Shown: piece by piece, positions 1 through 64,000 of the stretch
How positions within the stretch are numbered: the first letter of the stretch is position 1
Layout of the letters: each line of letters begins with the position of its first letter
Notes under the pieces: generated by a model
What the model saw: only the letters and a program-made list of their open reading frames with translations
Told to the model about the DNA's origin: nothing
The model's database searches: none
NCBI GenBank assembly: GCA_963798485.1
Contig: CAWCTR010000017.1
Span: 160,001 to 224,000 of the forward strand
Origin: an uncultured delta proteobacterium
GTDB taxonomy: Bacteria; Desulfobacterota; Desulfomonilia; UBA1062
Length of the DNA stretch: 64,000 nucleotides
Reading direction: 5' to 3'
Position numbers and translations under genes: made by a program

Positions 1-1
1 G

Positions 2-1864
2 GCGGAGAATGCCTCTATCATGATGCCCACGTCCGACAACTTAAGGCTTGAGATCAAGGCCGCCAAGGGGAGGAAAGATAAAAGAAGCCGTTATTCGGAA
101 GAATCGCTCGGCCAGGTATTCTCCATCGGGGAGGGTATTGCGGGTGTGGCGGCGCTCGGCGGCAAGCCCATCATCATCCACGATACTTCAAAGGATGAAA
201 GGTTCCAGGCCAGGGACAGCAAGATCAATATCGGGTCCATCCTAAGCCTACCCCTCATTTACAACAAGGACGAGCTTGTGGGTGTTCTCAATCTGAGTCA
301 TCCAAAGGCCTTTGCCTTTGAAGACGAGGATCTCCATCTGATCTCCATACTGCTCTCTCCAGCAGCCCTGGCGCTCAGGAATGCCAAGCTTATGAGGGAG
401 GTGGAAGAGATCAATAGAATGCTCAAAGCCGAGCTTTCCATGACAGACAAGGCCATGCTGGAATTCGGTAAGAGCATTCTCAAGGTATTCAACTGGATGT
501 CAATGGGGGTGCTCACCACGGATACAAAGGGCATCATCACCACCATGAACAAGCGGGCGTCCGAGATGATCGGAAAAAGGGCGGGAGAGAGCCTGGCCGA
601 TATTGTCGGCGATACGGTTATACAGAAGATCGTATCCGACAAGGAGGGGGCTACGCTTGATGTTGAGGCCAAGGGAAAGATCTTCAGTTTTGACCTTTCA
701 CCCTTGCCGCTGAAACCGTCCTGGCAGGTGGTGGCATGTATCAGGGACGTAACGCTCGAGCGGTTTAAAGAGAAAGAGCTCGTTCGTGTCAAGGACCAAT
801 ACAAGGACATGGTGGAAAAGGCTATTGACGCCGTCTACATCATCAAGAACGGGCGCTTCCTGCTCGTAAACAGAAAGTTCCAGGAGATGCTCGGCTATGA
901 GCCCGATGAGATCCTGAATAAACATTTCAGGCGCATCGTTGCAAAAGAATCCATCCATGCATTGGCTGATGCGCTCAGGTCACAGAAGGGAAATATATTT
1001 GTGCCAAACCTCGAACTCCAGGCCATACGCAAGGATGGCCAGAGGGTCTATCTTGAGATTTCTATCGGAAGGCTGATGATAGAAGACGATGAGTGTTATG
1101 TAGGGGTAGTCCGCGATATCTCCAGCAAAAAAGAATTGCTCACTTTAAAGACCAGGTTCCTGAATGTAGCCTCCCACGAGATACGTGTGCCTTTAACCGT
1201 GATCAGGGGGTACGGAAGGATGCTGGCCCGCGATAAGGAGTGCGTCCTTAGTGATGGACAGAAAGAGTGCGTTGATGAGATCGAGAAGCAGTGTGAGAAA
1301 CTGCTTCTCTTTTCCAACTCTTTGCTGGATTTTGCAAAGATCCATTCCGAGAAGTTCGTCCTGAATCGGGAGAAGGTCGCTGTCGGTGACTATATTCAAA
1401 GGATAGTCAGGAACATGCAGATCGGCATCCGCGACAAGAAAATAACCATAACCTTCGAGGATACAGGCGGCATTGACACCTTATTCATAGACCCCATCCG
1501 GTTTGAGCAGGCCCTCACGAACCTCATTGATAATGCCGTAAAGCACTCCCCTGAGGCATCCGAGGTAACGGTAAGCATCGGTAAGGCAAAATCCGATAGC
1601 GAGGCACTGAGGATGTTTCTGAACCAGGAGTGCGCCGTTATCTCAGTGCGTGATCAGGGGCCGGGCATCAGGGCCGATGAGGCCAGGGAACTTTTCAGCG
1701 ATTTTTTTGTGGGCGCAAGCGGTAGGGCCAAAGGAGGCATAGGGCTCGGGCTTGCCATTACCAAGGAGATCGTACATGCCCATGGCGGCCAGGTGGAGGC
1801 CAGGGCATCGGATTCGGGTGGATATTTTGTAATCACAATACCCTTGAAGTTGCAGGATTATTAA
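2..1864 (+). CDS. GAF-PAS-PAS sensor histidine kinase (5' end outside the window)
   Basis: Frame is open from the window edge (AENASIMM). GAF region, PAS repeats, H-box ASHEIRVPLT, N-box NLIDNAVKH, G-boxes DQGPGI and GLGLAI. Confidence 0.9.
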   Translation, partial: AENASIMMPTSDNLRLEIKAAKGRKDKRSRYSEESLGQVFSIGEGIAGVAALGGKPIIIHDTSKDERFQARDSKINIGSILSLPLIYNKDELVGVLNLSHPKAFAFEDEDLHLISILLSPAALALRNAKLMREVEEINRMLKAELSMTDKAMLEFGKSILKVFNWMSMGVLTTDTKGIITTMNKRASEMIGKRAGESLADIVGDTVIQKIVSDKEGATLDVEAKGKIFSFDLSPLPLKPSWQVVACIRDVTLERFKEKELVRVKDQYKDMVEKAIDAVYIIKNGRFLLVNRKFQEMLGYEPDEILNKHFRRIVAKESIHALADALRSQKGNIFVPNLELQAIRKDGQRVYLEISIGRLMIEDDECYVGVVRDISSKKELLTLKTRFLNVASHEIRVPLTVIRGYGRMLARDKECVLSDGQKECVDEIEKQCEKLLLFSNSLLDFAKIHSEKFVLNREKVAVGDYIQRIVRNMQIGIRDKKITITFEDTGGIDTLFIDPIRFEQALTNLIDNAVKHSPEASEVTVSIGKAKSDSEALRMFLNQECAVISVRDQGPGIRADEARELFSDFFVGASGRAKGGIGLGLAITKEIVHAHGGQVEARASDSGGYFVITIPLKLQDY

Positions 1865-1900
1865 TGTATTTTGTATCTTGCGATATATAGGGCAAGAATA

Positions 1901-3322
1901 ATGATGAGAGAAAATATCAGGATACTGGTTGTTGATGATGACGAGAGCATACGGAGGTACATCGTCAAGCTGCTTACCCAGGGTGGGTATGATGTCTATG
2001 CGGTTCCAAGCGGCAAAGACGCACTGAAGGAACTGAGGGCAGGCCAGGAATTCTCGCTGGCCATCCTTGATATCCTCATGCCCGACATGGACGGACTGGA
2101 GACGCTCGGTGAAATCAGGAAGATATCCAAGGACCTTCCAATCCTCATGCTTTCCGCCTTGGGGCAGACCACCATTATCGTGAAGGCCATGAAGGCGGGT
2201 GCAACCGATTATCTGGTGAAGCCCTTTGAAGAAGAGGAACTCGAACTTGCCATCACCAAATCCCTGGAAAAGAGAAGGCTGCTCTCCGAGATAACGAGTC
2301 TGAGAAAACAGCTCCGCGTGGATGAGCTCAAGGGCGATTTCATCTATAACAGCCCCAAGATGCAGAAGGTGAAGGACCTCACGGACCAGGTGGCCGAGAC
2401 GGATGTGAGCGTGCTTATCGAGGGTGAGAGCGGCACCGGCAAAGAGCTCGTAGCGCGGGCGCTCCACTACAAATCGCGGTTGAAGGACAAACCCTTTATA
2501 AAGGTCAACTGCGCTGCCTTGCCCCATGAACTCCTGGAGTCGGAACTCTTCGGCTACGAGCGGGGCGCCTTTACCGGGGCATACCGGTCCAAACCCGGCA
2601 AATTCGAGCTTGCCAACAACGGGACGATCTTTCTTGATGAGATAGGCGAAATGGACCTCAGCATCCAGTCCAAACTCCTGCAGGTGCTCCAGGAAGGCAC
2701 CTTTTCACGCCTCGGCGGCAAACAGGACGTTCAGGTGAATGTCCGCATAATAACCGCCACAAACAGAGACTTGAAGAAGGCCATCGAGCAGGGGACCTTC
2801 CGGGAGGACATCTATTATAGACTGAATGTCGTGAGCATTCACATCCCCCCCCTGACCGAAAGGAGAGAGGATATCACCTATCTGTTTGAGTATTTTCTGG
2901 ACACCTACAATGAGAAGTATGGGAAGAACATCCAGGTCAACAAGGAGGACATGTATCCCATGCTGATAGCCTACCAATGGCCGGGAAATGTAAGAGAGCT
3001 GAAGAATCAGGTCAAACGGCTCGTGATCTTGGGAAATATCGAAGAGATGGTCCTTTATTTGAAGGGCGGAAGCAGTATTATTGTGGAGAAGAGGTCTCAG
3101 GATGTCAAGGACCGGGTTCTTGAGATGATTACCCCTAATGATCCGGACGAGATAGTACCGCTCAAGCTTGCAGCCAAGGAGGCAACGGTCAAGGCCGAGA
3201 GGGACATGATCTTGAAGGCGCTGCGTGGAACGAACTGGAACAAAAAGAAGGCGGCCAATCTCCTCCAGGTGAGTTATAAGGCGCTCCTATACAAGATCAA
3301 AGAATGCGGGATCGAGAAATGA
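1901..3322 (+). CDS. Sigma-54-dependent (NtrC-family) response regulator
   Basis: Receiver domain (LVVDDD, DILMPDMDG), Walker A GESGTGKE, GAFTGA loop, WPGNVREL, C-terminal Fis-type HTH. Confidence 0.95.
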   Translation: MMRENIRILVVDDDESIRRYIVKLLTQGGYDVYAVPSGKDALKELRAGQEFSLAILDILMPDMDGLETLGEIRKISKDLPILMLSALGQTTIIVKAMKAGATDYLVKPFEEEELELAITKSLEKRRLLSEITSLRKQLRVDELKGDFIYNSPKMQKVKDLTDQVAETDVSVLIEGESGTGKELVARALHYKSRLKDKPFIKVNCAALPHELLESELFGYERGAFTGAYRSKPGKFELANNGTIFLDEIGEMDLSIQSKLLQVLQEGTFSRLGGKQDVQVNVRIITATNRDLKKAIEQGTFREDIYYRLNVVSIHIPPLTERREDITYLFEYFLDTYNEKYGKNIQVNKEDMYPMLIAYQWPGNVRELKNQVKRLVILGNIEEMVLYLKGGSSIIVEKRSQDVKDRVLEMITPNDPDEIVPLKLAAKEATVKAERDMILKALRGTNWNKKKAANLLQVSYKALLYKIKECGIEK

Positions 3323-3336
3323 AAAGGGGGCTGGCG

Positions 3337-3879
3337 ATGAAAAGGCACCTATGGTGTCTGCTTTTGTATATGCTGATGCCTTTGAGTATGACTGCCCAGG
3401 AATCGAGCTACCTTATCGGGGAATCGGATCTGCTGGAGATATCGGTCTGGGGTGAGCAAAATCTTTCGAGACAGGTAACAGTGAGGACTGATGGTTTTAT
3501 ATCTTTACCGCTTATCGGTGACATCGAGGCTGCCGGGAAGACACCGCCGAAACTGAAATCCGACCTTGAAGCCGGGCTATCGAAATACATCAAGGATCCA
3601 CGATGCGCAGTAATTGTCTTAGAGCCCCGGAGCAAGAGATACTATGTCCAGGGAGAGGTTACCCGTCCCGGTCAGTATACTCTTGATCAACAGCTCTCCC
3701 TTACCCAGATCATCCCCATTGCCGGAGGATTCACCCAGTTTGCCGATAAGGGGTCCATTGTCATTATCCGTATCGAGGGGGAGAAGAAGATAAGGATGGA
3801 AGTCAATTATAAAAAAATACTCAAGGGTAAGAACGAGGACGTCCCCATCAAGCCGGGAGATACCATTATAGTCCCGTGA
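3337..3879 (+). CDS. Polysaccharide biosynthesis/export (Wza/OPX-like) protein
   Basis: Signal peptide, V-R-x-DG-x-ISLPLIG motif, SLBB domain (VQGEV...PG.Y), ends PGDTIIVP. RBS AGGGGG precedes ATG 3337. Confidence 0.9.
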   Translation: MKRHLWCLLLYMLMPLSMTAQESSYLIGESDLLEISVWGEQNLSRQVTVRTDGFISLPLIGDIEAAGKTPPKLKSDLEAGLSKYIKDPRCAVIVLEPRSKRYYVQGEVTRPGQYTLDQQLSLTQIIPIAGGFTQFADKGSIVIIRIEGEKKIRMEVNYKKILKGKNEDVPIKPGDTIIVP

Positions 3880-5096
3880 GGAAGCATGCGCTCCTTGGTA
3901 TCCTTGGCTTGGTTTGCGTCCTGTTGTCAGGACATGATCTTCTGGCCTTTACCTTTGAGGCCCATCCAGGCCTCTATACATCCTATGAATATACGGATAA
4001 CTACCGGGGGACTGTGCAAAATGAGCAGGGTGATAGTATCTATTATATAGGGCCGAGCCTGGGATTAACGTGCACGTCTCCCTCTACGAACTTTGACCTC
4101 ACCGGAAGGTATACCAAGGGTTTTCACTATAGGTTTTCCGAGGACGACAGTCCTGATATAAACCTTATAACACATGCCTCTTTCACAGCACCGCGACAGG
4201 AAACCAGGTTTTCCTATGAGTTTGACCAGACATTGACACGGGAAAGCCTGAACGAGCCCTTTGGCGAGGTAAAGCGAAACATCGGGAGCATCGGCTACAC
4301 TGACGCGCTGACCCAAAATACAAGCATTAGTGCGGGGGGAAATATCCTGACAGAAAAATGGAATAGTGCTGCAGTAGGTGCGCAGGACTTGTTAAACTCG
4401 GGCGGAAATGTAGGTATCACCCATCAATTGAATCCCCTGGACACAATCTCTTTTACGGCGCGGAGAGATTATTACTGCTATGAGATCAACCAGGATGTCA
4501 TAGAAACGAAAGGTACGATGGATATCAAGCATGTTTTATCACCGGTTTTCAGTCTCGGCCTTGGCACTGTCTACAACCATGACGACAGGGGGCATGACCC
4601 CAGTGATGACCGTTATGATGCCAACCTGACGGGGCAATACAAAATGAATCAGTCCACAATGATGAGTGTTACAGGTGGCTACAGCTGGCTTATCATGGAG
4701 CGGCAGGATCGCCAAGCATCCTATATTACGAGCGTATCCCTTGACAAAAGCCTGAAGGAAGACCAATTCCATTTGAGTATTGCAAAGGGATATACTACAG
4801 AATTTACTACCAACTTCTATGGCACCTATGATACTAAAAGTGCTTCGCTCTCCTGGGTAAAACAGTGGGCGCACACATGGTCTTCTTCTACAGGTATTAC
4901 GATTTCTGAGCAAAAACCCACAAAGGGAACAGCAGGCGAGGATGAGACGGATTCCAACGCAAATATCTTGCTTACCTGGAAACCCATTGAATATTTCACA
5001 GGGGACCTTAAATATGAACATCTTCAGACAAAATATAGGACTTCAGGCACAGTACAGGAAAACCGATATACAATGGCAATAGAGGTGAGATATTGA
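3876..5096 (+). CDS. Outer-membrane beta-barrel protein of EPS export locus
   Basis: Signal peptide, amphipathic beta strands, terminal aromatic residue. Lies between the OPX and chain-length genes. Confidence 0.7.
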   Translation: MRKHALLGILGLVCVLLSGHDLLAFTFEAHPGLYTSYEYTDNYRGTVQNEQGDSIYYIGPSLGLTCTSPSTNFDLTGRYTKGFHYRFSEDDSPDINLITHASFTAPRQETRFSYEFDQTLTRESLNEPFGEVKRNIGSIGYTDALTQNTSISAGGNILTEKWNSAAVGAQDLLNSGGNVGITHQLNPLDTISFTARRDYYCYEINQDVIETKGTMDIKHVLSPVFSLGLGTVYNHDDRGHDPSDDRYDANLTGQYKMNQSTMMSVTGGYSWLIMERQDRQASYITSVSLDKSLKEDQFHLSIAKGYTTEFTTNFYGTYDTKSASLSWVKQWAHTWSSSTGITISEQKPTKGTAGEDETDSNANILLTWKPIEYFTGDLKYEHLQTKYRTSGTVQENRYTMAIEVRY

Positions 5097-6628
5097 CAGA
5101 ACAGAAACAGGCCATAGGTATTCAGGATCTCATCGATGCCCTCATCAGGAAATGGTACTGGGTGAGTATGCCGCTGATATTTTTCATCCTGGCAGGGATC
5201 TGGTTTTTTATCGTGACCCCAAGGACCTATGAGGCCACTACCTTGATCCTTGTACAGCCACAGGAGATCCCGAAGAATTATGTTGAGGCAACCGTAAGCT
5301 CCGGGGTGGAAGAACAGGTGAGGACCTTATCCCAGGAGGTCCTTTCCCGGTCGAACCTGGATGCCATCATCAAGGAAATGAACTTGTATACAAGGGAGCG
5401 GGGTAAGGGCACACCCATGGATATTCTGGTTGCCTCACTTCGTAAAAAGATCACCATAATAACGAATGTCGGCCAGCCGGGACAGGTGAGTTCTTTTTCC
5501 ATCGCTTTCAGAGGGGGAAATCCCAAAGAGGTGGCTGATGTGACCAACAGACTGGCATCCTATTTTATTGACAGTAATCTCAAGCTCAGGGAGCGCCAGG
5601 CTACTGAGACCACGGCATTCCTGCAGAAGCAGCTCGAAGAACTGAAGACCTTGCTGACCCAGCAGGAGGCCAAGGTTCAGGAATACCGGAACCGATACCT
5701 CGGAGAGCTCCCTGACCAGCTTACCAGTAACGTTTCCACCATCTCGAGCCTCCAGATGCGCCTTGAATCACTCCAGAGCTCACTTACCGAGGCCATGAAC
5801 CGGAGGCTCACCATACAAAGCCAGCTCTCGAAGGCTGAGGCAGGCACACCTGGTACATCATCGCAGAGAGGACAACGCCTTGCTGATCTAAAAAATCAGC
5901 TTGATGAAATGAAGACAAAGTACACCCCCGATTACCCGGAGATCAAACGGCTTGAGAATCAGATAGCAGAGCTTGAAAAACATCCTGAAAAGTCCGCATC
6001 AGGCCACATGGACCCCCAGGTGGCTGATATGCGTAGCCAGCTTAACAATGCCAATGGTGAAGTGAATATGATCCGCAATGATTTGGACAGGATAAAGACA
6101 CAGGTAGAACATTACCAGGGAAGGGTGGAAGATACCCCCAAGAGAGAGCAGGAACTCGCCGGGCTCACGCGTGATTATAACATTACGCAGCAGAACTACC
6201 AACGGCTCCTGGATAAATATTATGAGGCCAAGCGTGCGGAGGACATGGAAAAGAGGCAGCAGGGTGAACAGTTCAGGGTGGTGGATTATGCCGAGACACC
6301 CCAGACCCCTGTGAGCCCCAATCCGATGAGGATCGCCCTTATCTTCCTTGCCCTTGGTCTTGGGACAGGGGCAGGCATCATCGTGCTGCTCGAGATGTTT
6401 GATACCACGGTCAAGGGGGTCAAGCAGCTTGAGGGCTGGTCCGGCACTATACCCTGCATCACGGCTATCCCTCTGGCCCAGACAGAGAGTGACAAGCATA
6501 AAGAGCGGTTCATGAATATGGTGTTCCTTGGTATAAATGGCGCCATCTTCTTGGTAGGGACAACGATAATAATAATTTCGAAGTTCTCCCATGTTGTCTT
6601 TACCCTGCCGGTGCCCCTCCCATTTTAG
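5093..6628 (+). CDS. Polysaccharide chain-length determinant (GumC/Wzz/Wzc-N family)
   Basis: N-terminal TM plus PRTYEATTLILV, long coiled coil, YTPDYPEI, P-x-x-P-V-S-P before a second TM. Confidence 0.9.
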   Translation: MTEQKQAIGIQDLIDALIRKWYWVSMPLIFFILAGIWFFIVTPRTYEATTLILVQPQEIPKNYVEATVSSGVEEQVRTLSQEVLSRSNLDAIIKEMNLYTRERGKGTPMDILVASLRKKITIITNVGQPGQVSSFSIAFRGGNPKEVADVTNRLASYFIDSNLKLRERQATETTAFLQKQLEELKTLLTQQEAKVQEYRNRYLGELPDQLTSNVSTISSLQMRLESLQSSLTEAMNRRLTIQSQLSKAEAGTPGTSSQRGQRLADLKNQLDEMKTKYTPDYPEIKRLENQIAELEKHPEKSASGHMDPQVADMRSQLNNANGEVNMIRNDLDRIKTQVEHYQGRVEDTPKREQELAGLTRDYNITQQNYQRLLDKYYEAKRAEDMEKRQQGEQFRVVDYAETPQTPVSPNPMRIALIFLALGLGTGAGIIVLLEMFDTTVKGVKQLEGWSGTIPCITAIPLAQTESDKHKERFMNMVFLGINGAIFLVGTTIIIISKFSHVVFTLPVPLPF

Positions 6629-6639
6629 GGGGATGACCC

Positions 6640-8214
6640 ATGTACAGAGAACATTTCGGTCTCAAGCTGAAACCTTTCTCCATCACCCCTGACCCGAAAT
6701 TTCTCTACATGAGCCCGGTTCATAAAGAGGCGTTAGCGCACCTGTTGTATGGACTGAAGGAAGGGAGCGGGTTTGTGGTGATTACCGGGGAGGTGGGCAC
6801 CGGCAAGACCACAATCTTAAATGCCTTTCTGCTGAAGCTCCCGCCTAGAATTCCCAAGGTGGTGATCAAGAATCCCCACATCAATCCCGACAACCTCTAC
6901 TTCCTTTTGGGGGAAGCTATCGGCATGCCTGAGGAGAAGCGTTCCCGCAACTATATCAATGAGTTCGAGGACAGGCTCAAGACCACCGGTGGGGCTGTGC
7001 TCATCGTAGATGAGTCCCAGGGACTCTCTGTTGAGATGCTTGAAGAGATAAGGTTGCTCTCCAATCTGGAGACCGTGCATGAAAAGCTCGTACAGATCAT
7101 GCTATTGGGCCAGCAGGAACTCAATGAAAAGCTGAACAGCTCTCAGCTCAGGCAGCTTAAACAAAGGATCGGGGTAAAATACCACATTCCCCCTTTGGAT
7201 AGCAACGAGACCAAGGACTATATCGACCACCGGCTCAGGGTGGCCGGTTACGAGCCCAGGGAAGAAACCTTGTTTACCTCCTCGGCGCTTGGGGAGATTT
7301 ACCGCTACACCAGGGGGTTTCCAAGGCTCATCAACATTGTCTGCGATAACGTGCTGTTGGCTGCCTACAGCGATGATCTCAACCAGGTGAGTGCCGGCCT
7401 GGTGAAAAAAGTGGTAGGGGGTATGGAAAAGACCTATGCCAGACATACTCCCCCTATGCCTGGCCGACATATGAGTGAGAGAAAGGGCATCAGAGGCCTA
7501 TGGATTGGCTTGACAGCGGCTGCCGCCTTTTTAATTTTTTTCTCAGCGCTGGTTGTTGTTCTGCGCTCGCCGCTCGGGCGAAACATAATGGACAAATCCA
7601 AAGATATGCTGGGGATATCACATGAGACATCATCTTTATCTAATAGGGCAAAAGGACTTTTAAATCCGCTGAACATGAAAGAATCTGAAGGGGCGGCATT
7701 ACAAGACCTGCCGAAAGTATCCATACAGGACCAGGCAGGTGAGGCCGCATCTGTCCCACCGGACATGGGGGAGCAAAAACAAACGAAGGGCGTCACTATG
7801 GCGGTCGGCCCGGGCGACACGGTCGCCAAACTTGCTGCCAGGCATTACGGCAGGGTTGATTCCGTCATCCTGGATATGGTCCGAAAGGCAAACAGCAACC
7901 TGGGGAATATCGACCTGATCTATGAGGGACAAAAGATCAATCTGCCACCCATAACAGATACCACCAGGGTCATATTTACGGTGAGTGTGGCATCTTACCA
8001 TTCCATTAACGAGGCCACGGCAGTGTTTCTCGATCTGGTCAAGAAAGGGTTTAAGGCAACGATCTACCCGCATCTGGACATCCAGGGGAATACCTGGTAC
8101 CGGGTCACTATCGGGGCTTTCAGGGAACAGGACAAAGCGGACGTGTATGCACGGCAGCTCAAGACCCAAGGGTTTTTATATGCAAAATCCGTCAAGGTGA
8201 GCGTGGAGGGATAA
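6640..8214 (+). CDS. ExeA-like AAA ATPase with TM, LysM-like and SPOR domains
   Basis: MYREHFGLKLKPFSITPDP start, GEVGTGKTT, DESQ, GFPRLIN. Then a TM, LysM-like GDTVAKLA...IYEGQKINLP, and SPOR-like WYRVTIGAF. Confidence 0.85.
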   Translation: MYREHFGLKLKPFSITPDPKFLYMSPVHKEALAHLLYGLKEGSGFVVITGEVGTGKTTILNAFLLKLPPRIPKVVIKNPHINPDNLYFLLGEAIGMPEEKRSRNYINEFEDRLKTTGGAVLIVDESQGLSVEMLEEIRLLSNLETVHEKLVQIMLLGQQELNEKLNSSQLRQLKQRIGVKYHIPPLDSNETKDYIDHRLRVAGYEPREETLFTSSALGEIYRYTRGFPRLINIVCDNVLLAAYSDDLNQVSAGLVKKVVGGMEKTYARHTPPMPGRHMSERKGIRGLWIGLTAAAAFLIFFSALVVVLRSPLGRNIMDKSKDMLGISHETSSLSNRAKGLLNPLNMKESEGAALQDLPKVSIQDQAGEAASVPPDMGEQKQTKGVTMAVGPGDTVAKLAARHYGRVDSVILDMVRKANSNLGNIDLIYEGQKINLPPITDTTRVIFTVSVASYHSINEATAVFLDLVKKGFKATIYPHLDIQGNTWYRVTIGAFREQDKADVYARQLKTQGFLYAKSVKVSVEG

Positions 8215-8217
8215 ACG

Positions 8218-8982
8218 GTGCACATCTTAAAGGCATTGGAGAAACAGGATCAGGGATTCGTCAAGGAGAACGGCGCTTCCGGTCCGCTTGATGATCACCT
8301 CTACATGCACCATATGCCCTATTCCTATACGGCAGAGCAGATCAGGAAGCTCAGGACCTACATCTTCCATATGGCCGACAGGCCTATGCCGAGGGTGATT
8401 ATGGTTACGAGCGCACTCCCCGGAGAAGGCAAAACTCTCATTTCATCAAACCTGGCCATTGCTATTGCAAAGGGGGAGGACCAGCAGGTGCTGCTTGTGG
8501 ACTGTGACCTCAGGAAACCATCGCTGCATGAGCTCTTCAAATATCCCCCCTCTCTAGGGGTGAGTGAAATCATACAGGGCAAGGCTGATATATCGGAGTG
8601 TCTTTTATCAACCCCCATAGAAAATCTTACTATTCTACCGGCTGCAAAAGAACCTCCGGCAAACCCTTCGGAGCTGCTTGAATCAAAAAAGACCGGCGCA
8701 CTCATTAAAGACCTGGCAGACCGCGACGGCAACTGGTTCATCATCATCGACTCGCCACCCATACAGGCCACAGTGGACCCAAAGATCCTGGCTGATGTGG
8801 TGGAGGGGATCATTATGGTAATAAGGTACCGGTATACCACGGAGGCTGAATTCAAGATGGCGCTTGAAGCCCTGCCAAAGGAGAAGGTCCTCGGCACGGT
8901 ATTAAATGCCGTGGATGAGCTCCCTGTAAAGAAATATAAGTATAATAAGTACAAATATTACAAGAACTACTACAATCGATAG
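8218..8982 (+). CDS. CpsD/CapB-family BY tyrosine kinase
   Basis: Walker A PGEGKT, A' LLVDCDLR, B IIIDSPP, C-terminal Tyr cluster KYKYNKYKYYKNYY. Confidence 0.93.
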   Translation: MHILKALEKQDQGFVKENGASGPLDDHLYMHHMPYSYTAEQIRKLRTYIFHMADRPMPRVIMVTSALPGEGKTLISSNLAIAIAKGEDQQVLLVDCDLRKPSLHELFKYPPSLGVSEIIQGKADISECLLSTPIENLTILPAAKEPPANPSELLESKKTGALIKDLADRDGNWFIIIDSPPIQATVDPKILADVVEGIIMVIRYRYTTEAEFKMALEALPKEKVLGTVLNAVDELPVKKYKYNKYKYYKNYYNR

Positions 8983-9057
8983 TAAGTTTTCATGTCTAAG
9001 GCGAATGTATACCTTTGTATATTGTGATAGCTCGGGGGTATATGGTAGACTCCATCA

Positions 9058-9744
9058 ATGCCGAAGAGCATCTTTTCCCACCTCTTTCCGGCCCGGTGCC
9101 TTGTCTGCGGGGCTTACTCAATAGATATCCGGCTTGGAGTGTGTGTTGGGTGCGTCAGTCGGATCAGGCCCATGCCGAGGCCTGTCTGCACCGTCTGTGG
9201 TGATCCGACAGGCACTGAGGGTGTGTGCCTGCGTTGCCTGATCGCACCGCCCCCTTTTGATCGGATGATAAGTGCTTTTATCTTTGAAGGACCCATCAAG
9301 GATATCATCCATTCCTTCAAATATGCTCATGCCACCTATTATAAAAAATATCTGGCACAGGTCCTGTTTGATATGATTAAGGCTGAGGGCGAGGCATGTG
9401 ACGTGGTCACCTTTGTTCCCCTGCATTGGACCAGGATGATTTTACGAGGCTATAACCAGGCTGCCCTTATCGCCGGGGAACTTGCAGGTTTGCTGGGACT
9501 TACCGTAAACTACAGCGCCCTGAAAAAGACGCGCGGAACACCCCCGCAGGTGGGATTGCGTAAGCAAGAACGCAAAATGAACGTGAGGGGTGCATTTCGT
9601 GCCTCCGGGGTTCGAGACAAGGCGGTCCTGGTTGTGGATGACGTAGTGACAACAGGGCAAACCGCCCGCGAGGTTTCAAATGCACTGAAAAAGACAGGCG
9701 CAAGGTATGTGCTCTTTGCCAGCGTCGGGAGGATCGTGCAGTGA
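9058..9744 (+). CDS. comF: ComF family protein (double zinc ribbon + phosphoribosyltransferase)
   Basis: Four CxxC pairs, RGYNQA, VVDDVVTTG. Confidence 0.88.
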   Translation: MPKSIFSHLFPARCLVCGAYSIDIRLGVCVGCVSRIRPMPRPVCTVCGDPTGTEGVCLRCLIAPPPFDRMISAFIFEGPIKDIIHSFKYAHATYYKKYLAQVLFDMIKAEGEACDVVTFVPLHWTRMILRGYNQAALIAGELAGLLGLTVNYSALKKTRGTPPQVGLRKQERKMNVRGAFRASGVRDKAVLVVDDVVTTGQTAREVSNALKKTGARYVLFASVGRIVQ

Positions 9745-10646
9745 TTCCTTTAAGGCAGCCGGGCAAAAAAAACCCGAGATATCTGGAGGACATCACCTAT
9801 TCCATAGCAACGAAAGCGGAAAAGCTCGAAGATCTCTTATCGTCAAACAATCTCTTCATGGGGAAGTATGATGATAACAAGATGATGGCCAAGCTCGACC
9901 GTGCAGGCATCATCGGCATCCTCAGCAAGAAGGGGTATCGAAATCTTGTGGTGAGCATCATCAGGTCCGACGACTATACATCCAGGCTCTATGTGAATCT
10001 CGACTCTCAGGAGAAAGAGACGCGGCTCATAGAGCTTATCGTGCGTGAAGGTGTCTTTAAGCCCAGGGAGGACTTCATACCCTCATACGATTTTTCATCA
10101 GGGCTTTCCATGCTGCTCATCGAATGGGTTGCCTTGCAGGACCCGAAGGCCTCCTTCAGCCATGAAAAGCCCAGATTGCCCGGCCAGCAGTATCCAGGGA
10201 TCGGAGGACTCAAGAATATGCAGGAACTCCTCTATCATCTTTGTAAATCATCAGGCAAGGACGCCATTGTGGATGTCCCTGAATACTTCCATTCTGCCGC
10301 CATCTATTCCCGCATGTATACCGAGATCTATGACCGGATATATGCCTTCTTCTCCCCTGTAGACGCCGGGATTATGCAGGCCATGCTCAGGGACCTCACA
10401 GGCAGGTCGCTGGCGGATATTTCTTTTGCAGTGGCCTTTGATTGTCTTCTCGATGCCCGTACAGGCAAGGGTGTCAAATGGAGGACCTCCGAGCAGATCT
10501 ATCCCATTTCCAGGAAGCTTAAAAATTATGTGGAAGATGACCAGTACAAGAGAATAGTCATTAAGACCATGGAAGAGCATTCTTATGCCATAGACTGGGA
10601 CAGATTTGAACAAATCAAGGCCCATGGATTGATAGATGAGTTATAG
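9741..10646 (+). CDS. Conserved hypothetical protein
   Basis: 301-aa ORF translationally coupled to comF. Motif IEWVALQDP...[11 protein letters not shown]. Confidence 0.75.
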
Positions 10647-11913
10647 ATTCGGGGTCATCGGTCTCGGACGGGTGGGGGGGGCCATGCTCACACTCCTCAA
10701 AGATGCAGGTCACGTGCCGGTTTGGGCAGTATCCTCCAATACTCATATTAATAATATCCCCGTTTATACTGATATCCCCTGCTCCCCTGAAGGGGTCCAG
10801 GTTGTTTTTATCGCAGTGCCTGACAGTCATATCAGCAGGGTTGCTGAGGAGATCAACGCGTCCTGGGGTCAGTCAGTAAAAGGTATTGTCTTTTTTCACT
10901 TCAGCGGGCTTCTCACCTCAGGCGAGCTTGCAGTCCTGTCCAGGGCAGGGGCGACCATCGGCAGCCTCCATCCCCTCCAATCCATTACCGATGCAGCCCA
11001 GGCCCGGCAGATTCTGAAAGGGAGCATCTTCACCTTCGAGGGAATGGAAGGGGCCGTCAGGATCGCCGGAGACCTTGTTGACTCAATAGGCGCGGTCATG
11101 ATGACTATCACACAAGAACACAAGGTGCTCTACCATGCCTCTGCCGTTATGGCGTCAAATTATCTGGTGGCGCTTCTCAATCAGGCGTCCGTGATCATAG
11201 ATAAAGTTGGTATGGGTCTGAATCACCTTATGCCGCTCATCAAAGGGACCCTGTCCAACATTGAGGAGCATGGCAGCAAGGCCCTGACCGGGCCCATTTC
11301 CCGGGGCGACTGGACAACGGTAGAAGGGCATGTAAAGGCACTCCGGGAACATTTCCCCGATTTTATACCAACATATATTGAACTAGGCCGGTCCTGTGCC
11401 CGCATGGCAGGAAGGCAGTTCCCATACGAACTCTTCGAAAGTCCAAAGCTCATGGATCTTGGTGAGCTTTGCAATGCACTGCTTTCCAAGCAAGCCCGGG
11501 GCATGAAGGTGGTCTTTACCAACGGCTGTTTCGACATAATTCACGCAGGTCATGTAACCTATCTAAGCAAGGCCAGGGCCCTGGGCGACTGTCTTGTGGT
11601 CGGGCTGAACTCCGATGTATCGGTGAAAAAACTCGACAAGGGCCCGGACAGGCCCATAAACAACGAGCGCGCGCGCGCAGCAGTGCTCGGTGCGCTTGCA
11701 TGCGTGGATCATGTGGTCCTCTTCGATGAGGATACCCCCCTGAACCTCATTGAAAGGCTACGGCCCGATGTACTGGTAAAGGGCGGCGACTGGGCAGTGG
11801 AGGACATCGTGGGTGCCGATACGGTAAAGTCCTCGGGAGGTAAGGTTCTCACCATCCCCTTTAAAGACGGTTTTTCGACAACCTCTCTCATCGAAAAGAT
11901 CAGACAGAAGTGA
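10636..11913 (+). CDS. Fusion of Rossmann-like/DUF2520 oxidoreductase and RfaE-domain-II heptose-1-phosphate adenylyltransferase
   Basis: N-half: [35 protein letters not shown]-half: [33 protein letters not shown]. Confidence 0.85.
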
Positions 11914-11952
11914 TTCTTAAGGATTGTGGGTGGTGAAGGAACTGCAGAAACC

Positions 11953-12006
11953 GGGCGGGTTCACCCCTTGGGAACGGCTATTGCGTCTTGAAAGGTGAAC
12001 CAGCCC
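11953..12006. terminator. Stem-loop between convergent genes
   Basis: GGGCGGGTTCACC ... GGTGAACCAGCCC inverted repeat with a long loop. Confidence 0.4.
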
Positions 12007-12015
12007 CGCACAAGT

Positions 12016-13077
12016 CTAGAATCCGAAGACAAAGCGACCGGCGTATCTCCGGTCTACCCTCTGGCCTGCATAGGCCCCTACCTCTTCGGCATAGGTCAAG
12101 AGATCGAACCTAACTATCCTGGCTTCAAGGTTCAGTCCCGCGGTGAGATATCCCTGATAAAGCCCTGCGCGCACGTTGATGATATCAAGGAATTTACATT
12201 CAACGCCGAGCCTGAGCCTCTTGGCGATGTCGCTGTCCTGTTTGAACTGGTTGAAGATGTCCACATAATCGATGGCGAACGTGGCACTGGTAAATTTAAA
12301 GTCCACGTCCTGGGCATACCCGATGTCGACGTGCTGGGTCGCATCCGCTGCATCGCCGAGGCCGCCGCCTATGAGATTGTTTGCAGAGATCCCGACCCGG
12401 GAATTCGCAAATTGGAGTTTGCTTAATTTATAGATGACTCCGAGGTCCACCAAGATACCATTGCCTTTTTTCAGATCATCATTGATCCTGTCCGAGAGCT
12501 TATTAGAGAGGTCCGCAATGGTGTATTCCTGGGTAAGGCTCTGCCGTTGGATATATTTTGCGCTGGCCCCCACCAGGAGGTTGTTATCGAGGAAGGGATG
12601 TGCATACCCTGCGCCCAGGCCGATATCGTTTATTACATCAACATCCAGCTTGGGATACTGACGGTCCCTCACATCCAGGTCCAGCCTCCCGGTACCGAGA
12701 ACACAGAAAGCGAACCGGGGCATGGAATAGCTTGGAACAATGGCAAGGCCGAGATGATCATGGTCCCCCATGTGGTCCCTGACAAACTGTGAACTCTCTG
12801 TGCCATTACTGAAGTCCGTTTTCAGGCCATCTTGTATGAGGGAAACGGTATTTTTGTCTGTTTCTATCTCAAGACTGAAGAGGGAGACGCGGGTCTTTTC
12901 AATATCAGCAAGGCCTGCCGGATTATAGAACAGGGCATTGGCGTCATTGGAGACCGCGACAAAGGCGCCGCCCATGCCCATGGGCCTGAATCCCTTGTAG
13001 ATATAGGGATATTCATCAGCCAGGCATAAGCTGGAAACAAATAACAAGAGAATCATCAGAAACATTGTCTTTCGCAT
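12016..13077 (-). CDS. Outer-membrane beta-barrel (TraF-like/FadL-like)
   Basis: Signal peptide, RPMGMGGAFVAVSNDANALFYNPAGL motif, terminal Phe, RBS AGGAGG. Confidence 0.8.
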   Translation of the reverse strand: MRKTMFLMILLLFVSSLCLADEYPYIYKGFRPMGMGGAFVAVSNDANALFYNPAGLADIEKTRVSLFSLEIETDKNTVSLIQDGLKTDFSNGTESSQFVRDHMGDHDHLGLAIVPSYSMPRFAFCVLGTGRLDLDVRDRQYPKLDVDVINDIGLGAGYAHPFLDNNLLVGASAKYIQRQSLTQEYTIADLSNKLSDRINDDLKKGNGILVDLGVIYKLSKLQFANSRVGISANNLIGGGLGDAADATQHVDIGYAQDVDFKFTSATFAIDYVDIFNQFKQDSDIAKRLRLGVECKFLDIINVRAGLYQGYLTAGLNLEARIVRFDLLTYAEEVGAYAGQRVDRRYAGRFVFGF

Positions 13078-13087
13078 GTGCGGCCTC

Positions 13088-14102
13088 CTAATTGCCATTG
13101 CCTGCGGTGGTATACCCGAGCAGTTTGGTGTTGATGAATGTGGCAAGTTGCGTTGCCGTGAATGTCCTGATCTTCGGCTCTATGAGCGAGGGGTCAGACC
13201 CTTCAGGCAGACCCACGATATCACACATGAAATTATTGAAATCATTGGTGATATTTTGGTCATTTCCAAGATTTTTAATGAAGACATTCACCGCGTTGTA
13301 CACGTTTGTCAGGTCAGTTTGAAGGCCTCCATCCTGGTTTTGGGTATCCGTTACAAGGCCCCCATAGGTTCCTCCGGTCCAGCTTCCGTTGTATGCTGCC
13401 AGGCTGGGAGAATTAACGGTTAGGTATGAGTCCAAGTTGTTTCCCAGGGTAATCACATCCGGGGCAGTTGGGAACAGCTGCTGGTAGGCACTCTGTGATA
13501 AGGGGAGGTTGATATCAGTGCCGTTGGTAAACTTGTATTCTTTAGCCGTGACGTAGCCGATGTCCAGGATGAAGTGGAGGGCGGATGCTATGCCCAGTTG
13601 CACGGTAAGGTCATCATCTCCCTTGTTGGAGATCAGGGCGTTGTTGAGGTAGTATTCGGCCTTGGCTAAATACGTAAGGTAGGTAGTAACCGAGTCTTCA
13701 GATATGGTTACGTAATCTCCATTCGATCCGGTCGATTTCGCAATCACAGAAGATGAAGCGCCGGAATTGCCTGTATTGAGTGATAGGGCCGATGCAATAA
13801 TATCAAAGTTTCCCAGGTTATTGTTAACTGCCGATTGTCGAAATCATATTCGTAACATCAAGCCCGGCCTTTCCCATGTAGGCAGATGCAAGGAGGCCCG
13901 AGGTCTCCGCGTCGGCCGAGCTTTCATAACTGCTCAGGGAGGAGATGACCTTGTCATAGTTCCCATCGTCGAGGGCCATCTTGGCCTCTTCAACTTTTGC
14001 CTCTTTGCCGGTTTTATCTGCAAGGGGTCCCAGCATGTTGCTCTCACAGCCCATAATAGCCATGAGGAGGATAACGGTGAATGTCAGGAGAACGTTTCTC
14101 AT
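13088..14102 (-). pseudogene. TPR-like lipoprotein interrupted by a 1-nt insertion (or sequencing error)
   Basis: Lipobox IMGC. AGT TAA CAA at 13829-13821. Removing one base at 13826/13827 joins the two ORFs (GSNNNLGNFDIIASAL...VIAKST). Confidence 0.7.
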
Positions 14103-14267
14103 AAATACCTCCGGTTCAGGGGTTTGGTTTAACCGTCTTTTCAACACAAGACAAAAGATAATACATTCGTATCACAGAATAGGGCTTTATTCAATATACC
14201 ATGGATTGCCATTTGAAAATACGGGCAGTGCCGCTTCGCCCCTGCCCATATAATATCAAGGAAAGGA

Positions 14268-15725
14268 CTATATCCCCGAAACAACCCTTCTGATATGGGG
14301 AATACAGATAAAGACAAGGCCAAGAAGCGACAGGAGAATCCTTGAAGGGGAGAATGGATCTGTTGAAGAACTTGTTATAAAGCAGCTGATTTTTTTATTA
14401 TCTTTAGTGTCAGAATCATTTCCTTCAGCACCCGCACCGAGAGAGACGGTAAGTGCGACAGTCGAACCGGCAACCACAGAGGTCCCTGCAGCAGGATCTT
14501 GGCTTATCACATTACCCGTAGGAACACTATCACTGTTGGCCTTGCTCACAGTCCCGACCACAAGCCCTGCACTGGTTAAGGTACTTGTTGCAATGACCTG
14601 GGTCATACCCACGACATTGGGCACGGTTACCCCTGAAGAAGTGGATGTCACCACCAGATCTATCGGCGTCCCGAGGTTTATCAGGCTGCCCGCTGTGATG
14701 GATTGGCTGATCACCCTTCCCGAAGCGATAGTGTTGCTTGATGCATAGGTCACCGTTCCGGTACTGAACTGGTGTAAGGTGAGAATGTTTGATGCGCTGG
14801 TCCGGCTAAGGCCTATGACACGCGGGGTGATATCATCAGTCCCAGGTGTGTTTGAGTAAAAATAGATTGCTCCTTTTCCCGAGTTGGAACTGTCGGACCA
14901 GTTACCTAAATACAAACCCGTATTATAATCAACAAGATAAAAGGTGATGCCCGTATGGTTTACAGTCACGGCAGCAGCGTTGCAGGTGCCCCCTGATAAG
15001 CTGACTGTTGAGGCAGTATTTCTATAAGATATATTGACACCGGAGTGGGCGGTATTCGTCTCGACAATATAATTGGTCGGAAGATCCCATACTATGTTGA
15101 GAGAGCCCGAATAGGGTGAACCGCCTTTGCTCGTTATTACCGCCGTTGCCAGTGGGTGCCCGGATGTGTCGAGTCCGGTAAAGTGGTACTCCCCGTGGAT
15201 ATCACCCTCGATATGGCCTCCGCTGAAAGACCCGGGCTGGTAATAATAGTACGTGGTGCCGGTGTAGGTGGTCCCTGATATGGTGCATTCCCAGTCCGAT
15301 CTCCCGAAGGTTGTGCCAGTGAGATTATATGATGGGCCGCTCAGGATATCATTGACATAGTACTCCACATTACTCCCGACAATGGTCCCGTTGCCCAGAG
15401 AACCTGTGACGTTCCCTGTACAGATATACCTCCTCTCATAGACAGTGGCGGTAACGGACGATAAGTCCTGGACAGAGGTGAATGACCCTGTTATTGAGAC
15501 ATTCATGCACTGCGAAAGGATATATTCGGCTGACCCGGAATACGTGACCCCCACTGCAGTGTCGGCATGGGTGAACTTAACGATAATTGCCGGAGTGAGG
15601 GTGGTGGGAGAGGTGTAAACATACATGGAACCTCTATGGGTCCAGTCCGCCCAAACCGATATGGGAGCAGTAATGAAGAATAGTATTGACAAGATGCCTA
15701 ATAAAAGAACGTGCTTCTCCTTCAT
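14268..15725 (-). CDS. Secreted Ser/Thr/Gly-rich protein with two PASTA domains and a CFI-type C-terminal anchor
   Basis: Signal peptide. PASTA motifs (VPNVVGMTQ...GNVISQDPAAG). Ends SCFI, hydrophobic segment, RR. Confidence 0.75.
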   Translation of the reverse strand: MKEKHVLLLGILSILFFITAPISVWADWTHRGSMYVYTSPTTLTPAIIVKFTHADTAVGVTYSGSAEYILSQCMNVSITGSFTSVQDLSSVTATVYERRYICTGNVTGSLGNGTIVGSNVEYYVNDILSGPSYNLTGTTFGRSDWECTISGTTYTGTTYYYYQPGSFSGGHIEGDIHGEYHFTGLDTSGHPLATAVITSKGGSPYSGSLNIVWDLPTNYIVETNTAHSGVNISYRNTASTVSLSGGTCNAAAVTVNHTGITFYLVDYNTGLYLGNWSDSSNSGKGAIYFYSNTPGTDDITPRVIGLSRTSASNILTLHQFSTGTVTYASSNTIASGRVISQSITAGSLINLGTPIDLVVTSTSSGVTVPNVVGMTQVIATSTLTSAGLVVGTVSKANSDSVPTGNVISQDPAAGTSVVAGSTVALTVSLGAGAEGNDSDTKDNKKISCFITSSSTDPFSPSRILLSLLGLVFICIPHIRRVVSGI

Positions 15726-15739
15726 AAAACCTCCTCACC

Positions 15740-15777
15740 TTTAGAAAAGGTTCATTACGATTGAACCTTTTTCTAAA
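15740..15777. terminator. Intergenic hairpin
   Basis: TTTAGAAAAGGTTCA / TGAACCTTTTTCTAAA inverted repeat. Confidence 0.5.
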
Positions 15778-15808
15778 ACAGTATACGGGTTAAATCCCCC
15801 GTTGGGTT

Positions 15809-16384
15809 TTATTCATCCGCTTCCGATGTAGTCGATGGTGTCTTGGTCACATTCTGGGTTAATTCTTCAACGGTAAGCCCATATGTTTCTGCTGTATCGT
15901 GGACTATATTCATAAAGAGGATCTGGCCGATCGCTCTCCAGCCGACGTTATCTGTCATACTGCCGATTTTGTTTATCGCTTGTGCATCGCCTATGAAGTA
16001 AGACAATTCACGCTCGGTAAAATCAGCAGAGTTCATCCGGTTCTGGCTTTTTACAATGGGGGTCAAGGTAATCTTGATTTTATCATTTGCTTCTACGATT
16101 CGCCCCTTTATCTGCATGTAATAATCACAGGGAGGCTTATCACCCATGGATGCAAATTTTTTATATTCGGTTGTCACCAGGCCTGCCTCTTTGTTTGCAA
16201 ACTTGATATCGAACCCACGGTTAACAAAGATATTGGTTAAAGACGCCAGTGCCTGGTCTTTGGTGACATCCGCTTTCTCCAGGCCGAAGGATTGTATATC
16301 AACCTTGGTTACAGGCAGAGAACAGGAGGATAACAACAGTAACAAGAACAGAGAGCCGATAGACTTTTTCAACACATGCTTCAT
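15809..16384 (-). CDS. Hypothetical lipoprotein
   Basis: Lipobox LSSC, RBS GGAGG. Confidence 0.75.
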   Translation of the reverse strand: MKHVLKKSIGSLFLLLLLSSCSLPVTKVDIQSFGLEKADVTKDQALASLTNIFVNRGFDIKFANKEAGLVTTEYKKFASMGDKPPCDYYMQIKGRIVEANDKIKITLTPIVKSQNRMNSADFTERELSYFIGDAQAINKIGSMTDNVGWRAIGQILFMNIVHDTAETYGLTVEELTQNVTKTPSTTSEADE

Positions 16385-16611
16385 TATAAAACCTCCCCGA
16401 TTTATGCCGTTATGCTGATGGTTTTTTCCAAGACCCTAACTTCTCATGCCCATCTTGATATCATTACATTATACATCTCCTTGGGCCTGATGTCTTCTTG
16501 AATATTATAAATACAAAAAGCATGTTCAATGCAAGAACGATAAACTCAATGCGAGATTATGTGCCCATGTTGTCATTGATATTGGTAATATGGTCTGTTA
16601 TAGCTCTAGGG

Positions 16612-17532
16612 ATGAACGATGACTTTGAGATACATCTCAAGGAGATCCTTAATAGCTCATCATCTTATACCGGTAGAATCGGTCAATATATCCTGGATTC
16701 CGGAGGAAAGCGCCTGCGACCGAAGATCGTAGGGCTTGTCGGCAGTGCGATAGGCCTGTCTCAATCGGCCTTGATGCCTTTTGCCTATACTGTTGAGCTT
16801 ATGCACACGGCCAGCCTGCTGCACGACGATGTGGTTGACGGAACGGAGATACGCCGTTCAAGACCCACGGCGAACCAGATCTTCGGCGACAAGCCGGCCT
16901 TGCTTGCAGGTGATTTCATTTCAGCATCGGCCATGGAAACCATGTGCGCACTGGGAGATATGCGCCTTGCCATGAGCGTGGTCCGGACGATCAAGAAGAT
17001 GTCCGAAGGCGAGCTCATGGAGCTTGAACACTCGCACTCCTTCCATGACAGCAAGGAAGTATACTTAAAGATTATCTATCTCAAAACCGCATCGCTGTTT
17101 GAACTCTGCAGCCTGGGCACCGGTATCATTGCCGGTCTTTCCGAAAATGCACTGGATGCCCTTGCTTCTTTCGGAAGGCTTGTCGGCATGGGGTTTCAGA
17201 TCGTGGATGACATCATCAATGTAAGCCCTGATGAAAGCGACAACAAAGATGCCTTCAATGATATTCTGGAGGGAAAGTCCACGCTGCCGCTGGTGATCCT
17301 TTTTAAGAATCGGCCTGAAGTGCTAAGAAAAACAGCGACATTTTCCAATCCCGAGGGAAAGAAAGATTATATTGTGCCCAAGCTTGATACGGCGATCCTC
17401 CGAAGCAGCAGGGCAATTGCCCAGGAATACCTTGATATGTCTATTCAAACCCTTCATGAGTCCGGCTATCTTACCAAAGAGCTCTCGGATATCCCTCGCC
17501 AGATCATTGCCCAGGTGGAAACCCGTTTCTAG
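16612..17532 (+). CDS. Polyprenyl diphosphate synthase
   Basis: GGKRLRP, LLHDDVVD, KTASLF, FQIVDD. Start position uncertain. Confidence 0.9.
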   Translation: MNDDFEIHLKEILNSSSSYTGRIGQYILDSGGKRLRPKIVGLVGSAIGLSQSALMPFAYTVELMHTASLLHDDVVDGTEIRRSRPTANQIFGDKPALLAGDFISASAMETMCALGDMRLAMSVVRTIKKMSEGELMELEHSHSFHDSKEVYLKIIYLKTASLFELCSLGTGIIAGLSENALDALASFGRLVGMGFQIVDDIINVSPDESDNKDAFNDILEGKSTLPLVILFKNRPEVLRKTATFSNPEGKKDYIVPKLDTAILRSSRAIAQEYLDMSIQTLHESGYLTKELSDIPRQIIAQVETRF

Positions 17533-17635
17533 TGTAAGATTACTGATGGCTTTTCCCTTCTTTATTCCTCGTATCTATTGATTTATTAGCGCATAATCCC
17601 TATGTTAAGAAACAAATGACCTATGGGGTGGGCAG

Positions 17636-18586
17636 TTGGAATATAAAGATTATTACAAGATCCTCGGCGTTGAGCGTAATGCGAGCCAGGAAGAGATAAA
17701 AAAGAAATACCGCAAACTTGCACGCACCTGTCATCCGGACATGTGCAAGAATGATCCTACAGCCGAAAAGCGTTTCAAAGAAATAAACGAGGCACATGAG
17801 GTCCTTGAAGATCCTGAGAAGCGCCAGCGCTATGATGCCTTGGGCAATAACTGGCAGGAAGGCCAATCTTTCAGGCCACCTCCGGGATTCGAGAATATCT
17901 TCACTGAGGGCGGCTTTGCTCAAAAGGGAAGACGCGCCGGGGGCAGAAGCTTCAGTTTCGAATTCGAACCCGGGGCCCGAGGCAGTGCGGGGCCAGGGGC
18001 ATTCTCGGATTTTTTCGAGACCCTCTTCGGAGAGTCGGGCATGGGCCGCCAGGGCGAGTACCGTTCCGCCTCTCCAAAGGGGAGCGACCTGGAGTCGGAG
18101 ATAACCGTCTCACTGGAGGACGCCCATAGGGGGGTCGCCAAGGAGATCCTCATCCAGGGACCTGGTGGAGAAAAGCGGCTGAATGTTAAGATACCCCAGG
18201 GCGCCTATGACGGTATGAAGATCCGTCTTGGCGGACAGGGCAATATGGGCCTTGGCGGGTCCGGAGACCTGTATCTGAAGATAAAGGTAAATCCTGACCA
18301 AAGGTACAAGCAGGAAGGATCAGACATCATCGTCGAGATACCGATAACCCCTTGGGATGCAGCCTTAGGGACCACCTGCGAGGTGGATACCCTGGATGGG
18401 AAACTCAACCTTAAAATACCCCCGGGTGTGTCTTCCGGCCAAAGGCTGAGACTCAAGGGCAAAGGCCTGGCCCACAAAGGGGATCTGCATGCTCAAATCA
18501 AGATAGTAACGCCAAAACGCCTGAGTAACGAGGAGAGGGAACTCTTTATTGAGCTGAAAAAGGTCTCATCTTTTAAGGCCGAATGA
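17636..18586 (+). CDS. DnaJ class B / CbpA-like chaperone
   Basis: J domain with HPD, G/F-rich linker, DnaJ C-terminal domain, no zinc finger. Confidence 0.92.
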   Translation: MEYKDYYKILGVERNASQEEIKKKYRKLARTCHPDMCKNDPTAEKRFKEINEAHEVLEDPEKRQRYDALGNNWQEGQSFRPPPGFENIFTEGGFAQKGRRAGGRSFSFEFEPGARGSAGPGAFSDFFETLFGESGMGRQGEYRSASPKGSDLESEITVSLEDAHRGVAKEILIQGPGGEKRLNVKIPQGAYDGMKIRLGGQGNMGLGGSGDLYLKIKVNPDQRYKQEGSDIIVEIPITPWDAALGTTCEVDTLDGKLNLKIPPGVSSGQRLRLKGKGLAHKGDLHAQIKIVTPKRLSNEERELFIELKKVSSFKAE

Positions 18587-18639
18587 AAGAAACCGATGCC
18601 GCCACCAAAAAACGGCGCCGGCTCAATACCCCTGCCAAC

Positions 18640-18978
18640 CTATTTTGTTTTTGAAGCGGTTTTCTTGGCTTCCTTCTGAGCCTGAGCAGGGATGTAGGTG
18701 TTCCGGCCTGTCAGGACGAGAGAGGGCCGTAGCTTATCAAGTTTTTTTTTGCTGATGCCCTTGATTTTTGTCAGGTCATCGATTGTCTTGAATGGCCCAT
18801 TCACCTGCCGGTATGCCACGATGGCCGCCGCTGTCTTTTCCCCTATCCCGGGCAGCATCATGAGTTCTTCCTTGGTTGCGGTATTCACGTTGATTACGCC
18901 TTGTGCCGCATATAATGGGACACTAAGGGCAAACAAGAATAAAAAGACACACCACACCACTTTTCCGACCTTCATCAT
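18640..18978 (-). CDS. comEA: ComEA-family helix-hairpin-helix DNA-binding protein
   Basis: Signal peptide plus INVNTATKEELMMLPGIG...IKGI. Confidence 0.85.
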   Translation of the reverse strand: MMKVGKVVWCVFLFLFALSVPLYAAQGVINVNTATKEELMMLPGIGEKTAAAIVAYRQVNGPFKTIDDLTKIKGISKKKLDKLRPSLVLTGRNTYIPAQAQKEAKKTASKTK

Positions 18979-19169
18979 TGAAAACTCCTTTCATAACAAA
19001 TTTGATTAATGATAATAGAACCGGGTACTACAAAGTCAAGATATACGAAATAAATCTCAAAAAAGTAAGAACAACAATATGACAGAATGATTACAAAAAC
19101 AGCACTGATTAAACTTTCCTCCCCATGAGCCGTATATATACCATATCATGTCATATTAAGGGGATGCCC

Positions 19170-20219
19170 ATGAACAAAACACTGTTGGCCTTGTTTGCCG
19201 GTGCCCTCATAGTCCTTGCCGGGTGCGGAGGCGGAGGCGGAGGCGGAGGTGGCGGAGGTGGAAGCAGTTCGAACAACAATGGAGCAGCCGGGACAAAACT
19301 GAGTCTGTTCACTGACCAAGTAAAATCCTGCGCGCCTTACCTCAGCATAGGCAGTCTCTCAAGCGCACCAGCCAATCCCCTTCTTGATGATTGGAATAGT
19401 TGGAGCCCTGATGTAAGCGGGTCAATCCTTGGTAAACTCTTTGATCCGGCAAACGGCAAGGATGAATGCATATACAGCCAGGTCCAGGTGCTCGATTCTC
19501 ATATTAACTTGGTAAACGAGTTCTCGGCTCTCTGGAACACTTCCGGAATATACACACAAGGCAATACCAAGGCAAATGTCGATACAACCGTCTCCTCGGT
19601 CACTATCCCCTTTCTTTCCTTAGATTTAGGTGCACTGGACCCTATGGACAGGCTTGTTACCCTGAGTGTGCCGGATCAAGATCTTACGATTAACATGGCC
19701 TTTTCACAAAATGGAGGCAATCAGACCATTGTGGAACAGTACACAATCGGGACAACTCAATCGTGTGTATTTCTTGCGCGAATAGTGGGAAATGATGTGG
19801 AGATATGGTGTGCAAGCATTAATGAAAGTACTCCTGTGAGCAAGGTCCAGATAATGTGGGAAGGGAATACCGGCTCCAAGACGTTCACGATCTCTGAGTG
19901 CACCAATGCTTCAGCAGGCAACAACTGGGAGGTAATGGGCGGAGGTAGTGTTGCAAGCTCCACAAGCGAAATGGCCTTTATGGCATGCAATTACCAGAAC
20001 GATGATTCATCAGATTCCGGCACATACTATATTACCACTACACTGAATGGTCTTGAGAACGGTACCTCGCAGCCGATTATCAATGCCGCTGCTATACCGC
20101 CCAACCCCAATACCGATATTGTACTGGCTTATATTAACGAGGATAACCCGGAATGTTTCGGATTCCTTGGTATACAAAATTATCCGAATACCCTTGAAGA
20201 TCTTGCCTGGCTCCAGTGA
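19170..20219 (+). CDS. Hypothetical lipoprotein with poly-Gly linker
   Basis: Lipobox LAGC followed by 12 Gly. Confidence 0.8.
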   Translation: MNKTLLALFAGALIVLAGCGGGGGGGGGGGGSSSNNNGAAGTKLSLFTDQVKSCAPYLSIGSLSSAPANPLLDDWNSWSPDVSGSILGKLFDPANGKDECIYSQVQVLDSHINLVNEFSALWNTSGIYTQGNTKANVDTTVSSVTIPFLSLDLGALDPMDRLVTLSVPDQDLTINMAFSQNGGNQTIVEQYTIGTTQSCVFLARIVGNDVEIWCASINESTPVSKVQIMWEGNTGSKTFTISECTNASAGNNWEVMGGGSVASSTSEMAFMACNYQNDDSSDSGTYYITTTLNGLENGTSQPIINAAAIPPNPNTDIVLAYINEDNPECFGFLGIQNYPNTLEDLAWLQ

Positions 20220-20253
20220 GTTCTGATTATCGAGTGATTTATCCGTAAAAGTC

Positions 20254-20293
20254 CGACAAGGGGGCCGGGCGTTCCCGCCCGGCCCCCTTGTCG
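20254..20293. terminator. Strong hairpin, probable terminator
   Basis: Perfect 18-bp stem CGACAAGGGGGCCGGGCG with a TTCC loop. Confidence 0.7.
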
Positions 20294-20463
20294 TTAACTG
20301 GCAAACCTACTTTACCAAGCCCGATTTGACCATGATTGGTTTGATGCTGCCGTCTTTTTCCATAGACTCGTATGCCTTGTCGAATTCCTTTGTTGTCGTG
20401 ATGATATTTCCTTCTTGTTACACTTGGTGTATAGAATAATCCCTTACAAGGAAGGATCAACCC

Positions 20464-21372
20464 ATGACGTTTAACAATGTAACAGATGTTCAAGAAAAAT
20501 TGCAGGTGGTCGGGTATATCACCTCCAGGGAGATTGCCACTGTTGTGTTCCTTGCCTCAGCCACCAAGAAGCCCATCCTTGTGGAAGGGCCTGCCGGCGT
20601 GGGCAAGACGGAGCTGGCAAAGGCGATCGCACGGGCGTTTGACTGCGAGCTTATCCGCCTCCAATGCTATGAGGGCCTTGATGAGGCCAAGGCGTTGTAC
20701 GAGTGGGAATATGCCAAGCAGCTCCTTTACACCCAGATGGTGAAAGAAAAGATCAGCGATGTCATTACCGGTGCAAAAACACTCTCCGATGCTGTTGACC
20801 GTATCGCCGACCAGGAAGACGCCTTCTTTTCCGAACGCTTCATCCAGCCCCGGCCGCTGCTTAAAGCGATCAGCTCAAAGGACCCCGTGGTCCTGCTCAT
20901 CGATGAGGTGGACAAGTCCGACCCTGAATTCGAGGCATTCCTGCTGGAGCTGCTCAGTGATTTTCAAGTCTCCATCCCCGAGATCGGTACCATGAAGGCC
21001 GTGAATATCCCCTTTGTCGTGCTCACCTCCAACAACTACCGCGACATGAGCGATGCATTGAAGCGCCGCTGCATCCATATCTATATCGAATACCCCGAGC
21101 GCGAGCTGGAGATGCGCATCGTCGCCATCAAGATCCCCGGGATTTCCGAGAGGCTTGCCGGACAGGTCGTTGATACCGTTCGAAACATCCGTAGCATTGA
21201 TCTGAAGAAGAAGCCGTGCATCTCGGAGACCATTGACTGGGCGCGGTCCCTGCTTGCCTTGAATGTAGAGGAAATCACCCCCGATGTTCTGCTCGAGACA
21301 CTGAACATGCTCTGCAAATACCGCTCCGATGCCCAGGCGGTAAAGGAAAAGGCGTTTACGCTGGTAAACTAG
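20464..21372 (+). CDS. MoxR-family AAA ATPase (CoxD-like)
   Basis: EGPAGVGKTE, RLQCYEGLD, LLIDEVDK, DALKRRC. Confidence 0.92.
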   Translation: MTFNNVTDVQEKLQVVGYITSREIATVVFLASATKKPILVEGPAGVGKTELAKAIARAFDCELIRLQCYEGLDEAKALYEWEYAKQLLYTQMVKEKISDVITGAKTLSDAVDRIADQEDAFFSERFIQPRPLLKAISSKDPVVLLIDEVDKSDPEFEAFLLELLSDFQVSIPEIGTMKAVNIPFVVLTSNNYRDMSDALKRRCIHIYIEYPERELEMRIVAIKIPGISERLAGQVVDTVRNIRSIDLKKKPCISETIDWARSLLALNVEEITPDVLLETLNMLCKYRSDAQAVKEKAFTLVN

Positions 21373-21382
21373 GTTTGCCCTT

Positions 21383-22759
21383 ATGATCAACCCAATCCTG
21401 AAGTTCGTGGCATGCTGCAGGGCAGCCGGATATCGTATCTCCACCGCCGAGGTCATCGACTGCGTCGAGCAGCTCGAACTCGTCGACGTACTGGATGAGA
21501 CGGAATTCCGGGCAGCACTGCGGGCCAACTTTGCCAAGAGCAGGCGCGACCAGGCGCACTTTGACCGTCTCTACCACCTCTTCTTCCATGAACTCAGGGG
21601 GGACCTTTCCGAAGAGGAAGGTCTTGCCCAGAAGGCCGAGCAGGTAATCGGCTCCCTGAGAGATCAGGCAAACGGAGACCGTTCGCATAACGCCATCATC
21701 GAGTTCCTCTCGGGAGACCCGCTCATGTTCCTGGAGATGATGCGTCAGATCCAAACCCAAGGTGATACCCCCAGTTTAGGCATGAAATTCAACCTTGGTC
21801 CGTTGGCAAACAGGCTCAAGGTCATGGTGGCACTCAACAAGGTGCGTGATGAAATCGGCGGGTTTCTTCAGAAGAATCCCTTTGCGTTTAATAACGCCAT
21901 GCGCCAGGAGCTGACCAGATATTTCAATGAATATCTCCAAAGCGCCTTTGCACTTCTGCTCAAGGAGCCCAGGCCGTACACCGATGAGCAGCGGGGGTAC
22001 AAGACCCATGAAAAGCACCTCATGGAGCTCGGAGAAAGGCCCTTTGCATCTCTAACCGCCAGGGAGATAGAAGATGTCCGCGATGTCCTTGATAATCTTG
22101 TCCGGAAGCTCAAGGATATCATCTCATGCAGATATTCACAGAACCGTGAGGGCGTGCTGGATGTAAAGAAGACCCTCCGCAGGTCTGCCAGGTACAACGG
22201 TGTGCCTGTTGAGATCCTGTTCAGAAAACGACCCCCCAAAAAAGGTAAAATCGTCACCTTGTGCGACATCTCGTCTTCGGTCTGGTCGGCGGCCCGGTTC
22301 ATGCTCAATGTCCTGTACTCGCTGCATGAGTGCTTCGAGAAGGTGAACAGTTTTGTTTTTGTCGCAGGATTGAAGGAGGTCTCGGATGTATTCGACAACA
22401 ACGAGCCGAACCATGCCATCGAGATGATACTGAAAGACCTGGAATTCAACTATTATGTGCCTACGGATTATGGTGAGACCTTCAGGCACTTCAGACGCGA
22501 CCATATGGATGTCCTCACCAAGCGAACGACACTCATCATCATGGGGGACGCGAGGACCAACTACCTCCACCCGGAGGACAGGATCTTAGGGGAGATGAGG
22601 GAGCGCTGCCGGAGGGTCATCTGGCTCAACCCGGAGCCTTTGAGTAGTTGGAACACCGGGGACTCAGAGATGTATGCCTACAAACAGCACTGCCACGAGC
22701 TCAGGCAGTGCCGCAACCTCAATCAGCTCATCGAGTTCATTGAGGAGCTTATGCTCTGA
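21383..22759 (+). CDS. VWA domain protein (CoxE-like)
   Basis: MIDAS-like CDISSSV, TDYG, GDARTN, WLNPEP. Follows the MoxR gene. Confidence 0.9.
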   Translation: MINPILKFVACCRAAGYRISTAEVIDCVEQLELVDVLDETEFRAALRANFAKSRRDQAHFDRLYHLFFHELRGDLSEEEGLAQKAEQVIGSLRDQANGDRSHNAIIEFLSGDPLMFLEMMRQIQTQGDTPSLGMKFNLGPLANRLKVMVALNKVRDEIGGFLQKNPFAFNNAMRQELTRYFNEYLQSAFALLLKEPRPYTDEQRGYKTHEKHLMELGERPFASLTAREIEDVRDVLDNLVRKLKDIISCRYSQNREGVLDVKKTLRRSARYNGVPVEILFRKRPPKKGKIVTLCDISSSVWSAARFMLNVLYSLHECFEKVNSFVFVAGLKEVSDVFDNNEPNHAIEMILKDLEFNYYVPTDYGETFRHFRRDHMDVLTKRTTLIIMGDARTNYLHPEDRILGEMRERCRRVIWLNPEPLSSWNTGDSEMYAYKQHCHELRQCRNLNQLIEFIEELML

Positions 22760-23916
22760 TGCACATGGGATACGATCCAACAGATGATTTGAAGGATCTC
22801 CGGCAGCGCTCGGCTGATTTTGCGCTGCGTTCCATCGCCGCCAGGAAAGGACTCTCATCAAGCACCTCCTTTCCCCTGGACCTGTGGAGAGAATTCGGCG
22901 GCTCCGGTATGCTGGGCATCGGCACACCAAAGGAATTCACAGGCAAAGGGTTGGGTTATACCGGTATCCGTGCGGCAGGCAGGGCCATTGCAAGGCACGG
23001 CTGCTGCCTTGGGATCACGCTGTCCTGGCTCATGCACGAGATTGCAGCCAGATTTATTTTCAGTGAATATGCATCCTCAGACCAGAAACGAAGATACCTT
23101 CCGGCCATGGCAAAAGGTGAGGCTACCGCGAGCATTGCCATTTCCGAACCAGGTGTAGGAGGACACCCCAAGCACCTGAAAACCACGGCGGAGAAAACAG
23201 ACTCAGGTTATCTCCTTACGGGTGAGAAGACCTTCCTTACGAACGGGCCTATTGCAAACCTCTTCATTGTCCTTGCCGTAAGCGGCCAAGAGGGGGAAAG
23301 GAAATGCTACAGCGCCTTTATCGTACCCAGAGAAACACCCGGGCTCAGACAGGCCGAGCCTTTGGATTTCGGGTTCCTGCGGCCATGCCCACATGGCGGG
23401 ATTATTATGGATGCATGTATGATCCCCGAAGAGAATCTTTTGGGAATCCCCGGGACTGCCTATGAGGACATTGCGCTGCCCTTCAGAGAGGTCGAGGACG
23501 CCATGATGATGGGCCCCATCATTGGCGCCCAGGAAGCAAGGCTTTATGAGATAGCCACAGCCTTAAGGGAAAAGGCTTCCCCTTTGATGGGGGATATTCC
23601 ATTCCGGCTTGGCGGCTTAATCAGCACCTTGAGCGTGCTTGATATTATCGCGCTTGAGGCTGCGCAAAGGCTTGATGATGAAAAGGATCATGGGGGCATT
23701 ACCAACCTTATTCTTGCCTTCAGGCATATCTATGCAAAGATGCATCAGGAGTTTCATGAACTGATGACAATGACCGGTATAATCCCTTCCGAATCATATC
23801 AGGCGCTCACCCATGATCTTGACCACATCGTGCGCTTTGCCGAGCGGGTAGAGAGGATTAAACAGATGAAGCTTGGCCGGCTCTCATTTCTGCGGTTCAT
23901 TAAAACTCCCGGTTGA
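22759..23916 (+). CDS. Acyl-CoA dehydrogenase family protein
   Basis: AISEPGVG and LTGEKTFLTNGP. C-terminal half divergent. Confidence 0.8.
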   Translation: MHMGYDPTDDLKDLRQRSADFALRSIAARKGLSSSTSFPLDLWREFGGSGMLGIGTPKEFTGKGLGYTGIRAAGRAIARHGCCLGITLSWLMHEIAARFIFSEYASSDQKRRYLPAMAKGEATASIAISEPGVGGHPKHLKTTAEKTDSGYLLTGEKTFLTNGPIANLFIVLAVSGQEGERKCYSAFIVPRETPGLRQAEPLDFGFLRPCPHGGIIMDACMIPEENLLGIPGTAYEDIALPFREVEDAMMMGPIIGAQEARLYEIATALREKASPLMGDIPFRLGGLISTLSVLDIIALEAAQRLDDEKDHGGITNLILAFRHIYAKMHQEFHELMTMTGIIPSESYQALTHDLDHIVRFAERVERIKQMKLGRLSFLRFIKTPG

Positions 23917-23956
23917 TTTCAACCATAGGGTTTCTCGAAATAGGGGGCAATCTCCT

Positions 23957-24568
23957 TCAGAGCGGCAGGCACCTGATGCCTAGGGCCTTTTCCACATGGC
24001 CAACGGCGTGAAAGGCGGCATGCGGGATCCTGAACGGGATGCCGAAGAGCCTCCAGCTGATGAATTCCAGAACGAGACCGGTCTCAGCCACGGTATCCAT
24101 GTAGGCGAATTCCGTTCTCAGCGGTGTTGCCCGGATCGTGCCCCTTATCCATGTCGGGTAGCCGTGACTTTCAAGACGTGCTGCATGTACATCCACATTG
24201 TTCACCAGAAAGCCCAGGTGCTGTACGACCATGGGGCAATCAGGGTCTATGCAGTCCTTGTAGAAAGATGAACCTTCGCCCGGTTCCAGGAGTTCCACCT
24301 CGAAGCCCTTGTGATAGGCGATGCCCATCTTGCCCTTGAAATGTCCCAGCTTCCTGCGTTCATTCCAGAGGGCTAGACTGCCTGAGGCGATGAAAAAGGG
24401 GCCCAAGCCCTTTGCCTCCAGTTCTGCGGCAGCGGCTTGAACATCCGGCACCACGACTCCGATCTGGTGGATCAGGGGGAATTCGTATTTATCCCTGAAA
24501 TCTTTGGCGAGACGGGATACCGCCAGGGTGAAATTGTCGGCCTCGAGCAGATCATTGAAAGGTATCAT
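23957..24568 (-). CDS. VOC-family (glyoxalase/epimerase-like) protein
   Basis: HQIGVVV, VELLEP, QHLGFLV, LEFI. Confidence 0.8.
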   Translation of the reverse strand: MIPFNDLLEADNFTLAVSRLAKDFRDKYEFPLIHQIGVVVPDVQAAAAELEAKGLGPFFIASGSLALWNERRKLGHFKGKMGIAYHKGFEVELLEPGEGSSFYKDCIDPDCPMVVQHLGFLVNNVDVHAARLESHGYPTWIRGTIRATPLRTEFAYMDTVAETGLVLEFISWRLFGIPFRIPHAAFHAVGHVEKALGIRCLPL

Positions 24569-24650
24569 GGTTAGCCTCCTTACAAGGATGATGTGTAAAC
24601 AGTGACCGTAAAATTTACCCCATTCGTCTAATCATCATTCACGAATCTGA

Positions 24651-24848
24651 TCACTTTACCGGCTCATGGGCCTTGCGGCCATATACCCTCTCATAGGCCA
24701 TGCAGAATGGACAGAAGCCACCCTCTATGTTCTTCACAAAGGAGTAGGCAAGGCCTTCCTGTTTCCTCCGGGCTGTCCTGCACACCGGGCATTTTGTACA
24801 CACAGAGGCCAAAGCCCTCATGAACATACCGGCCTGTTTATTTTCCAT
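24651..24848 (-). CDS. Small Cys-rich hypothetical protein
   Basis: 65 aa with CxxCxxC and CPFC; purine-rich RBS. Confidence 0.65.
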   Translation of the reverse strand: MENKQAGMFMRALASVCTKCPVCRTARRKQEGLAYSFVKNIEGGFCPFCMAYERVYGRKAHEPVK

Positions 24849-24941
24849 GACCACCCCCACATAAAGGAATTGCTGATTACTATTATAAGCGTCCTGGTGG
24901 ATGCGGCAAGTATATTCAGGTTCTTTGTGCATGAATGTCAC

Positions 24942-26594
24942 CTATTCCAGGGCCAAAAGCTTCCGGTCCAGGAGCCAGGCATGAGCGGCAAGGGCTGCCT
25001 TGGCGCCGGCCCCTGCAGCGATGACGATCTGTTTTTCCGTCTCGTCCGTGACATCGCCGGCTGCAAAGAAACCCGGTATTGAGGTGGACTGATCGCGATT
25101 GACCTCAATCTCGCCCAGGTCATTGAGCTTCACCAGGTCCTTGACCGGCGCTGAGTTGGGGAGAAGCCCGATCTCAAGAAAGACACCGTCCACGTTCAGG
25201 TCAAGGCGCTCCGTCCCTTCCACCGCCTCCAGGCGGACACCCGCGAGCCTTTCCTTGCCGAGAAATTCCACAACCCGCATGCCGCCATGCAGGGTGACAT
25301 GCCGGGCCTCCTTTACCGTTTCAAAGAGCACCGCATCTGCCTGGAAACTTTTAAGGACATTGACGATATGGATCTCCTTGGCATAACCCAGCAGGTCCCT
25401 GGCTGCCGTGAAGGCGGAGTTTCCCCCGCCGATGACGGCTACACGCCTGTCGCGGTATAGCGGTGCATCGCAGGTTGCGCAAAACGCGATACCGTGGCCC
25501 AGAAAACGGCCCTCGCCTTCCACCCCCAAGGTGCGGTATTCCTTGCCTGCGCAGTAGATCACCGCCTTGGCCCGGTAAGTCTGTCCCGATGCCGTATTCA
25601 CCTCGAACAAGGAGTCTTTCCTTGTAATGGACGTCACCTTCTCGCCCATCTGCTCGGCAACGGCATAGCGTTCTGCATGGGCGCGGAATATGGCCGTGAG
25701 GTCCATGCCGCTCATGCCAGGGATGCCGAGCCAGTTCTCGATGCCGGCGGTGTTGGTGATCTGCCCCCCGAAGGCCTCACCAATCAGCGCTACTTCCAGG
25801 TTCTTTCTGATGGCATAGATGGCCGCAGACAGGGCCGCCGGACCTGCACCCACGATGATGATATCATAGGTACGCTCGGTCGTTGCAGGGATAGCCAGGC
25901 GCTCACCTGCGGCCTCACGCATCTGGGCGTCGATCTGCTCGTATTCCTTGGGCTTGACCACCTTCAGGACCTGCAGGATCGCCTGGAGGGGTGGCAGCGC
26001 ACCTTCGAAGGAGGCACCCTCATTGATGAGAGTCCTGGGCACACCGCTCACTTCGTAGCGCTGCACAAGCTGGGGGAACTGGGAGGATTCGATCATATCG
26101 GCGCGGATATTCTCGTTTGCAACAGCCATCTGGTGGGCAATGTGCACCATCTTGGGGCAATAGGGGCAGGTGAGCGTCACCATGACCTCCAGGTGCACCG
26201 GGACATCGATGACAGCAAGGAGGTGCTCGAGATCATGAGGCAGTCCTGATTGTCCGGCTGATACCATAAGCACGGCCTCGATGAGCGAGCCGAACTCATA
26301 GCCCATGGTCATGCCATAGAACCGGATGCCATAATCCTTCTCACCGATAAGGACCGTAGCAGGGACCTTGTTGACCCCATAGGTGCGGGCAAGATCGGCA
26401 TCAGCCAGAAGGTCTTTGATTTCCAGCGTGATCTTGTCCGAGAGTGCGGCAAATTCCGTCAACAGGTCCTCCTGCTCCCGGCACGCCACGCAGGGGTGCT
26501 CCTGGGTGAAGAACACGAGCCGGAGAGGGATCTTGAGGTGTTTCAAGACGGGCAGGAGTTCTTTCTTTGTCTTGGCATCAATAAGATCGGGCAT
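24942..26594 (-). CDS. AhpF-like fusion: two thioredoxin folds plus thioredoxin reductase
   Basis: CVAC and CPYC in the N-domain; GAGPA, FCATCD, GGGNSA, FAAGD. Confidence 0.9.
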   Translation of the reverse strand: MPDLIDAKTKKELLPVLKHLKIPLRLVFFTQEHPCVACREQEDLLTEFAALSDKITLEIKDLLADADLARTYGVNKVPATVLIGEKDYGIRFYGMTMGYEFGSLIEAVLMVSAGQSGLPHDLEHLLAVIDVPVHLEVMVTLTCPYCPKMVHIAHQMAVANENIRADMIESSQFPQLVQRYEVSGVPRTLINEGASFEGALPPLQAILQVLKVVKPKEYEQIDAQMREAAGERLAIPATTERTYDIIIVGAGPAALSAAIYAIRKNLEVALIGEAFGGQITNTAGIENWLGIPGMSGMDLTAIFRAHAERYAVAEQMGEKVTSITRKDSLFEVNTASGQTYRAKAVIYCAGKEYRTLGVEGEGRFLGHGIAFCATCDAPLYRDRRVAVIGGGNSAFTAARDLLGYAKEIHIVNVLKSFQADAVLFETVKEARHVTLHGGMRVVEFLGKERLAGVRLEAVEGTERLDLNVDGVFLEIGLLPNSAPVKDLVKLNDLGEIEVNRDQSTSIPGFFAAGDVTDETEKQIVIAAGAGAKAALAAHAWLLDRKLLALE

Positions 26595-26976
26595 AACATC
26601 CTCCTAAAAGATGGGACATGGAGAAACGGCATCCTCTTTAATATTCTAATACCGGATGTGCATGATTTCAACAGATCGAGGAACAAGGGAGGTCCTATGG
26701 AGATTAAACCTTGCGGAATCCTCTGTACGGGCAATCATCCCTTTTCAACTGTCGAGCGATTTGGGCACTGGTATTATAGCAGAGGTCAAGACAAAAAAGC
26801 CGGTATACACTCATCAGGGATGAAGTGGTGGTTGTTTACAAAGGATAAAGATCTCGCTGTCAGGACAGCTAAATCACACATAGAATAATTTGACCACAGG
26901 GTGATGATCTCTTTCGGAGAGTATCGGTTCTCAGGCATTTCAAAAAACAATAAGTTATCGCAGGAATCATCATAAG

Positions 26977-27032
26977 GAATAACGTGCTGATCACCGGCAG
27001 CTGTAAGCCGTCCGGTGGATTAAGGGTTAGAC
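26977..27032 (-). mobile_element. Integron attC site 1 (56 bp)
   Basis: Minus strand: R'' GTCTAAC, 5 nt, L'' ATCCACCG, stem, L' CGGTGAT, 6 nt, R' GTTATTC. L'' carries one extra base. The gene stop codon lies in R''. Confidence 0.92.
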
Positions 27033-27975
27033 GGCGCACACGTCCAGATTTGCGATCCCGCCACCCCGAAGCACAACCACTGTTTCTGTTCTGCTGTAGA
27101 TTTGGCGATCCGAAAAGTAAACAGTGCGGCTATTAATAGCTGCAACCTGATTGGTGTTGACCTCGAATCTCGATTGAAGTGGATCTTCGAGTACACCCAA
27201 CAAGGCCTGGCGCGTGTTTAGTGGAAATGAGACTTCGGTGCCAGGCAAACCATAACCGATCGGTCCACGCATGTTTGGGTCCTTGAATATAACCGCCACT
27301 GGATGATCGCATGTCACGAAGTCTGGAGCATCAGTTTCTGCGATGATCAACGACCAATACCGAGTACCGAGCAAGTGGAGTACTTGTTGAAACACTCCTA
27401 GCTCTAATGAGAGGCTATCATTGGTGCTGATTTCAACAGTGTACTGATCGTCCTGTATAAACTTTCTCATTTCTTCGAACGACACGTTAACACCTTCGGG
27501 AACGAAGCCGTTCTTTTTAGACTTAGAAATTTGGTATTCGAAGAGGCGTTGATCCGAGCTAAGTATGCTGCCAATAATGCGTGCCGTATGCTGATGAGCA
27601 GCATTCATAGCTCTCCGACTCTTTGGGTTGCGGACAACAAGCAGCGCCATTAGATTAATAACATAGCTGAACTCCTCGTCAGGAGGCAATTCACCGCTAT
27701 CTCGAATACCTTGAAGGACAGAGCCGGTTCTACCCTCAAACGCACCTAGTGCCTGCTCTAAGGCATCTGGATCTTGACCGTCGATATCTATTCGATTGAA
27801 ATCACGCATGGCAGCAACATTTCTAGGCTTGGTCTGAAATATGGAACCCGACACGAGATCCGATGCATAGAACTGCCCATCTCGAGTTCCATCGTCCGTA
27901 AACCCAGCGAGGTAGACTTGTGGTACAAAATGATGATTTCTAGAGGTCTTTTTCATTGTGTTACTCATAGTCTAA
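26983..27975 (-). mobile_element. Integron gene cassette 1
   Basis: Starts G|TTAGAC, the exact complement of its own R'' GTCTAAC. ATG follows immediately; one ORF plus attC. Confidence 0.9.
27027..27968 (-). CDS. DUF4238 domain protein (cassette cargo)
   Basis: N-terminal HHFVPQVYL, FVTCDHPV, FPLNTRQAL. Confidence 0.85.
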   Translation of the reverse strand: MSNTMKKTSRNHHFVPQVYLAGFTDDGTRDGQFYASDLVSGSIFQTKPRNVAAMRDFNRIDIDGQDPDALEQALGAFEGRTGSVLQGIRDSGELPPDEEFSYVINLMALLVVRNPKSRRAMNAAHQHTARIIGSILSSDQRLFEYQISKSKKNGFVPEGVNVSFEEMRKFIQDDQYTVEISTNDSLSLELGVFQQVLHLLGTRYWSLIIAETDAPDFVTCDHPVAVIFKDPNMRGPIGYGLPGTEVSFPLNTRQALLGVLEDPLQSRFEVNTNQVAAINSRTVYFSDRQIYSRTETVVVLRGGGIANLDVCAV

Positions 27976-28040
27976 CGTATTACTATACTGCACTTTTGCA
28001 GTATATCACCATTGTTATCCGAAGCACAATTGCAGTATAT
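27970..28040 (-). mobile_element. attI-like site and candidate cassette promoter, copy 1
   Basis: Minus strand GTATAGT-AATAC-GTTAGAC (7-5-7). 27979-28040 is identical to 55133-55194. TTGTGC-N18-TATACT with an extended TG. Confidence 0.75.
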
Positions 28041-28078
28041 CCAGATATTGAATGCAAGGTATTATGATGTTATAATAT

Positions 28079-28196
28079 TTAAATCGTTGATTTCGTGCCA
28101 TAGCCCACGGTTTAATATGATGTGTCTTACTGTGTATGTTTCAACCCAAGATCTTCGTTTTTTGAAATCTCAAAACCGACAAGAAATCGCAGTTAT
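28079..28196. repeat. Non-coding ~118-bp repeat, copy 1
   Basis: Aligns nearly gap-free with 55233-55351 and 56650-56765 (TTAAA..CGTGCCA..AAGATC..ATCGCAG). Confidence 0.8.
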
Positions 28197-28523
28197 GTTC
28201 ACCATGAGTAAAGTGACGATTTTGAGTTATAGTCTATGGTGGGTATTAATAAAACTTGGCTTAGTATGTTGGCACAATATCTATTTACATTCCAACATGT
28301 TATTAAATGAGTAAATTTAATTTTAACCCCATCTATTGACTTTCATTGAAGCAGAATTAATTTTTATAAATTAATCTATTAGTTATGCAAATTCTTTGTA
28401 GATACTATCAATAGTTTTTGATGAATAATTATTATCCCAGATTTTTTATTCACTTAGAGGAAAATCATTTACCAGAGGATTGGGATTAAAGAAATTAACT
28501 AATTGGAGAGAAAGGGGGTATCT

Positions 28524-31205
28524 ATGAGGAGAAAAACACGTATAGTTTGTTCAGTGCTGGTAGTTTGCGGGATTCTCACCGCTATTCCTGCAGCGTCCTA
28601 TGTTGTATGGATGTTGGCTGACCTCATGAATGTCGTTTCACCAACACAGCTGCAGACACTCAACTATCATCCTGTCGAGATCGTAGTAAACTTCAAGAAT
28701 GGAGCCATAGCAAATACCTTTACAGCTTCACTCAACGGGCATAATATCACAAGTGAGTTCACGCCTATCCAGGGAGGAGTACATGCCTATGTTACCCCGG
28801 ATGAAGGGCTGAACTGTTACATCATCGGTCAGAATTCGATACTGTCACAGATCAATTTTCTCGCCACGAGTATTCAGGGTAACGGTTATAAGTATGATGT
28901 AAATATCAATGAGTTCAATGTCAAATACTACCCGGTTAAGACAGCTCGGGACAATGTAGGAGTGTGGTTCATAACCGGGGGCGCTCTTGGTGATGTCATG
29001 GAGGCAATGGGGTATGCTGTGGCCACCGACAGGCTGTGGCAGATGGAGACATACCGCCGCACTGCAAGAGGCACACTTGCCGAGATATTAGGGTCATCTT
29101 ATTTATCAAATGATATCGGTGTGCGGACCATCAGCTATACCGATCAGGAACTCTCTGACGGGTTTGATGCCCTGGACAGGGATGCACAGATCGCCATATC
29201 AGAGTATGTAGAGGGTATCAATAAGCGTATCGACAATATCAAGGCAAATCCCTTACTGCTGCCGTTTGAGTTTTTGGCTGTGGGATTCCCACTCAATTAC
29301 ACCCCTGGTTATTGGACCGAAGAAGATATCCTTGCATGGATGTCATTCTTGTTGAGGGACTTCGATTGTGAGGCACTGGAATTTGGTCAGATCCAAAACG
29401 CTGCATTGTTCCAGGCACTGACAACTCAATATGGGGTCGCACAAGGCTACGGTATGTTCAACGACCTCAGGTGGTTAAACGATCCGAGCGCACTCACCTA
29501 TATCCCACCGGTTGCGACAACGGCTATGATGGCAGCCCCGGCCCTTGCTGCTCCCAGTGTCTCTGCCCAAGCACCTGCTATTCAGGGTATTTCGGGTGAT
29601 TTCCAAGGAGCTTATGAAGCCCTGTCTAACCAGAGAGATACCAATATAAATAACCTGAAAAATATCAATGCATTCGTGAAAATGGGGAGTTATGCATGGT
29701 CTATCTCAGGCAAAAAGACCGCGGACGGCAAACCGATTATTTACTCTGGTCCTCAGATGGGGATTACAGTGCCTCCAATCGTGATTGAAGGCTCTATAAT
29801 AGGTGGTGGTCTTACTATATCAGGGATGTCAGTCCCTGGTATCCCCGGCATCATTATCGGCCGGACACCGCATCATGCATGGTCCCAGCAGGTGGGGCAT
29901 GCGCATACGGTTGATTTTTACGTTGAATCTCCTTCGAGTATTACTCTCAACCGTGTGGAGACCATACATGTCGCCGGTCAGCCCGATTACACACTTCCCG
30001 TTTATCGTAGTAAGCATGGGCCGATTGTAAATCAAAGCCCACTACTTTCCTGGAAATACTCCCACTGGGGATATGAATTCAAGACGATCAAGGCGTACTT
30101 GAATCTTGCACGCGCACAGAGCATGGATGACTTCGGCAAGGCTATCGAGGATGTAGCTGTCAGTCAGCACTTCTGTTATGCAGACAAGGACGGGAATATC
30201 GCTTACTGGATGTCAGGCCGCGATCCTGTTAGGCCTGCTGGAGAATGGCGTCTGCCTCAGGGTATGATCGCTCCAGCACTTGAATGGGATGCCTCAGTCC
30301 TTATTCCGCGGTCAACGGATCGCAATAACGCCCAGGGTTATTACTGTGGATGGAACAACAAGAGCAACCCGAGCTACAATGATTCTATCAATAGTCCCGG
30401 CTACTTCTTCGGCCCGTTCGTCAGGGCTCACGTGATCAATGACTACCTTTCCACCAATAACAACCTCACCTATGAAGAGGTTCGGGACCTGGCCCTTTAT
30501 ATTGCTACCACTGATTCTTTTGGCCACGGGGGCATACCGTGGGATTTCGTGTCAGAGGATTTCACAAATGCCGTATTAAATAAGGCTGGAGGACCAAGCA
30601 CTGCTGAAAAGGCAGCCCTCAACCTTCTTTCGGCCTGGGACGGCAACTTTGTCGATGGAGGCCCCTCGGAATGGCGCGAGGGTGTAGACCGTTCCGATGC
30701 CTGGATACTCCAGGATGCCTGGATTCGAGAGGTTTTGAGGCTCACCTTTGCCAATACGCTGCCGTTCTATTTTGATGCCACTAATGATGCGGTAATATTC
30801 CGCCTGTTCAATGTATATCTCCACGCCATGGAAGGTGGCTTTAATAACTATCACTGGTTCCAAGGACAAGACACGAATGGCATCATTGTGACTGCGATTG
30901 ATAATGTACTTAAAAACCTTGGCCCGCAGCCATGGGGTACTGGGAAGCGCGGGGAGATCACGCTTGCAGATAGCTTCTTAGGCGGTACGGTTGTCGACAG
31001 TATACCATACGCTGAACGATCAACGTACGCTCATTGTGTTGAATTCGGTCCGAGCGGTCCCATTCGGATTGAAAGCATGTTCCCGCTCGGGGAATCGCAA
31101 AATATCCTCTTTAATGGCACAGGACCAGTATTCGATCCAAACTTCTTCAGCATGGTACCGATATACGACCCGTTTGAGCCAAGGTCATTCCCACTATTCC
31201 ACTAA
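28524..31205 (+). CDS. Penicillin/AHL acylase family (Ntn hydrolase)
   Basis: MGYAVATDRLWQM...RGTLAEILG, beta-chain start GSYAW, YADKDGNIAY, WNNK. Confidence 0.9.
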   Translation: MRRKTRIVCSVLVVCGILTAIPAASYVVWMLADLMNVVSPTQLQTLNYHPVEIVVNFKNGAIANTFTASLNGHNITSEFTPIQGGVHAYVTPDEGLNCYIIGQNSILSQINFLATSIQGNGYKYDVNINEFNVKYYPVKTARDNVGVWFITGGALGDVMEAMGYAVATDRLWQMETYRRTARGTLAEILGSSYLSNDIGVRTISYTDQELSDGFDALDRDAQIAISEYVEGINKRIDNIKANPLLLPFEFLAVGFPLNYTPGYWTEEDILAWMSFLLRDFDCEALEFGQIQNAALFQALTTQYGVAQGYGMFNDLRWLNDPSALTYIPPVATTAMMAAPALAAPSVSAQAPAIQGISGDFQGAYEALSNQRDTNINNLKNINAFVKMGSYAWSISGKKTADGKPIIYSGPQMGITVPPIVIEGSIIGGGLTISGMSVPGIPGIIIGRTPHHAWSQQVGHAHTVDFYVESPSSITLNRVETIHVAGQPDYTLPVYRSKHGPIVNQSPLLSWKYSHWGYEFKTIKAYLNLARAQSMDDFGKAIEDVAVSQHFCYADKDGNIAYWMSGRDPVRPAGEWRLPQGMIAPALEWDASVLIPRSTDRNNAQGYYCGWNNKSNPSYNDSINSPGYFFGPFVRAHVINDYLSTNNNLTYEEVRDLALYIATTDSFGHGGIPWDFVSEDFTNAVLNKAGGPSTAEKAALNLLSAWDGNFVDGGPSEWREGVDRSDAWILQDAWIREVLRLTFANTLPFYFDATNDAVIFRLFNVYLHAMEGGFNNYHWFQGQDTNGIIVTAIDNVLKNLGPQPWGTGKRGEITLADSFLGGTVVDSIPYAERSTYAHCVEFGPSGPIRIESMFPLGESQNILFNGTGPVFDPNFFSMVPIYDPFEPRSFPLFH

Positions 31206-31234
31206 GAAGTTTTCTTATAGTGCAAATACACTGA

Positions 31235-31264
31235 CCCTGCCCGTACTCCCGGGCAGGGCTTTTT
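31235..31264 (+). terminator. Rho-independent terminator
   Basis: CCCTGCCCG / CGGGCAGGG followed by a T tract. Confidence 0.75.
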
Positions 31265-31477
31265 CTAATATTATTGATCAATCATTAGTCTAAAACTTAT
31301 ATTATCAACTGGATATAAATGAGTGTTTCCCAATTCAGGTGAGATACTGTAGATTACGCAAAAGGATTATTGGTTTTATAAGCATGGAAAAACTATATAG
31401 TTCGTGCCATACACAACGTCCTGCCTATACTGATGATTCCTTTTGAAAATATATATTCTGGCTTATGGGCTAGTAAC

Positions 31478-31999
31478 TCAATCCTTGTTGGCGGCATTGA
31501 CCTTTATCACGTGGAAGGCCTTTTCTAGATCTTGCGGTTTAAGCTCTACCATGAAACCCCTCTTGCCGCCATTGATGAAGATGCGGTCCAGCCCGAATAT
31601 CGTGGACTCTCCATATACCGGCAGCCTTGTACGAGTGCCGAAGGGGCTGATACCGCCTACCATGTAGCCGGTATATCGATTGGCGTCTTTTTCATCACAA
31701 GGCTCAATGTGCTTCACGTTGAGTTCCCGGGCAAGCTGTTTGGTGGAGACCTCACGGTCGCCATGCATGAGCATGATGAAAGGCTTATTATCATCTGGTT
31801 CCATGATCAGGGTCTTGATCACCTGGTGTTCGGGGATGAGAAAATATTCAGATACATGATGGGTGCCGCCATGTTCGACAAAGGGGTAGAGGTGTGGGAT
31901 GAATGCAATCTTTTTGTCCCGCAGCAAACGGATAGCCTGAGTGATCGGGTAGTCCGGCCTTGTCATTGTCTTATCTTGTTGTCCCCTGTCAGATGCCAT
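31478..31999 (-). CDS. ybaK: Cys-tRNA(Pro) deacylase YbaK family
   Basis: VIKTL, TGYMVGGISPFG, INGGKRG. Start may be at 31966. Confidence 0.88.
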   Translation of the reverse strand: MASDRGQQDKTMTRPDYPITQAIRLLRDKKIAFIPHLYPFVEHGGTHHVSEYFLIPEHQVIKTLIMEPDDNKPFIMLMHGDREVSTKQLARELNVKHIEPCDEKDANRYTGYMVGGISPFGTRTRLPVYGESTIFGLDRIFINGGKRGFMVELKPQDLEKAFHVIKVNAANKD

Positions 32000-32066
32000 G
32001 TTCAGGCATCACATCATCCGGAGCAGTGATTAAAGGCTTCGAAGGGCATGGGTTTGAAGAAATGCC

Positions 32067-33497
32067 TCAGCGTGTCTTCACCTGTACATATGTGCTCTGG
32101 GCGCTCCTATGATCCAGGGCCAGCAACACCGTTTCTTGACCGGGCTGGAGCACGCTCACAATCCCGGCGAAGTCCTCCACGCCATGAACCGACTGGCCGT
32201 CTATTTCCAGGATGATATCTCCCAGCTCAAACCCCACTTCCGCCATGGGGCCTTTCGGGTCAAGCCATTTCAGAGCCACACCCATATCGATCCCATAGTT
32301 GTCCGCTTCCTGAGATCTGACAGGTCTTATCTCAATGCCAAGGCGATCTTTAACAACAGTAGAGAGAAATTTCAGGGAGTCATCCATGTCTCCAACCACA
32401 ATTTTGACTGCAAATTCGTTGCTGCCTCGAAGAACAGCCGACTGGAGCGTTGTGCCGATGGGTGTTGTGGCCACCTGGTTTCGCAGTGAGCCCGAGTCTT
32501 TGACCTCTTTGCCGGCTATAGTCATTACAATGTCGCCCTTTTTCAAGCCGGCCTTGTCGGCAGGTCCGTCTTTGACCACATCCACAACAACGGCGCCTGT
32601 GGTCATCTCCAACTTAAGGGACTTCGCCTTTTCCTGGTCCAGGTCCTGGATGGTGACGCCTATCCACCCCCTTTTGACCTTGCCATAAGCAATAAGCGCC
32701 TTCGATATGGCGATGGCGAAATTGCTGGGGATAGCAAAACCGATCCCTTCATATCCCCCGGACTCGGAGGCGATTATCGAGTTGATGCCGATAACCTCCC
32801 CCTTGAGGTTGATGAGCGGGCCCCCGCTATTGCCGGGGTTAATGGCGGCATCGGTCTGGAGGAAGTCCTGGTATGAGCTTGGGTCTGTGATACCCTGGCG
32901 GTGCTTGGCGCTGATAATGCCCTGGGTCACGGTCTGATCGAGTCCTCGAGGGTGGCCGATGGCAACAACCCACTCTCCGACCTCCACCTTGTCGGAGTCG
33001 CCGAACACGACAAAGGGGAGTTTCGATTCAGGGTTAATCTTGATGACGGCAAGGTCGGTCTTAGGGTCTTTCCCTACTATTTTTGCTGCATACTGTTTTC
33101 CGTCAGAGAGGATGACCTTTATATCAGTAGCCTCATCCACGACATGGTTGTTCGTGAGGATATTACCTATCTCGTCAATGATAATACCGGTACCCAGGCC
33201 CCTGAGTTCTCTTTTGAATTTTTTCTGCGCCTGGGGCTGTTCGAAAAATGGGGATTGCTGTGGTTCGGTTGATGGAGAGTATGGTACGACCTGCTGCTGG
33301 GTCACCTCGATGTGCACGACCGATGGGATAGTGGCCTTGGCAATCTGTGTGATGATAACCCTGAGGTCATTCGCGAATACGGGTTTGGGCGATGAGTCCT
33401 GGTTGGGATCGGCGGCGTTCGTTACGCCGGGCAGAAAAGTGACGCCCAAGAGAAGGACGATAATCACCGTAAAACAGGTGCTGCTGTATTTCCCCAT
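32067..33497 (-). CDS. Do/DegP-family serine endoprotease
   Basis: TNNHV, DLAVI, GNSGGP and two PDZ domains. Confidence 0.95.
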   Translation of the reverse strand: MGKYSSTCFTVIIVLLLGVTFLPGVTNAADPNQDSSPKPVFANDLRVIITQIAKATIPSVVHIEVTQQQVVPYSPSTEPQQSPFFEQPQAQKKFKRELRGLGTGIIIDEIGNILTNNHVVDEATDIKVILSDGKQYAAKIVGKDPKTDLAVIKINPESKLPFVVFGDSDKVEVGEWVVAIGHPRGLDQTVTQGIISAKHRQGITDPSSYQDFLQTDAAINPGNSGGPLINLKGEVIGINSIIASESGGYEGIGFAIPSNFAIAISKALIAYGKVKRGWIGVTIQDLDQEKAKSLKLEMTTGAVVVDVVKDGPADKAGLKKGDIVMTIAGKEVKDSGSLRNQVATTPIGTTLQSAVLRGSNEFAVKIVVGDMDDSLKFLSTVVKDRLGIEIRPVRSQEADNYGIDMGVALKWLDPKGPMAEVGFELGDIILEIDGQSVHGVEDFAGIVSVLQPGQETVLLALDHRSAQSTYVQVKTR

Positions 33498-33625
33498 GGA
33501 TAAGACCTCCGATCATATCTGGGCATGCACTGGAATGCATGGCTTTACCTTGCTATGGGAAACATCATAACACTAGGGTGTTCAAAAGCAAGGGGTATAT
33601 GGGCACCGGGCAATAGGCTTTCGGG

Positions 33626-34738
33626 TTATTGTAATGCGAGCTCGATCTCTTCCTTGAGTTCTCCCTTGCTTTGCCCAAGGAATTTCTTGAGCGCTTCTTG
33701 TGCAGCCGTACCCTTGATACGGCCCAAAGACCATACGATCATGGCCCGCACCCTGAGGTCATCACCCTCCTCATAGGCGCGCACGAGGTCGGGAACATAT
33801 CCGGCATCCAGGCTGTTGCCCATGGCCCGGGCTGCATTCATCTTCCAGCGCCACAGGTCTTCCGGGGCCTGATAGAACATGTGGGGCCAGATTTTTTCCA
33901 TAAAGTAGGTCTTGTCCATGTGCAGCAGTTTTTTCAGTTCAAAATCATCTGCTATGGCTAAGGCCTTCTTGTTTATGGGCAGGTCTTTCCCAAGCCATGG
34001 GGTATTCCGCGGGCATACATTCTGGCAACGGTCGCACCCGTAGACCCACATGCCCATGGGCTCCCGGAGCTCTCTAGGGGTAAGCCCGTCTCCAAAATAA
34101 CTCAGATAGGATATGCACCGGCAAGGGTCTATCCGGCGCGGGCCTTTCAGTGCGCCTGTAGGGCAGGCGGAGATGCAGGCGTTTTTGCACCAGTCAGGAC
34201 ACGCGACTTCATAGTTTGGCGCATCAGGTTCAAACGTGCGGTCTATAACCAGGGCGACGGGCAGCACCCATGAGCCTTTGAGGGCAACCTTTCTGGAGTA
34301 GAAGAGGGTGTTCTTGCCGAAGGTTCCAAGGCCGGCCCTGGCCGCAGCTACACGGTGGGGGAGGTTGAAGGGGACTCTGGAGTTGATCCCGTCTTGTGTC
34401 AGAAAAGATCTGAAGTCCTTGATCCGAACGGCCAGGCCGTCTTTGGTGACCCGGTCATCATCCAGGTAACAGCGCCCGAAATGGCGCTCCAGTTGGGGGG
34501 GAAAGGCCTCCCTGAAGTAGGCCTCGATAAGCACGATGATGGATTGGGCGCCCGGAAGGATGTTTTTGGGGTCGGTGCCGGAGACCAGATCGAGGCCCAT
34601 CCTGCCGACCCATCCATACTCCTCCTGCCGCCGGCACAGCAGCTCTTTCTGGGAGTCGAAGGGTTCCGCCGTGGTGAACCCGAGGTCCGCAAATCCCAGA
34701 TCCAAGGCCTTGTTTATAACATCGTCCCTGGCGAGCAT
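33626..34738 (-). CDS. Epoxyqueuosine reductase (QueG)-like Fe-S protein with HEAT-like tail
   Basis: AARAGLG, CxxxCxxxCxxxCP, CISY, YGCDRCQNVCP. Confidence 0.8.
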   Translation of the reverse strand: MLARDDVINKALDLGFADLGFTTAEPFDSQKELLCRRQEEYGWVGRMGLDLVSGTDPKNILPGAQSIIVLIEAYFREAFPPQLERHFGRCYLDDDRVTKDGLAVRIKDFRSFLTQDGINSRVPFNLPHRVAAARAGLGTFGKNTLFYSRKVALKGSWVLPVALVIDRTFEPDAPNYEVACPDWCKNACISACPTGALKGPRRIDPCRCISYLSYFGDGLTPRELREPMGMWVYGCDRCQNVCPRNTPWLGKDLPINKKALAIADDFELKKLLHMDKTYFMEKIWPHMFYQAPEDLWRWKMNAARAMGNSLDAGYVPDLVRAYEEGDDLRVRAMIVWSLGRIKGTAAQEALKKFLGQSKGELKEEIELALQ

Positions 34739-34748
34739 AGTGTTCTCC

Positions 34749-35003
34749 TTACATTTTTCTGGGTAATGCCTTCAATGCCTTTATGTACCTGACCTCATTG
34801 AAAGGCCTGCCGGCTTTCAGCATATCATTCATCTCTTTTACTAAAACAAAGGCGATTAATCGCATTGCATCATCGTGATGACGACCTTCACGAATCAACC
34901 TGTCATAGGTGGACTTTGTCTCTTTGGGATTGTTCTTGTCGATCTGATTCTGGATTGTTTCGAACAGTGCCTCTCTCACATACATCTTGTTGTCATTGAC
35001 CAT
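34749..35003 (-). CDS. Small conserved hypothetical protein
   Basis: 84-aa ORF in operon position, with RBS GGGG. The longer upstream extension overlaps the MFS gene. Confidence 0.7.
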   Translation of the reverse strand: MVNDNKMYVREALFETIQNQIDKNNPKETKSTYDRLIREGRHHDDAMRLIAFVLVKEMNDMLKAGRPFNEVRYIKALKALPRKM

Positions 35004-35017
35004 GATATCCCCCGATT

Positions 35018-36220
35018 TTAAAACGAATCGATATGCCTTCTCCTGATCAGTAATCCTGTGTATCCCACGAGTGCGAAGGTCGCACCGGCCCAGAAGGTGG
35101 CGGCAGGGCCGGCTACATCCCAGAGCCATCCGGCCAGAATGCTCGCCATCAGCATGGCGATGCCCGTTGCAAGGCTGAAGAGGCCGAAGGCGCTTCCGCG
35201 GATGTTCGCCGGCGAGGTATCTGCCACGAGTGTCGAGAATATCCCCTGGGTCAGGCCCATATGGAGCCCCCAAAGCGCTGCCCCGCAAGCGACAAGGCCA
35301 TATCCCGAAGCAAGGGCGAATACGATGTCGGAGGCGACGAGCACGAGGCAGCCGGCAGAGAGCATCCCCATGCGGCCCAGTTTATCCGAGAGGACACCAA
35401 CAGGATAAGCACAGAGCGTGTAAACCACATTCATCAACACCATGAAAAAGGGAATGAGGGATGCCGGTACTCCCACTCCCTGGGCGCGCAGGAGTATGAA
35501 GGCCTCGCTGAAGCGTGCAAGGGTAAAGATGCTGCCGAAGGCAACGATGAACCAGTACGCACGGCCCAACATTTTAATATCGGCAATCTTTATGGGCCTT
35601 CCCTTCTTTTCGCCTTCTTTGTGGGCAGGCTCCTCGACACCGAATGCAAGCAAGGTCACCGCAATGATTCCCGGCAGCACGGCTATCCAGAACACGCTGC
35701 GGAAGTTGTCGGATGTTGCGAACATCAACACGCTCGCAAGCATTGGACCGATGAAGGCGCCTGCGGTATCCAGGGACTGTCTGAGTCCGAAGGCGGCGCC
35801 GCGCTGCTCGGCCGTGGTAATGTCTGCAAGGAGCGCATCCCGGGGTGCGCCGCGGATGCCCTTGCCGATCCGGTCGAGAAACCGGGCGGTCAAGACGAGC
35901 CCCACACCGTCTGCGATGGCAAACAGCGGCTTGGTGAGAGTACCGATAGCATACCCCGCTACTGCAAGCACCTTCCTCTTCCCGAGCCGGTCGCTCAGGA
36001 ACCCAGAGAACACCTTGGTTATGAGTGCCGTGGACTCGGCGATCCCTTCGATGATACCAAGCGATAGGGCGGATGCGCCGAGTCCTACAACCAGAAAGAC
36101 CGGCAGCAGGCTGTGGATCATCTCGGAGGAGATGTCCATAAACAGGCTTACAAGGCCGAGCATCCATACCGGCCGGGGGATTCCCCGGAATGCTCTCATT
36201 GCTTTTTCAAAGCCGATCAC
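35018..36220 (-). CDS. MFS transporter
   Basis: About 12 TMs; GFLSDRLGKRK, DRIGKGIRGAPRDALLAD. Confidence 0.93.
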   Translation of the reverse strand: MIGFEKAMRAFRGIPRPVWMLGLVSLFMDISSEMIHSLLPVFLVVGLGASALSLGIIEGIAESTALITKVFSGFLSDRLGKRKVLAVAGYAIGTLTKPLFAIADGVGLVLTARFLDRIGKGIRGAPRDALLADITTAEQRGAAFGLRQSLDTAGAFIGPMLASVLMFATSDNFRSVFWIAVLPGIIAVTLLAFGVEEPAHKEGEKKGRPIKIADIKMLGRAYWFIVAFGSIFTLARFSEAFILLRAQGVGVPASLIPFFMVLMNVVYTLCAYPVGVLSDKLGRMGMLSAGCLVLVASDIVFALASGYGLVACGAALWGLHMGLTQGIFSTLVADTSPANIRGSAFGLFSLATGIAMLMASILAGWLWDVAGPAATFWAGATFALVGYTGLLIRRRHIDSF

Positions 36221-36223
36221 TGT

Positions 36224-36886
36224 TCACTCATTTATCGGCCATGCAAGAGGATACGGGGCTTCGATCCTGATATCCGAGTTCAGAGTGGGGTGCATGAACT
36301 CCACTCTCTTGTGGTGCAGGGCAATTTCGTCTGTGAGAGTCCATTTTTCCCCGCCATATCGAACATCACCGAGGATAGGGAACCCGCCGGCTGCGAACTG
36401 TGCCCTGATCTGGTGGTAGCGGCCGGTCTCAAGGATGACCTCAACAAGGATTAGTTTCTTAAAACGTTTTATGATGCGATAGGTCAGCAGCGATTGCCGC
36501 GATCCGGGCTCTTGGGGGGACGCGACCACAGACCTCATCCGTGAGTGTCTCAGGTGGTGCATCAGGGTTCCGTGCGGTCCCGGCAGGTCATTGGTAACAA
36601 CAGCATGGTAGACCTTGATAATACCCTTGCCTCGCATCTGTTCGTTCATCCTCGTTAAGGCCTTGCTCGTCCGGGCAAAGATTACTATGCCGCTTACCGG
36701 CTTGTCAATACGGTGAACGGCATGAAGGTAGACCTCACCGGGCTTGTCTTTCGATTGTTTAATCCATGCCTTGGCCTGGGCCTCCAGGCTGTCTTCGTTT
36801 TTCCCTGAAGGCTGGGTGAGCAGGCCTGCCGGCTTGTTCAGGGCCAGCAGGTGGTTATCCTCATAAAGGATCTCTAATAAAGCCAT
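36224..36886 (-). CDS. RluA-family pseudouridine synthase
   Basis: NKPAG, HRIDKPVSG, TGRYHQIR, ILGDVRYG. Confidence 0.93.
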   Translation of the reverse strand: MALLEILYEDNHLLALNKPAGLLTQPSGKNEDSLEAQAKAWIKQSKDKPGEVYLHAVHRIDKPVSGIVIFARTSKALTRMNEQMRGKGIIKVYHAVVTNDLPGPHGTLMHHLRHSRMRSVVASPQEPGSRQSLLTYRIIKRFKKLILVEVILETGRYHQIRAQFAAGGFPILGDVRYGGEKWTLTDEIALHHKRVEFMHPTLNSDIRIEAPYPLAWPINE

Positions 36887-36905
36887 GGCTTGGCTACGTC
36901 ATCTC

Positions 36906-37796
36906 CTAAGCAGGGGATGCCTCTTCACAGACCCACCGGCAATAGGTCCCGCTCGGCACCGGCAGCACGGTTCCCTTGCCTTCAAGCAGCATCTCGCCGC
37001 TTTCGTAATGTGATTGCGTCTGTGGCGGCTCTGTGCCGGTCAGGATGTTCTGAAGCGCACGTGGGGTGCAGGTGGGTGTATGTGAAGTCAGCAGGATGAA
37101 CAGGGGGGCCTGTGATAGCAGGGACCAGCATTTTTTCACTGTTGCAATCAGCTCGTCCTCGATCTTGTAGACCTCCTCATTTTTGCCATGGCCATAGGTG
37201 GGGGGGTCCATTATCACTGCATCGTAACGGCGTTCCCGCCTGAGCTCTCTTTGAAGGAAACGGTTCACGTCTTCTACTATCCAGCGGATGGGGGCATCGG
37301 TCAGGTTGTTGAGCTCTGCGTTCTCCCGGGCCCATTTGACCATGCCCTTGGATGCATCCAGGTGGCAGACCTGTGCCCCGCAGCGCGCAGCCGCAAGGGT
37401 TGACCCGCCGGAGTAGGCAAAGAGATTGAGCACGGAGACCTGTGGCCGGCCCATGACATTTGCCTGCGTGAGGATGGAGTTTATCCATTTCCAGAGGCCG
37501 CGTTGTTCGGGGAAGATCCCCAGGTGACCGAAGTCGGTGGGTGAGAGCCTGAAGTGCAGCCCTTCGAGTATTATACGCCAGGACTCCGGGAGTTCGGTGC
37601 GGACCTGCCAGCCTTTCCCGGGTTTGCGTTCAAAGGCGGCATCGGCCTCTTCCCAGGCCGCCGCATCTTTCTGCGGTTCCCAGATTGCCTGAGGGCAGGG
37701 CCTGATAAGCCGGTAACGGCCGAAGCGCTCAAGCTTCCTGCCATTACCGCTGTCCATAAGCTCATAATCGTATGCCTGGGATTGTCTGGGTTTCAT
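36906..37796 (-). CDS. Class I SAM-dependent (RlmI/K-related) methyltransferase
   Basis: YELMDSGNGRKLERFG, LNLFAYSG, MDPPTY. Confidence 0.88.
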   Translation of the reverse strand: MKPRQSQAYDYELMDSGNGRKLERFGRYRLIRPCPQAIWEPQKDAAAWEEADAAFERKPGKGWQVRTELPESWRIILEGLHFRLSPTDFGHLGIFPEQRGLWKWINSILTQANVMGRPQVSVLNLFAYSGGSTLAAARCGAQVCHLDASKGMVKWARENAELNNLTDAPIRWIVEDVNRFLQRELRRERRYDAVIMDPPTYGHGKNEEVYKIEDELIATVKKCWSLLSQAPLFILLTSHTPTCTPRALQNILTGTEPPQTQSHYESGEMLLEGKGTVLPVPSGTYCRWVCEEASPA

Positions 37797-37805
37797 GGAG
37801 TCCTT

Positions 37806-39005
37806 TCATTTTGTCTTGCAGATAAGCCCTTTCAAATACCCTCCTTCCGGGAAGGCGAGCAGGACAGGGTGGTCGGATGACTGCCCCAGCCGCCTTATGA
37901 TCTGGGCCTCACGTTTGGCATCGAGCGCGGCATCCGCGACGATCTTGCCGAATAGATCAACAGTGATATGCCCCGAGCAGGAGAAGGTGAAGAGGGTGCC
38001 GCCTGGTTTCAGAAGTTTAAACGCCAGCAGATTGATGTCCTTGTATCCACGGCTCGCCCCTGCCACCTGTTTTGCAGATGCAGCGAACTTCGGCGGGTCG
38101 AGGATAATAAGGTCGAACTTTTTATTCGCATCGCGCAGGCCTCTCAGCACCAGGAACACATCATCCTCAATGGTCAGAAATTTTTGGTCCATGCCGTTCA
38201 ATCCTGCGTTCGTAAGCCCCAATGCCAGGGCGTCGGGCGATGATTCGATGTTCGTCACCCGGAGTGCGCCGCCCTTGAGGGCCGCCAGGCCGAAGGCGCC
38301 TGTGTATGAAAAGCAGTTGAGCACATCGGCCCCTTTGGAGAACTCTCTAACGGCCATCCTGTTTTCGCGCTGATCCAGGTAGAATCCGGTTTTGTGGCCT
38401 CTTCTGACATCAACCAGAAAATGCATGCCGTGTTCCTTGATCTCGATGAGTTCCGGAGGGTCTTCTCCCCAGAGGGTTCCTACGCTGGTCTCAAGCCCCT
38501 CCATAGTACGTGTGTCCGTGTCCGACCGATCAAAGATGCCCTTGGCATGGGTGATGTCTGCAAGCTGCTTCACGATCTCATCTTTGAAAAATGCCGCGCC
38601 TGATGAGAGGAACTGGCAGACAAGAAAATCACTATAGCGGTCTACAATAAGGCCCGGCAAGCCGTCTGATTCCGCATTCACCAGACGGCATGCAGTCAGG
38701 TCTCCTGCTTCAAGCAGGTGTGCGCGTGCCGCAATTGCATACTCAAGCTGTTTACGGAAAAATATCTCTGTGATGGCCTCACCTGGGGTGAAGGACCAGA
38801 TACGCACCCTTATCTGCGAGTGCGGGGAATATGCACCTGCAGCGATCCACGTGCCATCTGAGGCACATACGTTTACGGTCCGGCCAGGAGACGGATTACC
38901 CTTAACCTCTGATACGGCCCCGGAAAAGACCCAGGGGTGGTGTCTTTGCAATGACTCGTCACGGCCCGGTTTGAGGATTATGGTACCTATCGTGTCTGAA
39001 AACAT
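37806..39005 (-). CDS. rlmI: 23S rRNA m5C1962 methyltransferase RlmI-like
   Basis: HPWVFSGA PUA-like start, ESDGLPGL, GHKTGFYLDQR, LDPPKF, TFSCS. Confidence 0.85.
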   Translation of the reverse strand: MFSDTIGTIILKPGRDESLQRHHPWVFSGAVSEVKGNPSPGRTVNVCASDGTWIAAGAYSPHSQIRVRIWSFTPGEAITEIFFRKQLEYAIAARAHLLEAGDLTACRLVNAESDGLPGLIVDRYSDFLVCQFLSSGAAFFKDEIVKQLADITHAKGIFDRSDTDTRTMEGLETSVGTLWGEDPPELIEIKEHGMHFLVDVRRGHKTGFYLDQRENRMAVREFSKGADVLNCFSYTGAFGLAALKGGALRVTNIESSPDALALGLTNAGLNGMDQKFLTIEDDVFLVLRGLRDANKKFDLIILDPPKFAASAKQVAGASRGYKDINLLAFKLLKPGGTLFTFSCSGHITVDLFGKIVADAALDAKREAQIIRRLGQSSDHPVLLAFPEGGYLKGLICKTK

Positions 39006-39842
39006 TTATTTCGTGCGGGCAAGGCCGGGCGTTTTTGTCTGCCCCCCGGCCTTGCGGTCAGGATGATCTCGATCGACAAATTGCCTCAACCCCTCAATGG
39101 TGGCTGCCTCGAAGATGGACTTGTTGAAGCATTCGGCCTCGATCCTGAGCCCCTCGTTAAGCGGCATGCCGAACCCCCGTATGGCAGCTTCCTTGTCGGT
39201 GCGCATGGCAGGCTGGGGAAGGGTGCAGATGAACCCGGCAAGCTCTATTGCTCTATCGAGAGACCTGCCTTTGGGCACGACTTCGTTGGCGAGCCCCATA
39301 CGCAACGCCTCCTGGGCATCGATTACCCTGCCTGTTATGATAAGCTCCATTGCCCTGCCGAACCCCACGATACGGGGCAGGCGCTGGGTGCCGCCGTCCG
39401 CCAGGCCGATGTTCCACCTCCTGCAGGTCACCCCGAAGGTGGCGTGTTCCTCTGCAATGCGGATGTCTGCAAAGCATGCCCACTCAAGGCCGCCTGCATA
39501 GGCGGCACCGTTGACTGCTGCAATAATGGGTTTATAGATGTCCGTCCATCTGCTGGGGCCGAGGTAGCCCGGCCGATCCCCCCTGCAATGTGCAGCGACC
39601 TCAGCAGGGTCCGGCGAGACGATCTCTGGGCCTGCTTTGAGGTCACCCCCCGTACAGAAGGCACGCTCTCCCGTGCCCGTGATTATGGCCACCTTGGCTT
39701 CAGGATCATCCTTGAAGCGGCCCCAGGCATCAATAAGCTCTCTGTGTGTCACAGGCCCTACACAGTTCATGACATCGGGCCTGTTGAATGCGATGATGGT
39801 TATTTCACCGTGTTTCTCATACCTGATCTGTGAATAATCCAC
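39006..39842 (-). CDS. Enoyl-CoA hydratase/isomerase family
   Basis: AFCTGGDL, KPIIAAVNG, GGTQRLPRIVG. Confidence 0.92.
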   Translation of the reverse strand: MDYSQIRYEKHGEITIIAFNRPDVMNCVGPVTHRELIDAWGRFKDDPEAKVAIITGTGERAFCTGGDLKAGPEIVSPDPAEVAAHCRGDRPGYLGPSRWTDIYKPIIAAVNGAAYAGGLEWACFADIRIAEEHATFGVTCRRWNIGLADGGTQRLPRIVGFGRAMELIITGRVIDAQEALRMGLANEVVPKGRSLDRAIELAGFICTLPQPAMRTDKEAAIRGFGMPLNEGLRIEAECFNKSIFEAATIEGLRQFVDRDHPDRKAGGQTKTPGLARTK

Positions 39843-39895
39843 TGATAACCTCCCTAAGGGGATTTCATGATAATCAATCTTTGGGTGCCTGCCCG

Positions 39896-40159
39896 TTAAT
39901 CATGGCTGAAGGTCATCTTCTTTGCCTCGATGCCTTCAATCTTTTTAAGCTTTTTCAGCATCCCGTCGATGATTGCACTTTCTCCGACCATTTCCAGGAT
40001 GACAATGCCGCCGCCTGCGCAGAAGTTTCCCTGCACCTCGTGCAGCCCCAGCCTTGTCTTTATGTTGCATCCGTACTCGGTGAAGATCTTCTGGACATCC
40101 GATGCATGCTTCATCCGGTCAGTAACATGGATACCAACGATGATATGTTCCGATTTCAT
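39896..40159 (-). CDS. Small ACT-like protein (TM1266-like)
   Basis: VQKIFTEYGCNIKTRLGLHE motif. Confidence 0.7.
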   Translation of the reverse strand: MKSEHIIVGIHVTDRMKHASDVQKIFTEYGCNIKTRLGLHEVQGNFCAGGGIVILEMVGESAIIDGMLKKLKKIEGIEAKKMTFSHD

Positions 40160-40181
40160 TGATAATACCTCCTGTTTTTAG

Positions 40182-41081
40182 TTAAGAACAGTTGCACGTA
40201 TCTCCGGTGATCCTGCACCCCTCGCCGCTGTATTCGATTTCAACCGTGGAGTGGTCCATGCCGTGGGTAAGCATGAGGTTCCGTATGTGGTCTTTGATAA
40301 AAATGATATCTTCTCTTGTTGCATCCTTGTCCACCACAACATGGGTGGTCAATACGTGATGCATGCCGTCCAATGACCATATATGGGTATGGTGGGTGCA
40401 GGTGACATGCGCTAGCGAGCGCATGTCCTCCTCAATGGTCGCTATGTCTACCCCCTCGGGTACGCCCTGCATGAAGATACCGAAGGTCTTGCCCAGGTTT
40501 TTCAGGACATTGAACAGGACATAGGCCGTGATCAGGCAGGACAGCAATGGGTCAAGAAAAGGTATATCCCTGATCAGGAGGATGAGGCTGACAGCCAGGA
40601 CGGCGGCCCACCCGAGAACATCCTCCAAAAGGTGCCATGCCACCATCTTGGCGTTTAAGCCGGTGCTCCCCCTGAGCCTGAGCACAGCTGCGCCATTTAT
40701 TGCAACCCCGATGACGGCGAAAAGGATCATGCCCGGTGCGTATGAATGCTGGGGATGAAATATCCTTGGGATGGCATGGAAGAGGATGAAGAGAGAGCCT
40801 AATATGAGCACTGCCGCGCTGATGAGCGCGCCCAGCAGGGAGAATCTGCGGTACCCGTATGAATAGAGCGTATCCCCTTTTTTCATGGAGAGCCGCTCCA
40901 GGAACCAGGCAGACCCCAGCGCGAAACTGTCTCCGAGGTCATGGATGGCATCGGCCAGGATGGCAAGGCTGTTTGTCCACAACCCGCCGAAGATCTCCAG
41001 GAAGGTAAAGAAGAGGTTCAGAAAGAATACAAGCCTGATGTTCCCCAGCTCGTTATGATTGTGATGATGATCATGGGCCAT
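40182..41081 (-). CDS. Cation diffusion facilitator (CzcD-like)
   Basis: His-rich N-terminus, LADAIHDLGD, HLLED, HTHIWSL. Confidence 0.92.
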   Translation of the reverse strand: MAHDHHHNHNELGNIRLVFFLNLFFTFLEIFGGLWTNSLAILADAIHDLGDSFALGSAWFLERLSMKKGDTLYSYGYRRFSLLGALISAAVLILGSLFILFHAIPRIFHPQHSYAPGMILFAVIGVAINGAAVLRLRGSTGLNAKMVAWHLLEDVLGWAAVLAVSLILLIRDIPFLDPLLSCLITAYVLFNVLKNLGKTFGIFMQGVPEGVDIATIEEDMRSLAHVTCTHHTHIWSLDGMHHVLTTHVVVDKDATREDIIFIKDHIRNLMLTHGMDHSTVEIEYSGEGCRITGDTCNCS

Positions 41082-41197
41082 TATCCCTATGTCCCCCAGT
41101 GTAGTGCCCTTCTCAATTGTGAGAGATGGCGTTTCCGTCAAGAAAGATTCATCGCCCTATAATATACCTACACCACTTAATATGTTGATCCTGGCTG

Positions 41198-42349
41198 TTA
41201 AAAGCTCAACGCCACGGTACTTCCGATGGATAAGCCCTTGTATTTCAGGTCCTCGCCGGGGTGGTACACATTCTTATCATCATCCATGGAAAAGGCTTTG
41301 AGGTCGAGTATACATTTAACATTCGGCCTCAATGATCTGGTCATTCCGCATGTAATAGTCGTTTTCTGTCTTTTACCGATAAAGAAAGCCGAGTCGGAAG
41401 GATAGTCGTTCTTCTCGATCATGAGCAGCTGCAGACCCGCATTCAGGTTTGTCACCTCGCTCATGGAGTAGTTGTATGAGACATCTCCTATCCACTCATT
41501 ACCATGGCTGTTATGATCTTCGGCAGCCACTATGGGCACATCAGATTCCTGAATTTTGCTTTTCTGTCTCAAAATGCCCTGGAGGGTAAACCCCAGATCC
41601 CAACCGGGCCGGGTATACTTGGCGCCTAAACCGACAAGCGCAACGTCTCCTTCCTGGTAGTAGTCATTACCCTGTACCTCGTCTTTGCCAAAGGTCAGGT
41701 ATTCGCCGAATACCCTCCCGGACATCTCAGGTGTAAAATCGTGCCTGAGCTCTGCATTGATGTTGAAGATATCTCCTGGATTGTAGTCGGGCAGGAAGGA
41801 GCTGAAATCATATTTTCCCCGCCAGGTGTACCCCAGGCCGACGCCGGCAACCCACTTCTCCCATTCCTTGGAGAAGATGAGCGTGGGGTTGATATTCAGA
41901 CCCTCGCCATAGGTGGTGATGGACATGAGCTCCGGAGGCACGATCAGGACAAGATCTTTCTCCTTCAAATCTGTGTATCCGGTGGGTAGGCTGAAGCCGA
42001 GACCGAAGAGCATGTCAAAGGGGAGCTTGTTCTCGAGTGTATAGGCTAGGTTCAGCTTGGTATCGGTGAAGTGGCTGAGGGAATCCGATGCCCCCACTGA
42101 CGGATCGACCTTTGTGTAGGCATATGCGCCCAGGAGCTTAAATGAGAAATCTTTGTATTCCGAATCAGCAACCAAGGGGACATAGAACTGCATACCCTTG
42201 TCATGGTCGTCGCTCGCCCACCAGTCGTAATGGAAGCCTGTTTGGAAGTTTGTATTCGCAACAGAGGCGGCATATAGGTTCACCCCGGAGAAAATGACTA
42301 TCCATGAAACCATTGCACCCAGCATGACAAGCCTTTTCATAAACATCAT
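41198..42349 (-). CDS. Outer-membrane beta-barrel protein
   Basis: Signal peptide, alternating beta strands, FSLPTG, terminal Phe. Confidence 0.7.
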   Translation of the reverse strand: MMFMKRLVMLGAMVSWIVIFSGVNLYAASVANTNFQTGFHYDWWASDDHDKGMQFYVPLVADSEYKDFSFKLLGAYAYTKVDPSVGASDSLSHFTDTKLNLAYTLENKLPFDMLFGLGFSLPTGYTDLKEKDLVLIVPPELMSITTYGEGLNINPTLIFSKEWEKWVAGVGLGYTWRGKYDFSSFLPDYNPGDIFNINAELRHDFTPEMSGRVFGEYLTFGKDEVQGNDYYQEGDVALVGLGAKYTRPGWDLGFTLQGILRQKSKIQESDVPIVAAEDHNSHGNEWIGDVSYNYSMSEVTNLNAGLQLLMIEKNDYPSDSAFFIGKRQKTTITCGMTRSLRPNVKCILDLKAFSMDDDKNVYHPGEDLKYKGLSIGSTVALSF

Positions 42350-42405
42350 TCCTTAGCGTAGAGAATTATTTTTTAATCGAAAATGTAATCATCCCTTTCT
42401 CATTG

Positions 42406-44280
42406 TCAGGGTCCCGGCGTCAGTCCAGGTGTAAGTGTCAGCAGGGGATTACCGTCTGCATCGGTCTTGATCAGCAAGGATGCAGCATATCCCGAAGTTG
42501 CACCGCAAATGATATAACCGCCGTCACTGGTCTGGCGGGCAGAACTGAATGAATCAGATGGACTGCTCCCTGAACCATGGTAGGTTTTCTGCCAGAGGGC
42601 TGTCCCGCTTGCATCGGTCTTGATCAACCAGGGTGTATGATAATCAGAGCCTGTATAACCGGCAACGACATATCCACCACTGGTCTGCTGGACAGACTTG
42701 GCCTGGACATAATTACCATCACCGGTGCCGCTGCCGATGAAGGTCCTTATCCCGCCGTTGCCGAAGGCGGTATCCAGGTTTCCATTTGCATCGGTCTTGA
42801 TCAGCAAGGCATCATTACCACCTGAACCTTTGAAGCTTTCACCCGCCATGATATACCCGCTATCCGTGGTCTGCTGGACGGAAAAGGCTGTGCCTCCACT
42901 GGCGCCGGCACCGTTGAAGGTTTTATTCCAGCTCATAGTACCGTCTGCATCGGTCTTGATCAGCCATGCCTGTGTTCCCGTAGATACCGTGGTTGAACCT
43001 GCCATGATATATCCGTTATCCGTGGTCTGCTGGACGGAAAAGGCTGTGCCTCCACTGGCGCCGGTAATGGTGAAGGTTTTAGTCCAGCTCACAGCACCGG
43101 CTGTATCGGTCTTGATCAGCCATGCCTGTGTTCCCGTAGATACCGTGGTTGAACCTGCCAGAACATACCCGCCGCTTATTTGCTGGACGCAGTAGGCGTA
43201 AGCAGAACCGGAACTGCCGCTGGGAAATGTTTTCATCCCAGCTGTGCCGAATGATGTGTCTAAATTTCCATTTGCATCGGTCTTGATCAGCAAGGCTGCC
43301 GTATATTGGGCATTGTTAGCCGATAACGGTGTAGTATCACCAGCCACGATATAACCGCCGTCACTGGTCGGTTGGACAGAGGCAGCGCTATCATTGCTTG
43401 TGGCACCGCCTAAGGTTTGATTCCAGACCACGGTTCCAAACTCATCGGTCTTGATCAGCGAGACCGCCGTATGACCGGAAGCGGCTGAGGTGGTTGAACC
43501 TGCTATGACATAATCGCCGTCACTGGTCTGTATCACCGATTGGGCACCGCCGGCAGTGGCGCTGAAACTCGTTATCCAATTTAATATAATGGTGATATTG
43601 ACCGTAGCGGTGGCCGTGCCGCCGTAGAGATCCGTGACCTGGTAGACAAAGCTGTCGCTTATGTAGTTTTTCCCATCGTTCGTGTAGCTGAAGGTGCCGT
43701 CTGGATTAAGGGTAAGCTTGCCGTGGCTCTGCGGCGTTACCGGGGTCGTGTTCACGGTCATGCTTACCCCTTCAGGGTCGGTGTCGTTCGTCAGCACGTT
43801 CCCGGTTGTTAAACCGCCCTGACTCACCGAGACATTATCATTGGCCGCAACCGGCGGGAGCTCTTGATCGGATCTGGAAACCTCTATTACGCCGAGGTCC
43901 ACCGTCTGCCCGGCTACGACGGTGATGTTCGTTTTTTTCCCTGACAGCACCACCGTGCCCGAGGCGTTCTTGAGGTTGATGATTAAGGACCTGTTCGTTC
44001 CCGGTTTTACCCCTGAGACCGTCCCTTGGCCCGCGGTGCAATCCCATGGCCCGCCTTGGGCGATAGGCGAGTTGTTCTCATCGAATGTCTGTGCTTCAAC
44101 CGTGGCGATTTGCCATTCAGTGCAGGAGATTGGAGCTGTATTGTCTTGCGTATTTGCAAGTTGCGCGGATGATTGTTTATGAGGTGCATGAAGGGTGAAG
44201 GAGACAGAACCTGTGCTTGGGCCTGATGATTTGCCGGAACTGCTGCACGAGCAGAGAAGCAGGATAAAACAGAAAAACAA
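42406..44280 (-). CDS. Lipoprotein with Ig-like (tandem-95/Big_9-type) domain and beta-propeller repeats; start uncertain, possible 5' frameshift
   Basis: LCSC lipobox-like motif, PVAANDN...NVLTNDTDPEG...DGTFSY, repeated QQTxDxGYxxAG...LIKTD units. Confidence 0.8.
   Translation of the reverse strand: MFFCFILLLCSCSSSGKSSGPSTGSVSFTLHAPHKQSSAQLANTQDNTAPISCTEWQIATVEAQTFDENNSPIAQGGPWDCTAGQGTVSGVKPGTNRSLIINLKNASGTVVLSGKKTNITVVAGQTVDLGVIEVSRSDQELPPVAANDNVSVSQGGLTTGNVLTNDTDPEGVSMTVNTTPVTPQSHGKLTLNPDGTFSYTNDGKNYISDSFVYQVTDLYGGTATATVNITIILNWITSFSATAGGAQSVIQTSDGDYVIAGSTTSAASGHTAVSLIKTDEFGTVVWNQTLGGATSNDSAASVQPTSDGGYIVAGDTTPLSANNAQYTAALLIKTDANGNLDTSFGTAGMKTFPSGSSGSAYAYCVQQISGGYVLAGSTTVSTGTQAWLIKTDTAGAVSWTKTFTITGASGGTAFSVQQTTDNGYIMAGSTTVSTGTQAWLIKTDADGTMSWNKTFNGAGASGGTAFSVQQTTDSGYIMAGESFKGSGGNDALLIKTDANGNLDTAFGNGGIRTFIGSGTGDGNYVQAKSVQQTSGGYVVAGYTGSDYHTPWLIKTDASGTALWQKTYHGSGSSPSDSFSSARQTSDGGYIICGATSGYAASLLIKTDADGNPLLTLTPGLTPGP
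42847..43160. repeat. Intragenic 156-bp tandem duplication
   Basis: Near-identical blocks 156 nt apart, e.g. CGGTCTTGATCAGCCATGCCTGTGTTCCCGTAGATACC at 42951 and 43107. Confidence 0.85.
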
Positions 44281-44406
44281 AAAAGGCAGTATCGGATATC
44301 GTGTGAGTTACCTTTCCAGGAATGGTCTTTTCTCCCTGTGTCTGGCGCAAGATTAATCATATGGTGAAAAAAACGACTATACATCTCTCTTCCCCTCGTA
44401 CATGAG

Positions 44407-45333
44407 TTACCACTTAACATTTATATTCCCGGACTCGGTTTGGGTTTTCTGAATAACACCGGGATTATCGGATTCCTGCAAGGGATAATCCTTGCTTAAA
44501 GAAGTCGTATTTGATGTGCTTTTTTCCAGATCCCTAAGCATGGTCATGCTTTTTTCCGGTGCAGTGACAAGGTTAAGACTTCGCAGCTCATCCAGGGCAT
44601 CTTTTGCAGGGAGCAATTGAGGATCTTCCCTTATAGCTTTATTATAGTATTGCTCTGCATCCCTGTATTTTCCCTGATCGCTGCACTCAATGCCTTTAAT
44701 GAAACTCAAGAATGCATTGAGATCCGTTGTAAACGGTTTTTCAAGCTTGGCCTTCTTCTCGGGGGTGAGTTTGATTTTCAGCAGATCGATGATCTTGAAG
44801 AGTATCTTCTTCTCCATGTCGAATATCTGTTCCATTTGCCCTTCTGCAGTCGGCCTTCCCAGCGAGCTCTGATTTTTTACCTGAAGGAGGTTGGAAACTA
44901 CCGCCAGTTCAGAGGTCTGGCTGCCGGTGAGGTCCCCGCCAACCAGGTAGCCGGCGCCCAGTAATTTACCCACCCGCGGGGCGGTGGCATTGTCCACGAT
45001 CCCGGCTTCACCGATGTTGAGCTCTTCGGCCAGGGCCTGAAGCTTCACCCTCTCCACCAACTGGATATTCTCAAGTTGTGCCAGGTCTGTCATAAGCAGC
45101 AGGGCAAAGCCCTTCTGGAGTGGGTCCAGGGTGGCTTGTCCGGTTTTATTGCGGAAATAGAGGACAGCCAGGGTATTCGGCGCAAGAATGGTTTTCCGGG
45201 ATTTTTCCTGGTCGATAACCGTCCGTGCCCAGAGCCTGTCGTTATCCGTGACAACCTGACCCGCCCTGGCTATAGGCTCGTGGATGATGAACAGAGTGAT
45301 GCAACAAAGGAAGATAATAATGGTCTTTTTCAT
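44407..45333 (-). CDS. CsgG/TolB-N-like domain plus TPR protein
   Basis: LAVLYFRN, LVERVKLQ, VGKLLGAGYLVGG, C-terminal TPR-like helix pair. Confidence 0.75.
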   Translation of the reverse strand: MKKTIIIFLCCITLFIIHEPIARAGQVVTDNDRLWARTVIDQEKSRKTILAPNTLAVLYFRNKTGQATLDPLQKGFALLLMTDLAQLENIQLVERVKLQALAEELNIGEAGIVDNATAPRVGKLLGAGYLVGGDLTGSQTSELAVVSNLLQVKNQSSLGRPTAEGQMEQIFDMEKKILFKIIDLLKIKLTPEKKAKLEKPFTTDLNAFLSFIKGIECSDQGKYRDAEQYYNKAIREDPQLLPAKDALDELRSLNLVTAPEKSMTMLRDLEKSTSNTTSLSKDYPLQESDNPGVIQKTQTESGNINVKW

Positions 45334-45642
45334 GCCAATATACGCCCCTTTGGGATAAAAGCTTGGTTTATTATAGAGTGAATGCCGTCAATGTCAAGCA
45401 GGCCTGTTTCTTCCTGGCTCAAGCATAGGAAATGGTTTCACTCCGTCTTGCCTCATGTCGGTACGAAGGGTATTGCAGGGGACAGGGCAAGGGTTTCAGG
45501 GAATGACGGCAAAGAAACAATCAATAAAGTCCTGAACGGGTTGAAAGGGGTTTGTTGTATATGAAGGAACGGCAACAGGTCATGGATTCGGTTCCCGGAG
45601 AGCTCCGCGAGATCGTGATCTTGTATCACCCTTTCATATTTC

Positions 45643-46338
45643 TCAAGATAAAGATAAGTATTTTTTCCCATACAGCGCCTGGTCATACTCTGCCCGGCGG
45701 GACGGGCAGTTCCGCCTGGGGCACAAGGAACAGTTCACAAAGTGCTCACCTCCGACGTACTGGATGCCTGTGACGGACTTTAAAGGGTACAGGAGCATGT
45801 GAGAGCTCAGGCTCACCCCCACGGTCTCAGGAATCGAACCTAACAGTTCGAAGAGCGGCCGCTGCTGGGCCAGGGGCCAGTCCTCAAGTGATCCGGGGTT
45901 CATGCACGAGAGCTGCGCCGGGCTCACCTTGTCCTTCAGGTGCGCCTCCAGGGCCGTCATGGCCGACCCCAGGGCCAGGAGCATGATGGTGTCGGCCCAG
46001 AATGCATGCAGTGTCCCGGATATGGACCGTGCCCATTCCTCCAGGTCGGGGCCGCAGGTGGCGACAAAGGGGTAGACGGCCTTTGCGCCGGTCAGGTTAA
46101 CGCGCAACACCCGGCTGTCAAACCTGATCCCCTTGATGAACACATGTGCGTCTCCCATGGAATCAACCGCAGTAACCCTGAAGGCGGCCCTGGGGCGGGC
46201 AGCCGACAAAGCCCGGGAGAGAATCCCGGAAAGCTCCCCGGCCATCTTCGTGCCGGGCCGGACCTTGAGGATATCGCCCAGGCCTTTTTCTTCAAGGGTA
46301 AAAGGGATGTGATCGAGGATAATCGCGTCTTCGGTCAT
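45643..46338 (-). CDS. Methionine synthase activation-domain-like protein
   Basis: PFVATCG, MNPGSLEDWPL, YPLKSVTG, C-terminal CxxCxxxxC. Confidence 0.8.
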   Translation of the reverse strand: MTEDAIILDHIPFTLEEKGLGDILKVRPGTKMAGELSGILSRALSAARPRAAFRVTAVDSMGDAHVFIKGIRFDSRVLRVNLTGAKAVYPFVATCGPDLEEWARSISGTLHAFWADTIMLLALGSAMTALEAHLKDKVSPAQLSCMNPGSLEDWPLAQQRPLFELLGSIPETVGVSLSSHMLLYPLKSVTGIQYVGGEHFVNCSLCPRRNCPSRRAEYDQALYGKKYLSLS

Positions 46339-47909
46339 CTTATTGCCCCTGAAGGCATAGGGAACGTAATGCATCGGATGAATTCGTCTTCGAACCCGGG
46401 ATGAAGTGCGAGTTCCACCTCACGGACCTGGTCTCTCAGGGAGGATGCCTTATCCATGAACGGGGCGTCCATACAGGCTGTCTCGGCCGCCTTCAGGCTT
46501 GTGTTGCCCAGAAACCGCCAGGACGCGTTCAGGAAGTCCGGCAGGAAGCCCAGGGCCTTGAAATTTTCAAGGTTCAGGTGCTCCCCGAAGGCCCCGGCTA
46601 TAAGCACTTGTTCGATCGCCCCCGCATCCATACCGGACTCTTTCAACAGGATGCGGGAGGCGGCAAGGCCGGCGGCCTTGGCGAGCTGGAGGTTTCGTAT
46701 GTCCTTCTGGGTGAAAAGAATATCACCCTGGAGCCTGAGTGCCTTCATGCCTTCAATCTCTTCGGCGGTAAGGGGGAAGGGCAGGTCTGAGGGCTTAAGG
46801 TCCTTCCGAAAGGCACCGTCAGGCCGGATGATTCCCCGTCTCAAAAGGATAGCCGTCAGGTCCACGAGTGCTGTGCCTGAGATGCCCGCAGGCTCTCCTC
46901 TACCCATCATGTTGAAGGCAAGACCTAAAGGGCCGTGTTCCACTGCGGTTATGGCCCCGTCTTCGGCGGCCATGCCCCAGGCGATGTTCATACCCTCCAG
47001 TGCCGGACCCATGGCACACGACGTTGCGAAAAGATCCTTGTTCCCGTTCATGACGAACAGCTCCCCGTTGGTGCCGAGGTCGATGAAGAAAGCGTTCTTT
47101 TCGATGCCGGACCCCCGGCACAGGGTAAGCCCGCCCATGAGGTCTCCGCCGATGAAGGCGCTGAGCACGGGCAGGGCAAGGATCCGTGCGCCCTGAAATG
47201 CAGGGGTGTCCCTGTCCGCAGGGGTGAACCCGGTGAAGTCCCGTGTCTTCACCTCGTAGGGATATCTGCCGAGCGGTACTACGTCGAGGCCGAAGAAAAG
47301 CGAGAGCATGGTAGTGTTCCCGGAGAACACGATGAGTTCACAAGAGCCCGGAGTCATCTTACATGCCTCCAGGAACCGGAGCATGGCATTGAACACGGAT
47401 GACCGGATAAGATCGGACTGTAGGCGGGCTTTTGCAGGGTCGGAACATGCAGCTATGCGCGAGATCACGTCGTGCCCGAACCTGCGCTGGGGGTTAAGGA
47501 ACGAGTCTATGGGCAACGTGTTCCGGTGTTCAAGATCAACGAGCGAGATGCGGACCGTAGTGGTGCCGATGTCGCATGCGAGGCCGTAACGGCTGTCCTT
47601 GGATAGGCCCGGGCATGGTTGCTGCGCCGAGGCGTATGTCTCATCCATGAATACCTCGACATCGCCTTGTATAACTGCCTGGCAGGCCAGGCGCATGCCG
47701 GGCTTGTCTTTCAGTGCCTTTGCCTCCATATGGCCCTGCCCCGACAGTGCCCCTGTTGCCTTTACCATGCATTTACCGCAGGTACCCTTGCCTCCGCAGG
47801 GGGTCCTCACGGCAATGCCCATATCCATCAGGGCGTCGGCCAGGAGGGTATGCCGGGTAAAAATCTGGTGTTTGCCTGAAGGTGTGAGCCTGAGCCTGCA
47901 ACCGCTCAC
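46335..47909 (-). CDS. ASKHA-type reductive activator of corrinoid proteins (RACE/RamA-like)
   Basis: 2Fe-2S motif CGGKGTCGKC...LAC, DIGTTT, SGNTTM, DLGTNGE, AGAFG. Confidence 0.9.
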   Translation of the reverse strand: MSGCRLRLTPSGKHQIFTRHTLLADALMDMGIAVRTPCGGKGTCGKCMVKATGALSGQGHMEAKALKDKPGMRLACQAVIQGDVEVFMDETYASAQQPCPGLSKDSRYGLACDIGTTTVRISLVDLEHRNTLPIDSFLNPQRRFGHDVISRIAACSDPAKARLQSDLIRSSVFNAMLRFLEACKMTPGSCELIVFSGNTTMLSLFFGLDVVPLGRYPYEVKTRDFTGFTPADRDTPAFQGARILALPVLSAFIGGDLMGGLTLCRGSGIEKNAFFIDLGTNGELFVMNGNKDLFATSCAMGPALEGMNIAWGMAAEDGAITAVEHGPLGLAFNMMGRGEPAGISGTALVDLTAILLRRGIIRPDGAFRKDLKPSDLPFPLTAEEIEGMKALRLQGDILFTQKDIRNLQLAKAAGLAASRILLKESGMDAGAIEQVLIAGAFGEHLNLENFKALGFLPDFLNASWRFLGNTSLKAAETACMDAPFMDKASSLRDQVREVELALHPGFEDEFIRCITFPMPSGAIR

Positions 47910-47915
47910 CTGTTA

Positions 47916-48029
47916 TCAACCCTTGAGGCTCAGTGCCGCATGGATGAAGGCATCCGGGTTTTCCGCAGGGGTTTCGAGTGGTAGGTCGCAGAGCGATGAA
48001 AGGATGAAGGGGACGCCTTTTACACCCAT
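47916..48029 (-). pseudogene. C-terminal remnant of a UroD/MtaA-family gene
   Basis: Translates to MGVKGVPFILSSLCDLPLETPAENPDAFIHAALSLKG; compare GFILAGGCEIPANSRPENLKAMI in 51989-53191. Confidence 0.7.
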
Positions 48030-48031
48030 GT

Positions 48032-48673
48032 TCACACCGCCTTGCAGTAGGAGGTGAAGATCCGCAACGCATCGATGGCGGTCTCACCGTAGGCGTCGGC
48101 CCCCATCTCCCGGCACAGGGCCTCCGAGGTGCAGGCCCCTCCGATAACAATCTTCATGGCATCCCGCAGGCCCGCCTTTGTGCTCATATCCGCCACGTCG
48201 CGGATGCTCCCCACCATGGTGGTGAGCAGGGCGGAGAGCCCTATGAACTTTGTGCCCGTTGCCGTTGCCGTTTCTATGATCTTTTGTGCAGGCACGTCCA
48301 CCCCCAGGTCGATGACCTCGAACCCGTTGGCGGATAAGATCATGCCTACGATGTTCTTGCCGATCTCGTGAATGTCTCCGGCCACCGTTGCCAGGATAAC
48401 CTTGCCTCGCAGGCTTGCTTCATCAGGGTTCATGCGTGACTTGAGAAGGGGCATGGCCTCCTTCACGACCTCGCCTGCCATGATGAGGTCTGCCAGGAAA
48501 TACTCCCCTTCCTCGAACTTGCGGCCCACGGTCGCCAGGCCTTTGCTGATGCCCTCCTGGATGATGATCTCAGGGGCAAGACCTTCTTCCAGGCATTTAG
48601 CCACAAGGGCGCTGACCCCGTCGATGTCCAGTTCGTCTATGGCCTTCTGTACCGCCAGGATGGATTCGTTCAT
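48032..48673 (-). CDS. Corrinoid (B12-binding) protein
   Basis: VGRKFEEGEYFL cap, GDIHEIGKN, GLSALLT, IGGA. Confidence 0.93.
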   Translation of the reverse strand: MNESILAVQKAIDELDIDGVSALVAKCLEEGLAPEIIIQEGISKGLATVGRKFEEGEYFLADLIMAGEVVKEAMPLLKSRMNPDEASLRGKVILATVAGDIHEIGKNIVGMILSANGFEVIDLGVDVPAQKIIETATATGTKFIGLSALLTTMVGSIRDVADMSTKAGLRDAMKIVIGGACTSEALCREMGADAYGETAIDALRIFTSYCKAV

Positions 48674-49863
48674 TGAGCAGCCTCCTTGGGTGCGGTTTCA
48701 AGTGATATGGGGTATGCCCCGTACCGGCTTACCGCGTCCACCATGACCTCGAGCTTGCGGGCCGGTATGGAGCTCAGGCTGTGGACCGGGGCGATGATGA
48801 ACCTGCCGCCCGGGCCCAGTCCGGTGATAAGCCTCTTGACCTCTTCTTCCACCTCCTGGTCCTTCGAGCGGTCCGTGAGCAGATAGTCCACCCCCACGCC
48901 GCCGATGATGGTGACCGCCTCCCCATGGAGCTTTTTCTCCCTGAAGATGTCCACGTTGGAGGTATTTTCGTAGGCGTGCAGACCGTCCACACCCCAGGAG
49001 ATGAAGGTGTCGAAGAGCAGGGTGTTGTCGCCGCAGGAGTGGAGTACATATTTGCCTTTGCGGTCGTGCACGGCCTTGATGATGCGCCGGTAAGGCCCTC
49101 CGAAGAGTTCGTCGATGATTTTCGGGTTCATGATGGGTCCGCTCTTGAAGGCGAAGTCGTCGGTCTGGATGATGACCGGCACTCCAGCGTCTAAGAGCGC
49201 CATATTTGTCTTGAGACAGATCTCCTCGTTGAGGTCGATGTAGCGCTTCACCAGGTCCTTTTCCCGCCTGATCCATACGGGCATCTTCTCGAAACCCACT
49301 GCCCACAGGAGCGACTCCTGGATACCGTAGGCTGGGCCCTGGCCGAAGAGGCAGGTCCGCTGCCCGTAATCGTATACGACCTTTTTGAAGAAGGTGTAGG
49401 TTCTCTGCGCCACATCGTCGGCATCGGGCCAGTAGGGCCAGGCCTCGAAGTCCTCCCTGCTCTTGATGCCCGGGCCCCGGTACATGTAGGTCATGTTGCC
49501 ATACCCGTCGGGCTGGATGTTGAACACAGAGCCGTTGAAGCGGACCATAGTGGTGTGGTTGAGCACGGTAAAGGTCTCGTCCAGGATCGCCCACACCGAG
49601 TCGAAACCCAGTTCTACCTGTGCCCTGATGCGCTTCATGAGCGCCCGGTTCAGCTCTCTCTGAAATATTGGCCTGGTGATCAGGGGCCCCCACCGGTCCA
49701 GCACGAACCGGGCCACAGGGTTGGTCATGAGCAGTTCCTGGGATATGAGCGGCTTCCCGAGAACCTCATTGAAGGTCCGGTCCTCCACCATGGCGCAGAA
49801 GGTAGGGACCCGGTCCGTTGGTTTCCCGTCCAAGGCATAAAGTGCGCGATCTATCGGGTGCAT
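48670..49863 (-). CDS. Uroporphyrinogen decarboxylase/MtaA-family methyltransferase
   Basis: DRVP start, DDFAFKSG, LHSCG, GGRFIIAPVH. Confidence 0.85.
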   Translation of the reverse strand: MHPIDRALYALDGKPTDRVPTFCAMVEDRTFNEVLGKPLISQELLMTNPVARFVLDRWGPLITRPIFQRELNRALMKRIRAQVELGFDSVWAILDETFTVLNHTTMVRFNGSVFNIQPDGYGNMTYMYRGPGIKSREDFEAWPYWPDADDVAQRTYTFFKKVVYDYGQRTCLFGQGPAYGIQESLLWAVGFEKMPVWIRREKDLVKRYIDLNEEICLKTNMALLDAGVPVIIQTDDFAFKSGPIMNPKIIDELFGGPYRRIIKAVHDRKGKYVLHSCGDNTLLFDTFISWGVDGLHAYENTSNVDIFREKKLHGEAVTIIGGVGVDYLLTDRSKDQEVEEEVKRLITGLGPGGRFIIAPVHSLSSIPARKLEVMVDAVSRYGAYPISLETAPKEAAQ

Positions 49864-49876
49864 GAAGGACTCCTCC

Positions 49877-50752
49877 TCAAATCCTCTCAAGTGTCTTCTT
49901 TATCTCGATGATGAAGGACCGGTCCGACCCGCAGCAGCCGCCGATGAAGTTCGCACCGGCCTTTACGAGTTCAGGGACGAAGCTGGCAAAGTCATGGGCG
50001 GTTGTGTGGTACACGACCTGTCCCGCCACCCTCTCGGGCAGCCCGGCGTTCGCCTTCATCCACAGGGGCAACTCGGTTGCGGCGCGCATGCGGGAGCAGA
50101 TGGGAATGAACCCCTCGATTCCCTGCCCGCAGTTGGCGCCGAGGACGTCCGCCCCTGCCTGAGAGAGGACCTCTACGGCCTGTTCCGGCGTATTGCCCAT
50201 CATAGTGCGGTCCTTCATTTTACCCGCTGCAAAGACCAGGCAGGCGACGACCGGGAGCCCGGTCTTCTTGGCGGAGGCAACGGCTATGCGCGCCTCAGCG
50301 AGGTCCATCATGGTCTCCACCACGATAGCGTCGGCCCCGGAGACGGCTATGGCCCGGGCCTGCTCTTCAAAGGCTTGGGCCAAGTCGGTCTCGGTCACCT
50401 CTTTTACGGCCAGGAGCTTGCCGGAAGGGCCCATGGATGCGAACACGAAAGCCTTGCTTCCGGCTGCCCGGCGGGAGATCTCCACGCCCGCGATGTTTAT
50501 CTCCCTGACTTTATCGGCCTGGCCGAACTTGCCAAGTACATAGCGGTTGGCCCCGAAGGTGTTGGTCAGGATGACCCGGCTGCCGGCATCCACGTATTCC
50601 TTTGCCACCTCCTGGACCTTGTCCGGGTGGGTGAGATTCCACGTATCAGGTGATTCGCCGGGCTTCAGGCCGCGTTTGATTATCTGCGTGCCCCAGGAAC
50701 CATCCGTCAGGACGGGTCCGTCCTTGATGAGCTCGGCGATGAAAGCATGCAT
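49877..50752 (-). CDS. Homocysteine S-methyltransferase domain protein (stand-alone MetH N-domain)
   Basis: DGSWGT, TNTFGAN, GANC, ANAGLP, GGCCG. Confidence 0.92.
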   Translation of the reverse strand: MHAFIAELIKDGPVLTDGSWGTQIIKRGLKPGESPDTWNLTHPDKVQEVAKEYVDAGSRVILTNTFGANRYVLGKFGQADKVREINIAGVEISRRAAGSKAFVFASMGPSGKLLAVKEVTETDLAQAFEEQARAIAVSGADAIVVETMMDLAEARIAVASAKKTGLPVVACLVFAAGKMKDRTMMGNTPEQAVEVLSQAGADVLGANCGQGIEGFIPICSRMRAATELPLWMKANAGLPERVAGQVVYHTTAHDFASFVPELVKAGANFIGGCCGSDRSFIIEIKKTLERI

Positions 50753-51285
50753 GGTTTTCTCCTTATCGAGAAAGATCTCGTGTGAAACACGCAATGCTAT
50801 TGAGAGCACCTTTTTGAGAATGAGTCCCTTTTGATCTAAACTATACCCGGCCCAGCGTCAATCTCAACTGTGATGGCGGGTATGGATTACTTAGGCCGGT
50901 TCTACAGGTTTGTGGTGTATTTATCCCGAATTTAACCGACCTATTAAAAACAATTCCATGGAGTTTTATGCTTAAGGCCACCTGAAGTGGTTAGAGTATT
51001 CATATGTATCAGCTATAATTTGATCTTAGAAATGAAACCCGGCACTAAATTAAAATATGTCAATGTGCTCTTTTGCTTATTGATAAAAAGTCAAGATAGC
51101 GTGCCAAGATATACACTATTATAGTTACTGATAAATTGTTAAGATATCTCATGAGGATCATAAAAAGGGTAAAAGGTCTGGGGAATAAAAGATGAATATT
51201 GTAGGCCTTATGGAATTACATGTGTCTTGCAGGATGTGCTATCTTTAGTAATTCAGGAGCACTATTCAATAGAGGAGGAGCAGTA

Positions 51286-51933
51286 ATGGCAAGTGGCAAG
51301 GAGGTCTTTGACGGATTCCGGGAGATGTTCTTCTCCTTCAATCTGGATAGGATTACTGCGGAGACGGATCGACTTCTCAAGTCAGGTTGTTCGCCCCAGG
51401 ATTTTCTTCTTGTGTGCCAGCAGTGCATGGAGGAGGTCGGAAAGAAGTTCGAAGCCGGCGACTATTTTCTGCCCGAGCTGGTTATGGCCGGGGAAATATT
51501 CAAGCAGGTGAGCTTCTCGATCAAACCATACTTCAAGGACGGTGATGGTCAAAAACATCTTGGGACAATCGTTATCGGAACTCCCAAAGGTGATATCCAC
51601 GCCTTGGGGAAGGATATTTTCTGTGTCCTGGCAGAAGCGGCCGGTTTTATCGTCCACAACCTGGGAGAAGACGTCCGCCCTGAGAGTTTTATCGACAAGC
51701 TGAAAGCCACCGGCGCATCGATCCTCGGCATGTCGGCATTGATCACCACTACATATCATTCCATGGCCCAGGTCATAGAGCTGCTCAAAGAGAATGGCAT
51801 GCGTGACGACGTCAAGGTGGTGATCGGCGGAGGGGCGACCTCAAAAGACCTGGCGGAAAAGATCGGAGCCGACGCCCAGACCTGGGATGCCTATGAAGGC
51901 ATCCGGATCATTCAATCGTTTGCGGGTGTCTAA
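51286..51933 (+). CDS. Corrinoid (B12-binding) protein
   Basis: VGKKFEAGDYFLPEL, GDIHALGK, GMSALIT; RBS GGAGG. Confidence 0.92.
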   Translation: MASGKEVFDGFREMFFSFNLDRITAETDRLLKSGCSPQDFLLVCQQCMEEVGKKFEAGDYFLPELVMAGEIFKQVSFSIKPYFKDGDGQKHLGTIVIGTPKGDIHALGKDIFCVLAEAAGFIVHNLGEDVRPESFIDKLKATGASILGMSALITTTYHSMAQVIELLKENGMRDDVKVVIGGGATSKDLAEKIGADAQTWDAYEGIRIIQSFAGV

Positions 51934-51988
51934 GCCTGGAACGTATTCATTTTCATGATTTATATTCCTTGTGCATGGTGAGGACCGT

Positions 51989-53191
51989 ATGCAGAGAAAA
52001 AGGATGCTTTATAAAAAAGACCGGATGACAGCCGACGAAAGGCTTGCAAAGGTCATTCAATGCGAAGAGCCTGATCGCGTGCCGGTTTCCATGATGATCT
52101 ATTACTATGCCCCCTACCACACCGGCACCAGCATGGGTGAATACCTGAGAAACCCTGCAACGTACCAGCAGGTGATGCATAAGGTTTATGAAGATCTCGG
52201 CCCATGGGACATCTACTACAACATCAATCCCTACTCACGCCTGGTTTACACCTTCGTGATGATGATGCGTTCGCTCTGGCCGGGAGTTGAACTGCCTTTA
52301 GATGATGTCGTGCAGACGGAGGAAATCGAATATATGCACCCGGAGGATTATGACGAGATCCTAAGAGGTTCATCGCTTAGCGTAAAACTCTGGGGTGACA
52401 TCCTTTTCCGTTTAAAGATGCTCCAACGCTTCAGCCAAGACGCCAAAGGGTACAGCCTTCCGCGATTAACGCTGAAAGTGATTACGGGATTGCTGCATCA
52501 GATTGTCTTCTGCCGGCGCGACTTCAAGTGGTGGGAGAGTCAGGGCCTGGCGGTTCAAATCGGTTATCAGGCTGAAATGCCGTTCGATACCTTTTCTCAG
52601 GGCAGGAATGTCATCAACTTCTCCAAAGACCTGTTCTCGGTGCCTGATAAGATTGGGAAGGCAGCCACCCAGCTTGCTCACGGGTATGCAACGTTTTCGA
52701 TCCTCACGGCAAAGTACCTCATGGGCGTCCCCAGGGTGCAATTGTACCTGCACCGAACATCGAATAGCTTCATCTCGCCACGGCATTTTGAAAACCTGGC
52801 CTTCCCCAGTATGGAGATCATCGTCAACCGACTTGTCGATGCCGGAATCACACCGATCCTGCATTGTGACGGCGACTGGCTGAAGAACCTTAAAATTCTG
52901 CGACGCCTTCCTGCTAAGAAATGTGTCCTGCAGCTTGACGGCCTGACCGATATTTTCCGCGCCAAGGAAGAGATCGGGGATCATATGTGCATTTTTGGTG
53001 ATGTATCCGCCTCACGGCTGGTGATGGGCAGCCCGCAAGAAGTGGATGAATATTGCCACCGCCTGATTGAACAGGTTGGTAAAGGCGGAGGATTCATCTT
53101 GGCCGGTGGTTGTGAAATCCCGGCCAATTCACGTCCGGAAAATCTCAAGGCCATGATAAACTCGGTATATAAATACGGCTACTATCACTGA
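51989..53191 (+). CDS. Uroporphyrinogen decarboxylase/MtaA-family methyltransferase
   Basis: EPDRVP, LHCDG, GDV, GGFILAGGCEIP...PEN. Confidence 0.87.
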   Translation: MQRKRMLYKKDRMTADERLAKVIQCEEPDRVPVSMMIYYYAPYHTGTSMGEYLRNPATYQQVMHKVYEDLGPWDIYYNINPYSRLVYTFVMMMRSLWPGVELPLDDVVQTEEIEYMHPEDYDEILRGSSLSVKLWGDILFRLKMLQRFSQDAKGYSLPRLTLKVITGLLHQIVFCRRDFKWWESQGLAVQIGYQAEMPFDTFSQGRNVINFSKDLFSVPDKIGKAATQLAHGYATFSILTAKYLMGVPRVQLYLHRTSNSFISPRHFENLAFPSMEIIVNRLVDAGITPILHCDGDWLKNLKILRRLPAKKCVLQLDGLTDIFRAKEEIGDHMCIFGDVSASRLVMGSPQEVDEYCHRLIEQVGKGGGFILAGGCEIPANSRPENLKAMINSVYKYGYYH

Positions 53192-53484
53192 CCCCGGCGC
53201 ATGTGGACAGCCGGGCGGGTCAATGGGCTCAGTAAAAATATCTCCTTAAGATCCAAGCACCCCTATAAACGGAAGAGATCATAGATTTCTATAAGGGATC
53301 TCATTGGCTCAAATGATAAAGATCGTTCCACTATATGTACTTTGATATGAGATATCTCCAAGTATAGATTACATCTGAGAACATATATTTTTCGGCCCAT
53401 CTTGAAAGCGATTATTTATCTATGAGATCAATGGTTATTCTTTCAGCAATAGGACTGATGAGTTATCGCAGGAATCATCATAAG

Positions 53485-53545
53485 GTATAACGGGACGCAT
53501 CAGCCTCGCGGGCGGCACGCCCGCGTCCGCCTGAATGGGTTAGCT
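53485..53545 (-). mobile_element. Integron attC site 3 (61 bp, partly degenerate)
   Basis: Minus strand: R'' AGCTAAC, L''-like ATTCAGGC, GC stem CGCGGGCG/CGCCCGCG, R' GTTATAC. R'' complements the cassette start GTTAGCT. Confidence 0.8.
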
Positions 53546-53564
53546 AATCTTCAATGGTTTTTTA

Positions 53565-54167
53565 TTATGAGAGCAAGACTCCTGCAAGTTGAACCAGAAA
53601 AGCTAGTATTAGAAGACCCGGCCCTAGCTTTGATAAGAAAACCTGCCACTTCCCAACTGATTTCTTTTCCTCTTTTGGATTGCCAATCCACGGAATGACT
53701 GGTGCTCCCTTTTCTGTATAAAATTGAATACGTGGTGGATAATAGAACATTAAAGCAGCTGATATTATACCAAGTCCTAATCCGAGCAAGGTTAAAGCCT
53801 TTGATATAGTTATCTGTGAAATTCCAGATACTGAATGGGCTTGAAATTGAGATGGAATTGGTCTTTTTATTTCCAGCCTTTGTTGTAATACAGATTGCTT
53901 TTGAATATTCCAAGGAATTTGATTTGATTTAAATGTATAATTGGATAGTACAAACAGAATGATCATTACAATAATTCCTATAATCGCTGAAATTGCCGCA
54001 ATCTTGCTCCACTTAATAGTTTCTATTATTTGTTCTTTTTCTTTTATTTCTCTTTTTGAGAGTGCTTCTAATGCAGGTTTATGAAAGTGGTGGGGGCTTG
54101 GAAAATTCTTTAAGATTTCTTGTAATTCTGCTTTTGATTTATTTTCAAAATCTGGAGGTTCATTCAT
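53565..54167 (-). CDS. Hypothetical membrane protein (cassette 3, about 53491-54188)
   Basis: AT-rich ORF with 3 hydrophobic segments, between attC2 and attC3; RBS GGAG. Confidence 0.7.
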   Translation of the reverse strand: MNEPPDFENKSKAELQEILKNFPSPHHFHKPALEALSKREIKEKEQIIETIKWSKIAAISAIIGIIVMIILFVLSNYTFKSNQIPWNIQKQSVLQQRLEIKRPIPSQFQAHSVSGISQITISKALTLLGLGLGIISAALMFYYPPRIQFYTEKGAPVIPWIGNPKEEKKSVGKWQVFLSKLGPGLLILAFLVQLAGVLLS

Positions 54168-54182
54168 TAAATTCTCTCCAGA

Positions 54183-54230
54183 AGCTAACGCGCAGGTAAG
54201 CGGCTTGTCCGCTTGACCTGCTGGTTAAGC
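54183..54230 (-). mobile_element. Integron attC site 2 (48 bp)
   Basis: GCTTAAC, 5 nt, GGTCAAGC, GGACAAGCC, GCTTACC, 5 nt, GTTAGCT. Extra C in L''; the gene stop lies in R''. Confidence 0.9.
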
Positions 54231-55112
54231 TTCATGGCTGCCCCTTTGTCCTTTACGAATTGCATTCTTGTATGCTCCGCACTGCTCTTTAATTGGGCAA
54301 GGTGTCGCATAATGAATTGACAAGCAAGTGCCACTATGCCTAGTCAGCGGCAGAACAGGGTCAATTGAGCGCATATAGCCCAACCCAGTGAAAAACCCGC
54401 ACAAGGTTATTGTTGTCTCCAAGGGAAGTGTTGTGTAAAAGAACTCAAAAACATTGTGCTGTAATTGCAAAGTATTTTTGTAGACCTCATTAATGTACTC
54501 TACAAAATCAGCGATGACTAAACAGCGTGCTTCGGTGCCTAAGCCTCTATGCATATACGATACTTTCCCTGTTTTATCGTCCTTACTGCAGCTGCCCAAA
54601 CTACCATGAGTAAACTCGGTTCGATACTTGCGAAGCTGAAGAAACCAATTATCATATGACTCAGCAAATAGCGCATTTAGTTCGACAGGAAAATATTTAC
54701 CGTACTTATTATTTTTAGCCTTCGAAAAAAGTTTGCTCGTTGATTTTTTCTGGACACCTTCTATAGAAGAGTAAACTGCATAAATCACATCTCTAATTCC
54801 GTATAAGGCTGCGTATAACTCGTTTATGCAGCACTCAGCTATTGCAGAGAATTGCCGCGAATATTTGGCATGAGTATGACCTTTCTCATTCATTTCCTTT
54901 CTATCAAAATCAAATCCACCAATTAATTCATTCCCGATTTCTGCTAATACGCGGAATTTATCAAGATGATCAGAGGTAGCACTAATTCCTCTTTTAAATA
55001 TTTTGTTCCCTTCCAATAATGCATACTTAAATTTTCCGAATCTATCGACCGCATCCCATTCCTCAGGCGCGAATACTAGTAAAAAAGCATCATGTCCTGC
55101 TACTTTTTTCAC
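54225..55112 (-). CDS. Hypothetical protein with HEPN-like RxxxxH motif (cassette 2, about 54189-55133)
   Basis: Helical protein with LRKYRTEFTHG and a Cys-rich tail; RBS GAGGAG before a GTG start. Confidence 0.7.
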   Translation of the reverse strand: MKKVAGHDAFLLVFAPEEWDAVDRFGKFKYALLEGNKIFKRGISATSDHLDKFRVLAEIGNELIGGFDFDRKEMNEKGHTHAKYSRQFSAIAECCINELYAALYGIRDVIYAVYSSIEGVQKKSTSKLFSKAKNNKYGKYFPVELNALFAESYDNWFLQLRKYRTEFTHGSLGSCSKDDKTGKVSYMHRGLGTEARCLVIADFVEYINEVYKNTLQLQHNVFEFFYTTLPLETTITLCGFFTGLGYMRSIDPVLPLTRHSGTCLSIHYATPCPIKEQCGAYKNAIRKGQRGSHEA

Positions 55113-55127
55113 AGCACTCCTCTATGG

Positions 55128-55194
55128 ACTTAATTACTATACTGCACTTTTGCAGTATATCACCATTGTTATCCGAAGCACAATTGCAGTATAT
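55128..55194 (-). mobile_element. attI-like site and candidate cassette promoter, copy 2 (4-bp deletion at the junction)
   Basis: 62-bp identity with 27979-28040. Junction reads GTATAGTAA-TTAAGT versus GTATAGTAATACG-TTAGAC in copy 1. Confidence 0.72.
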
Positions 55195-55232
55195 ACGTAT
55201 ATTAAGTGCACGGCAATATGCTGTTAAATTAC

Positions 55233-55351
55233 TTAAACCATAGCTTACGTGCCAGAGGCCACGGTCTGATGTGAAGTGTCTTTCTGCGTATGTTTCAATC
55301 CAAGATCATCGGTTTTTGGACCTTTGGAAAGTGCCAACTTATCGCAGTTAT
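55233..55351. repeat. Non-coding ~118-bp repeat, copy 2
   Basis: Aligns with 28079-28196 and 56650-56765. Confidence 0.8.
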
Positions 55352-55441
55352 CAACGGTTGATAGTAAGAGATTAAGGTCGTTCTTCTACTTCAGATCTAT
55401 AGTATGAGAAAAAATGCTAGGATAATCTTAGAAGTTCTTAT

Positions 55442-55475
55442 AAAAGGGCGGGGAAACATCCCTCGCCCTTTTTTT
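55442..55475. terminator. Bidirectional-type terminator
   Basis: AAAAGGGCGGGG ... CCCTCGCCCTTTTTTT, just after the stop of the 55486 gene. Confidence 0.7.
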
Positions 55476-55485
55476 GAAAACGAAA

Positions 55486-56493
55486 CTACTGTACGGTGAT
55501 TGGAACAAGGGCCTCACTGCCTATCCATAAACCCGATCCGTCAGCTGTGTTGGCTATTGGTATTCCCCCTGTTCCTATGCCTGGTGTTATGATTCCTACC
55601 ATCACTTGATAGCTTCCCGCTGTTACACTATTCGCGGGGATATTACAGGAGGTAGAGGCTGTAGAGATAATAAGAGGTATATCATTAGAAGGATAGATCA
55701 GATTGCCGTCAAGGTCAATAAGTCCGACATAATACGTTGCATTCGTGGTCGGCGCACCGGCTGACCAGGTGACGGTATTAGCGTTGGCAGTCTGCCAAAA
55801 AGCACCTGATGTAGGAGCAGTGATGTTTGGGAATATCGTGTACTGGGTTCCAGTTGCGGTGTAGGTCGTGCTCCCAATGGTCACACTTAGATTGACTGGA
55901 GAACCTGCAGATATTACTATGTATCCTTTATACTTTTGTGAAGTCGAATGATAATCAAGAGTGGTTCCATTTATTGTTACCAAGGCGTTTGTTATTGGTG
56001 TTGTAATTGTACTATCGGTATAGACTTGAACCCCTTGGAGCGCATCCCCGTTATTATCCCCTTGGGCCAAACTCCTTACTATGGCATTGATGTATGGCGC
56101 GGCTGAAGCTGTGGCTGACGGCGTTGCGTTCACCTGGGTCGATGCTGCTGATTCACCAATGGAATTTACCGCAGTTACCACATAGTAGTATGGTGTGCCG
56201 TTGGTCAGCTGTGTCTGAATGTAAGGATTGGTTGCGCTGGCTATTTTGGTGCCGTTGGCCGTAGTCACACCGGTCGTAGTGGACCAGTAAATGTTGTAAG
56301 ACGTTGCGCCTGTTACTGACGTCCAGGCAATAGTTACCTGGTCATTCCCTGGTGTGGCGGTAACACCTGTCGGAGCTGCCGGGGCAGTTGTTGTCGAAGA
56401 AGAACTACCTCCTCCTCCACATCCGACAAAGAGTGTAATGATTGAGAGAACTATGATTGACCGGAAGATGCCCAGTAAGCGAGATGTACCCAT
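55486..56493 (-). CDS. Fibronectin type III lipoprotein
   Basis: Lipobox FVGC-GGGG; APTGVTATPG...W...ATSYNIYW...YYYVVTAVN..GES. Confidence 0.88.
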   Translation of the reverse strand: MGTSRLLGIFRSIIVLSIITLFVGCGGGGSSSSTTTAPAAPTGVTATPGNDQVTIAWTSVTGATSYNIYWSTTTGVTTANGTKIASATNPYIQTQLTNGTPYYYVVTAVNSIGESAASTQVNATPSATASAAPYINAIVRSLAQGDNNGDALQGVQVYTDSTITTPITNALVTINGTTLDYHSTSQKYKGYIVISAGSPVNLSVTIGSTTYTATGTQYTIFPNITAPTSGAFWQTANANTVTWSAGAPTTNATYYVGLIDLDGNLIYPSNDIPLIISTASTSCNIPANSVTAGSYQVMVGIITPGIGTGGIPIANTADGSGLWIGSEALVPITVQ

Positions 56494-56649
56494 AAATTGT
56501 CCCCCTCTAATATAAACTGAAATAGGCTTTCATAGATGCAATGTTTCTTCGATGCTAAAAGCCTTACCCCTCAGAGAAGATGCATATCGTGATAGAGTAA
56601 CCAAATATATTATATAACAATTATATTACCCTCGGTCAAACTGAACTTC

Positions 56650-56765
56650 TTAAACCGTAGATTCCGTGCCATGCTTGATGCTCTGATATAGAGCGCCTTG
56701 CTGCATAGGTTTGAACTTAAGATCAGTTTTCAGCATTCTCAAAACCGTGATGAAATCGCAGGAAT
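56650..56765. repeat. Non-coding ~118-bp repeat, copy 3 (no attI part)
   Basis: Same conserved blocks as copies 1 and 2. Similarity to copy 2 continues through ATCAAC-N-GTTGAT. Confidence 0.75.
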
Positions 56766-56959
56766 CAACAGTTGATCATCAAAGATTGAGACTGCCACTT
56801 TTGGCACAATCTATACTTCCCGTGCTAAAGATGTCATGAACCTGTTTTTATGCTCAATCCATGGGGATACCAGCGCTTTTCGTACACATGGTTACAATTA
56901 TTACCAGTTCCCTGACTATTAAACCTCACAACATATTGATATTACAAAGTCATATTTCC

Positions 56960-56974
56960 TGGCACAGAGGTTGT
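56960..56974 (+). promoter_or_regulatory. Possible sigma-54 promoter
   Basis: TGGCAC-N5-TTGT (one mismatch at -12), with IHF-like ACAAcataTTG upstream. Confidence 0.4.
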
Positions 56975-57149
56975 AAGTTGTTTGGCAATGGTCCAACTAT
57001 TCAAAATTCTTCTGGCAAAAGGTTATCCACTTCATGATGCTGCTTGCAGCATGATCAATACTTTTAGACTAAGTCTGCGAGGCATACCGATTGGTTTATG
57101 GGGAGACACTTATTAATCAATCCTAGGTATTGATGAAAGAAGGTATAGA

Positions 57150-57374
57150 TTGATTACATTGAAGTATTCAACAAATAATGGATTTTTATTTCAGGTTTTA
57201 GAGGATAACCAGCCTATAGGAAGTGTCAGCATTAATACAAGACTGACATGTGACAAATATCTAGCCATGATTCATGGGCAACGAGAGGAAGATTGCAGCG
57301 CAAAGGAATTTGATACCCCTCATGATGCATTGTATTGGTTAGAAAAACGTAGAGTAAAGAGCAAAGGTAGTTAA
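57150..57374 (+). CDS. Small hypothetical protein
   Basis: 74-aa ORF with a TTG start after AGAAGG. Confidence 0.45.
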   Translation: MITLKYSTNNGFLFQVLEDNQPIGSVSINTRLTCDKYLAMIHGQREEDCSAKEFDTPHDALYWLEKRRVKSKGS

Positions 57375-57509
57375 AGATTATCTTACGTAATTTTTCCTAT
57401 ACCGCATCGAGAACTAATGACCTTGCGGGTTTGTCGCATTGGTTTATGACGTGAGCAGCTAATGTTAGTCTTTTATGAGACGTTGGGGGGGAAAAGGAGG
57501 TAATATTTT

Positions 57510-57782
57510 ATGCGTGCCTGGTACATACTTATGGCAACATTCATCACTCTCATGATAGCGATAGTGATCTTACTCGGGGGTCTTGGTGATATTCAAGGGA
57601 ACCATTGGGTAATGCCCTCGCAAATGAATAGTGCTTACGGTGTTCAAGAGGTATCTCGCACAGAAACTTCAGCGTATCCCTGGCAGCTTGATTATGTAAC
57701 CCTTGGGACCAAGGTGGAAATAGCGTATGCCTCCATACCTAATTATTTATTGCCCTGTAACGAAGAACACAGGGTAAGATAG
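57510..57782 (+). CDS. Small hypothetical membrane-anchored protein
   Basis: Perfect RBS AAGGAGGT; N-terminal TM. Confidence 0.6.
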   Translation: MRAWYILMATFITLMIAIVILLGGLGDIQGNHWVMPSQMNSAYGVQEVSRTETSAYPWQLDYVTLGTKVEIAYASIPNYLLPCNEEHRVR

Positions 57783-57902
57783 AAGTTGCTACGATACTTG
57801 GTGATTTTTGATAGAACTGAATAGTCGAGGAACAGGCACTTGGAAAAAGGTGGTTACGACCTCACATAACTACCAACCTACAAAGGCACTAAAAATCTCC
57901 CT

Positions 57903-57931
57903 TGGGGAACTGCAAAGGTTCCCCATTTTTT
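57903..57931 (+). terminator. Rho-independent terminator
   Basis: TGGGGAAC / GTTCCCCA followed by a T tract. Confidence 0.7.
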
Positions 57932-57970
57932 ATCATAAAAGAAAAGGGAGCCATTGAGGAGTACCACCAT

Positions 57971-58033
57971 GTGAACTTCGCACGTCCAGGTCTGTGGAGG
58001 CCCGGGGAGAGTAATCTACCTGGTCTACTCGAC
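57971..58033 (+). mobile_element. Group II intron 3' relic (3' arm of D5 plus D6)
   Basis: GTGAACTTCGCACGTCCAGGTC resembles the D5 3' half. D6 stem CCGGGGAGA-GTAA-TCTACCTGG. Ends CTACTCGAC. Confidence 0.7.
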
Positions 58034-58191
58034 CCATTCTATACTCCAAGTTGAGGTGCGCAACTCTATTGATAGCTTGTGGGGATCGTTCATTTCGTAA
58101 GTGCGATTTTCATATCATCTATCATACATGACCAAGTACCAGAAAAGCTGCAACCAGGTTCCGATCGAGTATTCAATTCACCCCACCGGAC

Positions 58192-58457
58192 TGTAAAATA
58201 ATCCGACACCTACCTGGCGGTACCTCACTAGCACCTCTCTCTCCTGGTATGCATTTCATAACACATCTTAATCAAAGTATATTTGCTGGTAACCTATACA
58301 CTGTGCATATTTATGTTACCTGTATGCAGGTCTCTCCCATCATAGGTTCATAGGGAGCCTGTGTCGAGATATTTTACAATAGCAGCAACCTAATTTTTGG
58401 TGTAATGATATAACCAGTTGAATTATTATCTTAATTTAATTATGGCACTTTATTTGC
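58192..58457 (+). promoter_or_regulatory. Sigma-54 promoter with two TGT-N11-ACA enhancer sites
   Basis: TGTAAAATAATCCGACA (58192) and TGTCGAGATATTTTACA (58362); perfect TGGCAC-N5-TTGC at 58443-58457. Confidence 0.85.
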
Positions 58458-58493
58458 TTAATTTATTGAAGAACTTTGAAAAGGAGTGTACCT

Positions 58494-59126
58494 ATGAAAA
58501 GGGTCACATCAATTTTGATCGGTTTTCTTTTACTCATGGGATTTGTTTCAACAGCTTGGGCAACTCAGTTCGTCACTACGGGTGTAACTGACTGGACATC
58601 TGTTTTAGTCACATACTATGGGAAAACAGAGAGTGCATTCGCTGGTGAGATCGACCTTCTTATTGATGGAAAAGCGAGCTACGGTTATTGTGTTGATTTT
58701 GCTGCTACTACTTATGTTCCTAGCACATACACGGGAAACTTGACCGGGCTGGACGCTGTCTCGAATGGTGCTGGGGCTGAGGCTGCCTGGTTGATGAATA
58801 ATACTGAGGGAACGGGTGCTGATTCATTTGCTGCCGTCCAGTTAGTTATATGGAAACTCTTGTATGGTGATAACTTCAGCTATGATACTCTCTCTGTAGA
58901 TAGCACAATTAATAATCTTTACACGACATACCTCGCCCTTGCTCAGAGCAATTCCTACAGCGGCACGGGCTATTCGGTTGCGTTGTTGCTGAATTCCAGT
59001 AACAATCCTTCTAGTGGCCAAGATCTTCTGGTAAATGCCCCCGCCCCAGTTCCTGAGCCTACCACGATCTTACTGCTGGGCAGCGGCCTGATCGGGCTTG
59101 CCAGTTTCCGTAGAAAGAAGCAGTAG
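58494..59126 (+). CDS. PEP-CTERM sorting domain protein
   Basis: Signal peptide; ends PVPEPTTILLLGSGLIGLASFRRKKQ; RBS AAGGAG. Confidence 0.95.
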   Translation: MKRVTSILIGFLLLMGFVSTAWATQFVTTGVTDWTSVLVTYYGKTESAFAGEIDLLIDGKASYGYCVDFAATTYVPSTYTGNLTGLDAVSNGAGAEAAWLMNNTEGTGADSFAAVQLVIWKLLYGDNFSYDTLSVDSTINNLYTTYLALAQSNSYSGTGYSVALLLNSSNNPSSGQDLLVNAPAPVPEPTTILLLGSGLIGLASFRRKKQ

Positions 59127-59161
59127 TAAAGTTTTTCGACACCAAAACAACGACAAATTCC

Positions 59162-59195
59162 AAGCCCGCCGGTGCATCACCGGTGGGTTGCTTTT
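59162..59195 (+). terminator. Probable terminator
   Basis: CCCGCCGGTG / CACCGGTGGG hairpin followed by Ts. Confidence 0.55.
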
Positions 59196-59679
59196 AAAAA
59201 CCTTGCTCTCTTCGTGGTAACCAGCATTTTGTATAAATGGGTTACGCTCATGCTGCGGCTAGTTCCTAGTGGTGTGCCAGGACTTTTTCTTGCGTTTTTG
59301 CCACTACTAAGCACCTGGCGTACATAGCCGCAACCCATAAGGGCTTTCTGTAACCGGCACGATATAAAAGTACAGATAGCCACGATGGATAAGATATTTT
59401 CTAATCCCGGGATAGTTATCATATCCAAATGATATCTGAATAGAATGACCTGTCTTGTGAAAGTCCAGATATTAATACGTATGTATTAAAAGTGCTATCA
59501 ATAGATAAGAAGAACTGGAAAGTCCGAAAACATCTAAATTGAACAAGTTGTATGATAATATTTTAACTACTGCTGCTTCATTCTAAGATCAGATCTCAAC
59601 TATAACAATTCATGTGTATATTCAGTTGCAAAAAAATCGGTTTCGTTTTGGATGTCAAGCCGCCTGGACCGAGGTAGTG

Positions 59680-60654
59680 TCATCGTTTGATCTTCCCCGG
59701 CAGGATGTAGGGATACGACCTGTTGAGGATGTATGTCTTGATGATGCGGTCCAACCTCCTGAGCGCTAGAAAGAGCCTCCAGATAAAGGCATCCTCGCGA
59801 TAGTACGATTTTACCTCTTTCTCGGTAATAGGATTGATTGTGAGGTCGGATGCCTCGTGAACAAAGAAGGAGTTTGCCGCATCTATGAAATCCCTGATGA
59901 GATCGGGCCGCTGTTCCTTGTACAGGTTCGCAATAAGGTCCACTACCACGAGATGGAAATCATAATACCTGTCCAGGATGCCCTGAAGGAAAAAGGCCCT
60001 GATGAGCCACACCAGGAATGACGGTGCGCTTCGCAGGAAGAGGTCGGTCTCGATCTGCTCCTTCCCGCTGATCCGGATGAGCGGTGTGCTTGTGTCAATA
60101 TAATAGAGTTCCGCCTCTTGTGTGACAGAAGGGTTGGCAGGATACAAGTCCTTCAGCGCCCAGTTGGAGAGCTGGCCGTCAAGCCCCATGAGTGTTTCAC
60201 TGCTGTTTGCGTTGAATCTCCACACCTTCAGCAGATGCCCGAGGATTACGAGAAAGAGCGTCTTTAAGGAGGCGTTATCGAGCCTGCCCAGCAGCCGGTG
60301 GCACAGAGACTCGGGCGGCAGCTTTTGCTGGATGATGTAGACGACCATATTCCCGGTTTTCGGATATATCCTCGCTGTCGAATATTCAGGCACCATGATG
60401 CCGATCTCTTCACTCAGGAGCTTGTTATATCGTATGAACAGGGCCTCGTACCGTTCCATCTCATCCATGCTCAGGAATATGGGCATACGCTTAAAGGCCA
60501 GGCCCTGCTGGTTCTCATGGAGGATTTCAAAGATGGTGCTTATCTCCCCATAACCGAGGATCCTGGCCGGGATCAGGCTTTTTCCCGGGGCCTTGGGATT
60601 CAGGCCGTGCTCGAAACGGTTGAGAAGATCGATATCTATGCCCTTTACGTTTAT
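59680..60654 (-). CDS. Conserved hypothetical protein (DUF6206-like), probable non-AUG start
   Basis: Frame stays open 56 codons upstream of ATG 60486 (IPARILGYGEISTIF), reaching ATA 60654 behind AAGGGGG. Confidence 0.7.
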   Translation of the reverse strand: MNVKGIDIDLLNRFEHGLNPKAPGKSLIPARILGYGEISTIFEILHENQQGLAFKRMPIFLSMDEMERYEALFIRYNKLLSEEIGIMVPEYSTARIYPKTGNMVVYIIQQKLPPESLCHRLLGRLDNASLKTLFLVILGHLLKVWRFNANSSETLMGLDGQLSNWALKDLYPANPSVTQEAELYYIDTSTPLIRISGKEQIETDLFLRSAPSFLVWLIRAFFLQGILDRYYDFHLVVVDLIANLYKEQRPDLIRDFIDAANSFFVHEASDLTINPITEKEVKSYYREDAFIWRLFLALRRLDRIIKTYILNRSYPYILPGKIKR

Positions 60655-60665
60655 GGCAACCCCCT

Positions 60666-61925
60666 TCAGGCCAGGCCAAGAAACCTTTTGGTGTCGTCAA
60701 GAGCTTTGTCCACGCGCTCGATAATCTCATAGGCCAGTTCATCATCGATGATGAGCGGGGGCAGGAGCTGGCTTATCCGGGTGTCGTTGTTGGCGTAGAT
60801 GCTCAGGATGCCGTTGTCGTAGCATGCCTTGGTCATGATGGGACCGCAGAGATCGTTGACCATCTCGATTCCCATCATGAGGCCGAGCTGGCGCAGGCCC
60901 ACAAGGATCTCGGGGTGCCTCTTCCTTAAGTTTATGAATTCCCGGGTAAAGATTCCGGCAAGGCTCTGTACGTGACGGAGAAATTCGCTCCGGGACGACT
61001 CTTCGAGCACGGCCAGCGCCACCGGAGCGCCCACCTCGGCCCCGCCGAAGGTGGAGACATGGATGAAGGGGTTCTGGGAGAAGAATGTCTCCAGCTCTTC
61101 CCTAAAGCAGGTGGCGCTCATGGGGTATATTCCCCCGGACAGGCCTTTGCCGATGACGATGATATCGGGGACTACGCCATAATGCTCAATACCCCAGAGC
61201 ATGCCGGTGCGGCCAAGGCCTGTCTGGACCTCGTCCAGGATGAGGAGCGCGCCGTTTTCCCTGCACAGTTCCTTAACCACGCTGTAGTAATCCGCATCAG
61301 GGATCGGCATGCCCAGTGTCGCCGGAATGGTCTCGAAGATGACGGCAGCCGTATCATGGTCAATGGCGGACCTGATGGCAGCCTTGTCATTGAAGGGCAC
61401 CTGGACGAAGCCCTGGGGTTGCGGCCCGAACGGTGATCGGTATTTCTCGTCTCCTGTAGCCAGTGCGAGCCCGGTATGTCCGTGGTAGCCGCCTTTGGCC
61501 GAGATGATCTTGTGCCTGCCTGTGTACCCCCTGGCGAGCTTTATGGCCAGGTCCACGGCCTCTCCGCCGGACACGCCGAATACGGTGCGGGAGATGTCGC
61601 CGGGCATGAGCCTGGCGAGCCTTTCAGCAAGCAGTGACCGCTGTTCGCTTATGAGATGGTGGTTGCCGATGTCGAGCTCATCGAGACTATCCTTGAGGAC
61701 CTGTACCATCTTCGGGTTTCTGTGTCCCAGGTTGAAGACCCCGCCGTTGCAGTGGCAGTTGATGAGTCTCCTGGCGCCGGCGGCATCCCAGACATAGGGG
61801 CCTTCCCGCCTGCCGAAGACAAAGTCGATGCCCACACCGGTGAAGAAGGCGGCCTTGCCGCTGGAGACATGCGCAGAAAAGCGCTCAATGATAGCCTCTT
61901 TCGTATCAATGCCGGAAAAGTTCAT
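60666..61925 (-). CDS. Class III PLP-dependent aminotransferase
   Basis: SGGEAV, GYHG, LILDEVQTGLGRTG, GKGLSGG, STFGG. Confidence 0.95.
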   Translation of the reverse strand: MNFSGIDTKEAIIERFSAHVSSGKAAFFTGVGIDFVFGRREGPYVWDAAGARRLINCHCNGGVFNLGHRNPKMVQVLKDSLDELDIGNHHLISEQRSLLAERLARLMPGDISRTVFGVSGGEAVDLAIKLARGYTGRHKIISAKGGYHGHTGLALATGDEKYRSPFGPQPQGFVQVPFNDKAAIRSAIDHDTAAVIFETIPATLGMPIPDADYYSVVKELCRENGALLILDEVQTGLGRTGMLWGIEHYGVVPDIIVIGKGLSGGIYPMSATCFREELETFFSQNPFIHVSTFGGAEVGAPVALAVLEESSRSEFLRHVQSLAGIFTREFINLRKRHPEILVGLRQLGLMMGIEMVNDLCGPIMTKACYDNGILSIYANNDTRISQLLPPLIIDDELAYEIIERVDKALDDTKRFLGLA

Positions 61926-61958
61926 TGCATACCCTAAAAGCCTTTCAAAGATGGCTTT

Positions 61959-63656
61959 TTACTCGCTCAGCCACAGCCTGGTCGTGGCGGACTCGACCAT
62001 GATCTTCTCCTTTGCCGCAAGGTAGGTCTTGAATCCACCGCTCAAGTTCCTCGACCTGAAGCCGTTTTGTACCAGGATGCGATGCGCGATATAGCCGCGC
62101 AATCCTGCTGCGCAAAACGGTATGTATATCTTGTCCCGATCGAGCCCCTCGATCCTGTCGCGCAGATGGTGCAGGGGGATGTGCACGGCCCCCTCGATCC
62201 TGCCGGATATCTCCAGCTCATCCATGTTGCGCAGATCGATGAGGACATGTCTGTTCATGTCCAGCGAGCCGAGCTCGTCCCAGTGGACCACCTCCATGTC
62301 CCCATTGAGGATGTTTGAGGCCACGAAGCCTGCAACATTCACCGGGTCCTTGGCAGAGGAGTAGGGCGGCGCATAGGCGAGCTCGAGTTCCTCCAAGTCG
62401 TTTATTGTCATGTGCGAGCGGATTGCGGTGGCGATGACATCAATGCGTTTGTCAACACCGTCCTTGCCGATGATCTGGCCCCCCAGGATCTTGCCGTCTG
62501 AGGGCGAGAAGAGCAGCTTGATGGACATGACCTCTGCCCCAGGATAGTACGAGGCATGGGAGCCGGAGTGGGTGTAGCTCTTGAGATAAGGGATGTTGCC
62601 GGTTTTGAGCTGCTTCTCGTTGGCGCCGGTTGCGGCAACGGTGAGATCGAACACCTTCACCACCGATGTGCCCAGTGTCCCCCGGAAGATGGATTTTCTT
62701 CCGAGCGCGTTGTCCGCTGCTATGCGGGCCTGCTTGTTCGCCGGTCCTGCAAGGGCGGTGGCGGTATGCGCGCCTGTCATAAAGTCTTTGATGCACACGG
62801 CGTCACCCACGGCGTAGATATTCGCATCCGAACTCAGCATGGCGGCATTGACCAGGATGTGTCCATGTTCGCAGAGCTCAAGACCTGCCTCGCGGGCAAG
62901 CTTGTTCTCGGGTGATATCCCTACGGACATGATGACCATATCACAGACAAGGGTATTCCCCTGGTTGGTCGTGATGAGGAGCTGTTTTGATTGTCCGGAT
63001 ATGGATTTCAGGCCGTCGGAGAAGACCAGAGACACTCCCCTGGCCTTCAAATGGGCATGGACAAGGGAGGCCATCTCATAATCGAGCGGTGCCATGACCT
63101 GGTCTTGCATCTCGATGATGGTGGTGGCAACCCCCCTGTCCATCAGGTTTTCCGCCATCTCGATGCCGATGAACCCGCCGCCCACCACCACGGCGCTTTT
63201 TGGTTTTTCTGTGTCTACGAAGCCCCTGATCCGCTCGGAATCGGGTATGGAGCGCAGACTGAAGACCCTATCGCGCTCAATGCCTTCGAGATGAGGCTTT
63301 ATGGGTTCTGCGCCCGGAGACAGGATGATCTTGTCATAACCCATGGTATAGGTATTGCCGGCCGGGTGCTGCCTGACAAGAACCATCTTATTTTGCCGGT
63401 CAATGGCAGTTACCTCGCTCATTAGCCTCACATCGATGCGGTACCTGTCTCTGAATACCTCAGGTGTGGTCATGAGCAGATTATCACGGCTTTCGATGAC
63501 ATGCCCGATGTAGTAGGGAAGCCCGCAGTTGGCAAAAGATATGTATCCGCCCCGTTCGAAAAGCACGATCTGTGCATTCTCATCAACCCTGCGGGCCCTG
63601 GCGGCTGCGGTTGCCCCGCCTGCAACGCCGCCAACGATTATCAGCCTGGTGCCCAT
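61959..63656 (-). CDS. CoA-disulfide reductase/NADH oxidase with rhodanese domain
   Basis: GGVAGG, SFANCGLPY, GGGFIG, LAYAPPYS, C-terminal CAAGLR. Confidence 0.93.
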   Translation of the reverse strand: MGTRLIIVGGVAGGATAAARARRVDENAQIVLFERGGYISFANCGLPYYIGHVIESRDNLLMTTPEVFRDRYRIDVRLMSEVTAIDRQNKMVLVRQHPAGNTYTMGYDKIILSPGAEPIKPHLEGIERDRVFSLRSIPDSERIRGFVDTEKPKSAVVVGGGFIGIEMAENLMDRGVATTIIEMQDQVMAPLDYEMASLVHAHLKARGVSLVFSDGLKSISGQSKQLLITTNQGNTLVCDMVIMSVGISPENKLAREAGLELCEHGHILVNAAMLSSDANIYAVGDAVCIKDFMTGAHTATALAGPANKQARIAADNALGRKSIFRGTLGTSVVKVFDLTVAATGANEKQLKTGNIPYLKSYTHSGSHASYYPGAEVMSIKLLFSPSDGKILGGQIIGKDGVDKRIDVIATAIRSHMTINDLEELELAYAPPYSSAKDPVNVAGFVASNILNGDMEVVHWDELGSLDMNRHVLIDLRNMDELEISGRIEGAVHIPLHHLRDRIEGLDRDKIYIPFCAAGLRGYIAHRILVQNGFRSRNLSGGFKTYLAAKEKIMVESATTRLWLSE

Positions 63657-63706
63657 AAGCAACCTCCTGGTCTGATGACGTTCCTGGGTTCTAATATAAC
63701 TATCAC

Positions 63707-64000
63707 CTATGACAACCGCAGCAGGTAAACGGCAATCCCAAAGGCCACGGCCGCGTTGAGAGAGGTCTTTATGCCCTGCATGGGTATGGCCAGGACCTTC
63801 TCGCACTGGTCCAAGATGCCCGGGTCCACCCCGCACACCTCGTTGCCCACGACAAGGACAACGGTTTTATCATCATAATCGATCGACGCCTTGTGGATAG
63901 GCCTGGAGCGGTCTCCTCCCTCGATAGCCCACAACCTCATGCCCTGCGAATGAAGCGCCTGGGCTGCTGCGCACCCGTTGAGGTAGTGGGTCCAGCTTAT
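63707..64000 (-). CDS. TrmH/SpoU RNA methyltransferase (5' end outside the window)
   Basis: VGNEVCGV, IPMQGIKTSLNAAVA. Confidence 0.88.
   Translation of the reverse strand: MSWTHYLNGCAAAQALHSQGMRLWAIEGGDRSRPIHKASIDYDDKTVVLVVGNEVCGVDPGILDQCEKVLAIPMQGIKTSLNAAVAFGIAVYLLRLS

Follow-up and report, generated by a model that had tools for sequence, protein, structure and literature searches.

The usual picture of integrons is one of a single integrase, a single attI and a single cassette array. CALINs are defined by their attCs alone, with the attI, according to Cury et al. 2016, normally unknown and not searched for, and it is because the attI is usually unknown that CALINs are mostly treated as debris. 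They are also said to be mobilisable in trans (PMC12444791), and an engineered attI is described as capturing cassettes when IntI is supplied in trans (10.64898/2026.03.17.712381). The literature searches made for this analysis returned no description of a multi-copy or orphan attI, or of an integrase-less attI arrangement. The window described here (the whole stretch of DNA that was analysed, 64,000 nucleotides) holds two cassette arrays of which each begins with a copy of the same attI-like repeat, and the sections below compare these loci with the rest of the genome, with its congeners and with the systems named above.

The repeated platform and its two window copies

Both arrays are preceded by a 62-nt block identical between the loci (27979-28040 and 55133-55194, 62/62), as the first-pass annotation had it, and past this block the homology persists in a weaker form (22/31, 22/31, 24/31, 28/31 and 18/31 in 31-nt bins). 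Judged by its sequence, the block forms the conserved core of a platform of ~105 nt, an integron attachment site (attI) called A from here on, with copy 1 at 27979-28085 and copy 2 at 55133-55237, both on the minus strand. Read towards the cassettes, A would consist of an outward promoter-like site (where an integron has its Pint), then a pair of direct-repeat boxes (GATATAC...) and an L box (GTATAGT), followed by a spacer of 4-5 nt and the crossover G|TT, with another promoter-like site facing the cassettes. In copy 1, the outward site lies at 28048-28076 on the plus strand, the direct repeats, already pointed out in the first-pass annotation, at 27996-28006 and 28030-28040, the L box at 27982-27988, a 9+4+9 palindrome at 27985-28006 and the promoter-like site towards the cassettes at 28009-27982 (55163-55136 in copy 2). 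The predicted promoter GTGATA-16-TATAGT (9/12) lies at matching positions in the two loci, the total of promoter-like sites per region being not above that of shuffled sequences, and the predicted boxes with TATAC (inverted core and direct-repeat) stand in the expected arrangement and appear conserved across lineages. Block A was also considered as an attC and rejected, as it folds into a 9-bp hairpin only, with no long R''/R' hairpin (fold z-scores of -1.27 and -1.93; 23/200 and 7/200 shuffles fold as well).

Adjoining each A copy is a copy of a separate dispersed repeat, "B" (28086-28215, families D6 and D9, and 55238-55365; no strand assigned), and the B part of the query (positions 108-224) has, independently of A, ~15 further matches elsewhere in the genome. 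Behind a third copy of B (about 56620-56790, family D6), what by eye is a degenerate remnant similar to the end of A on its 3' side follows on the minus strand (about 56790-56830), and the whole of 56620-56830 may represent an A-B junction that is dead or empty. A relation of B to the segment that follows intI elsewhere (see below) was tested with an nhmmer profile of that segment, which had no match on the contig that carries the window (C17).

The downstream flanks of the two arrays are likewise nearly identical (26953-26983 versus 53461-53491, minus strand, 30/31), the former starting with the rest of the R box, G|TTATTCC, and the latter with G|TTATACC, each followed by TTATGATGATTCCTGCGATAAC. 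The repeat itself thus stands as first described, but not its proposed membership in the repeated platform: in this genome, the flank is confined to these two loci (only two full copies, which are also the only exact ones among the 15 genomes of the genus), and it looks like the start of another, diverged repeat family, namely B.

The idea that both loci had been used at the same position needs correcting as well, for the upstream cassette junctions differ by 4 nt (in short, …AGTAATACG|TT at locus 1 and …AGTAA|TT at locus 2). On the minus strand, locus 1 reads ...GTATAGTAATACG|TTAGAC, while locus 2 reads ...GTATAGTAA|TTAAGTCC, with its crossover at A|TT, a variant position in place of the canonical G|TT; since this crossover sits 4 nt further upstream, the rebuilt empty sites of the two loci are not identical. 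The 7-5-7 box geometry proposed for the empty site holds for the variant at locus 1 (and for one other copy, L060), but not for most copies, in which GTATAGT-AATT-GTT... gives 7-4-7.

In the surroundings, the penicillin-amidase gene next to locus 1 has an 84% identical orthologue in the congener G002, where the upstream side is unrelated; a neighbour gene of locus 2 gave one orthologue, with no platform there; Rfam at its gathering threshold had 0 matches over the whole window, and a tRNA/tmRNA scan found none. Contigs from two low-depth freshwater-sediment metagenome runs, compared with locus 1, contained no joint across the cassette, a result that is uninformative on excision, and their loose ends at 27979 and 28065-28075 derive from other A copies.

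Cassettes and their attC sites

All three proposed cassettes proved to carry real attC sites, and all of them, like their attCs, lie on the minus strand. Cassette 1 (26983-27975, 993 nt) starts with G|TTAGAC and contains an ORF (27027-27968) for a DUF4238 protein (Pfam DUF4238 at 2.1e-36; PADLOC "DUF4238-Pers" at 7.2e-40), the gene body matching nothing at the DNA level in the other 14 genomes of the genus. Its attC (26977-27032, 56 nt; R'' GTCTAAC, R' GTTATTC) shows an inner hairpin in folds and is, over its last 39 nt, 95-97% identical to attCs in the arrays of three congeners (G012, G007 and G008). The R'' is the exact complement of the 5' core GTTAGAC of the cassette, so that locus 1 has what an attI junction should have, a G|TT crossover with a first cassette that starts TTRRRY (here TTAGAC) and a core complementary to the R'' of the cassette's own attC.

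At locus 2, cassette 2a (53491-54188) contains an ORF (53565-54167) for a 200-aa predicted membrane protein, with only weak Pfam matches below the curated cut-offs (DUF6249, DUF2207_C) and none in PADLOC; its attC (53485-53545, 61 nt) has R'' AGCTAAC, complementary to the cassette start GTTAGCT, and R' GTTATAC. Cassette 2b (54189-55133), whose ORF (54225-55112, 295 aa) gave neither a family match nor a PADLOC match, is the one that joins A at A|TT (…AGTAA|TTAAGT), and the TTAAG at this junction complements the R'' of its attC (54183-54230, 48 nt; R'' GCTTAAC, R' GTTAGCT; DNA fold of -14.5 kcal/mol, z -3.96). With two attCs (53485-53545 and 54183-54230) and no integrase nearby, locus 2 is a CALIN by definition, and locus 1, with its single attC, is below the default CALIN threshold.

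Homology to attI and the whereabouts of the integrase genes

That the window has no integrase gene was confirmed by tblastn with IntI (E<=1), which returned one spurious 18-aa match; the whole of contig C17 has no IntI-like sequence (E<=0.1) and 0 of the 22 TIGR02249 matches of the genome, and within 1.5 kb around each of 30 fetched A loci no IntI was found either, the sole match being a Xer-like gene that is itself cargo. The description "integrase-less" is therefore right for the window and wrong for the genome: other contigs carry three intI genes, and complete integrons are on C5, C12 and C19. The assembly consists of 32 contigs with an estimated contamination of 6.96%, and C17 and the intI contigs may not all belong to the same cell.

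An attI is normally recognised by its place directly upstream of intI, between intI and the first cassette; neither A copy of the window has intI beside it, and the case for the attI-like nature of the block, which the first-pass annotation had asserted, comes from homology. In the congener G008, the stretch from the intI start to the first cassette contains an A-like block whose end reads ...GGTATAGTTATTG|TTATGCG; A shares 88% identity with this intI-adjacent attI in a stretch of 42 nt and 94% in one of 18 nt, and because the same repeat stands between intI and the first cassette there, A can be taken as a true attI. The attIs beside intI in G007 and G012 end with the A core, GTATAGTAAT(T/C)G|TT, the full end being GTATAGTAAT(C/T)G|TTAT.

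Copies of the platform and their junctions

The searches of the whole genome and of relatives that had been proposed for the block turned up more than the two window copies, and the claim that the platform has been copied around the genome holds: there are 8 A copies and 3 of a second attI lineage, "A2", and the strict core motif occurs 7 times versus 2 and 2 in controls. Within the genus, matches to A were found in 7 of the other 14 genomes; the figures are 3 of 22 for other genera of the family and 0 of 24 for the next family. Two congeners (G009 and G012) have intI and no A match.

Different copies in the genome studied head different attC cassettes, as had been claimed, with attC cassettes verified at 4/8 A copies (both window copies, C21a and C7) and at 3/3 A2 copies. 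Among the 47 A copies examined across genomes, the junction at the end of A is GTT in 27, and in 14 of these (13 exactly) the R'' of the downstream attC complements the junction core, in a test that is loose, random cores passing in 159/1080 cases (14.7%). The other 20 copies have no GTT at the junction, and some of them (C21b, C24a and C24b), at which no attC was seen, resemble the ordinary promoter regions that precede resident genes. The main attC family, sought with a regular expression, had 43 matches in the genome versus 7 in a reversed-genome control; a broad genome-wide attC scan gave 665 matches, mostly false.

Possible readings: platforms served in trans, relics or mobile units

The best reading of these data seems to be that the A copies are attI platforms without intI, loaded in trans, a reading to which a probability of about 0.65 may be assigned and in which the activity of the sites is the presumed element. 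The platform sits beside intI in complete integrons of the genus and, in many integrase-less copies, at unrelated chromosomal places, and at least some of these orphan copies arose from an integron by intI deletion. At the core of the orphan sites, cassettes would be inserted or exchanged through attC x attI recombination, with the catalysis probably provided by IntI made elsewhere in the genome (from the three intI genes on other contigs), and could then be transcribed from the platform's own promoter. As the orphan A copies each have their own cassettes, cassette capture seems to be distributed among many sites rather than tied to one integron.

The most serious alternative, which we nevertheless consider unlikely, is that the orphan copies are relics only, i.e., decayed integrons without intI that were loaded while the integrase was still adjacent, were scattered by duplication or rearrangement and receive nothing in trans today, integrase loss and rearrangement being named as likely origins of CALINs by Cury et al. 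2016. Several orphan copies do adjoin intI remnants: at C21a, L051, L065, L071 and L072, the last ~25 nt of intI and/or a ~200-nt segment that follows its stop codon are retained 60-110 nt from A, which indicates that some orphan copies are integrons that lost intI, and L065 sits at the very locus where contigs C19 and C12 of the genome studied carry intI (86% identity over 1.5 kb). No such remnants were found by tblastn beside the A copies of the window. The first-pass annotation had set a dedicated platform against decayed integrons, and while the multi-copy platform stands, the contrast does not, since at least some of the orphan copies are decayed integrons. Congener G002, furthermore, has 14 A matches, at least 4 of them with cassettes, but its genome, rated 100% complete, gave no intI match at E<=1e-60; orphan arrays can therefore survive where no integrase is resident, and may be relics.

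What speaks against relics only is the turnover of cargo. By eye, three of the loci with remnants (C21a/L051, L065 and L071/L072) appear to share the deletion junction, whereas their first cassettes all differ; the shared junction suggests that the deletion preceded the dispersal, and the platform looks to have lost intI and then multiplied. At the C7 copy, both flanks are conserved in three species (the genome studied, G002 and G011), but the cargos between them are three different ones of 2.97, 2.93 and 1.35 kb, which upholds, at an orthologous orphan copy, the claim that the same site has taken up different cargo; in the window, too, the flanks are identical (62/62 and 30/31) and the cassettes between them unrelated. 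Finally, one 2,677-bp cassette (a Xer-like gene, an IS91-like transposase and a 132-nt attC) occurs both at the first position of the complete integron on C5 and directly after the orphan copy C21a, with 99.8% identity that stops at the attC G|TT. Its own transposase may have carried this cassette to both sites; GAAC is the target of IS91 elements.

It is improbable that A is instead a mobile, gene-less, promoter-bearing mini-cassette, whose circular form would bring a promoter to whatever follows and in which a short recombination site, either attC-like or of the attI type, would be formed by the 3' half (GGATAAC, spacer, 9-bp palindrome, spacer, G|TT). The R''-like GGATAAC and the perfect 9+4+9 palindrome ahead of G|TT agree with this, as do the aligned copies, about 12/27 by eye, whose conserved region has GTT at its 5' edge, and cassettes with attI-derived sites instead of attC, which IntI1 recombines, have been described (PMC12901181). 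The fold, however, is a 9-bp hairpin only, with R'' and R' unpaired (z -1.3 and -1.9), the AAC of the putative R'' is altered in several copies, a recognisable attC was never found ahead of A, and the remnants of deleted intI genes give a simpler origin. Chance (attG-type) insertions at an ordinary secondary GTT below a duplicated promoter can hardly be credited, even with IntI described as inserting cassettes at genomic non-att sites (10.1101/2022.09.11.507474), as the site is homologous to a true attI, the same 1-2 positions are reused in dozens of copies across species, and the strict core motif exceeds its controls.

Returning to the reading of platforms loaded in trans, a broader version of it can be put forward tentatively: the attI/promoter platform, freed from intI, might form dispersed, multi-copy, expression-ready docking sites (at least 11 copies of two attI lineages here, up to 14 matches in congeners) that a few integrases would serve in trans as a "distributed integron", and integrase-mediated recombination may also spread the platform itself, as a unit that bears attI. 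A recognisable attI heads many small chromosomal arrays that are scattered, with a promoter-like site facing the first cassette in each; were these sites active, the slots of expressed first position would be multiplied many-fold, and cassette capture would no longer depend on where intI lies and in how many copies. If true, this would change how integron capacity and the origin of CALINs are read, and recruitment in trans could be tested on a concrete system that occurs in nature. For CALIN annotation, it suggests that lineage-specific attI repeats are worth searching for.

Comparison with known systems

With the attI and Pc/Pint region of a complete chromosomal integron, A shares the homology to the intI-adjacent site of congeners, the G|TT crossover, the single cassette orientation and the promoter-like sites facing both ways; its predicted inverted L/R core and two direct-repeat boxes make up a four-box layout that presumably resembles that of attI1. 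It differs in having no adjacent intI (no locus of the window combines intI with attC cassettes), in being present in many copies per genome (8 here, plus 3 of A2) and not in one, in some A|TT junctions, and in the perfect palindrome formed by DR1 and L, which is absent from the intI-adjacent versions.

The likeness to CALINs lies in the two attCs of locus 2 and in the absence of an integrase nearby, whereas the arrays described here open with an attI that can be recognised, is conserved, occurs in many copies and has a promoter-like site; headed in this way, they could also recruit and express cassettes. Insertions of the attG type have in common with these loci the single or few cassettes outside a complete integron and the adjoining promoter, but attG sites are non-att genomic ones, while the site here is a homologue of attI that has been reused many times. 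The integrons of Xanthomonas with an inactivated intI, as described in PMC12444791, are alike in the decay of the integrase and the retention of the array; theirs is one ancestral locus per genome, whereas here the intI-less platform is found at many loci.

Cassette arrays and their junctions

As the first-pass annotation had it, the two cassette arrays of the window share their upstream flank at 62/62 positions (27979-28040 versus 55133-55194, both loci read) and their downstream flank at 30/31 (26953-26983 versus 53461-53491). The downstream flank resembles the start of a dispersed repeat, B, and within the genome under study (G000) it is present only as these two window copies. Past the 62-nt block, the loci can be aligned for approximately 155 nt more at a lower identity (22/31, 22/31, 24/31, 28/31 and 18/31 in successive 31-nt bins, i.e., 58-90% per bin), and the cargo of both lies on the minus strand throughout. 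Locus 1 holds cassette 1 (26983-27975, minus strand), which starts at G|TTAGAC, encodes a DUF4238 protein (Pfam DUF4238, 2.1e-36; PADLOC match "DUF4238-Pers") and terminates in a 56-nt attC with an R'', GTCTAAC, that exactly complements the cassette start, while locus 2 holds cassettes 2b (54189-55133) and 2a (53491-54188), both on the minus strand and with terminal attCs of 48 and 61 nt, respectively. The same upstream insertion position had been claimed for both loci, which does not hold: the junction bases differ (...GTATAGTAATACG|TTAGAC at locus 1 and ...GTATAGTAA|TTAAGTCC at locus 2), and, as TTAAG at the locus 2 junction agrees with that cassette's R'', GCTTAAC, the locus 2 crossover is placed 4 nt upstream, at A|TT. 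With this 4-nt correction, the earlier observation as a whole is essentially right.

For the gene bodies of cassettes 1, 2a and 2b, the other genomes of the genus give no match at the DNA level. The attC of cassette 1, in contrast, has counterparts at 95-97% identity over 39 nt in three relatives (G012, G007 and G008), in the latter two of which such attCs sit a few kb from intI, and this places the window cassettes in the same pool. The window also contains, at 42406-44280 (minus strand), a 624-aa ORF made of ~156-nt tandem repeats (families D1-D8).

Repeats A and B

A whole-genome search of G000 resolved the region shared by loci 1 and 2 into two independent repeats: A (~105 nt, containing the 62-nt block) and B (~110 nt, with ~15 further copies in G000). 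The block is, as had been supposed, not confined to the two arrays, since A occurs eight times in G000: twice on the window's contig, C17, and at C7:126733, C21:218299, C21:192381-192442, C24:40148-40213, C24:60693-60787 and C13:35000-35047. Among the 60 relatives searched, A matches were found in 7 of the 14 congeneric genomes besides G000 (at most 14 per genome), 3 of the 22 from other genera of the family and 0 of the 24 from a neighbouring family. Its conservation stops sharply at ...GTATAGTAAT, past which TG|TT plus RRRY usually follows, and then a ribosome-binding site and ATG. A consensus scan gave promoter-like pattern matches, GTGATA-16-TATAGT toward the cassettes at both window loci and TTGAAT-17-TATAAT pointing outward at locus 1. 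Folded as a single DNA strand, A yields a 9-bp hairpin alone (z -1.3 and -1.9), and, the long attC-like stem being absent, A was ruled out as the attC of the genus. It also contains a 9+4+9 palindrome, a possible operator for LexA or another repressor.

Repeat B is dispersed and intergenic (28086-28215, 55238-55365 and 56620-56790 in the window), matches nothing in Rfam, and seems to carry GATGATTCCTGCGAT at its two ends in inverted orientation, suggestive of a MITE-like element. A degraded sequence that by eye looks like the 3' end of A (56790-56830, minus strand) directly abuts a B copy and is possibly an empty or dead platform. Another multi-copy repeat of ~200 nt (C7:126834-127100, C13:34529-34743 and at least six other places) borders the C7 and C13 copies of A, and several copies in relatives, on their far side.

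Integron integrases and the attI identity of repeat A

The absence of an integrase from the window was borne out, as neither the window nor the whole 308-kb contig C17 contains an IntI-like sequence (0 of the 22 TIGR02249 matches in G000). The three integron integrases of G000 scoring above the TIGR02249 cut-off, which are of two types, lie at C5:12795-13733, C19:228-1175 and C12:6524-7471, the last two being near-identical; with their flanks, these are 99.5% identical over 1.5 kb, which could reflect strain heterogeneity, duplication or assembly redundancy. Eight of the 15 genomes of the genus, G000 counted, are intI-positive, and IntI was found within 1.5 kb of A at 0 of 30 fetched A loci.

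The attI-like nature proposed for the block is upheld by G008, where a copy of A fills the interval from the intI start codon to the first cassette (88% identity over 42 nt, 94% over 18 nt) and ends in ...GGTATAGTTATTG|TTATGCG; the intI-adjacent attI ends in ...CTGTATAGTAATCG|TTATGCGG in G007 and ...CTGTATAGTAATTG|TTATCTGC in G012. When aligned, the intI-adjacent versions and the orphan ones (those with no adjoining intI) follow a common plan of a (G)(T/A)TAT(A/G)C box, a variable spacer and GTATAGTAAT(T/C)G|TT. The layout of A, a putative inverted L/R core with two direct repeats, resembles that of attI1. The reading of A as an attI is strongly supported.

Cassettes behind orphan copies

For 47 copies of A (8 from G000, 39 from relatives), 120-3000 nt of downstream sequence were at hand: GTT stands within a few bases of the A end in 27 and is missing from the junction in 20. 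A downstream hairpin-forming site whose first bases complement the junction core follows 14 of the 27 (13 exactly, with at most one mismatch allowed), against a background of 14.7% (159/1080) when 40 random cores were tried on each copy. The A|TT form of the junction is seen in five or six cases, among them locus 2 and the C7 copy. Within G000, cassettes were verified behind four of the eight copies, with one attC at window locus 1 (C17a), two at locus 2 (C17b), at least two at C21a, one of the two C21 copies, and one at the C7 copy (C7:125631-125695); the C13 copy has G|TT and the contig ends 819 nt further on, and neither GTT nor attC was found at C21b, C24a and C24b. At C24:40148-40213 and in G007 (C12:7637-7674, L105), A adjoins the same resident gene without a GTT junction (...TATAATAAA|TGGCCG...), and may have become fixed there as an ordinary promoter.

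The strict core GTATAGT[AT]AT-N1-2-GTT occurs seven times in G000 versus two and two in two controls, and its matches include three copies of a second attI lineage, A2 (C7:190363, C7:262388 and C11:14960), which over stretches of 19-20 nt is 95% identical to the attI adjoining intI in G012; behind each of the three stands a cassette whose attC matches. An integrase-less array of at least four attCs at C5:85000-88431 of G000 lies where an A copy is found in G007 and G011 (L050, L061), only a core-like ...ATATAGTTATT... being left at its head.

Origin of the orphan copies

Every complete integron of the genus has, right after the intI stop codon, a conserved segment of ~200 nt, which opens with a small hairpin (...CCGTCCCATAAGGGTGG...) and survives where intI is deleted. 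It recurs beside orphan A, at 60-110 nt from the far end and mostly accompanied by the final ~25 nt of the intI frame, at C21a, at its orthologue in G011 (L051), at two loci of G007 (L065, L071) and at one of G002 (L072). A profile search of G000 found it in five places only, namely the complete integrons (C5:13723-13898, C19:1165-1380 and C12:6319-6534) and two orphan sites (C21:218445-218680 by A; C7:190010-190178 by an A2 core). L065, moreover, occupies the locus at which C19 and C12 of G000 bear intI (86% over 1.5 kb). These orphan copies are thus integrons with intI deleted almost exactly; the platforms are, at least in part, decayed integrons. The deletion junction seems alike, as judged by eye, at three different loci, suggesting that a single intI deletion preceded the spread of the intI-less platform. 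On that side of the two window copies lies repeat B, and neither an intI remnant nor the post-intI segment was found there.

Possible loading in trans

What had been proposed, a distributed integron loaded in trans, is plausible and partly supported, the evidence bearing on it being indirect and some at least of the platforms being decayed integrons as well. The window loci are identical at 62/62 and 30/31 positions right beside their cassettes, yet have no cassette in common, and copies with an apparently common deletion junction differ in their first cassettes. The C7 copy of G000 has orthologous loci in G002 and G011; the flanks on both sides are kept in all three genomes, yet the three cargos are unrelated (~2.97, 2.93 and 1.35 kb). 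Furthermore, a 2,677-bp cassette encoding a Xer-like tyrosine recombinase and an IS91-like transposase, with a 132-nt attC, occurs 99.8% identical at C5:9947-12623 and C21:215619-218295, as first cassette of the C5 integron and immediately behind orphan copy C21a, respectively, the identity stopping at the attC G|TT; the same junction follows an A copy in G003 (L099). IS91 targets GAAC, so its own transposase offers an alternative route for this cassette. An engineered attI takes up cassettes with IntI supplied in trans (preprint 10.64898/2026.03.17.712381).

Counting against loading in trans, 14 A matches, four or more of them with cassettes, occur in G002, a genome rated 100% complete in which no intI turned up at E<=1e-60, and in G009 and G012 intI is present and an A match is not. 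The 20 of 47 copies whose junction has no GTT, and the 14.7% background of the attC test, count against it too. Given that the G000 assembly consists of 32 contigs with an estimated contamination of 6.96%, the intI contigs and C17 may not belong to one genome. The public contigs covering locus 1 are too sparse for excision to be seen in them.

Comparison with known systems

In Cury et al. (2016), CALINs are defined from attCs alone, attI is unknown for most integrons, a nearby intI pseudogene is missing in 95% of CALINs, and their sources may be loss, rearrangement or secondary-site insertion. A Xanthomonas study (PMC12444791) describes CALINs mobilisable in trans and integrons with an inactivated intI at one ancestral locus, and a 2026 paper (PMC12901181) has IntI1 recombining cassettes bounded by attI-derived sites. 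The literature searched gave no description of multi-copy orphan attI platforms. The difference in the present case is that a conserved attI, recognisable and with promoter-like sites, stands at the head of numerous small arrays spread over many loci.

Follow-up and report, generated by a model that had tools for sequence, protein, structure and literature searches.

The locus raises the question of whether the non-coding repeat that recurs around its accessory genes is a site through which whole gene modules move and stack. In the window, by which we mean the entire 64,000-nucleotide stretch analyzed, an earlier note had described a 116-119-bp repeat at three positions. The repeat is real, with its three long copies aligning pairwise at 65-82% identity (E values of 5e-13 or better; indels of 1 and 3 nt). 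However, the unit measures 126 bp and runs 13 bp beyond the terminal motif ATCGCAG(G/T)(A/T)AT, and the earlier note had missed a fourth full copy, now decayed, at 53311-53437, together with two right-hand half-units (31403 and 51100). Counting on both strands confirmed the five direct-orientation copies of the motif (26957, 28186, 53465, 55341, and 56755; five on the plus and none on the minus strand), whereas 200 order-2 Markov simulations averaged 0.145 and never exceeded 2, for a motif that was defined after the fact. Of the proposed 11-bp core, only the 7-mer ATCGCAG is conserved, since the final four bases differ among other genomes. The palindrome ATCAAC-N-GTTGAT reported after copies 2 and 3 is present (55350 and 56764) but is not a separate element; it corresponds to the right arm of site B, described below, in a variant form that was seen once among nine related loci.

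A profile scan for further copies, as proposed earlier, recovered the family in other genomes. It was present in 9 of the 18 loci returned (6 assemblies, two of them titled Desulfomonilia), and the nine loci without a profile match (L003, L004, L006, L008, L010, and L014-L017) were used as controls. The unit is a composite of three 33-bp inverted-repeat sites, or dyads, of 13-7-13 geometry, arranged in the order A (spacer CGTGCCA), C (variable spacer), and B (spacer ATCGCAG); another dyad, D, accompanies A at array ends. The arms of all dyads share a consensus near AAACYGWAGATYT and match the IHF consensus only partially. Dyads with a 7-bp spacer numbered 98 in the 192,758 bases of the family loci and the window versus 11 in 148,471 control bases, and those with other spacer lengths numbered 19-37 and 7-19, respectively, a count that is partly circular as a test. 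The D dyads (n = 8), which lay outside the training set, scored best at a spacer of 7 (+3.9), and every other spacer gave a negative score. Neighboring dyads were separated by 37 or 44-48 bp in 33 of 39 cases. The mean pairwise spacer identity of non-seed full sites was 0.61 for A, 0.65 for B, and 0.42 for C; across all sites, spacer conservation is inflated by the search pattern, 12 of the sites having been selected on their spacer.

The nine loci and the window together contained 23 full or near-full sites, each separating modules of one or two genes. The genes between sites are short, unrelated, and often secreted or defense-like, many of them encoding PEP-CTERM proteins or lipoproteins, and their direction is irrelevant to site placement. 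Arrays start with ends that carry only C-B and finish with ends that carry only A-D, and an array does not carry duplicated outer spacers at its two ends. C-B follows none of the nine ends in which A and D are 4 bp apart, whereas only one doubtful end of the A-15-C type (51100) lacks it. Site orientation was direct for all window copies and in most loci, and mixed in L002. The features of the window are as follows.

26898-26976, plus strand: left end of array 1, with an outer dyad C' (spacer 26911-26917) and dyad B (ATCGCAG at 26957-26963)
26977-27032, minus strand: attC of cassette 1, its distal 7-bp box lying directly against the right arm of dyad B
27027-27968, minus strand: cassette gene of the DUF4238 family, a candidate defense protein (Pfam; PADLOC DUF4238-Pers, E 7e-40)
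27970-28041, minus strand: attI-like site 1, with R box (27970-27976), 5-bp gap, and L box (27982-27988)
28081-28205, plus strand: full site R1, with A (28094-28100), 15-bp gap, C (28142-28148), gap, and B (28186-28192)
28210-28242, plus strand: extra dyad X (spacer 28223-28229), 4 bp past B, an arrangement that recurs in L012 and L018
28503-31205, plus strand: cargo gene of the penicillin amidase family (Pfam)
31344-31459, plus strand: right end of array 1, with A2 (spacer 31357), A (31403-31409), 4-bp gap, and D (31440-31446)
51087-51119, plus strand: lone decayed dyad A (spacer 51100-51106), with a possible C-like dyad 48 bp on
53311-53437, plus strand: decayed full site R0 (A 53324, C 53372, B 53418; nhmmer E 2e-6), between convergent genes
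53452-53484, plus strand: second B dyad (spacer ATCGCAG, 53465-53471), 47 bp past R0, the left boundary of mini-integron 2
53485-55112, minus strand: two integron cassettes (attC 53485-53545, ORF 53565-54167, attC 54183-54230, ORF 54225-55112)
55128-55195, minus strand: attI-like site 2, with 62 nt identical to site 1
55235-55360, plus strand: full site R2 (A 55248, C 55296, B 55341)
55486-56493, minus strand: cargo gene, FN3-domain lipoprotein-like, whose 5' region and that of an L011 module gene are 80% identical
56652-56774, plus strand: full site R3 (A 56665, C 56713, B 56755), with a 3-nt deletion in the C-right arm
56789-56821, plus strand: extra dyad after R3, 47 bp past B, with an inverted A-like spacer (56802-56808)

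The edges of these arrays differ in clarity. In array 1, the C-right arm of the left end has a weak score and must be shifted by 1 nt. At its right end, no C-B follows, and the leave-one-locus-out A-D score was 43.8 versus a control maximum of 3.6. The lone dyad A at 51100 is followed by no B, and a search for a matching left end found none. R3 precedes a low-GC stretch that extends to about 59650, includes a PEP-CTERM gene (58476-59126), and has no recognizable right end.

Two of the modules are nested mini-integrons, which resemble integrons and CALINs in that real attC cassettes lie behind an attI-like site without intI. Homology between repeat copies 1 and 2 extends over 219 nt (27979-28196 versus 55133-55351) and takes in the 62-nt identical block. 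This block shows the features of attI, namely, an L box, 5 bp, an R box, cassettes at G/TT, and direct-repeat boxes (28001-28007 and 28035-28041 in copy 1), with the boxes of copy 1 assigned by inspection. Relative to copy 1, the interval between L and R boxes is 4 nt shorter in copy 2 and 1 nt shorter in L018, where a similar block (83% over 70 nt) also lies beside the repeat. In mini-integron 2, the attC at 53485 was assigned by its boxes and fold, and the start of the ORF at 53565-54167 is uncertain. No intI was found beside the attI-like sites, either among the 55 window ORFs or among the ORFs beside the L018 block. The platform amounts to about 70 bp of attI between two dyads.

The boundaries of the modules were then located from breakpoints in the sequence. 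The two mini-integrons (compared at 26957 and 53465) share sequence up to the B spacer and none beyond, with identities of 7/7 in the spacer, 13/13 in the right arm, and 7/13 in the left arm (background, 6.9). In a pooled comparison at B, 17 of 561 pairs shared a flank, and the right arm there was also at background, which leaves that comparison uninformative. At A, 8 of 406 site pairs shared the module-side flank, and four of these eight, from three flank families, switched outer end to the right of the spacer; because both outer types share only dyad A, these swaps may reflect homologous recombination. Exchange probably maps to the C spacer as well, judging from the left-end-only sites, three of nine of which keep the C-right arm at full-site level and retain nothing to the left of the C spacer. 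Within C-B, Mantel tests detected no linkage (r 0.05, p 0.28) and therefore cannot address exchange at B.

The proposal of the earlier note, in which the repeats serve as recombination sites or element ends and whole modules, the attI platform among them, are stacked through them, is thus borne out in part by the site anatomy, the half-units at array edges, the break in mini-integron similarity at ATCGCAG, and the association of attI with the repeat in L018. It was incomplete in that the core is one of three dyads, exchange maps also to the A spacer, and modules can be bounded by a B site on one side and an A site on the other, not only by two direct copies. As to a recombinase gene next to a copy, none of the 55 window ORFs encodes an integrase. 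Among 122 locus ORFs there was one, in L018, which consists of a catalytic domain only and has different inverted repeats upstream of its gene; its relatives are generic (near 40% identity by tblastn), and Atlas places it with generic short integrases. The data neither favor nor disfavor it as the cognate enzyme. A PHROGs scan of 24 unannotated or cargo proteins revealed no additional recombinase, and no resolvase was present in the 177 ORFs scanned from window and loci.

Reasoning from the observed anatomy, distribution, and breakpoints to the enzyme class, cutting, circles, and order of events, we favor as moderately probable the reading that the repeat is a composite tyrosine-recombinase site served by an enzyme supplied in trans, the modules being non-autonomous. 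The repeat would probably let whole modules move and stack via a recombinase encoded outside them. Each 13-7-13 dyad would bind two subunits of a single protein, the conserved 7 bp would supply homology for strand exchange, and adjoining dyads would act as accessory sites. Small modules, either one or two genes or an attI platform with its cassettes, would have their left limit at a B spacer and their right limit at an A spacer. A module excised between two like sites would form a circle carrying A-C-B, which may re-enter a resident array at a B or A spacer, and arrays would be built through repeated entry. The variable-spacer dyads C and D may be the meeting points of founder units with host DNA. 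Neither an empty site nor a circle was seen, and the correlation between the left part and downstream sequence (r 0.31, p 0.018) is left without explanation by this model.

The strongest competitor, which we consider unlikely, is that the repeat is simply the place where two non-autonomous tyrosine-recombinase transposons in tandem abut, the right end of one meeting the left end of the next; these would be of the Tn554, SE, or Tn916 style and cut only at the C and D spacers, with A and B as accessory sites where swaps arise by homologous recombination among copies. It agrees with the loss of linkage across the C spacer (r -0.03, versus 0.46 within the left part), with the three left-end-only sites that break at C, and with the A-left and B-right arms, which are inverted repeats (62% complementary in register versus 31-43% when slid); imperfect inverted repeats and a carried-over spacer are also ascribed to SE and Tn554 ends in the cited parts of PMC10214605. 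However, free tandem insertion would not predict the strict contrast between A-4-D and A-15-C ends in what follows them, the mini-integrons break at B rather than at C, and conserved asymmetric spacers at accessory sites require a separate explanation. The six arms might instead form serine resolvase sites, res-like with unequal subsite spacers of 4, 12, and 15 bp, or be the target of a multi-site DDE transposase, which we consider improbable. Res sites resemble the repeat in their length of about 120 bp and their three subsites, and, counting against the composite tyrosine-recombinase site, the profile has its best local symmetry about an axis between C and B, off any spacer, which pairs C-right with B-left across 12 bp. 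That pairing nevertheless leaves two arms unpaired, the odd 7-bp spacing is constant in A, B, C, and D, the breakpoints fall inside the 7-bp spacers, and the ORF scan yielded no resolvase.

The alternatives raised in the earlier note, namely, a shared regulatory leader, a structured RNA, and a decayed gene, failed when tested. A leader in the form of a transcription-factor operator array controlling surface-protein genes would suit the many PEP-CTERM and lipoprotein cargo genes and the 5 of 23 full sites between divergent genes, and PEP-CTERM genes are a class with a known shared upstream element, TTTACA plus a sigma-54 box, placed only 5' of genes in the cited parts of PMC1569441. It is largely refuted, and very improbable, because 8 of the 23 sites lie between convergent genes and precede no gene; in addition, inspection of the repeat consensus revealed neither TTTACA nor a complete -24/-12 box, and half-units mark array edges. 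A sigma-54 promoter reading of TGGCACG was rejected on inspection, as there is no -12 box. Least probable of all are the readings as a structured RNA, as a single-stranded hairpin of the attC type, or as a decayed gene, a group we regard as already refuted at the present sample size. The terminal arms are able to pair and 1 of 10 single folds reached a z of -2.4, but no Rfam match occurred at the repeat, RNAalifold gave 0 pairs for 18 copies, and 488 of 500 shuffles matched the covariation of the terminal pairing. The conclusion that the repeat is non-coding holds, although the frame argument offered for it is weak alone, one indel being 3 nt; it follows from stop codons (each frame is open in at most 6 of 17 copies) and absent codon periodicity (p 0.66).

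On the features tested, the repeat is not a member of the attC, pdif, shufflon, or RIT/Tn554/SE classes, and our literature search found no description of such a repeat. By the criterion used for attC and super-integron repeats, RYYYAAC...GTTRRRY ends and a conserved single-strand hairpin, it is not an attC: the attC-pattern scan did not call R1-R3, and there were 0 consensus pairs and no covariation. The pdif (XerC/XerD) sites of Acinetobacter plasmids bracket short gene modules that are likewise stacked in arrays without a recombinase in the module (PMC9771954, in part). They are single dyads in inverse orientation around the module, as the title of a cited reference puts it, whereas the present site is chromosomal, spans 126 bp and three dyads, has conserved asymmetric spacers, is mostly direct, and forms distinct left and right array ends. 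The R64 shufflon (Rci/sfx) shares the arm-7-arm geometry and the spacer CGTGCCA (PMC4176322, in part), the A spacer being that of five of the seven R64 sfx sites, but both sfx arms score negatively on the A profile (-5 to -20). The sfx sites are inverted, perform inversion only, and adjoin rci; the repeat has neither an inverted-pair layout nor a neighboring rci, and the window encodes no recombinase. Tn554, SEs, GInts, and RITs also have inverted arms, with imperfect inverted-repeat ends, a short variable spacer, and a target preference (passages of PMC10214605 and PMC3414803). They carry two or three recombinase genes and short ends, whereas none were found inside the modules of the window and loci, and the multi-dyad ends recur inside arrays. 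When plasmid and phage collections were searched by blastn, window copy 1 and an L013 copy gave only chance matches of 20-32 nt. Mobilization of integrons in trans by flanking non-coding elements is already known (PMC3575428 and PMC4889954, in part); IMU- or MITE-flanked integrons involve a transposase and target duplications, in contrast to the recombinase-type dyads that are common here to non-integron modules.

The site model is specific enough for finding and testing the enzyme, and a recombinase acting on short arms with two naturally incompatible spacers would be a useful tool. More tentatively, the family may represent a chromosome-wide gene-cassette system apart from integrons, in which double-stranded modules between mutually incompatible B (left) and A (right) spacers would undergo natural two-site cassette exchange catalyzed by a single trans-acting recombinase that serves many loci in each genome, with a minimal portable attI and integron platforms as higher-tier cassettes. 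The repeat suggests a specific mechanism that may leave attI platforms and cassette clusters far from any intI, which is one of the open questions about CALINs in the cited part of PMC4889954. It would constitute a second-tier module system, comparable to pdif but of another site design, in a little-studied, mostly uncultured lineage of anaerobes.

The earlier note described three long copies of a non-coding repeat, two palindromes and five copies of the motif ATCGCAG(G/T)(A/T)AT (26957, 28186, 53465, 55341, and 56755), and all were located at these positions. The five motif copies far exceed chance (mean 0.145 in 200 simulations). Long copies 1 and 2 are 82% identical across 219 nt, including an identical block of 62 nt. 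The repeat is a 126-bp unit composed of three 33-bp inverted-repeat sites (dyads), in the order dyad A, 15 bp, dyad C, 12 bp, and dyad B. The 13-bp arms of all dyads share a single consensus; they enclose the spacer CGTGCCA in A, a variable spacer in C, and ATCGCAG in B, a spacer conservation that is partly a product of the search pattern. Such full sites separate the modules of two arrays in the window. Module regions have a GC content of 0.39-0.46, versus 0.54-0.56 in host stretches.

Arrays of modules in the window
26898-31459: array 1, in which mini-integron 1 is followed by a penicillin amidase gene and an A-D end on the right
53311 onwards: array 2, in which mini-integron 2 and the FN3 gene are followed by a low-GC stretch; no clear right end was detected in it

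On the left, arrays open either with B alone or with B preceded by the right half of C; on the right, they close with A followed after 4 bp by a fourth dyad, D. Simple tyrosine-recombinase sites are arm-7-arm dyads with asymmetric spacers. The D dyads score best at a 7-bp spacer, although they were left out of the arm model, and 98 spacer-7 dyads were counted across the window and the related loci described below versus 11 in controls. In 33 of 39 cases, neighboring dyads lie 37 or 44-48 bp apart, which would correspond to about 3.5 and 4.5 helical turns. Additional dyads occur 47 or 37 bp past B and about 46 bp ahead of A.

A single scan of genome contigs with three conserved blocks retrieved 18 loci. 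Half of them match the profile of the window copies (E value of 5.5e-14 or better), and the nine without a match served as the control set. The related loci come from six assemblies labeled Desulfomonilia (two), delta proteobacterium (two), Thermodesulfobacteriota (one), and, nominally, Bacteriovoracaceae (one); Desulfomonilia is a class within Thermodesulfobacteriota. In all nine, more copies or half-copies lie a few kilobases away at most; they usually share one orientation, and neighboring copies are separated by one or two genes. Their cargo is varied and includes PEP-CTERM, Ig-like, FN3, TPR, and Sel1 proteins, a Schlafen-AlbA protein, PAS proteins, and enzymes. Three separate arrays came from a single assembly even though the exact search pattern fits none of the non-seed full sites; the number of copies per genome is therefore probably well above that retrieved.

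Several observations concern genes of the window and the related loci. Lipoprotein modules of different genomes have a common 5' region (window 56461-56641, L011:9111-9290, and L018:13320-13440), in which inspection revealed a GG-N10-GC sigma-54-like box at loci L011 and L018. At window 46335-53191, two divergent gene sets for corrinoid proteins and URO-D-like methyltransferases, which may or may not be cargo, flank a lone A dyad (51100). The surface protein gene at 42406-44280, with Ig-like and beta-propeller domains and internal coding repeats (period of 150-180 nt), bears no relation to the recombination sites.

Both mini-integrons are genuine: the minus strand carries their three attC sites, and cassettes enter at an attI-like block. 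In this block, inspection assigned an L box and an R box separated by 5 bp, together with two direct-repeat boxes. One module has nothing but an attI platform. At L018, the same attI-like block adjoins the repeat and is followed by a small PycTM-like ORF (weak match); the attC-pattern scan found no remaining attC there. The L-R gap of attI-like site 2 (55128-55135) is 4 nt shorter than that of site 1, so the array of mini-integron 2 may be frozen. A sigma-70-like element (TTGCCG-17 nt-TATACT; 55188-55216, minus strand) overlaps its distal attI box and is a candidate cassette promoter, a weak call because the scan gave 23 sites versus 17 expected. Locus L012 contains, within a module, a two-gene integron cassette with attC and no attI block (3088-4445), possibly a secondary-site insertion; the module has a perfect 20-bp direct repeat (B-left arm plus spacer) on both sides.

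Other readings of the repeat fared poorly. A shared regulatory leader, one alternative in the earlier note, is largely ruled out by the convergent genes that flank 8 of the 23 full sites (one of the convergent neighbors counted being an IS gene); the remaining contexts are tandem (8), divergent (5), and contig edges (2). Rfam, folding, and covariation analyses were all negative, which at this sample size argues against a structured RNA, and the negative folding and covariation also speak against an attC-like hairpin. Codon periodicity and open-frame analysis dismissed a decayed gene, and plasmid and phage collections gave no match to the repeat.

Sequence comparisons indicate where partners switch. 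The left ends of the two mini-integrons are identical at 20 of 20 positions over the B spacer and right arm, whereas the left arm is at background (7/13); the contexts differ, with 53465 lying in B-14-B and 26957 in C-B. At A, the module-side flank is common to 8 of 406 pairs, four of which run on into differing outer ends; in these, left-arm identity is 8-12/13 and identity past the right arm 3-9/25. Homologous recombination could be the source of the swaps at A. Three of the nine left-end-only sites retain the C right arm (15.8-18.0 bits; full-site mean of 18.3), with the rest gone. Among 18 full sites, linkage drops from 0.46 to -0.03 across C and was undetectable within the C-B segment; a pooled flank test at B was uninformative. 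We propose that a recombinase acting in trans would excise and integrate modules at the conserved spacers, and that founder units would have been bounded by the variable-spacer dyads.

The earlier note had raised an adjacent recombinase; among the 55 longest non-overlapping ORFs of the window, no integrase, resolvase, or transposase was found. The sole integrase detected, at L018, has 205 amino acids, with catalytic residues and no core-binding domain. Its gene lies between two facing A-D ends with similar D spacers and has its own inverted repeats upstream. We consider it a candidate enzyme, with no assignment; its segment (L018:13541-14775) could be invertible or an unrelated passenger. Four insertions into conserved spacers were also observed. 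Two group II introns (Rfam RF01999, RF00029, and RF02005; L001:8467-9145 and L001:10101-11016, opposite strands) each sit in a different B dyad at the ATCGCAG spacer edge, and two IS1182-like DDE elements (L002:7228-9062 and L001:~14880-16700; 77% identical) break a B spacer and apparently an A spacer, respectively.

The repeat was compared with published systems. Five of seven sfx sites of the R64 shufflon have the A spacer CGTGCCA, but their arms differ (PMC4176322). The proposed system would work much like pdif modules (PMC9771954) or non-autonomous Tn554/SE-type elements (PMC10214605), but each of these has defining features that do not occur here; the same probably applies to IMU/MITE mobilization (PMC3575428 and PMC4889954), which resembles the integron modules only. 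Other works consulted were PMC8138268, PMC3414803, PMC5737581, PMC1569441, PMC11014353, and 10.1101/2022.09.11.507474. Literature searches, mainly of open journals, listed no description of this site family, and relevant data may exist in the supplements of surveys of RITs, SEs, and integrases. The family of composite recombination-type sites is real and apparently undescribed. Of the second tier of modularity suggested by the earlier note, the organization stands, in that these sites order accessory modules and carry attI platforms; that they also move the modules is inferred.
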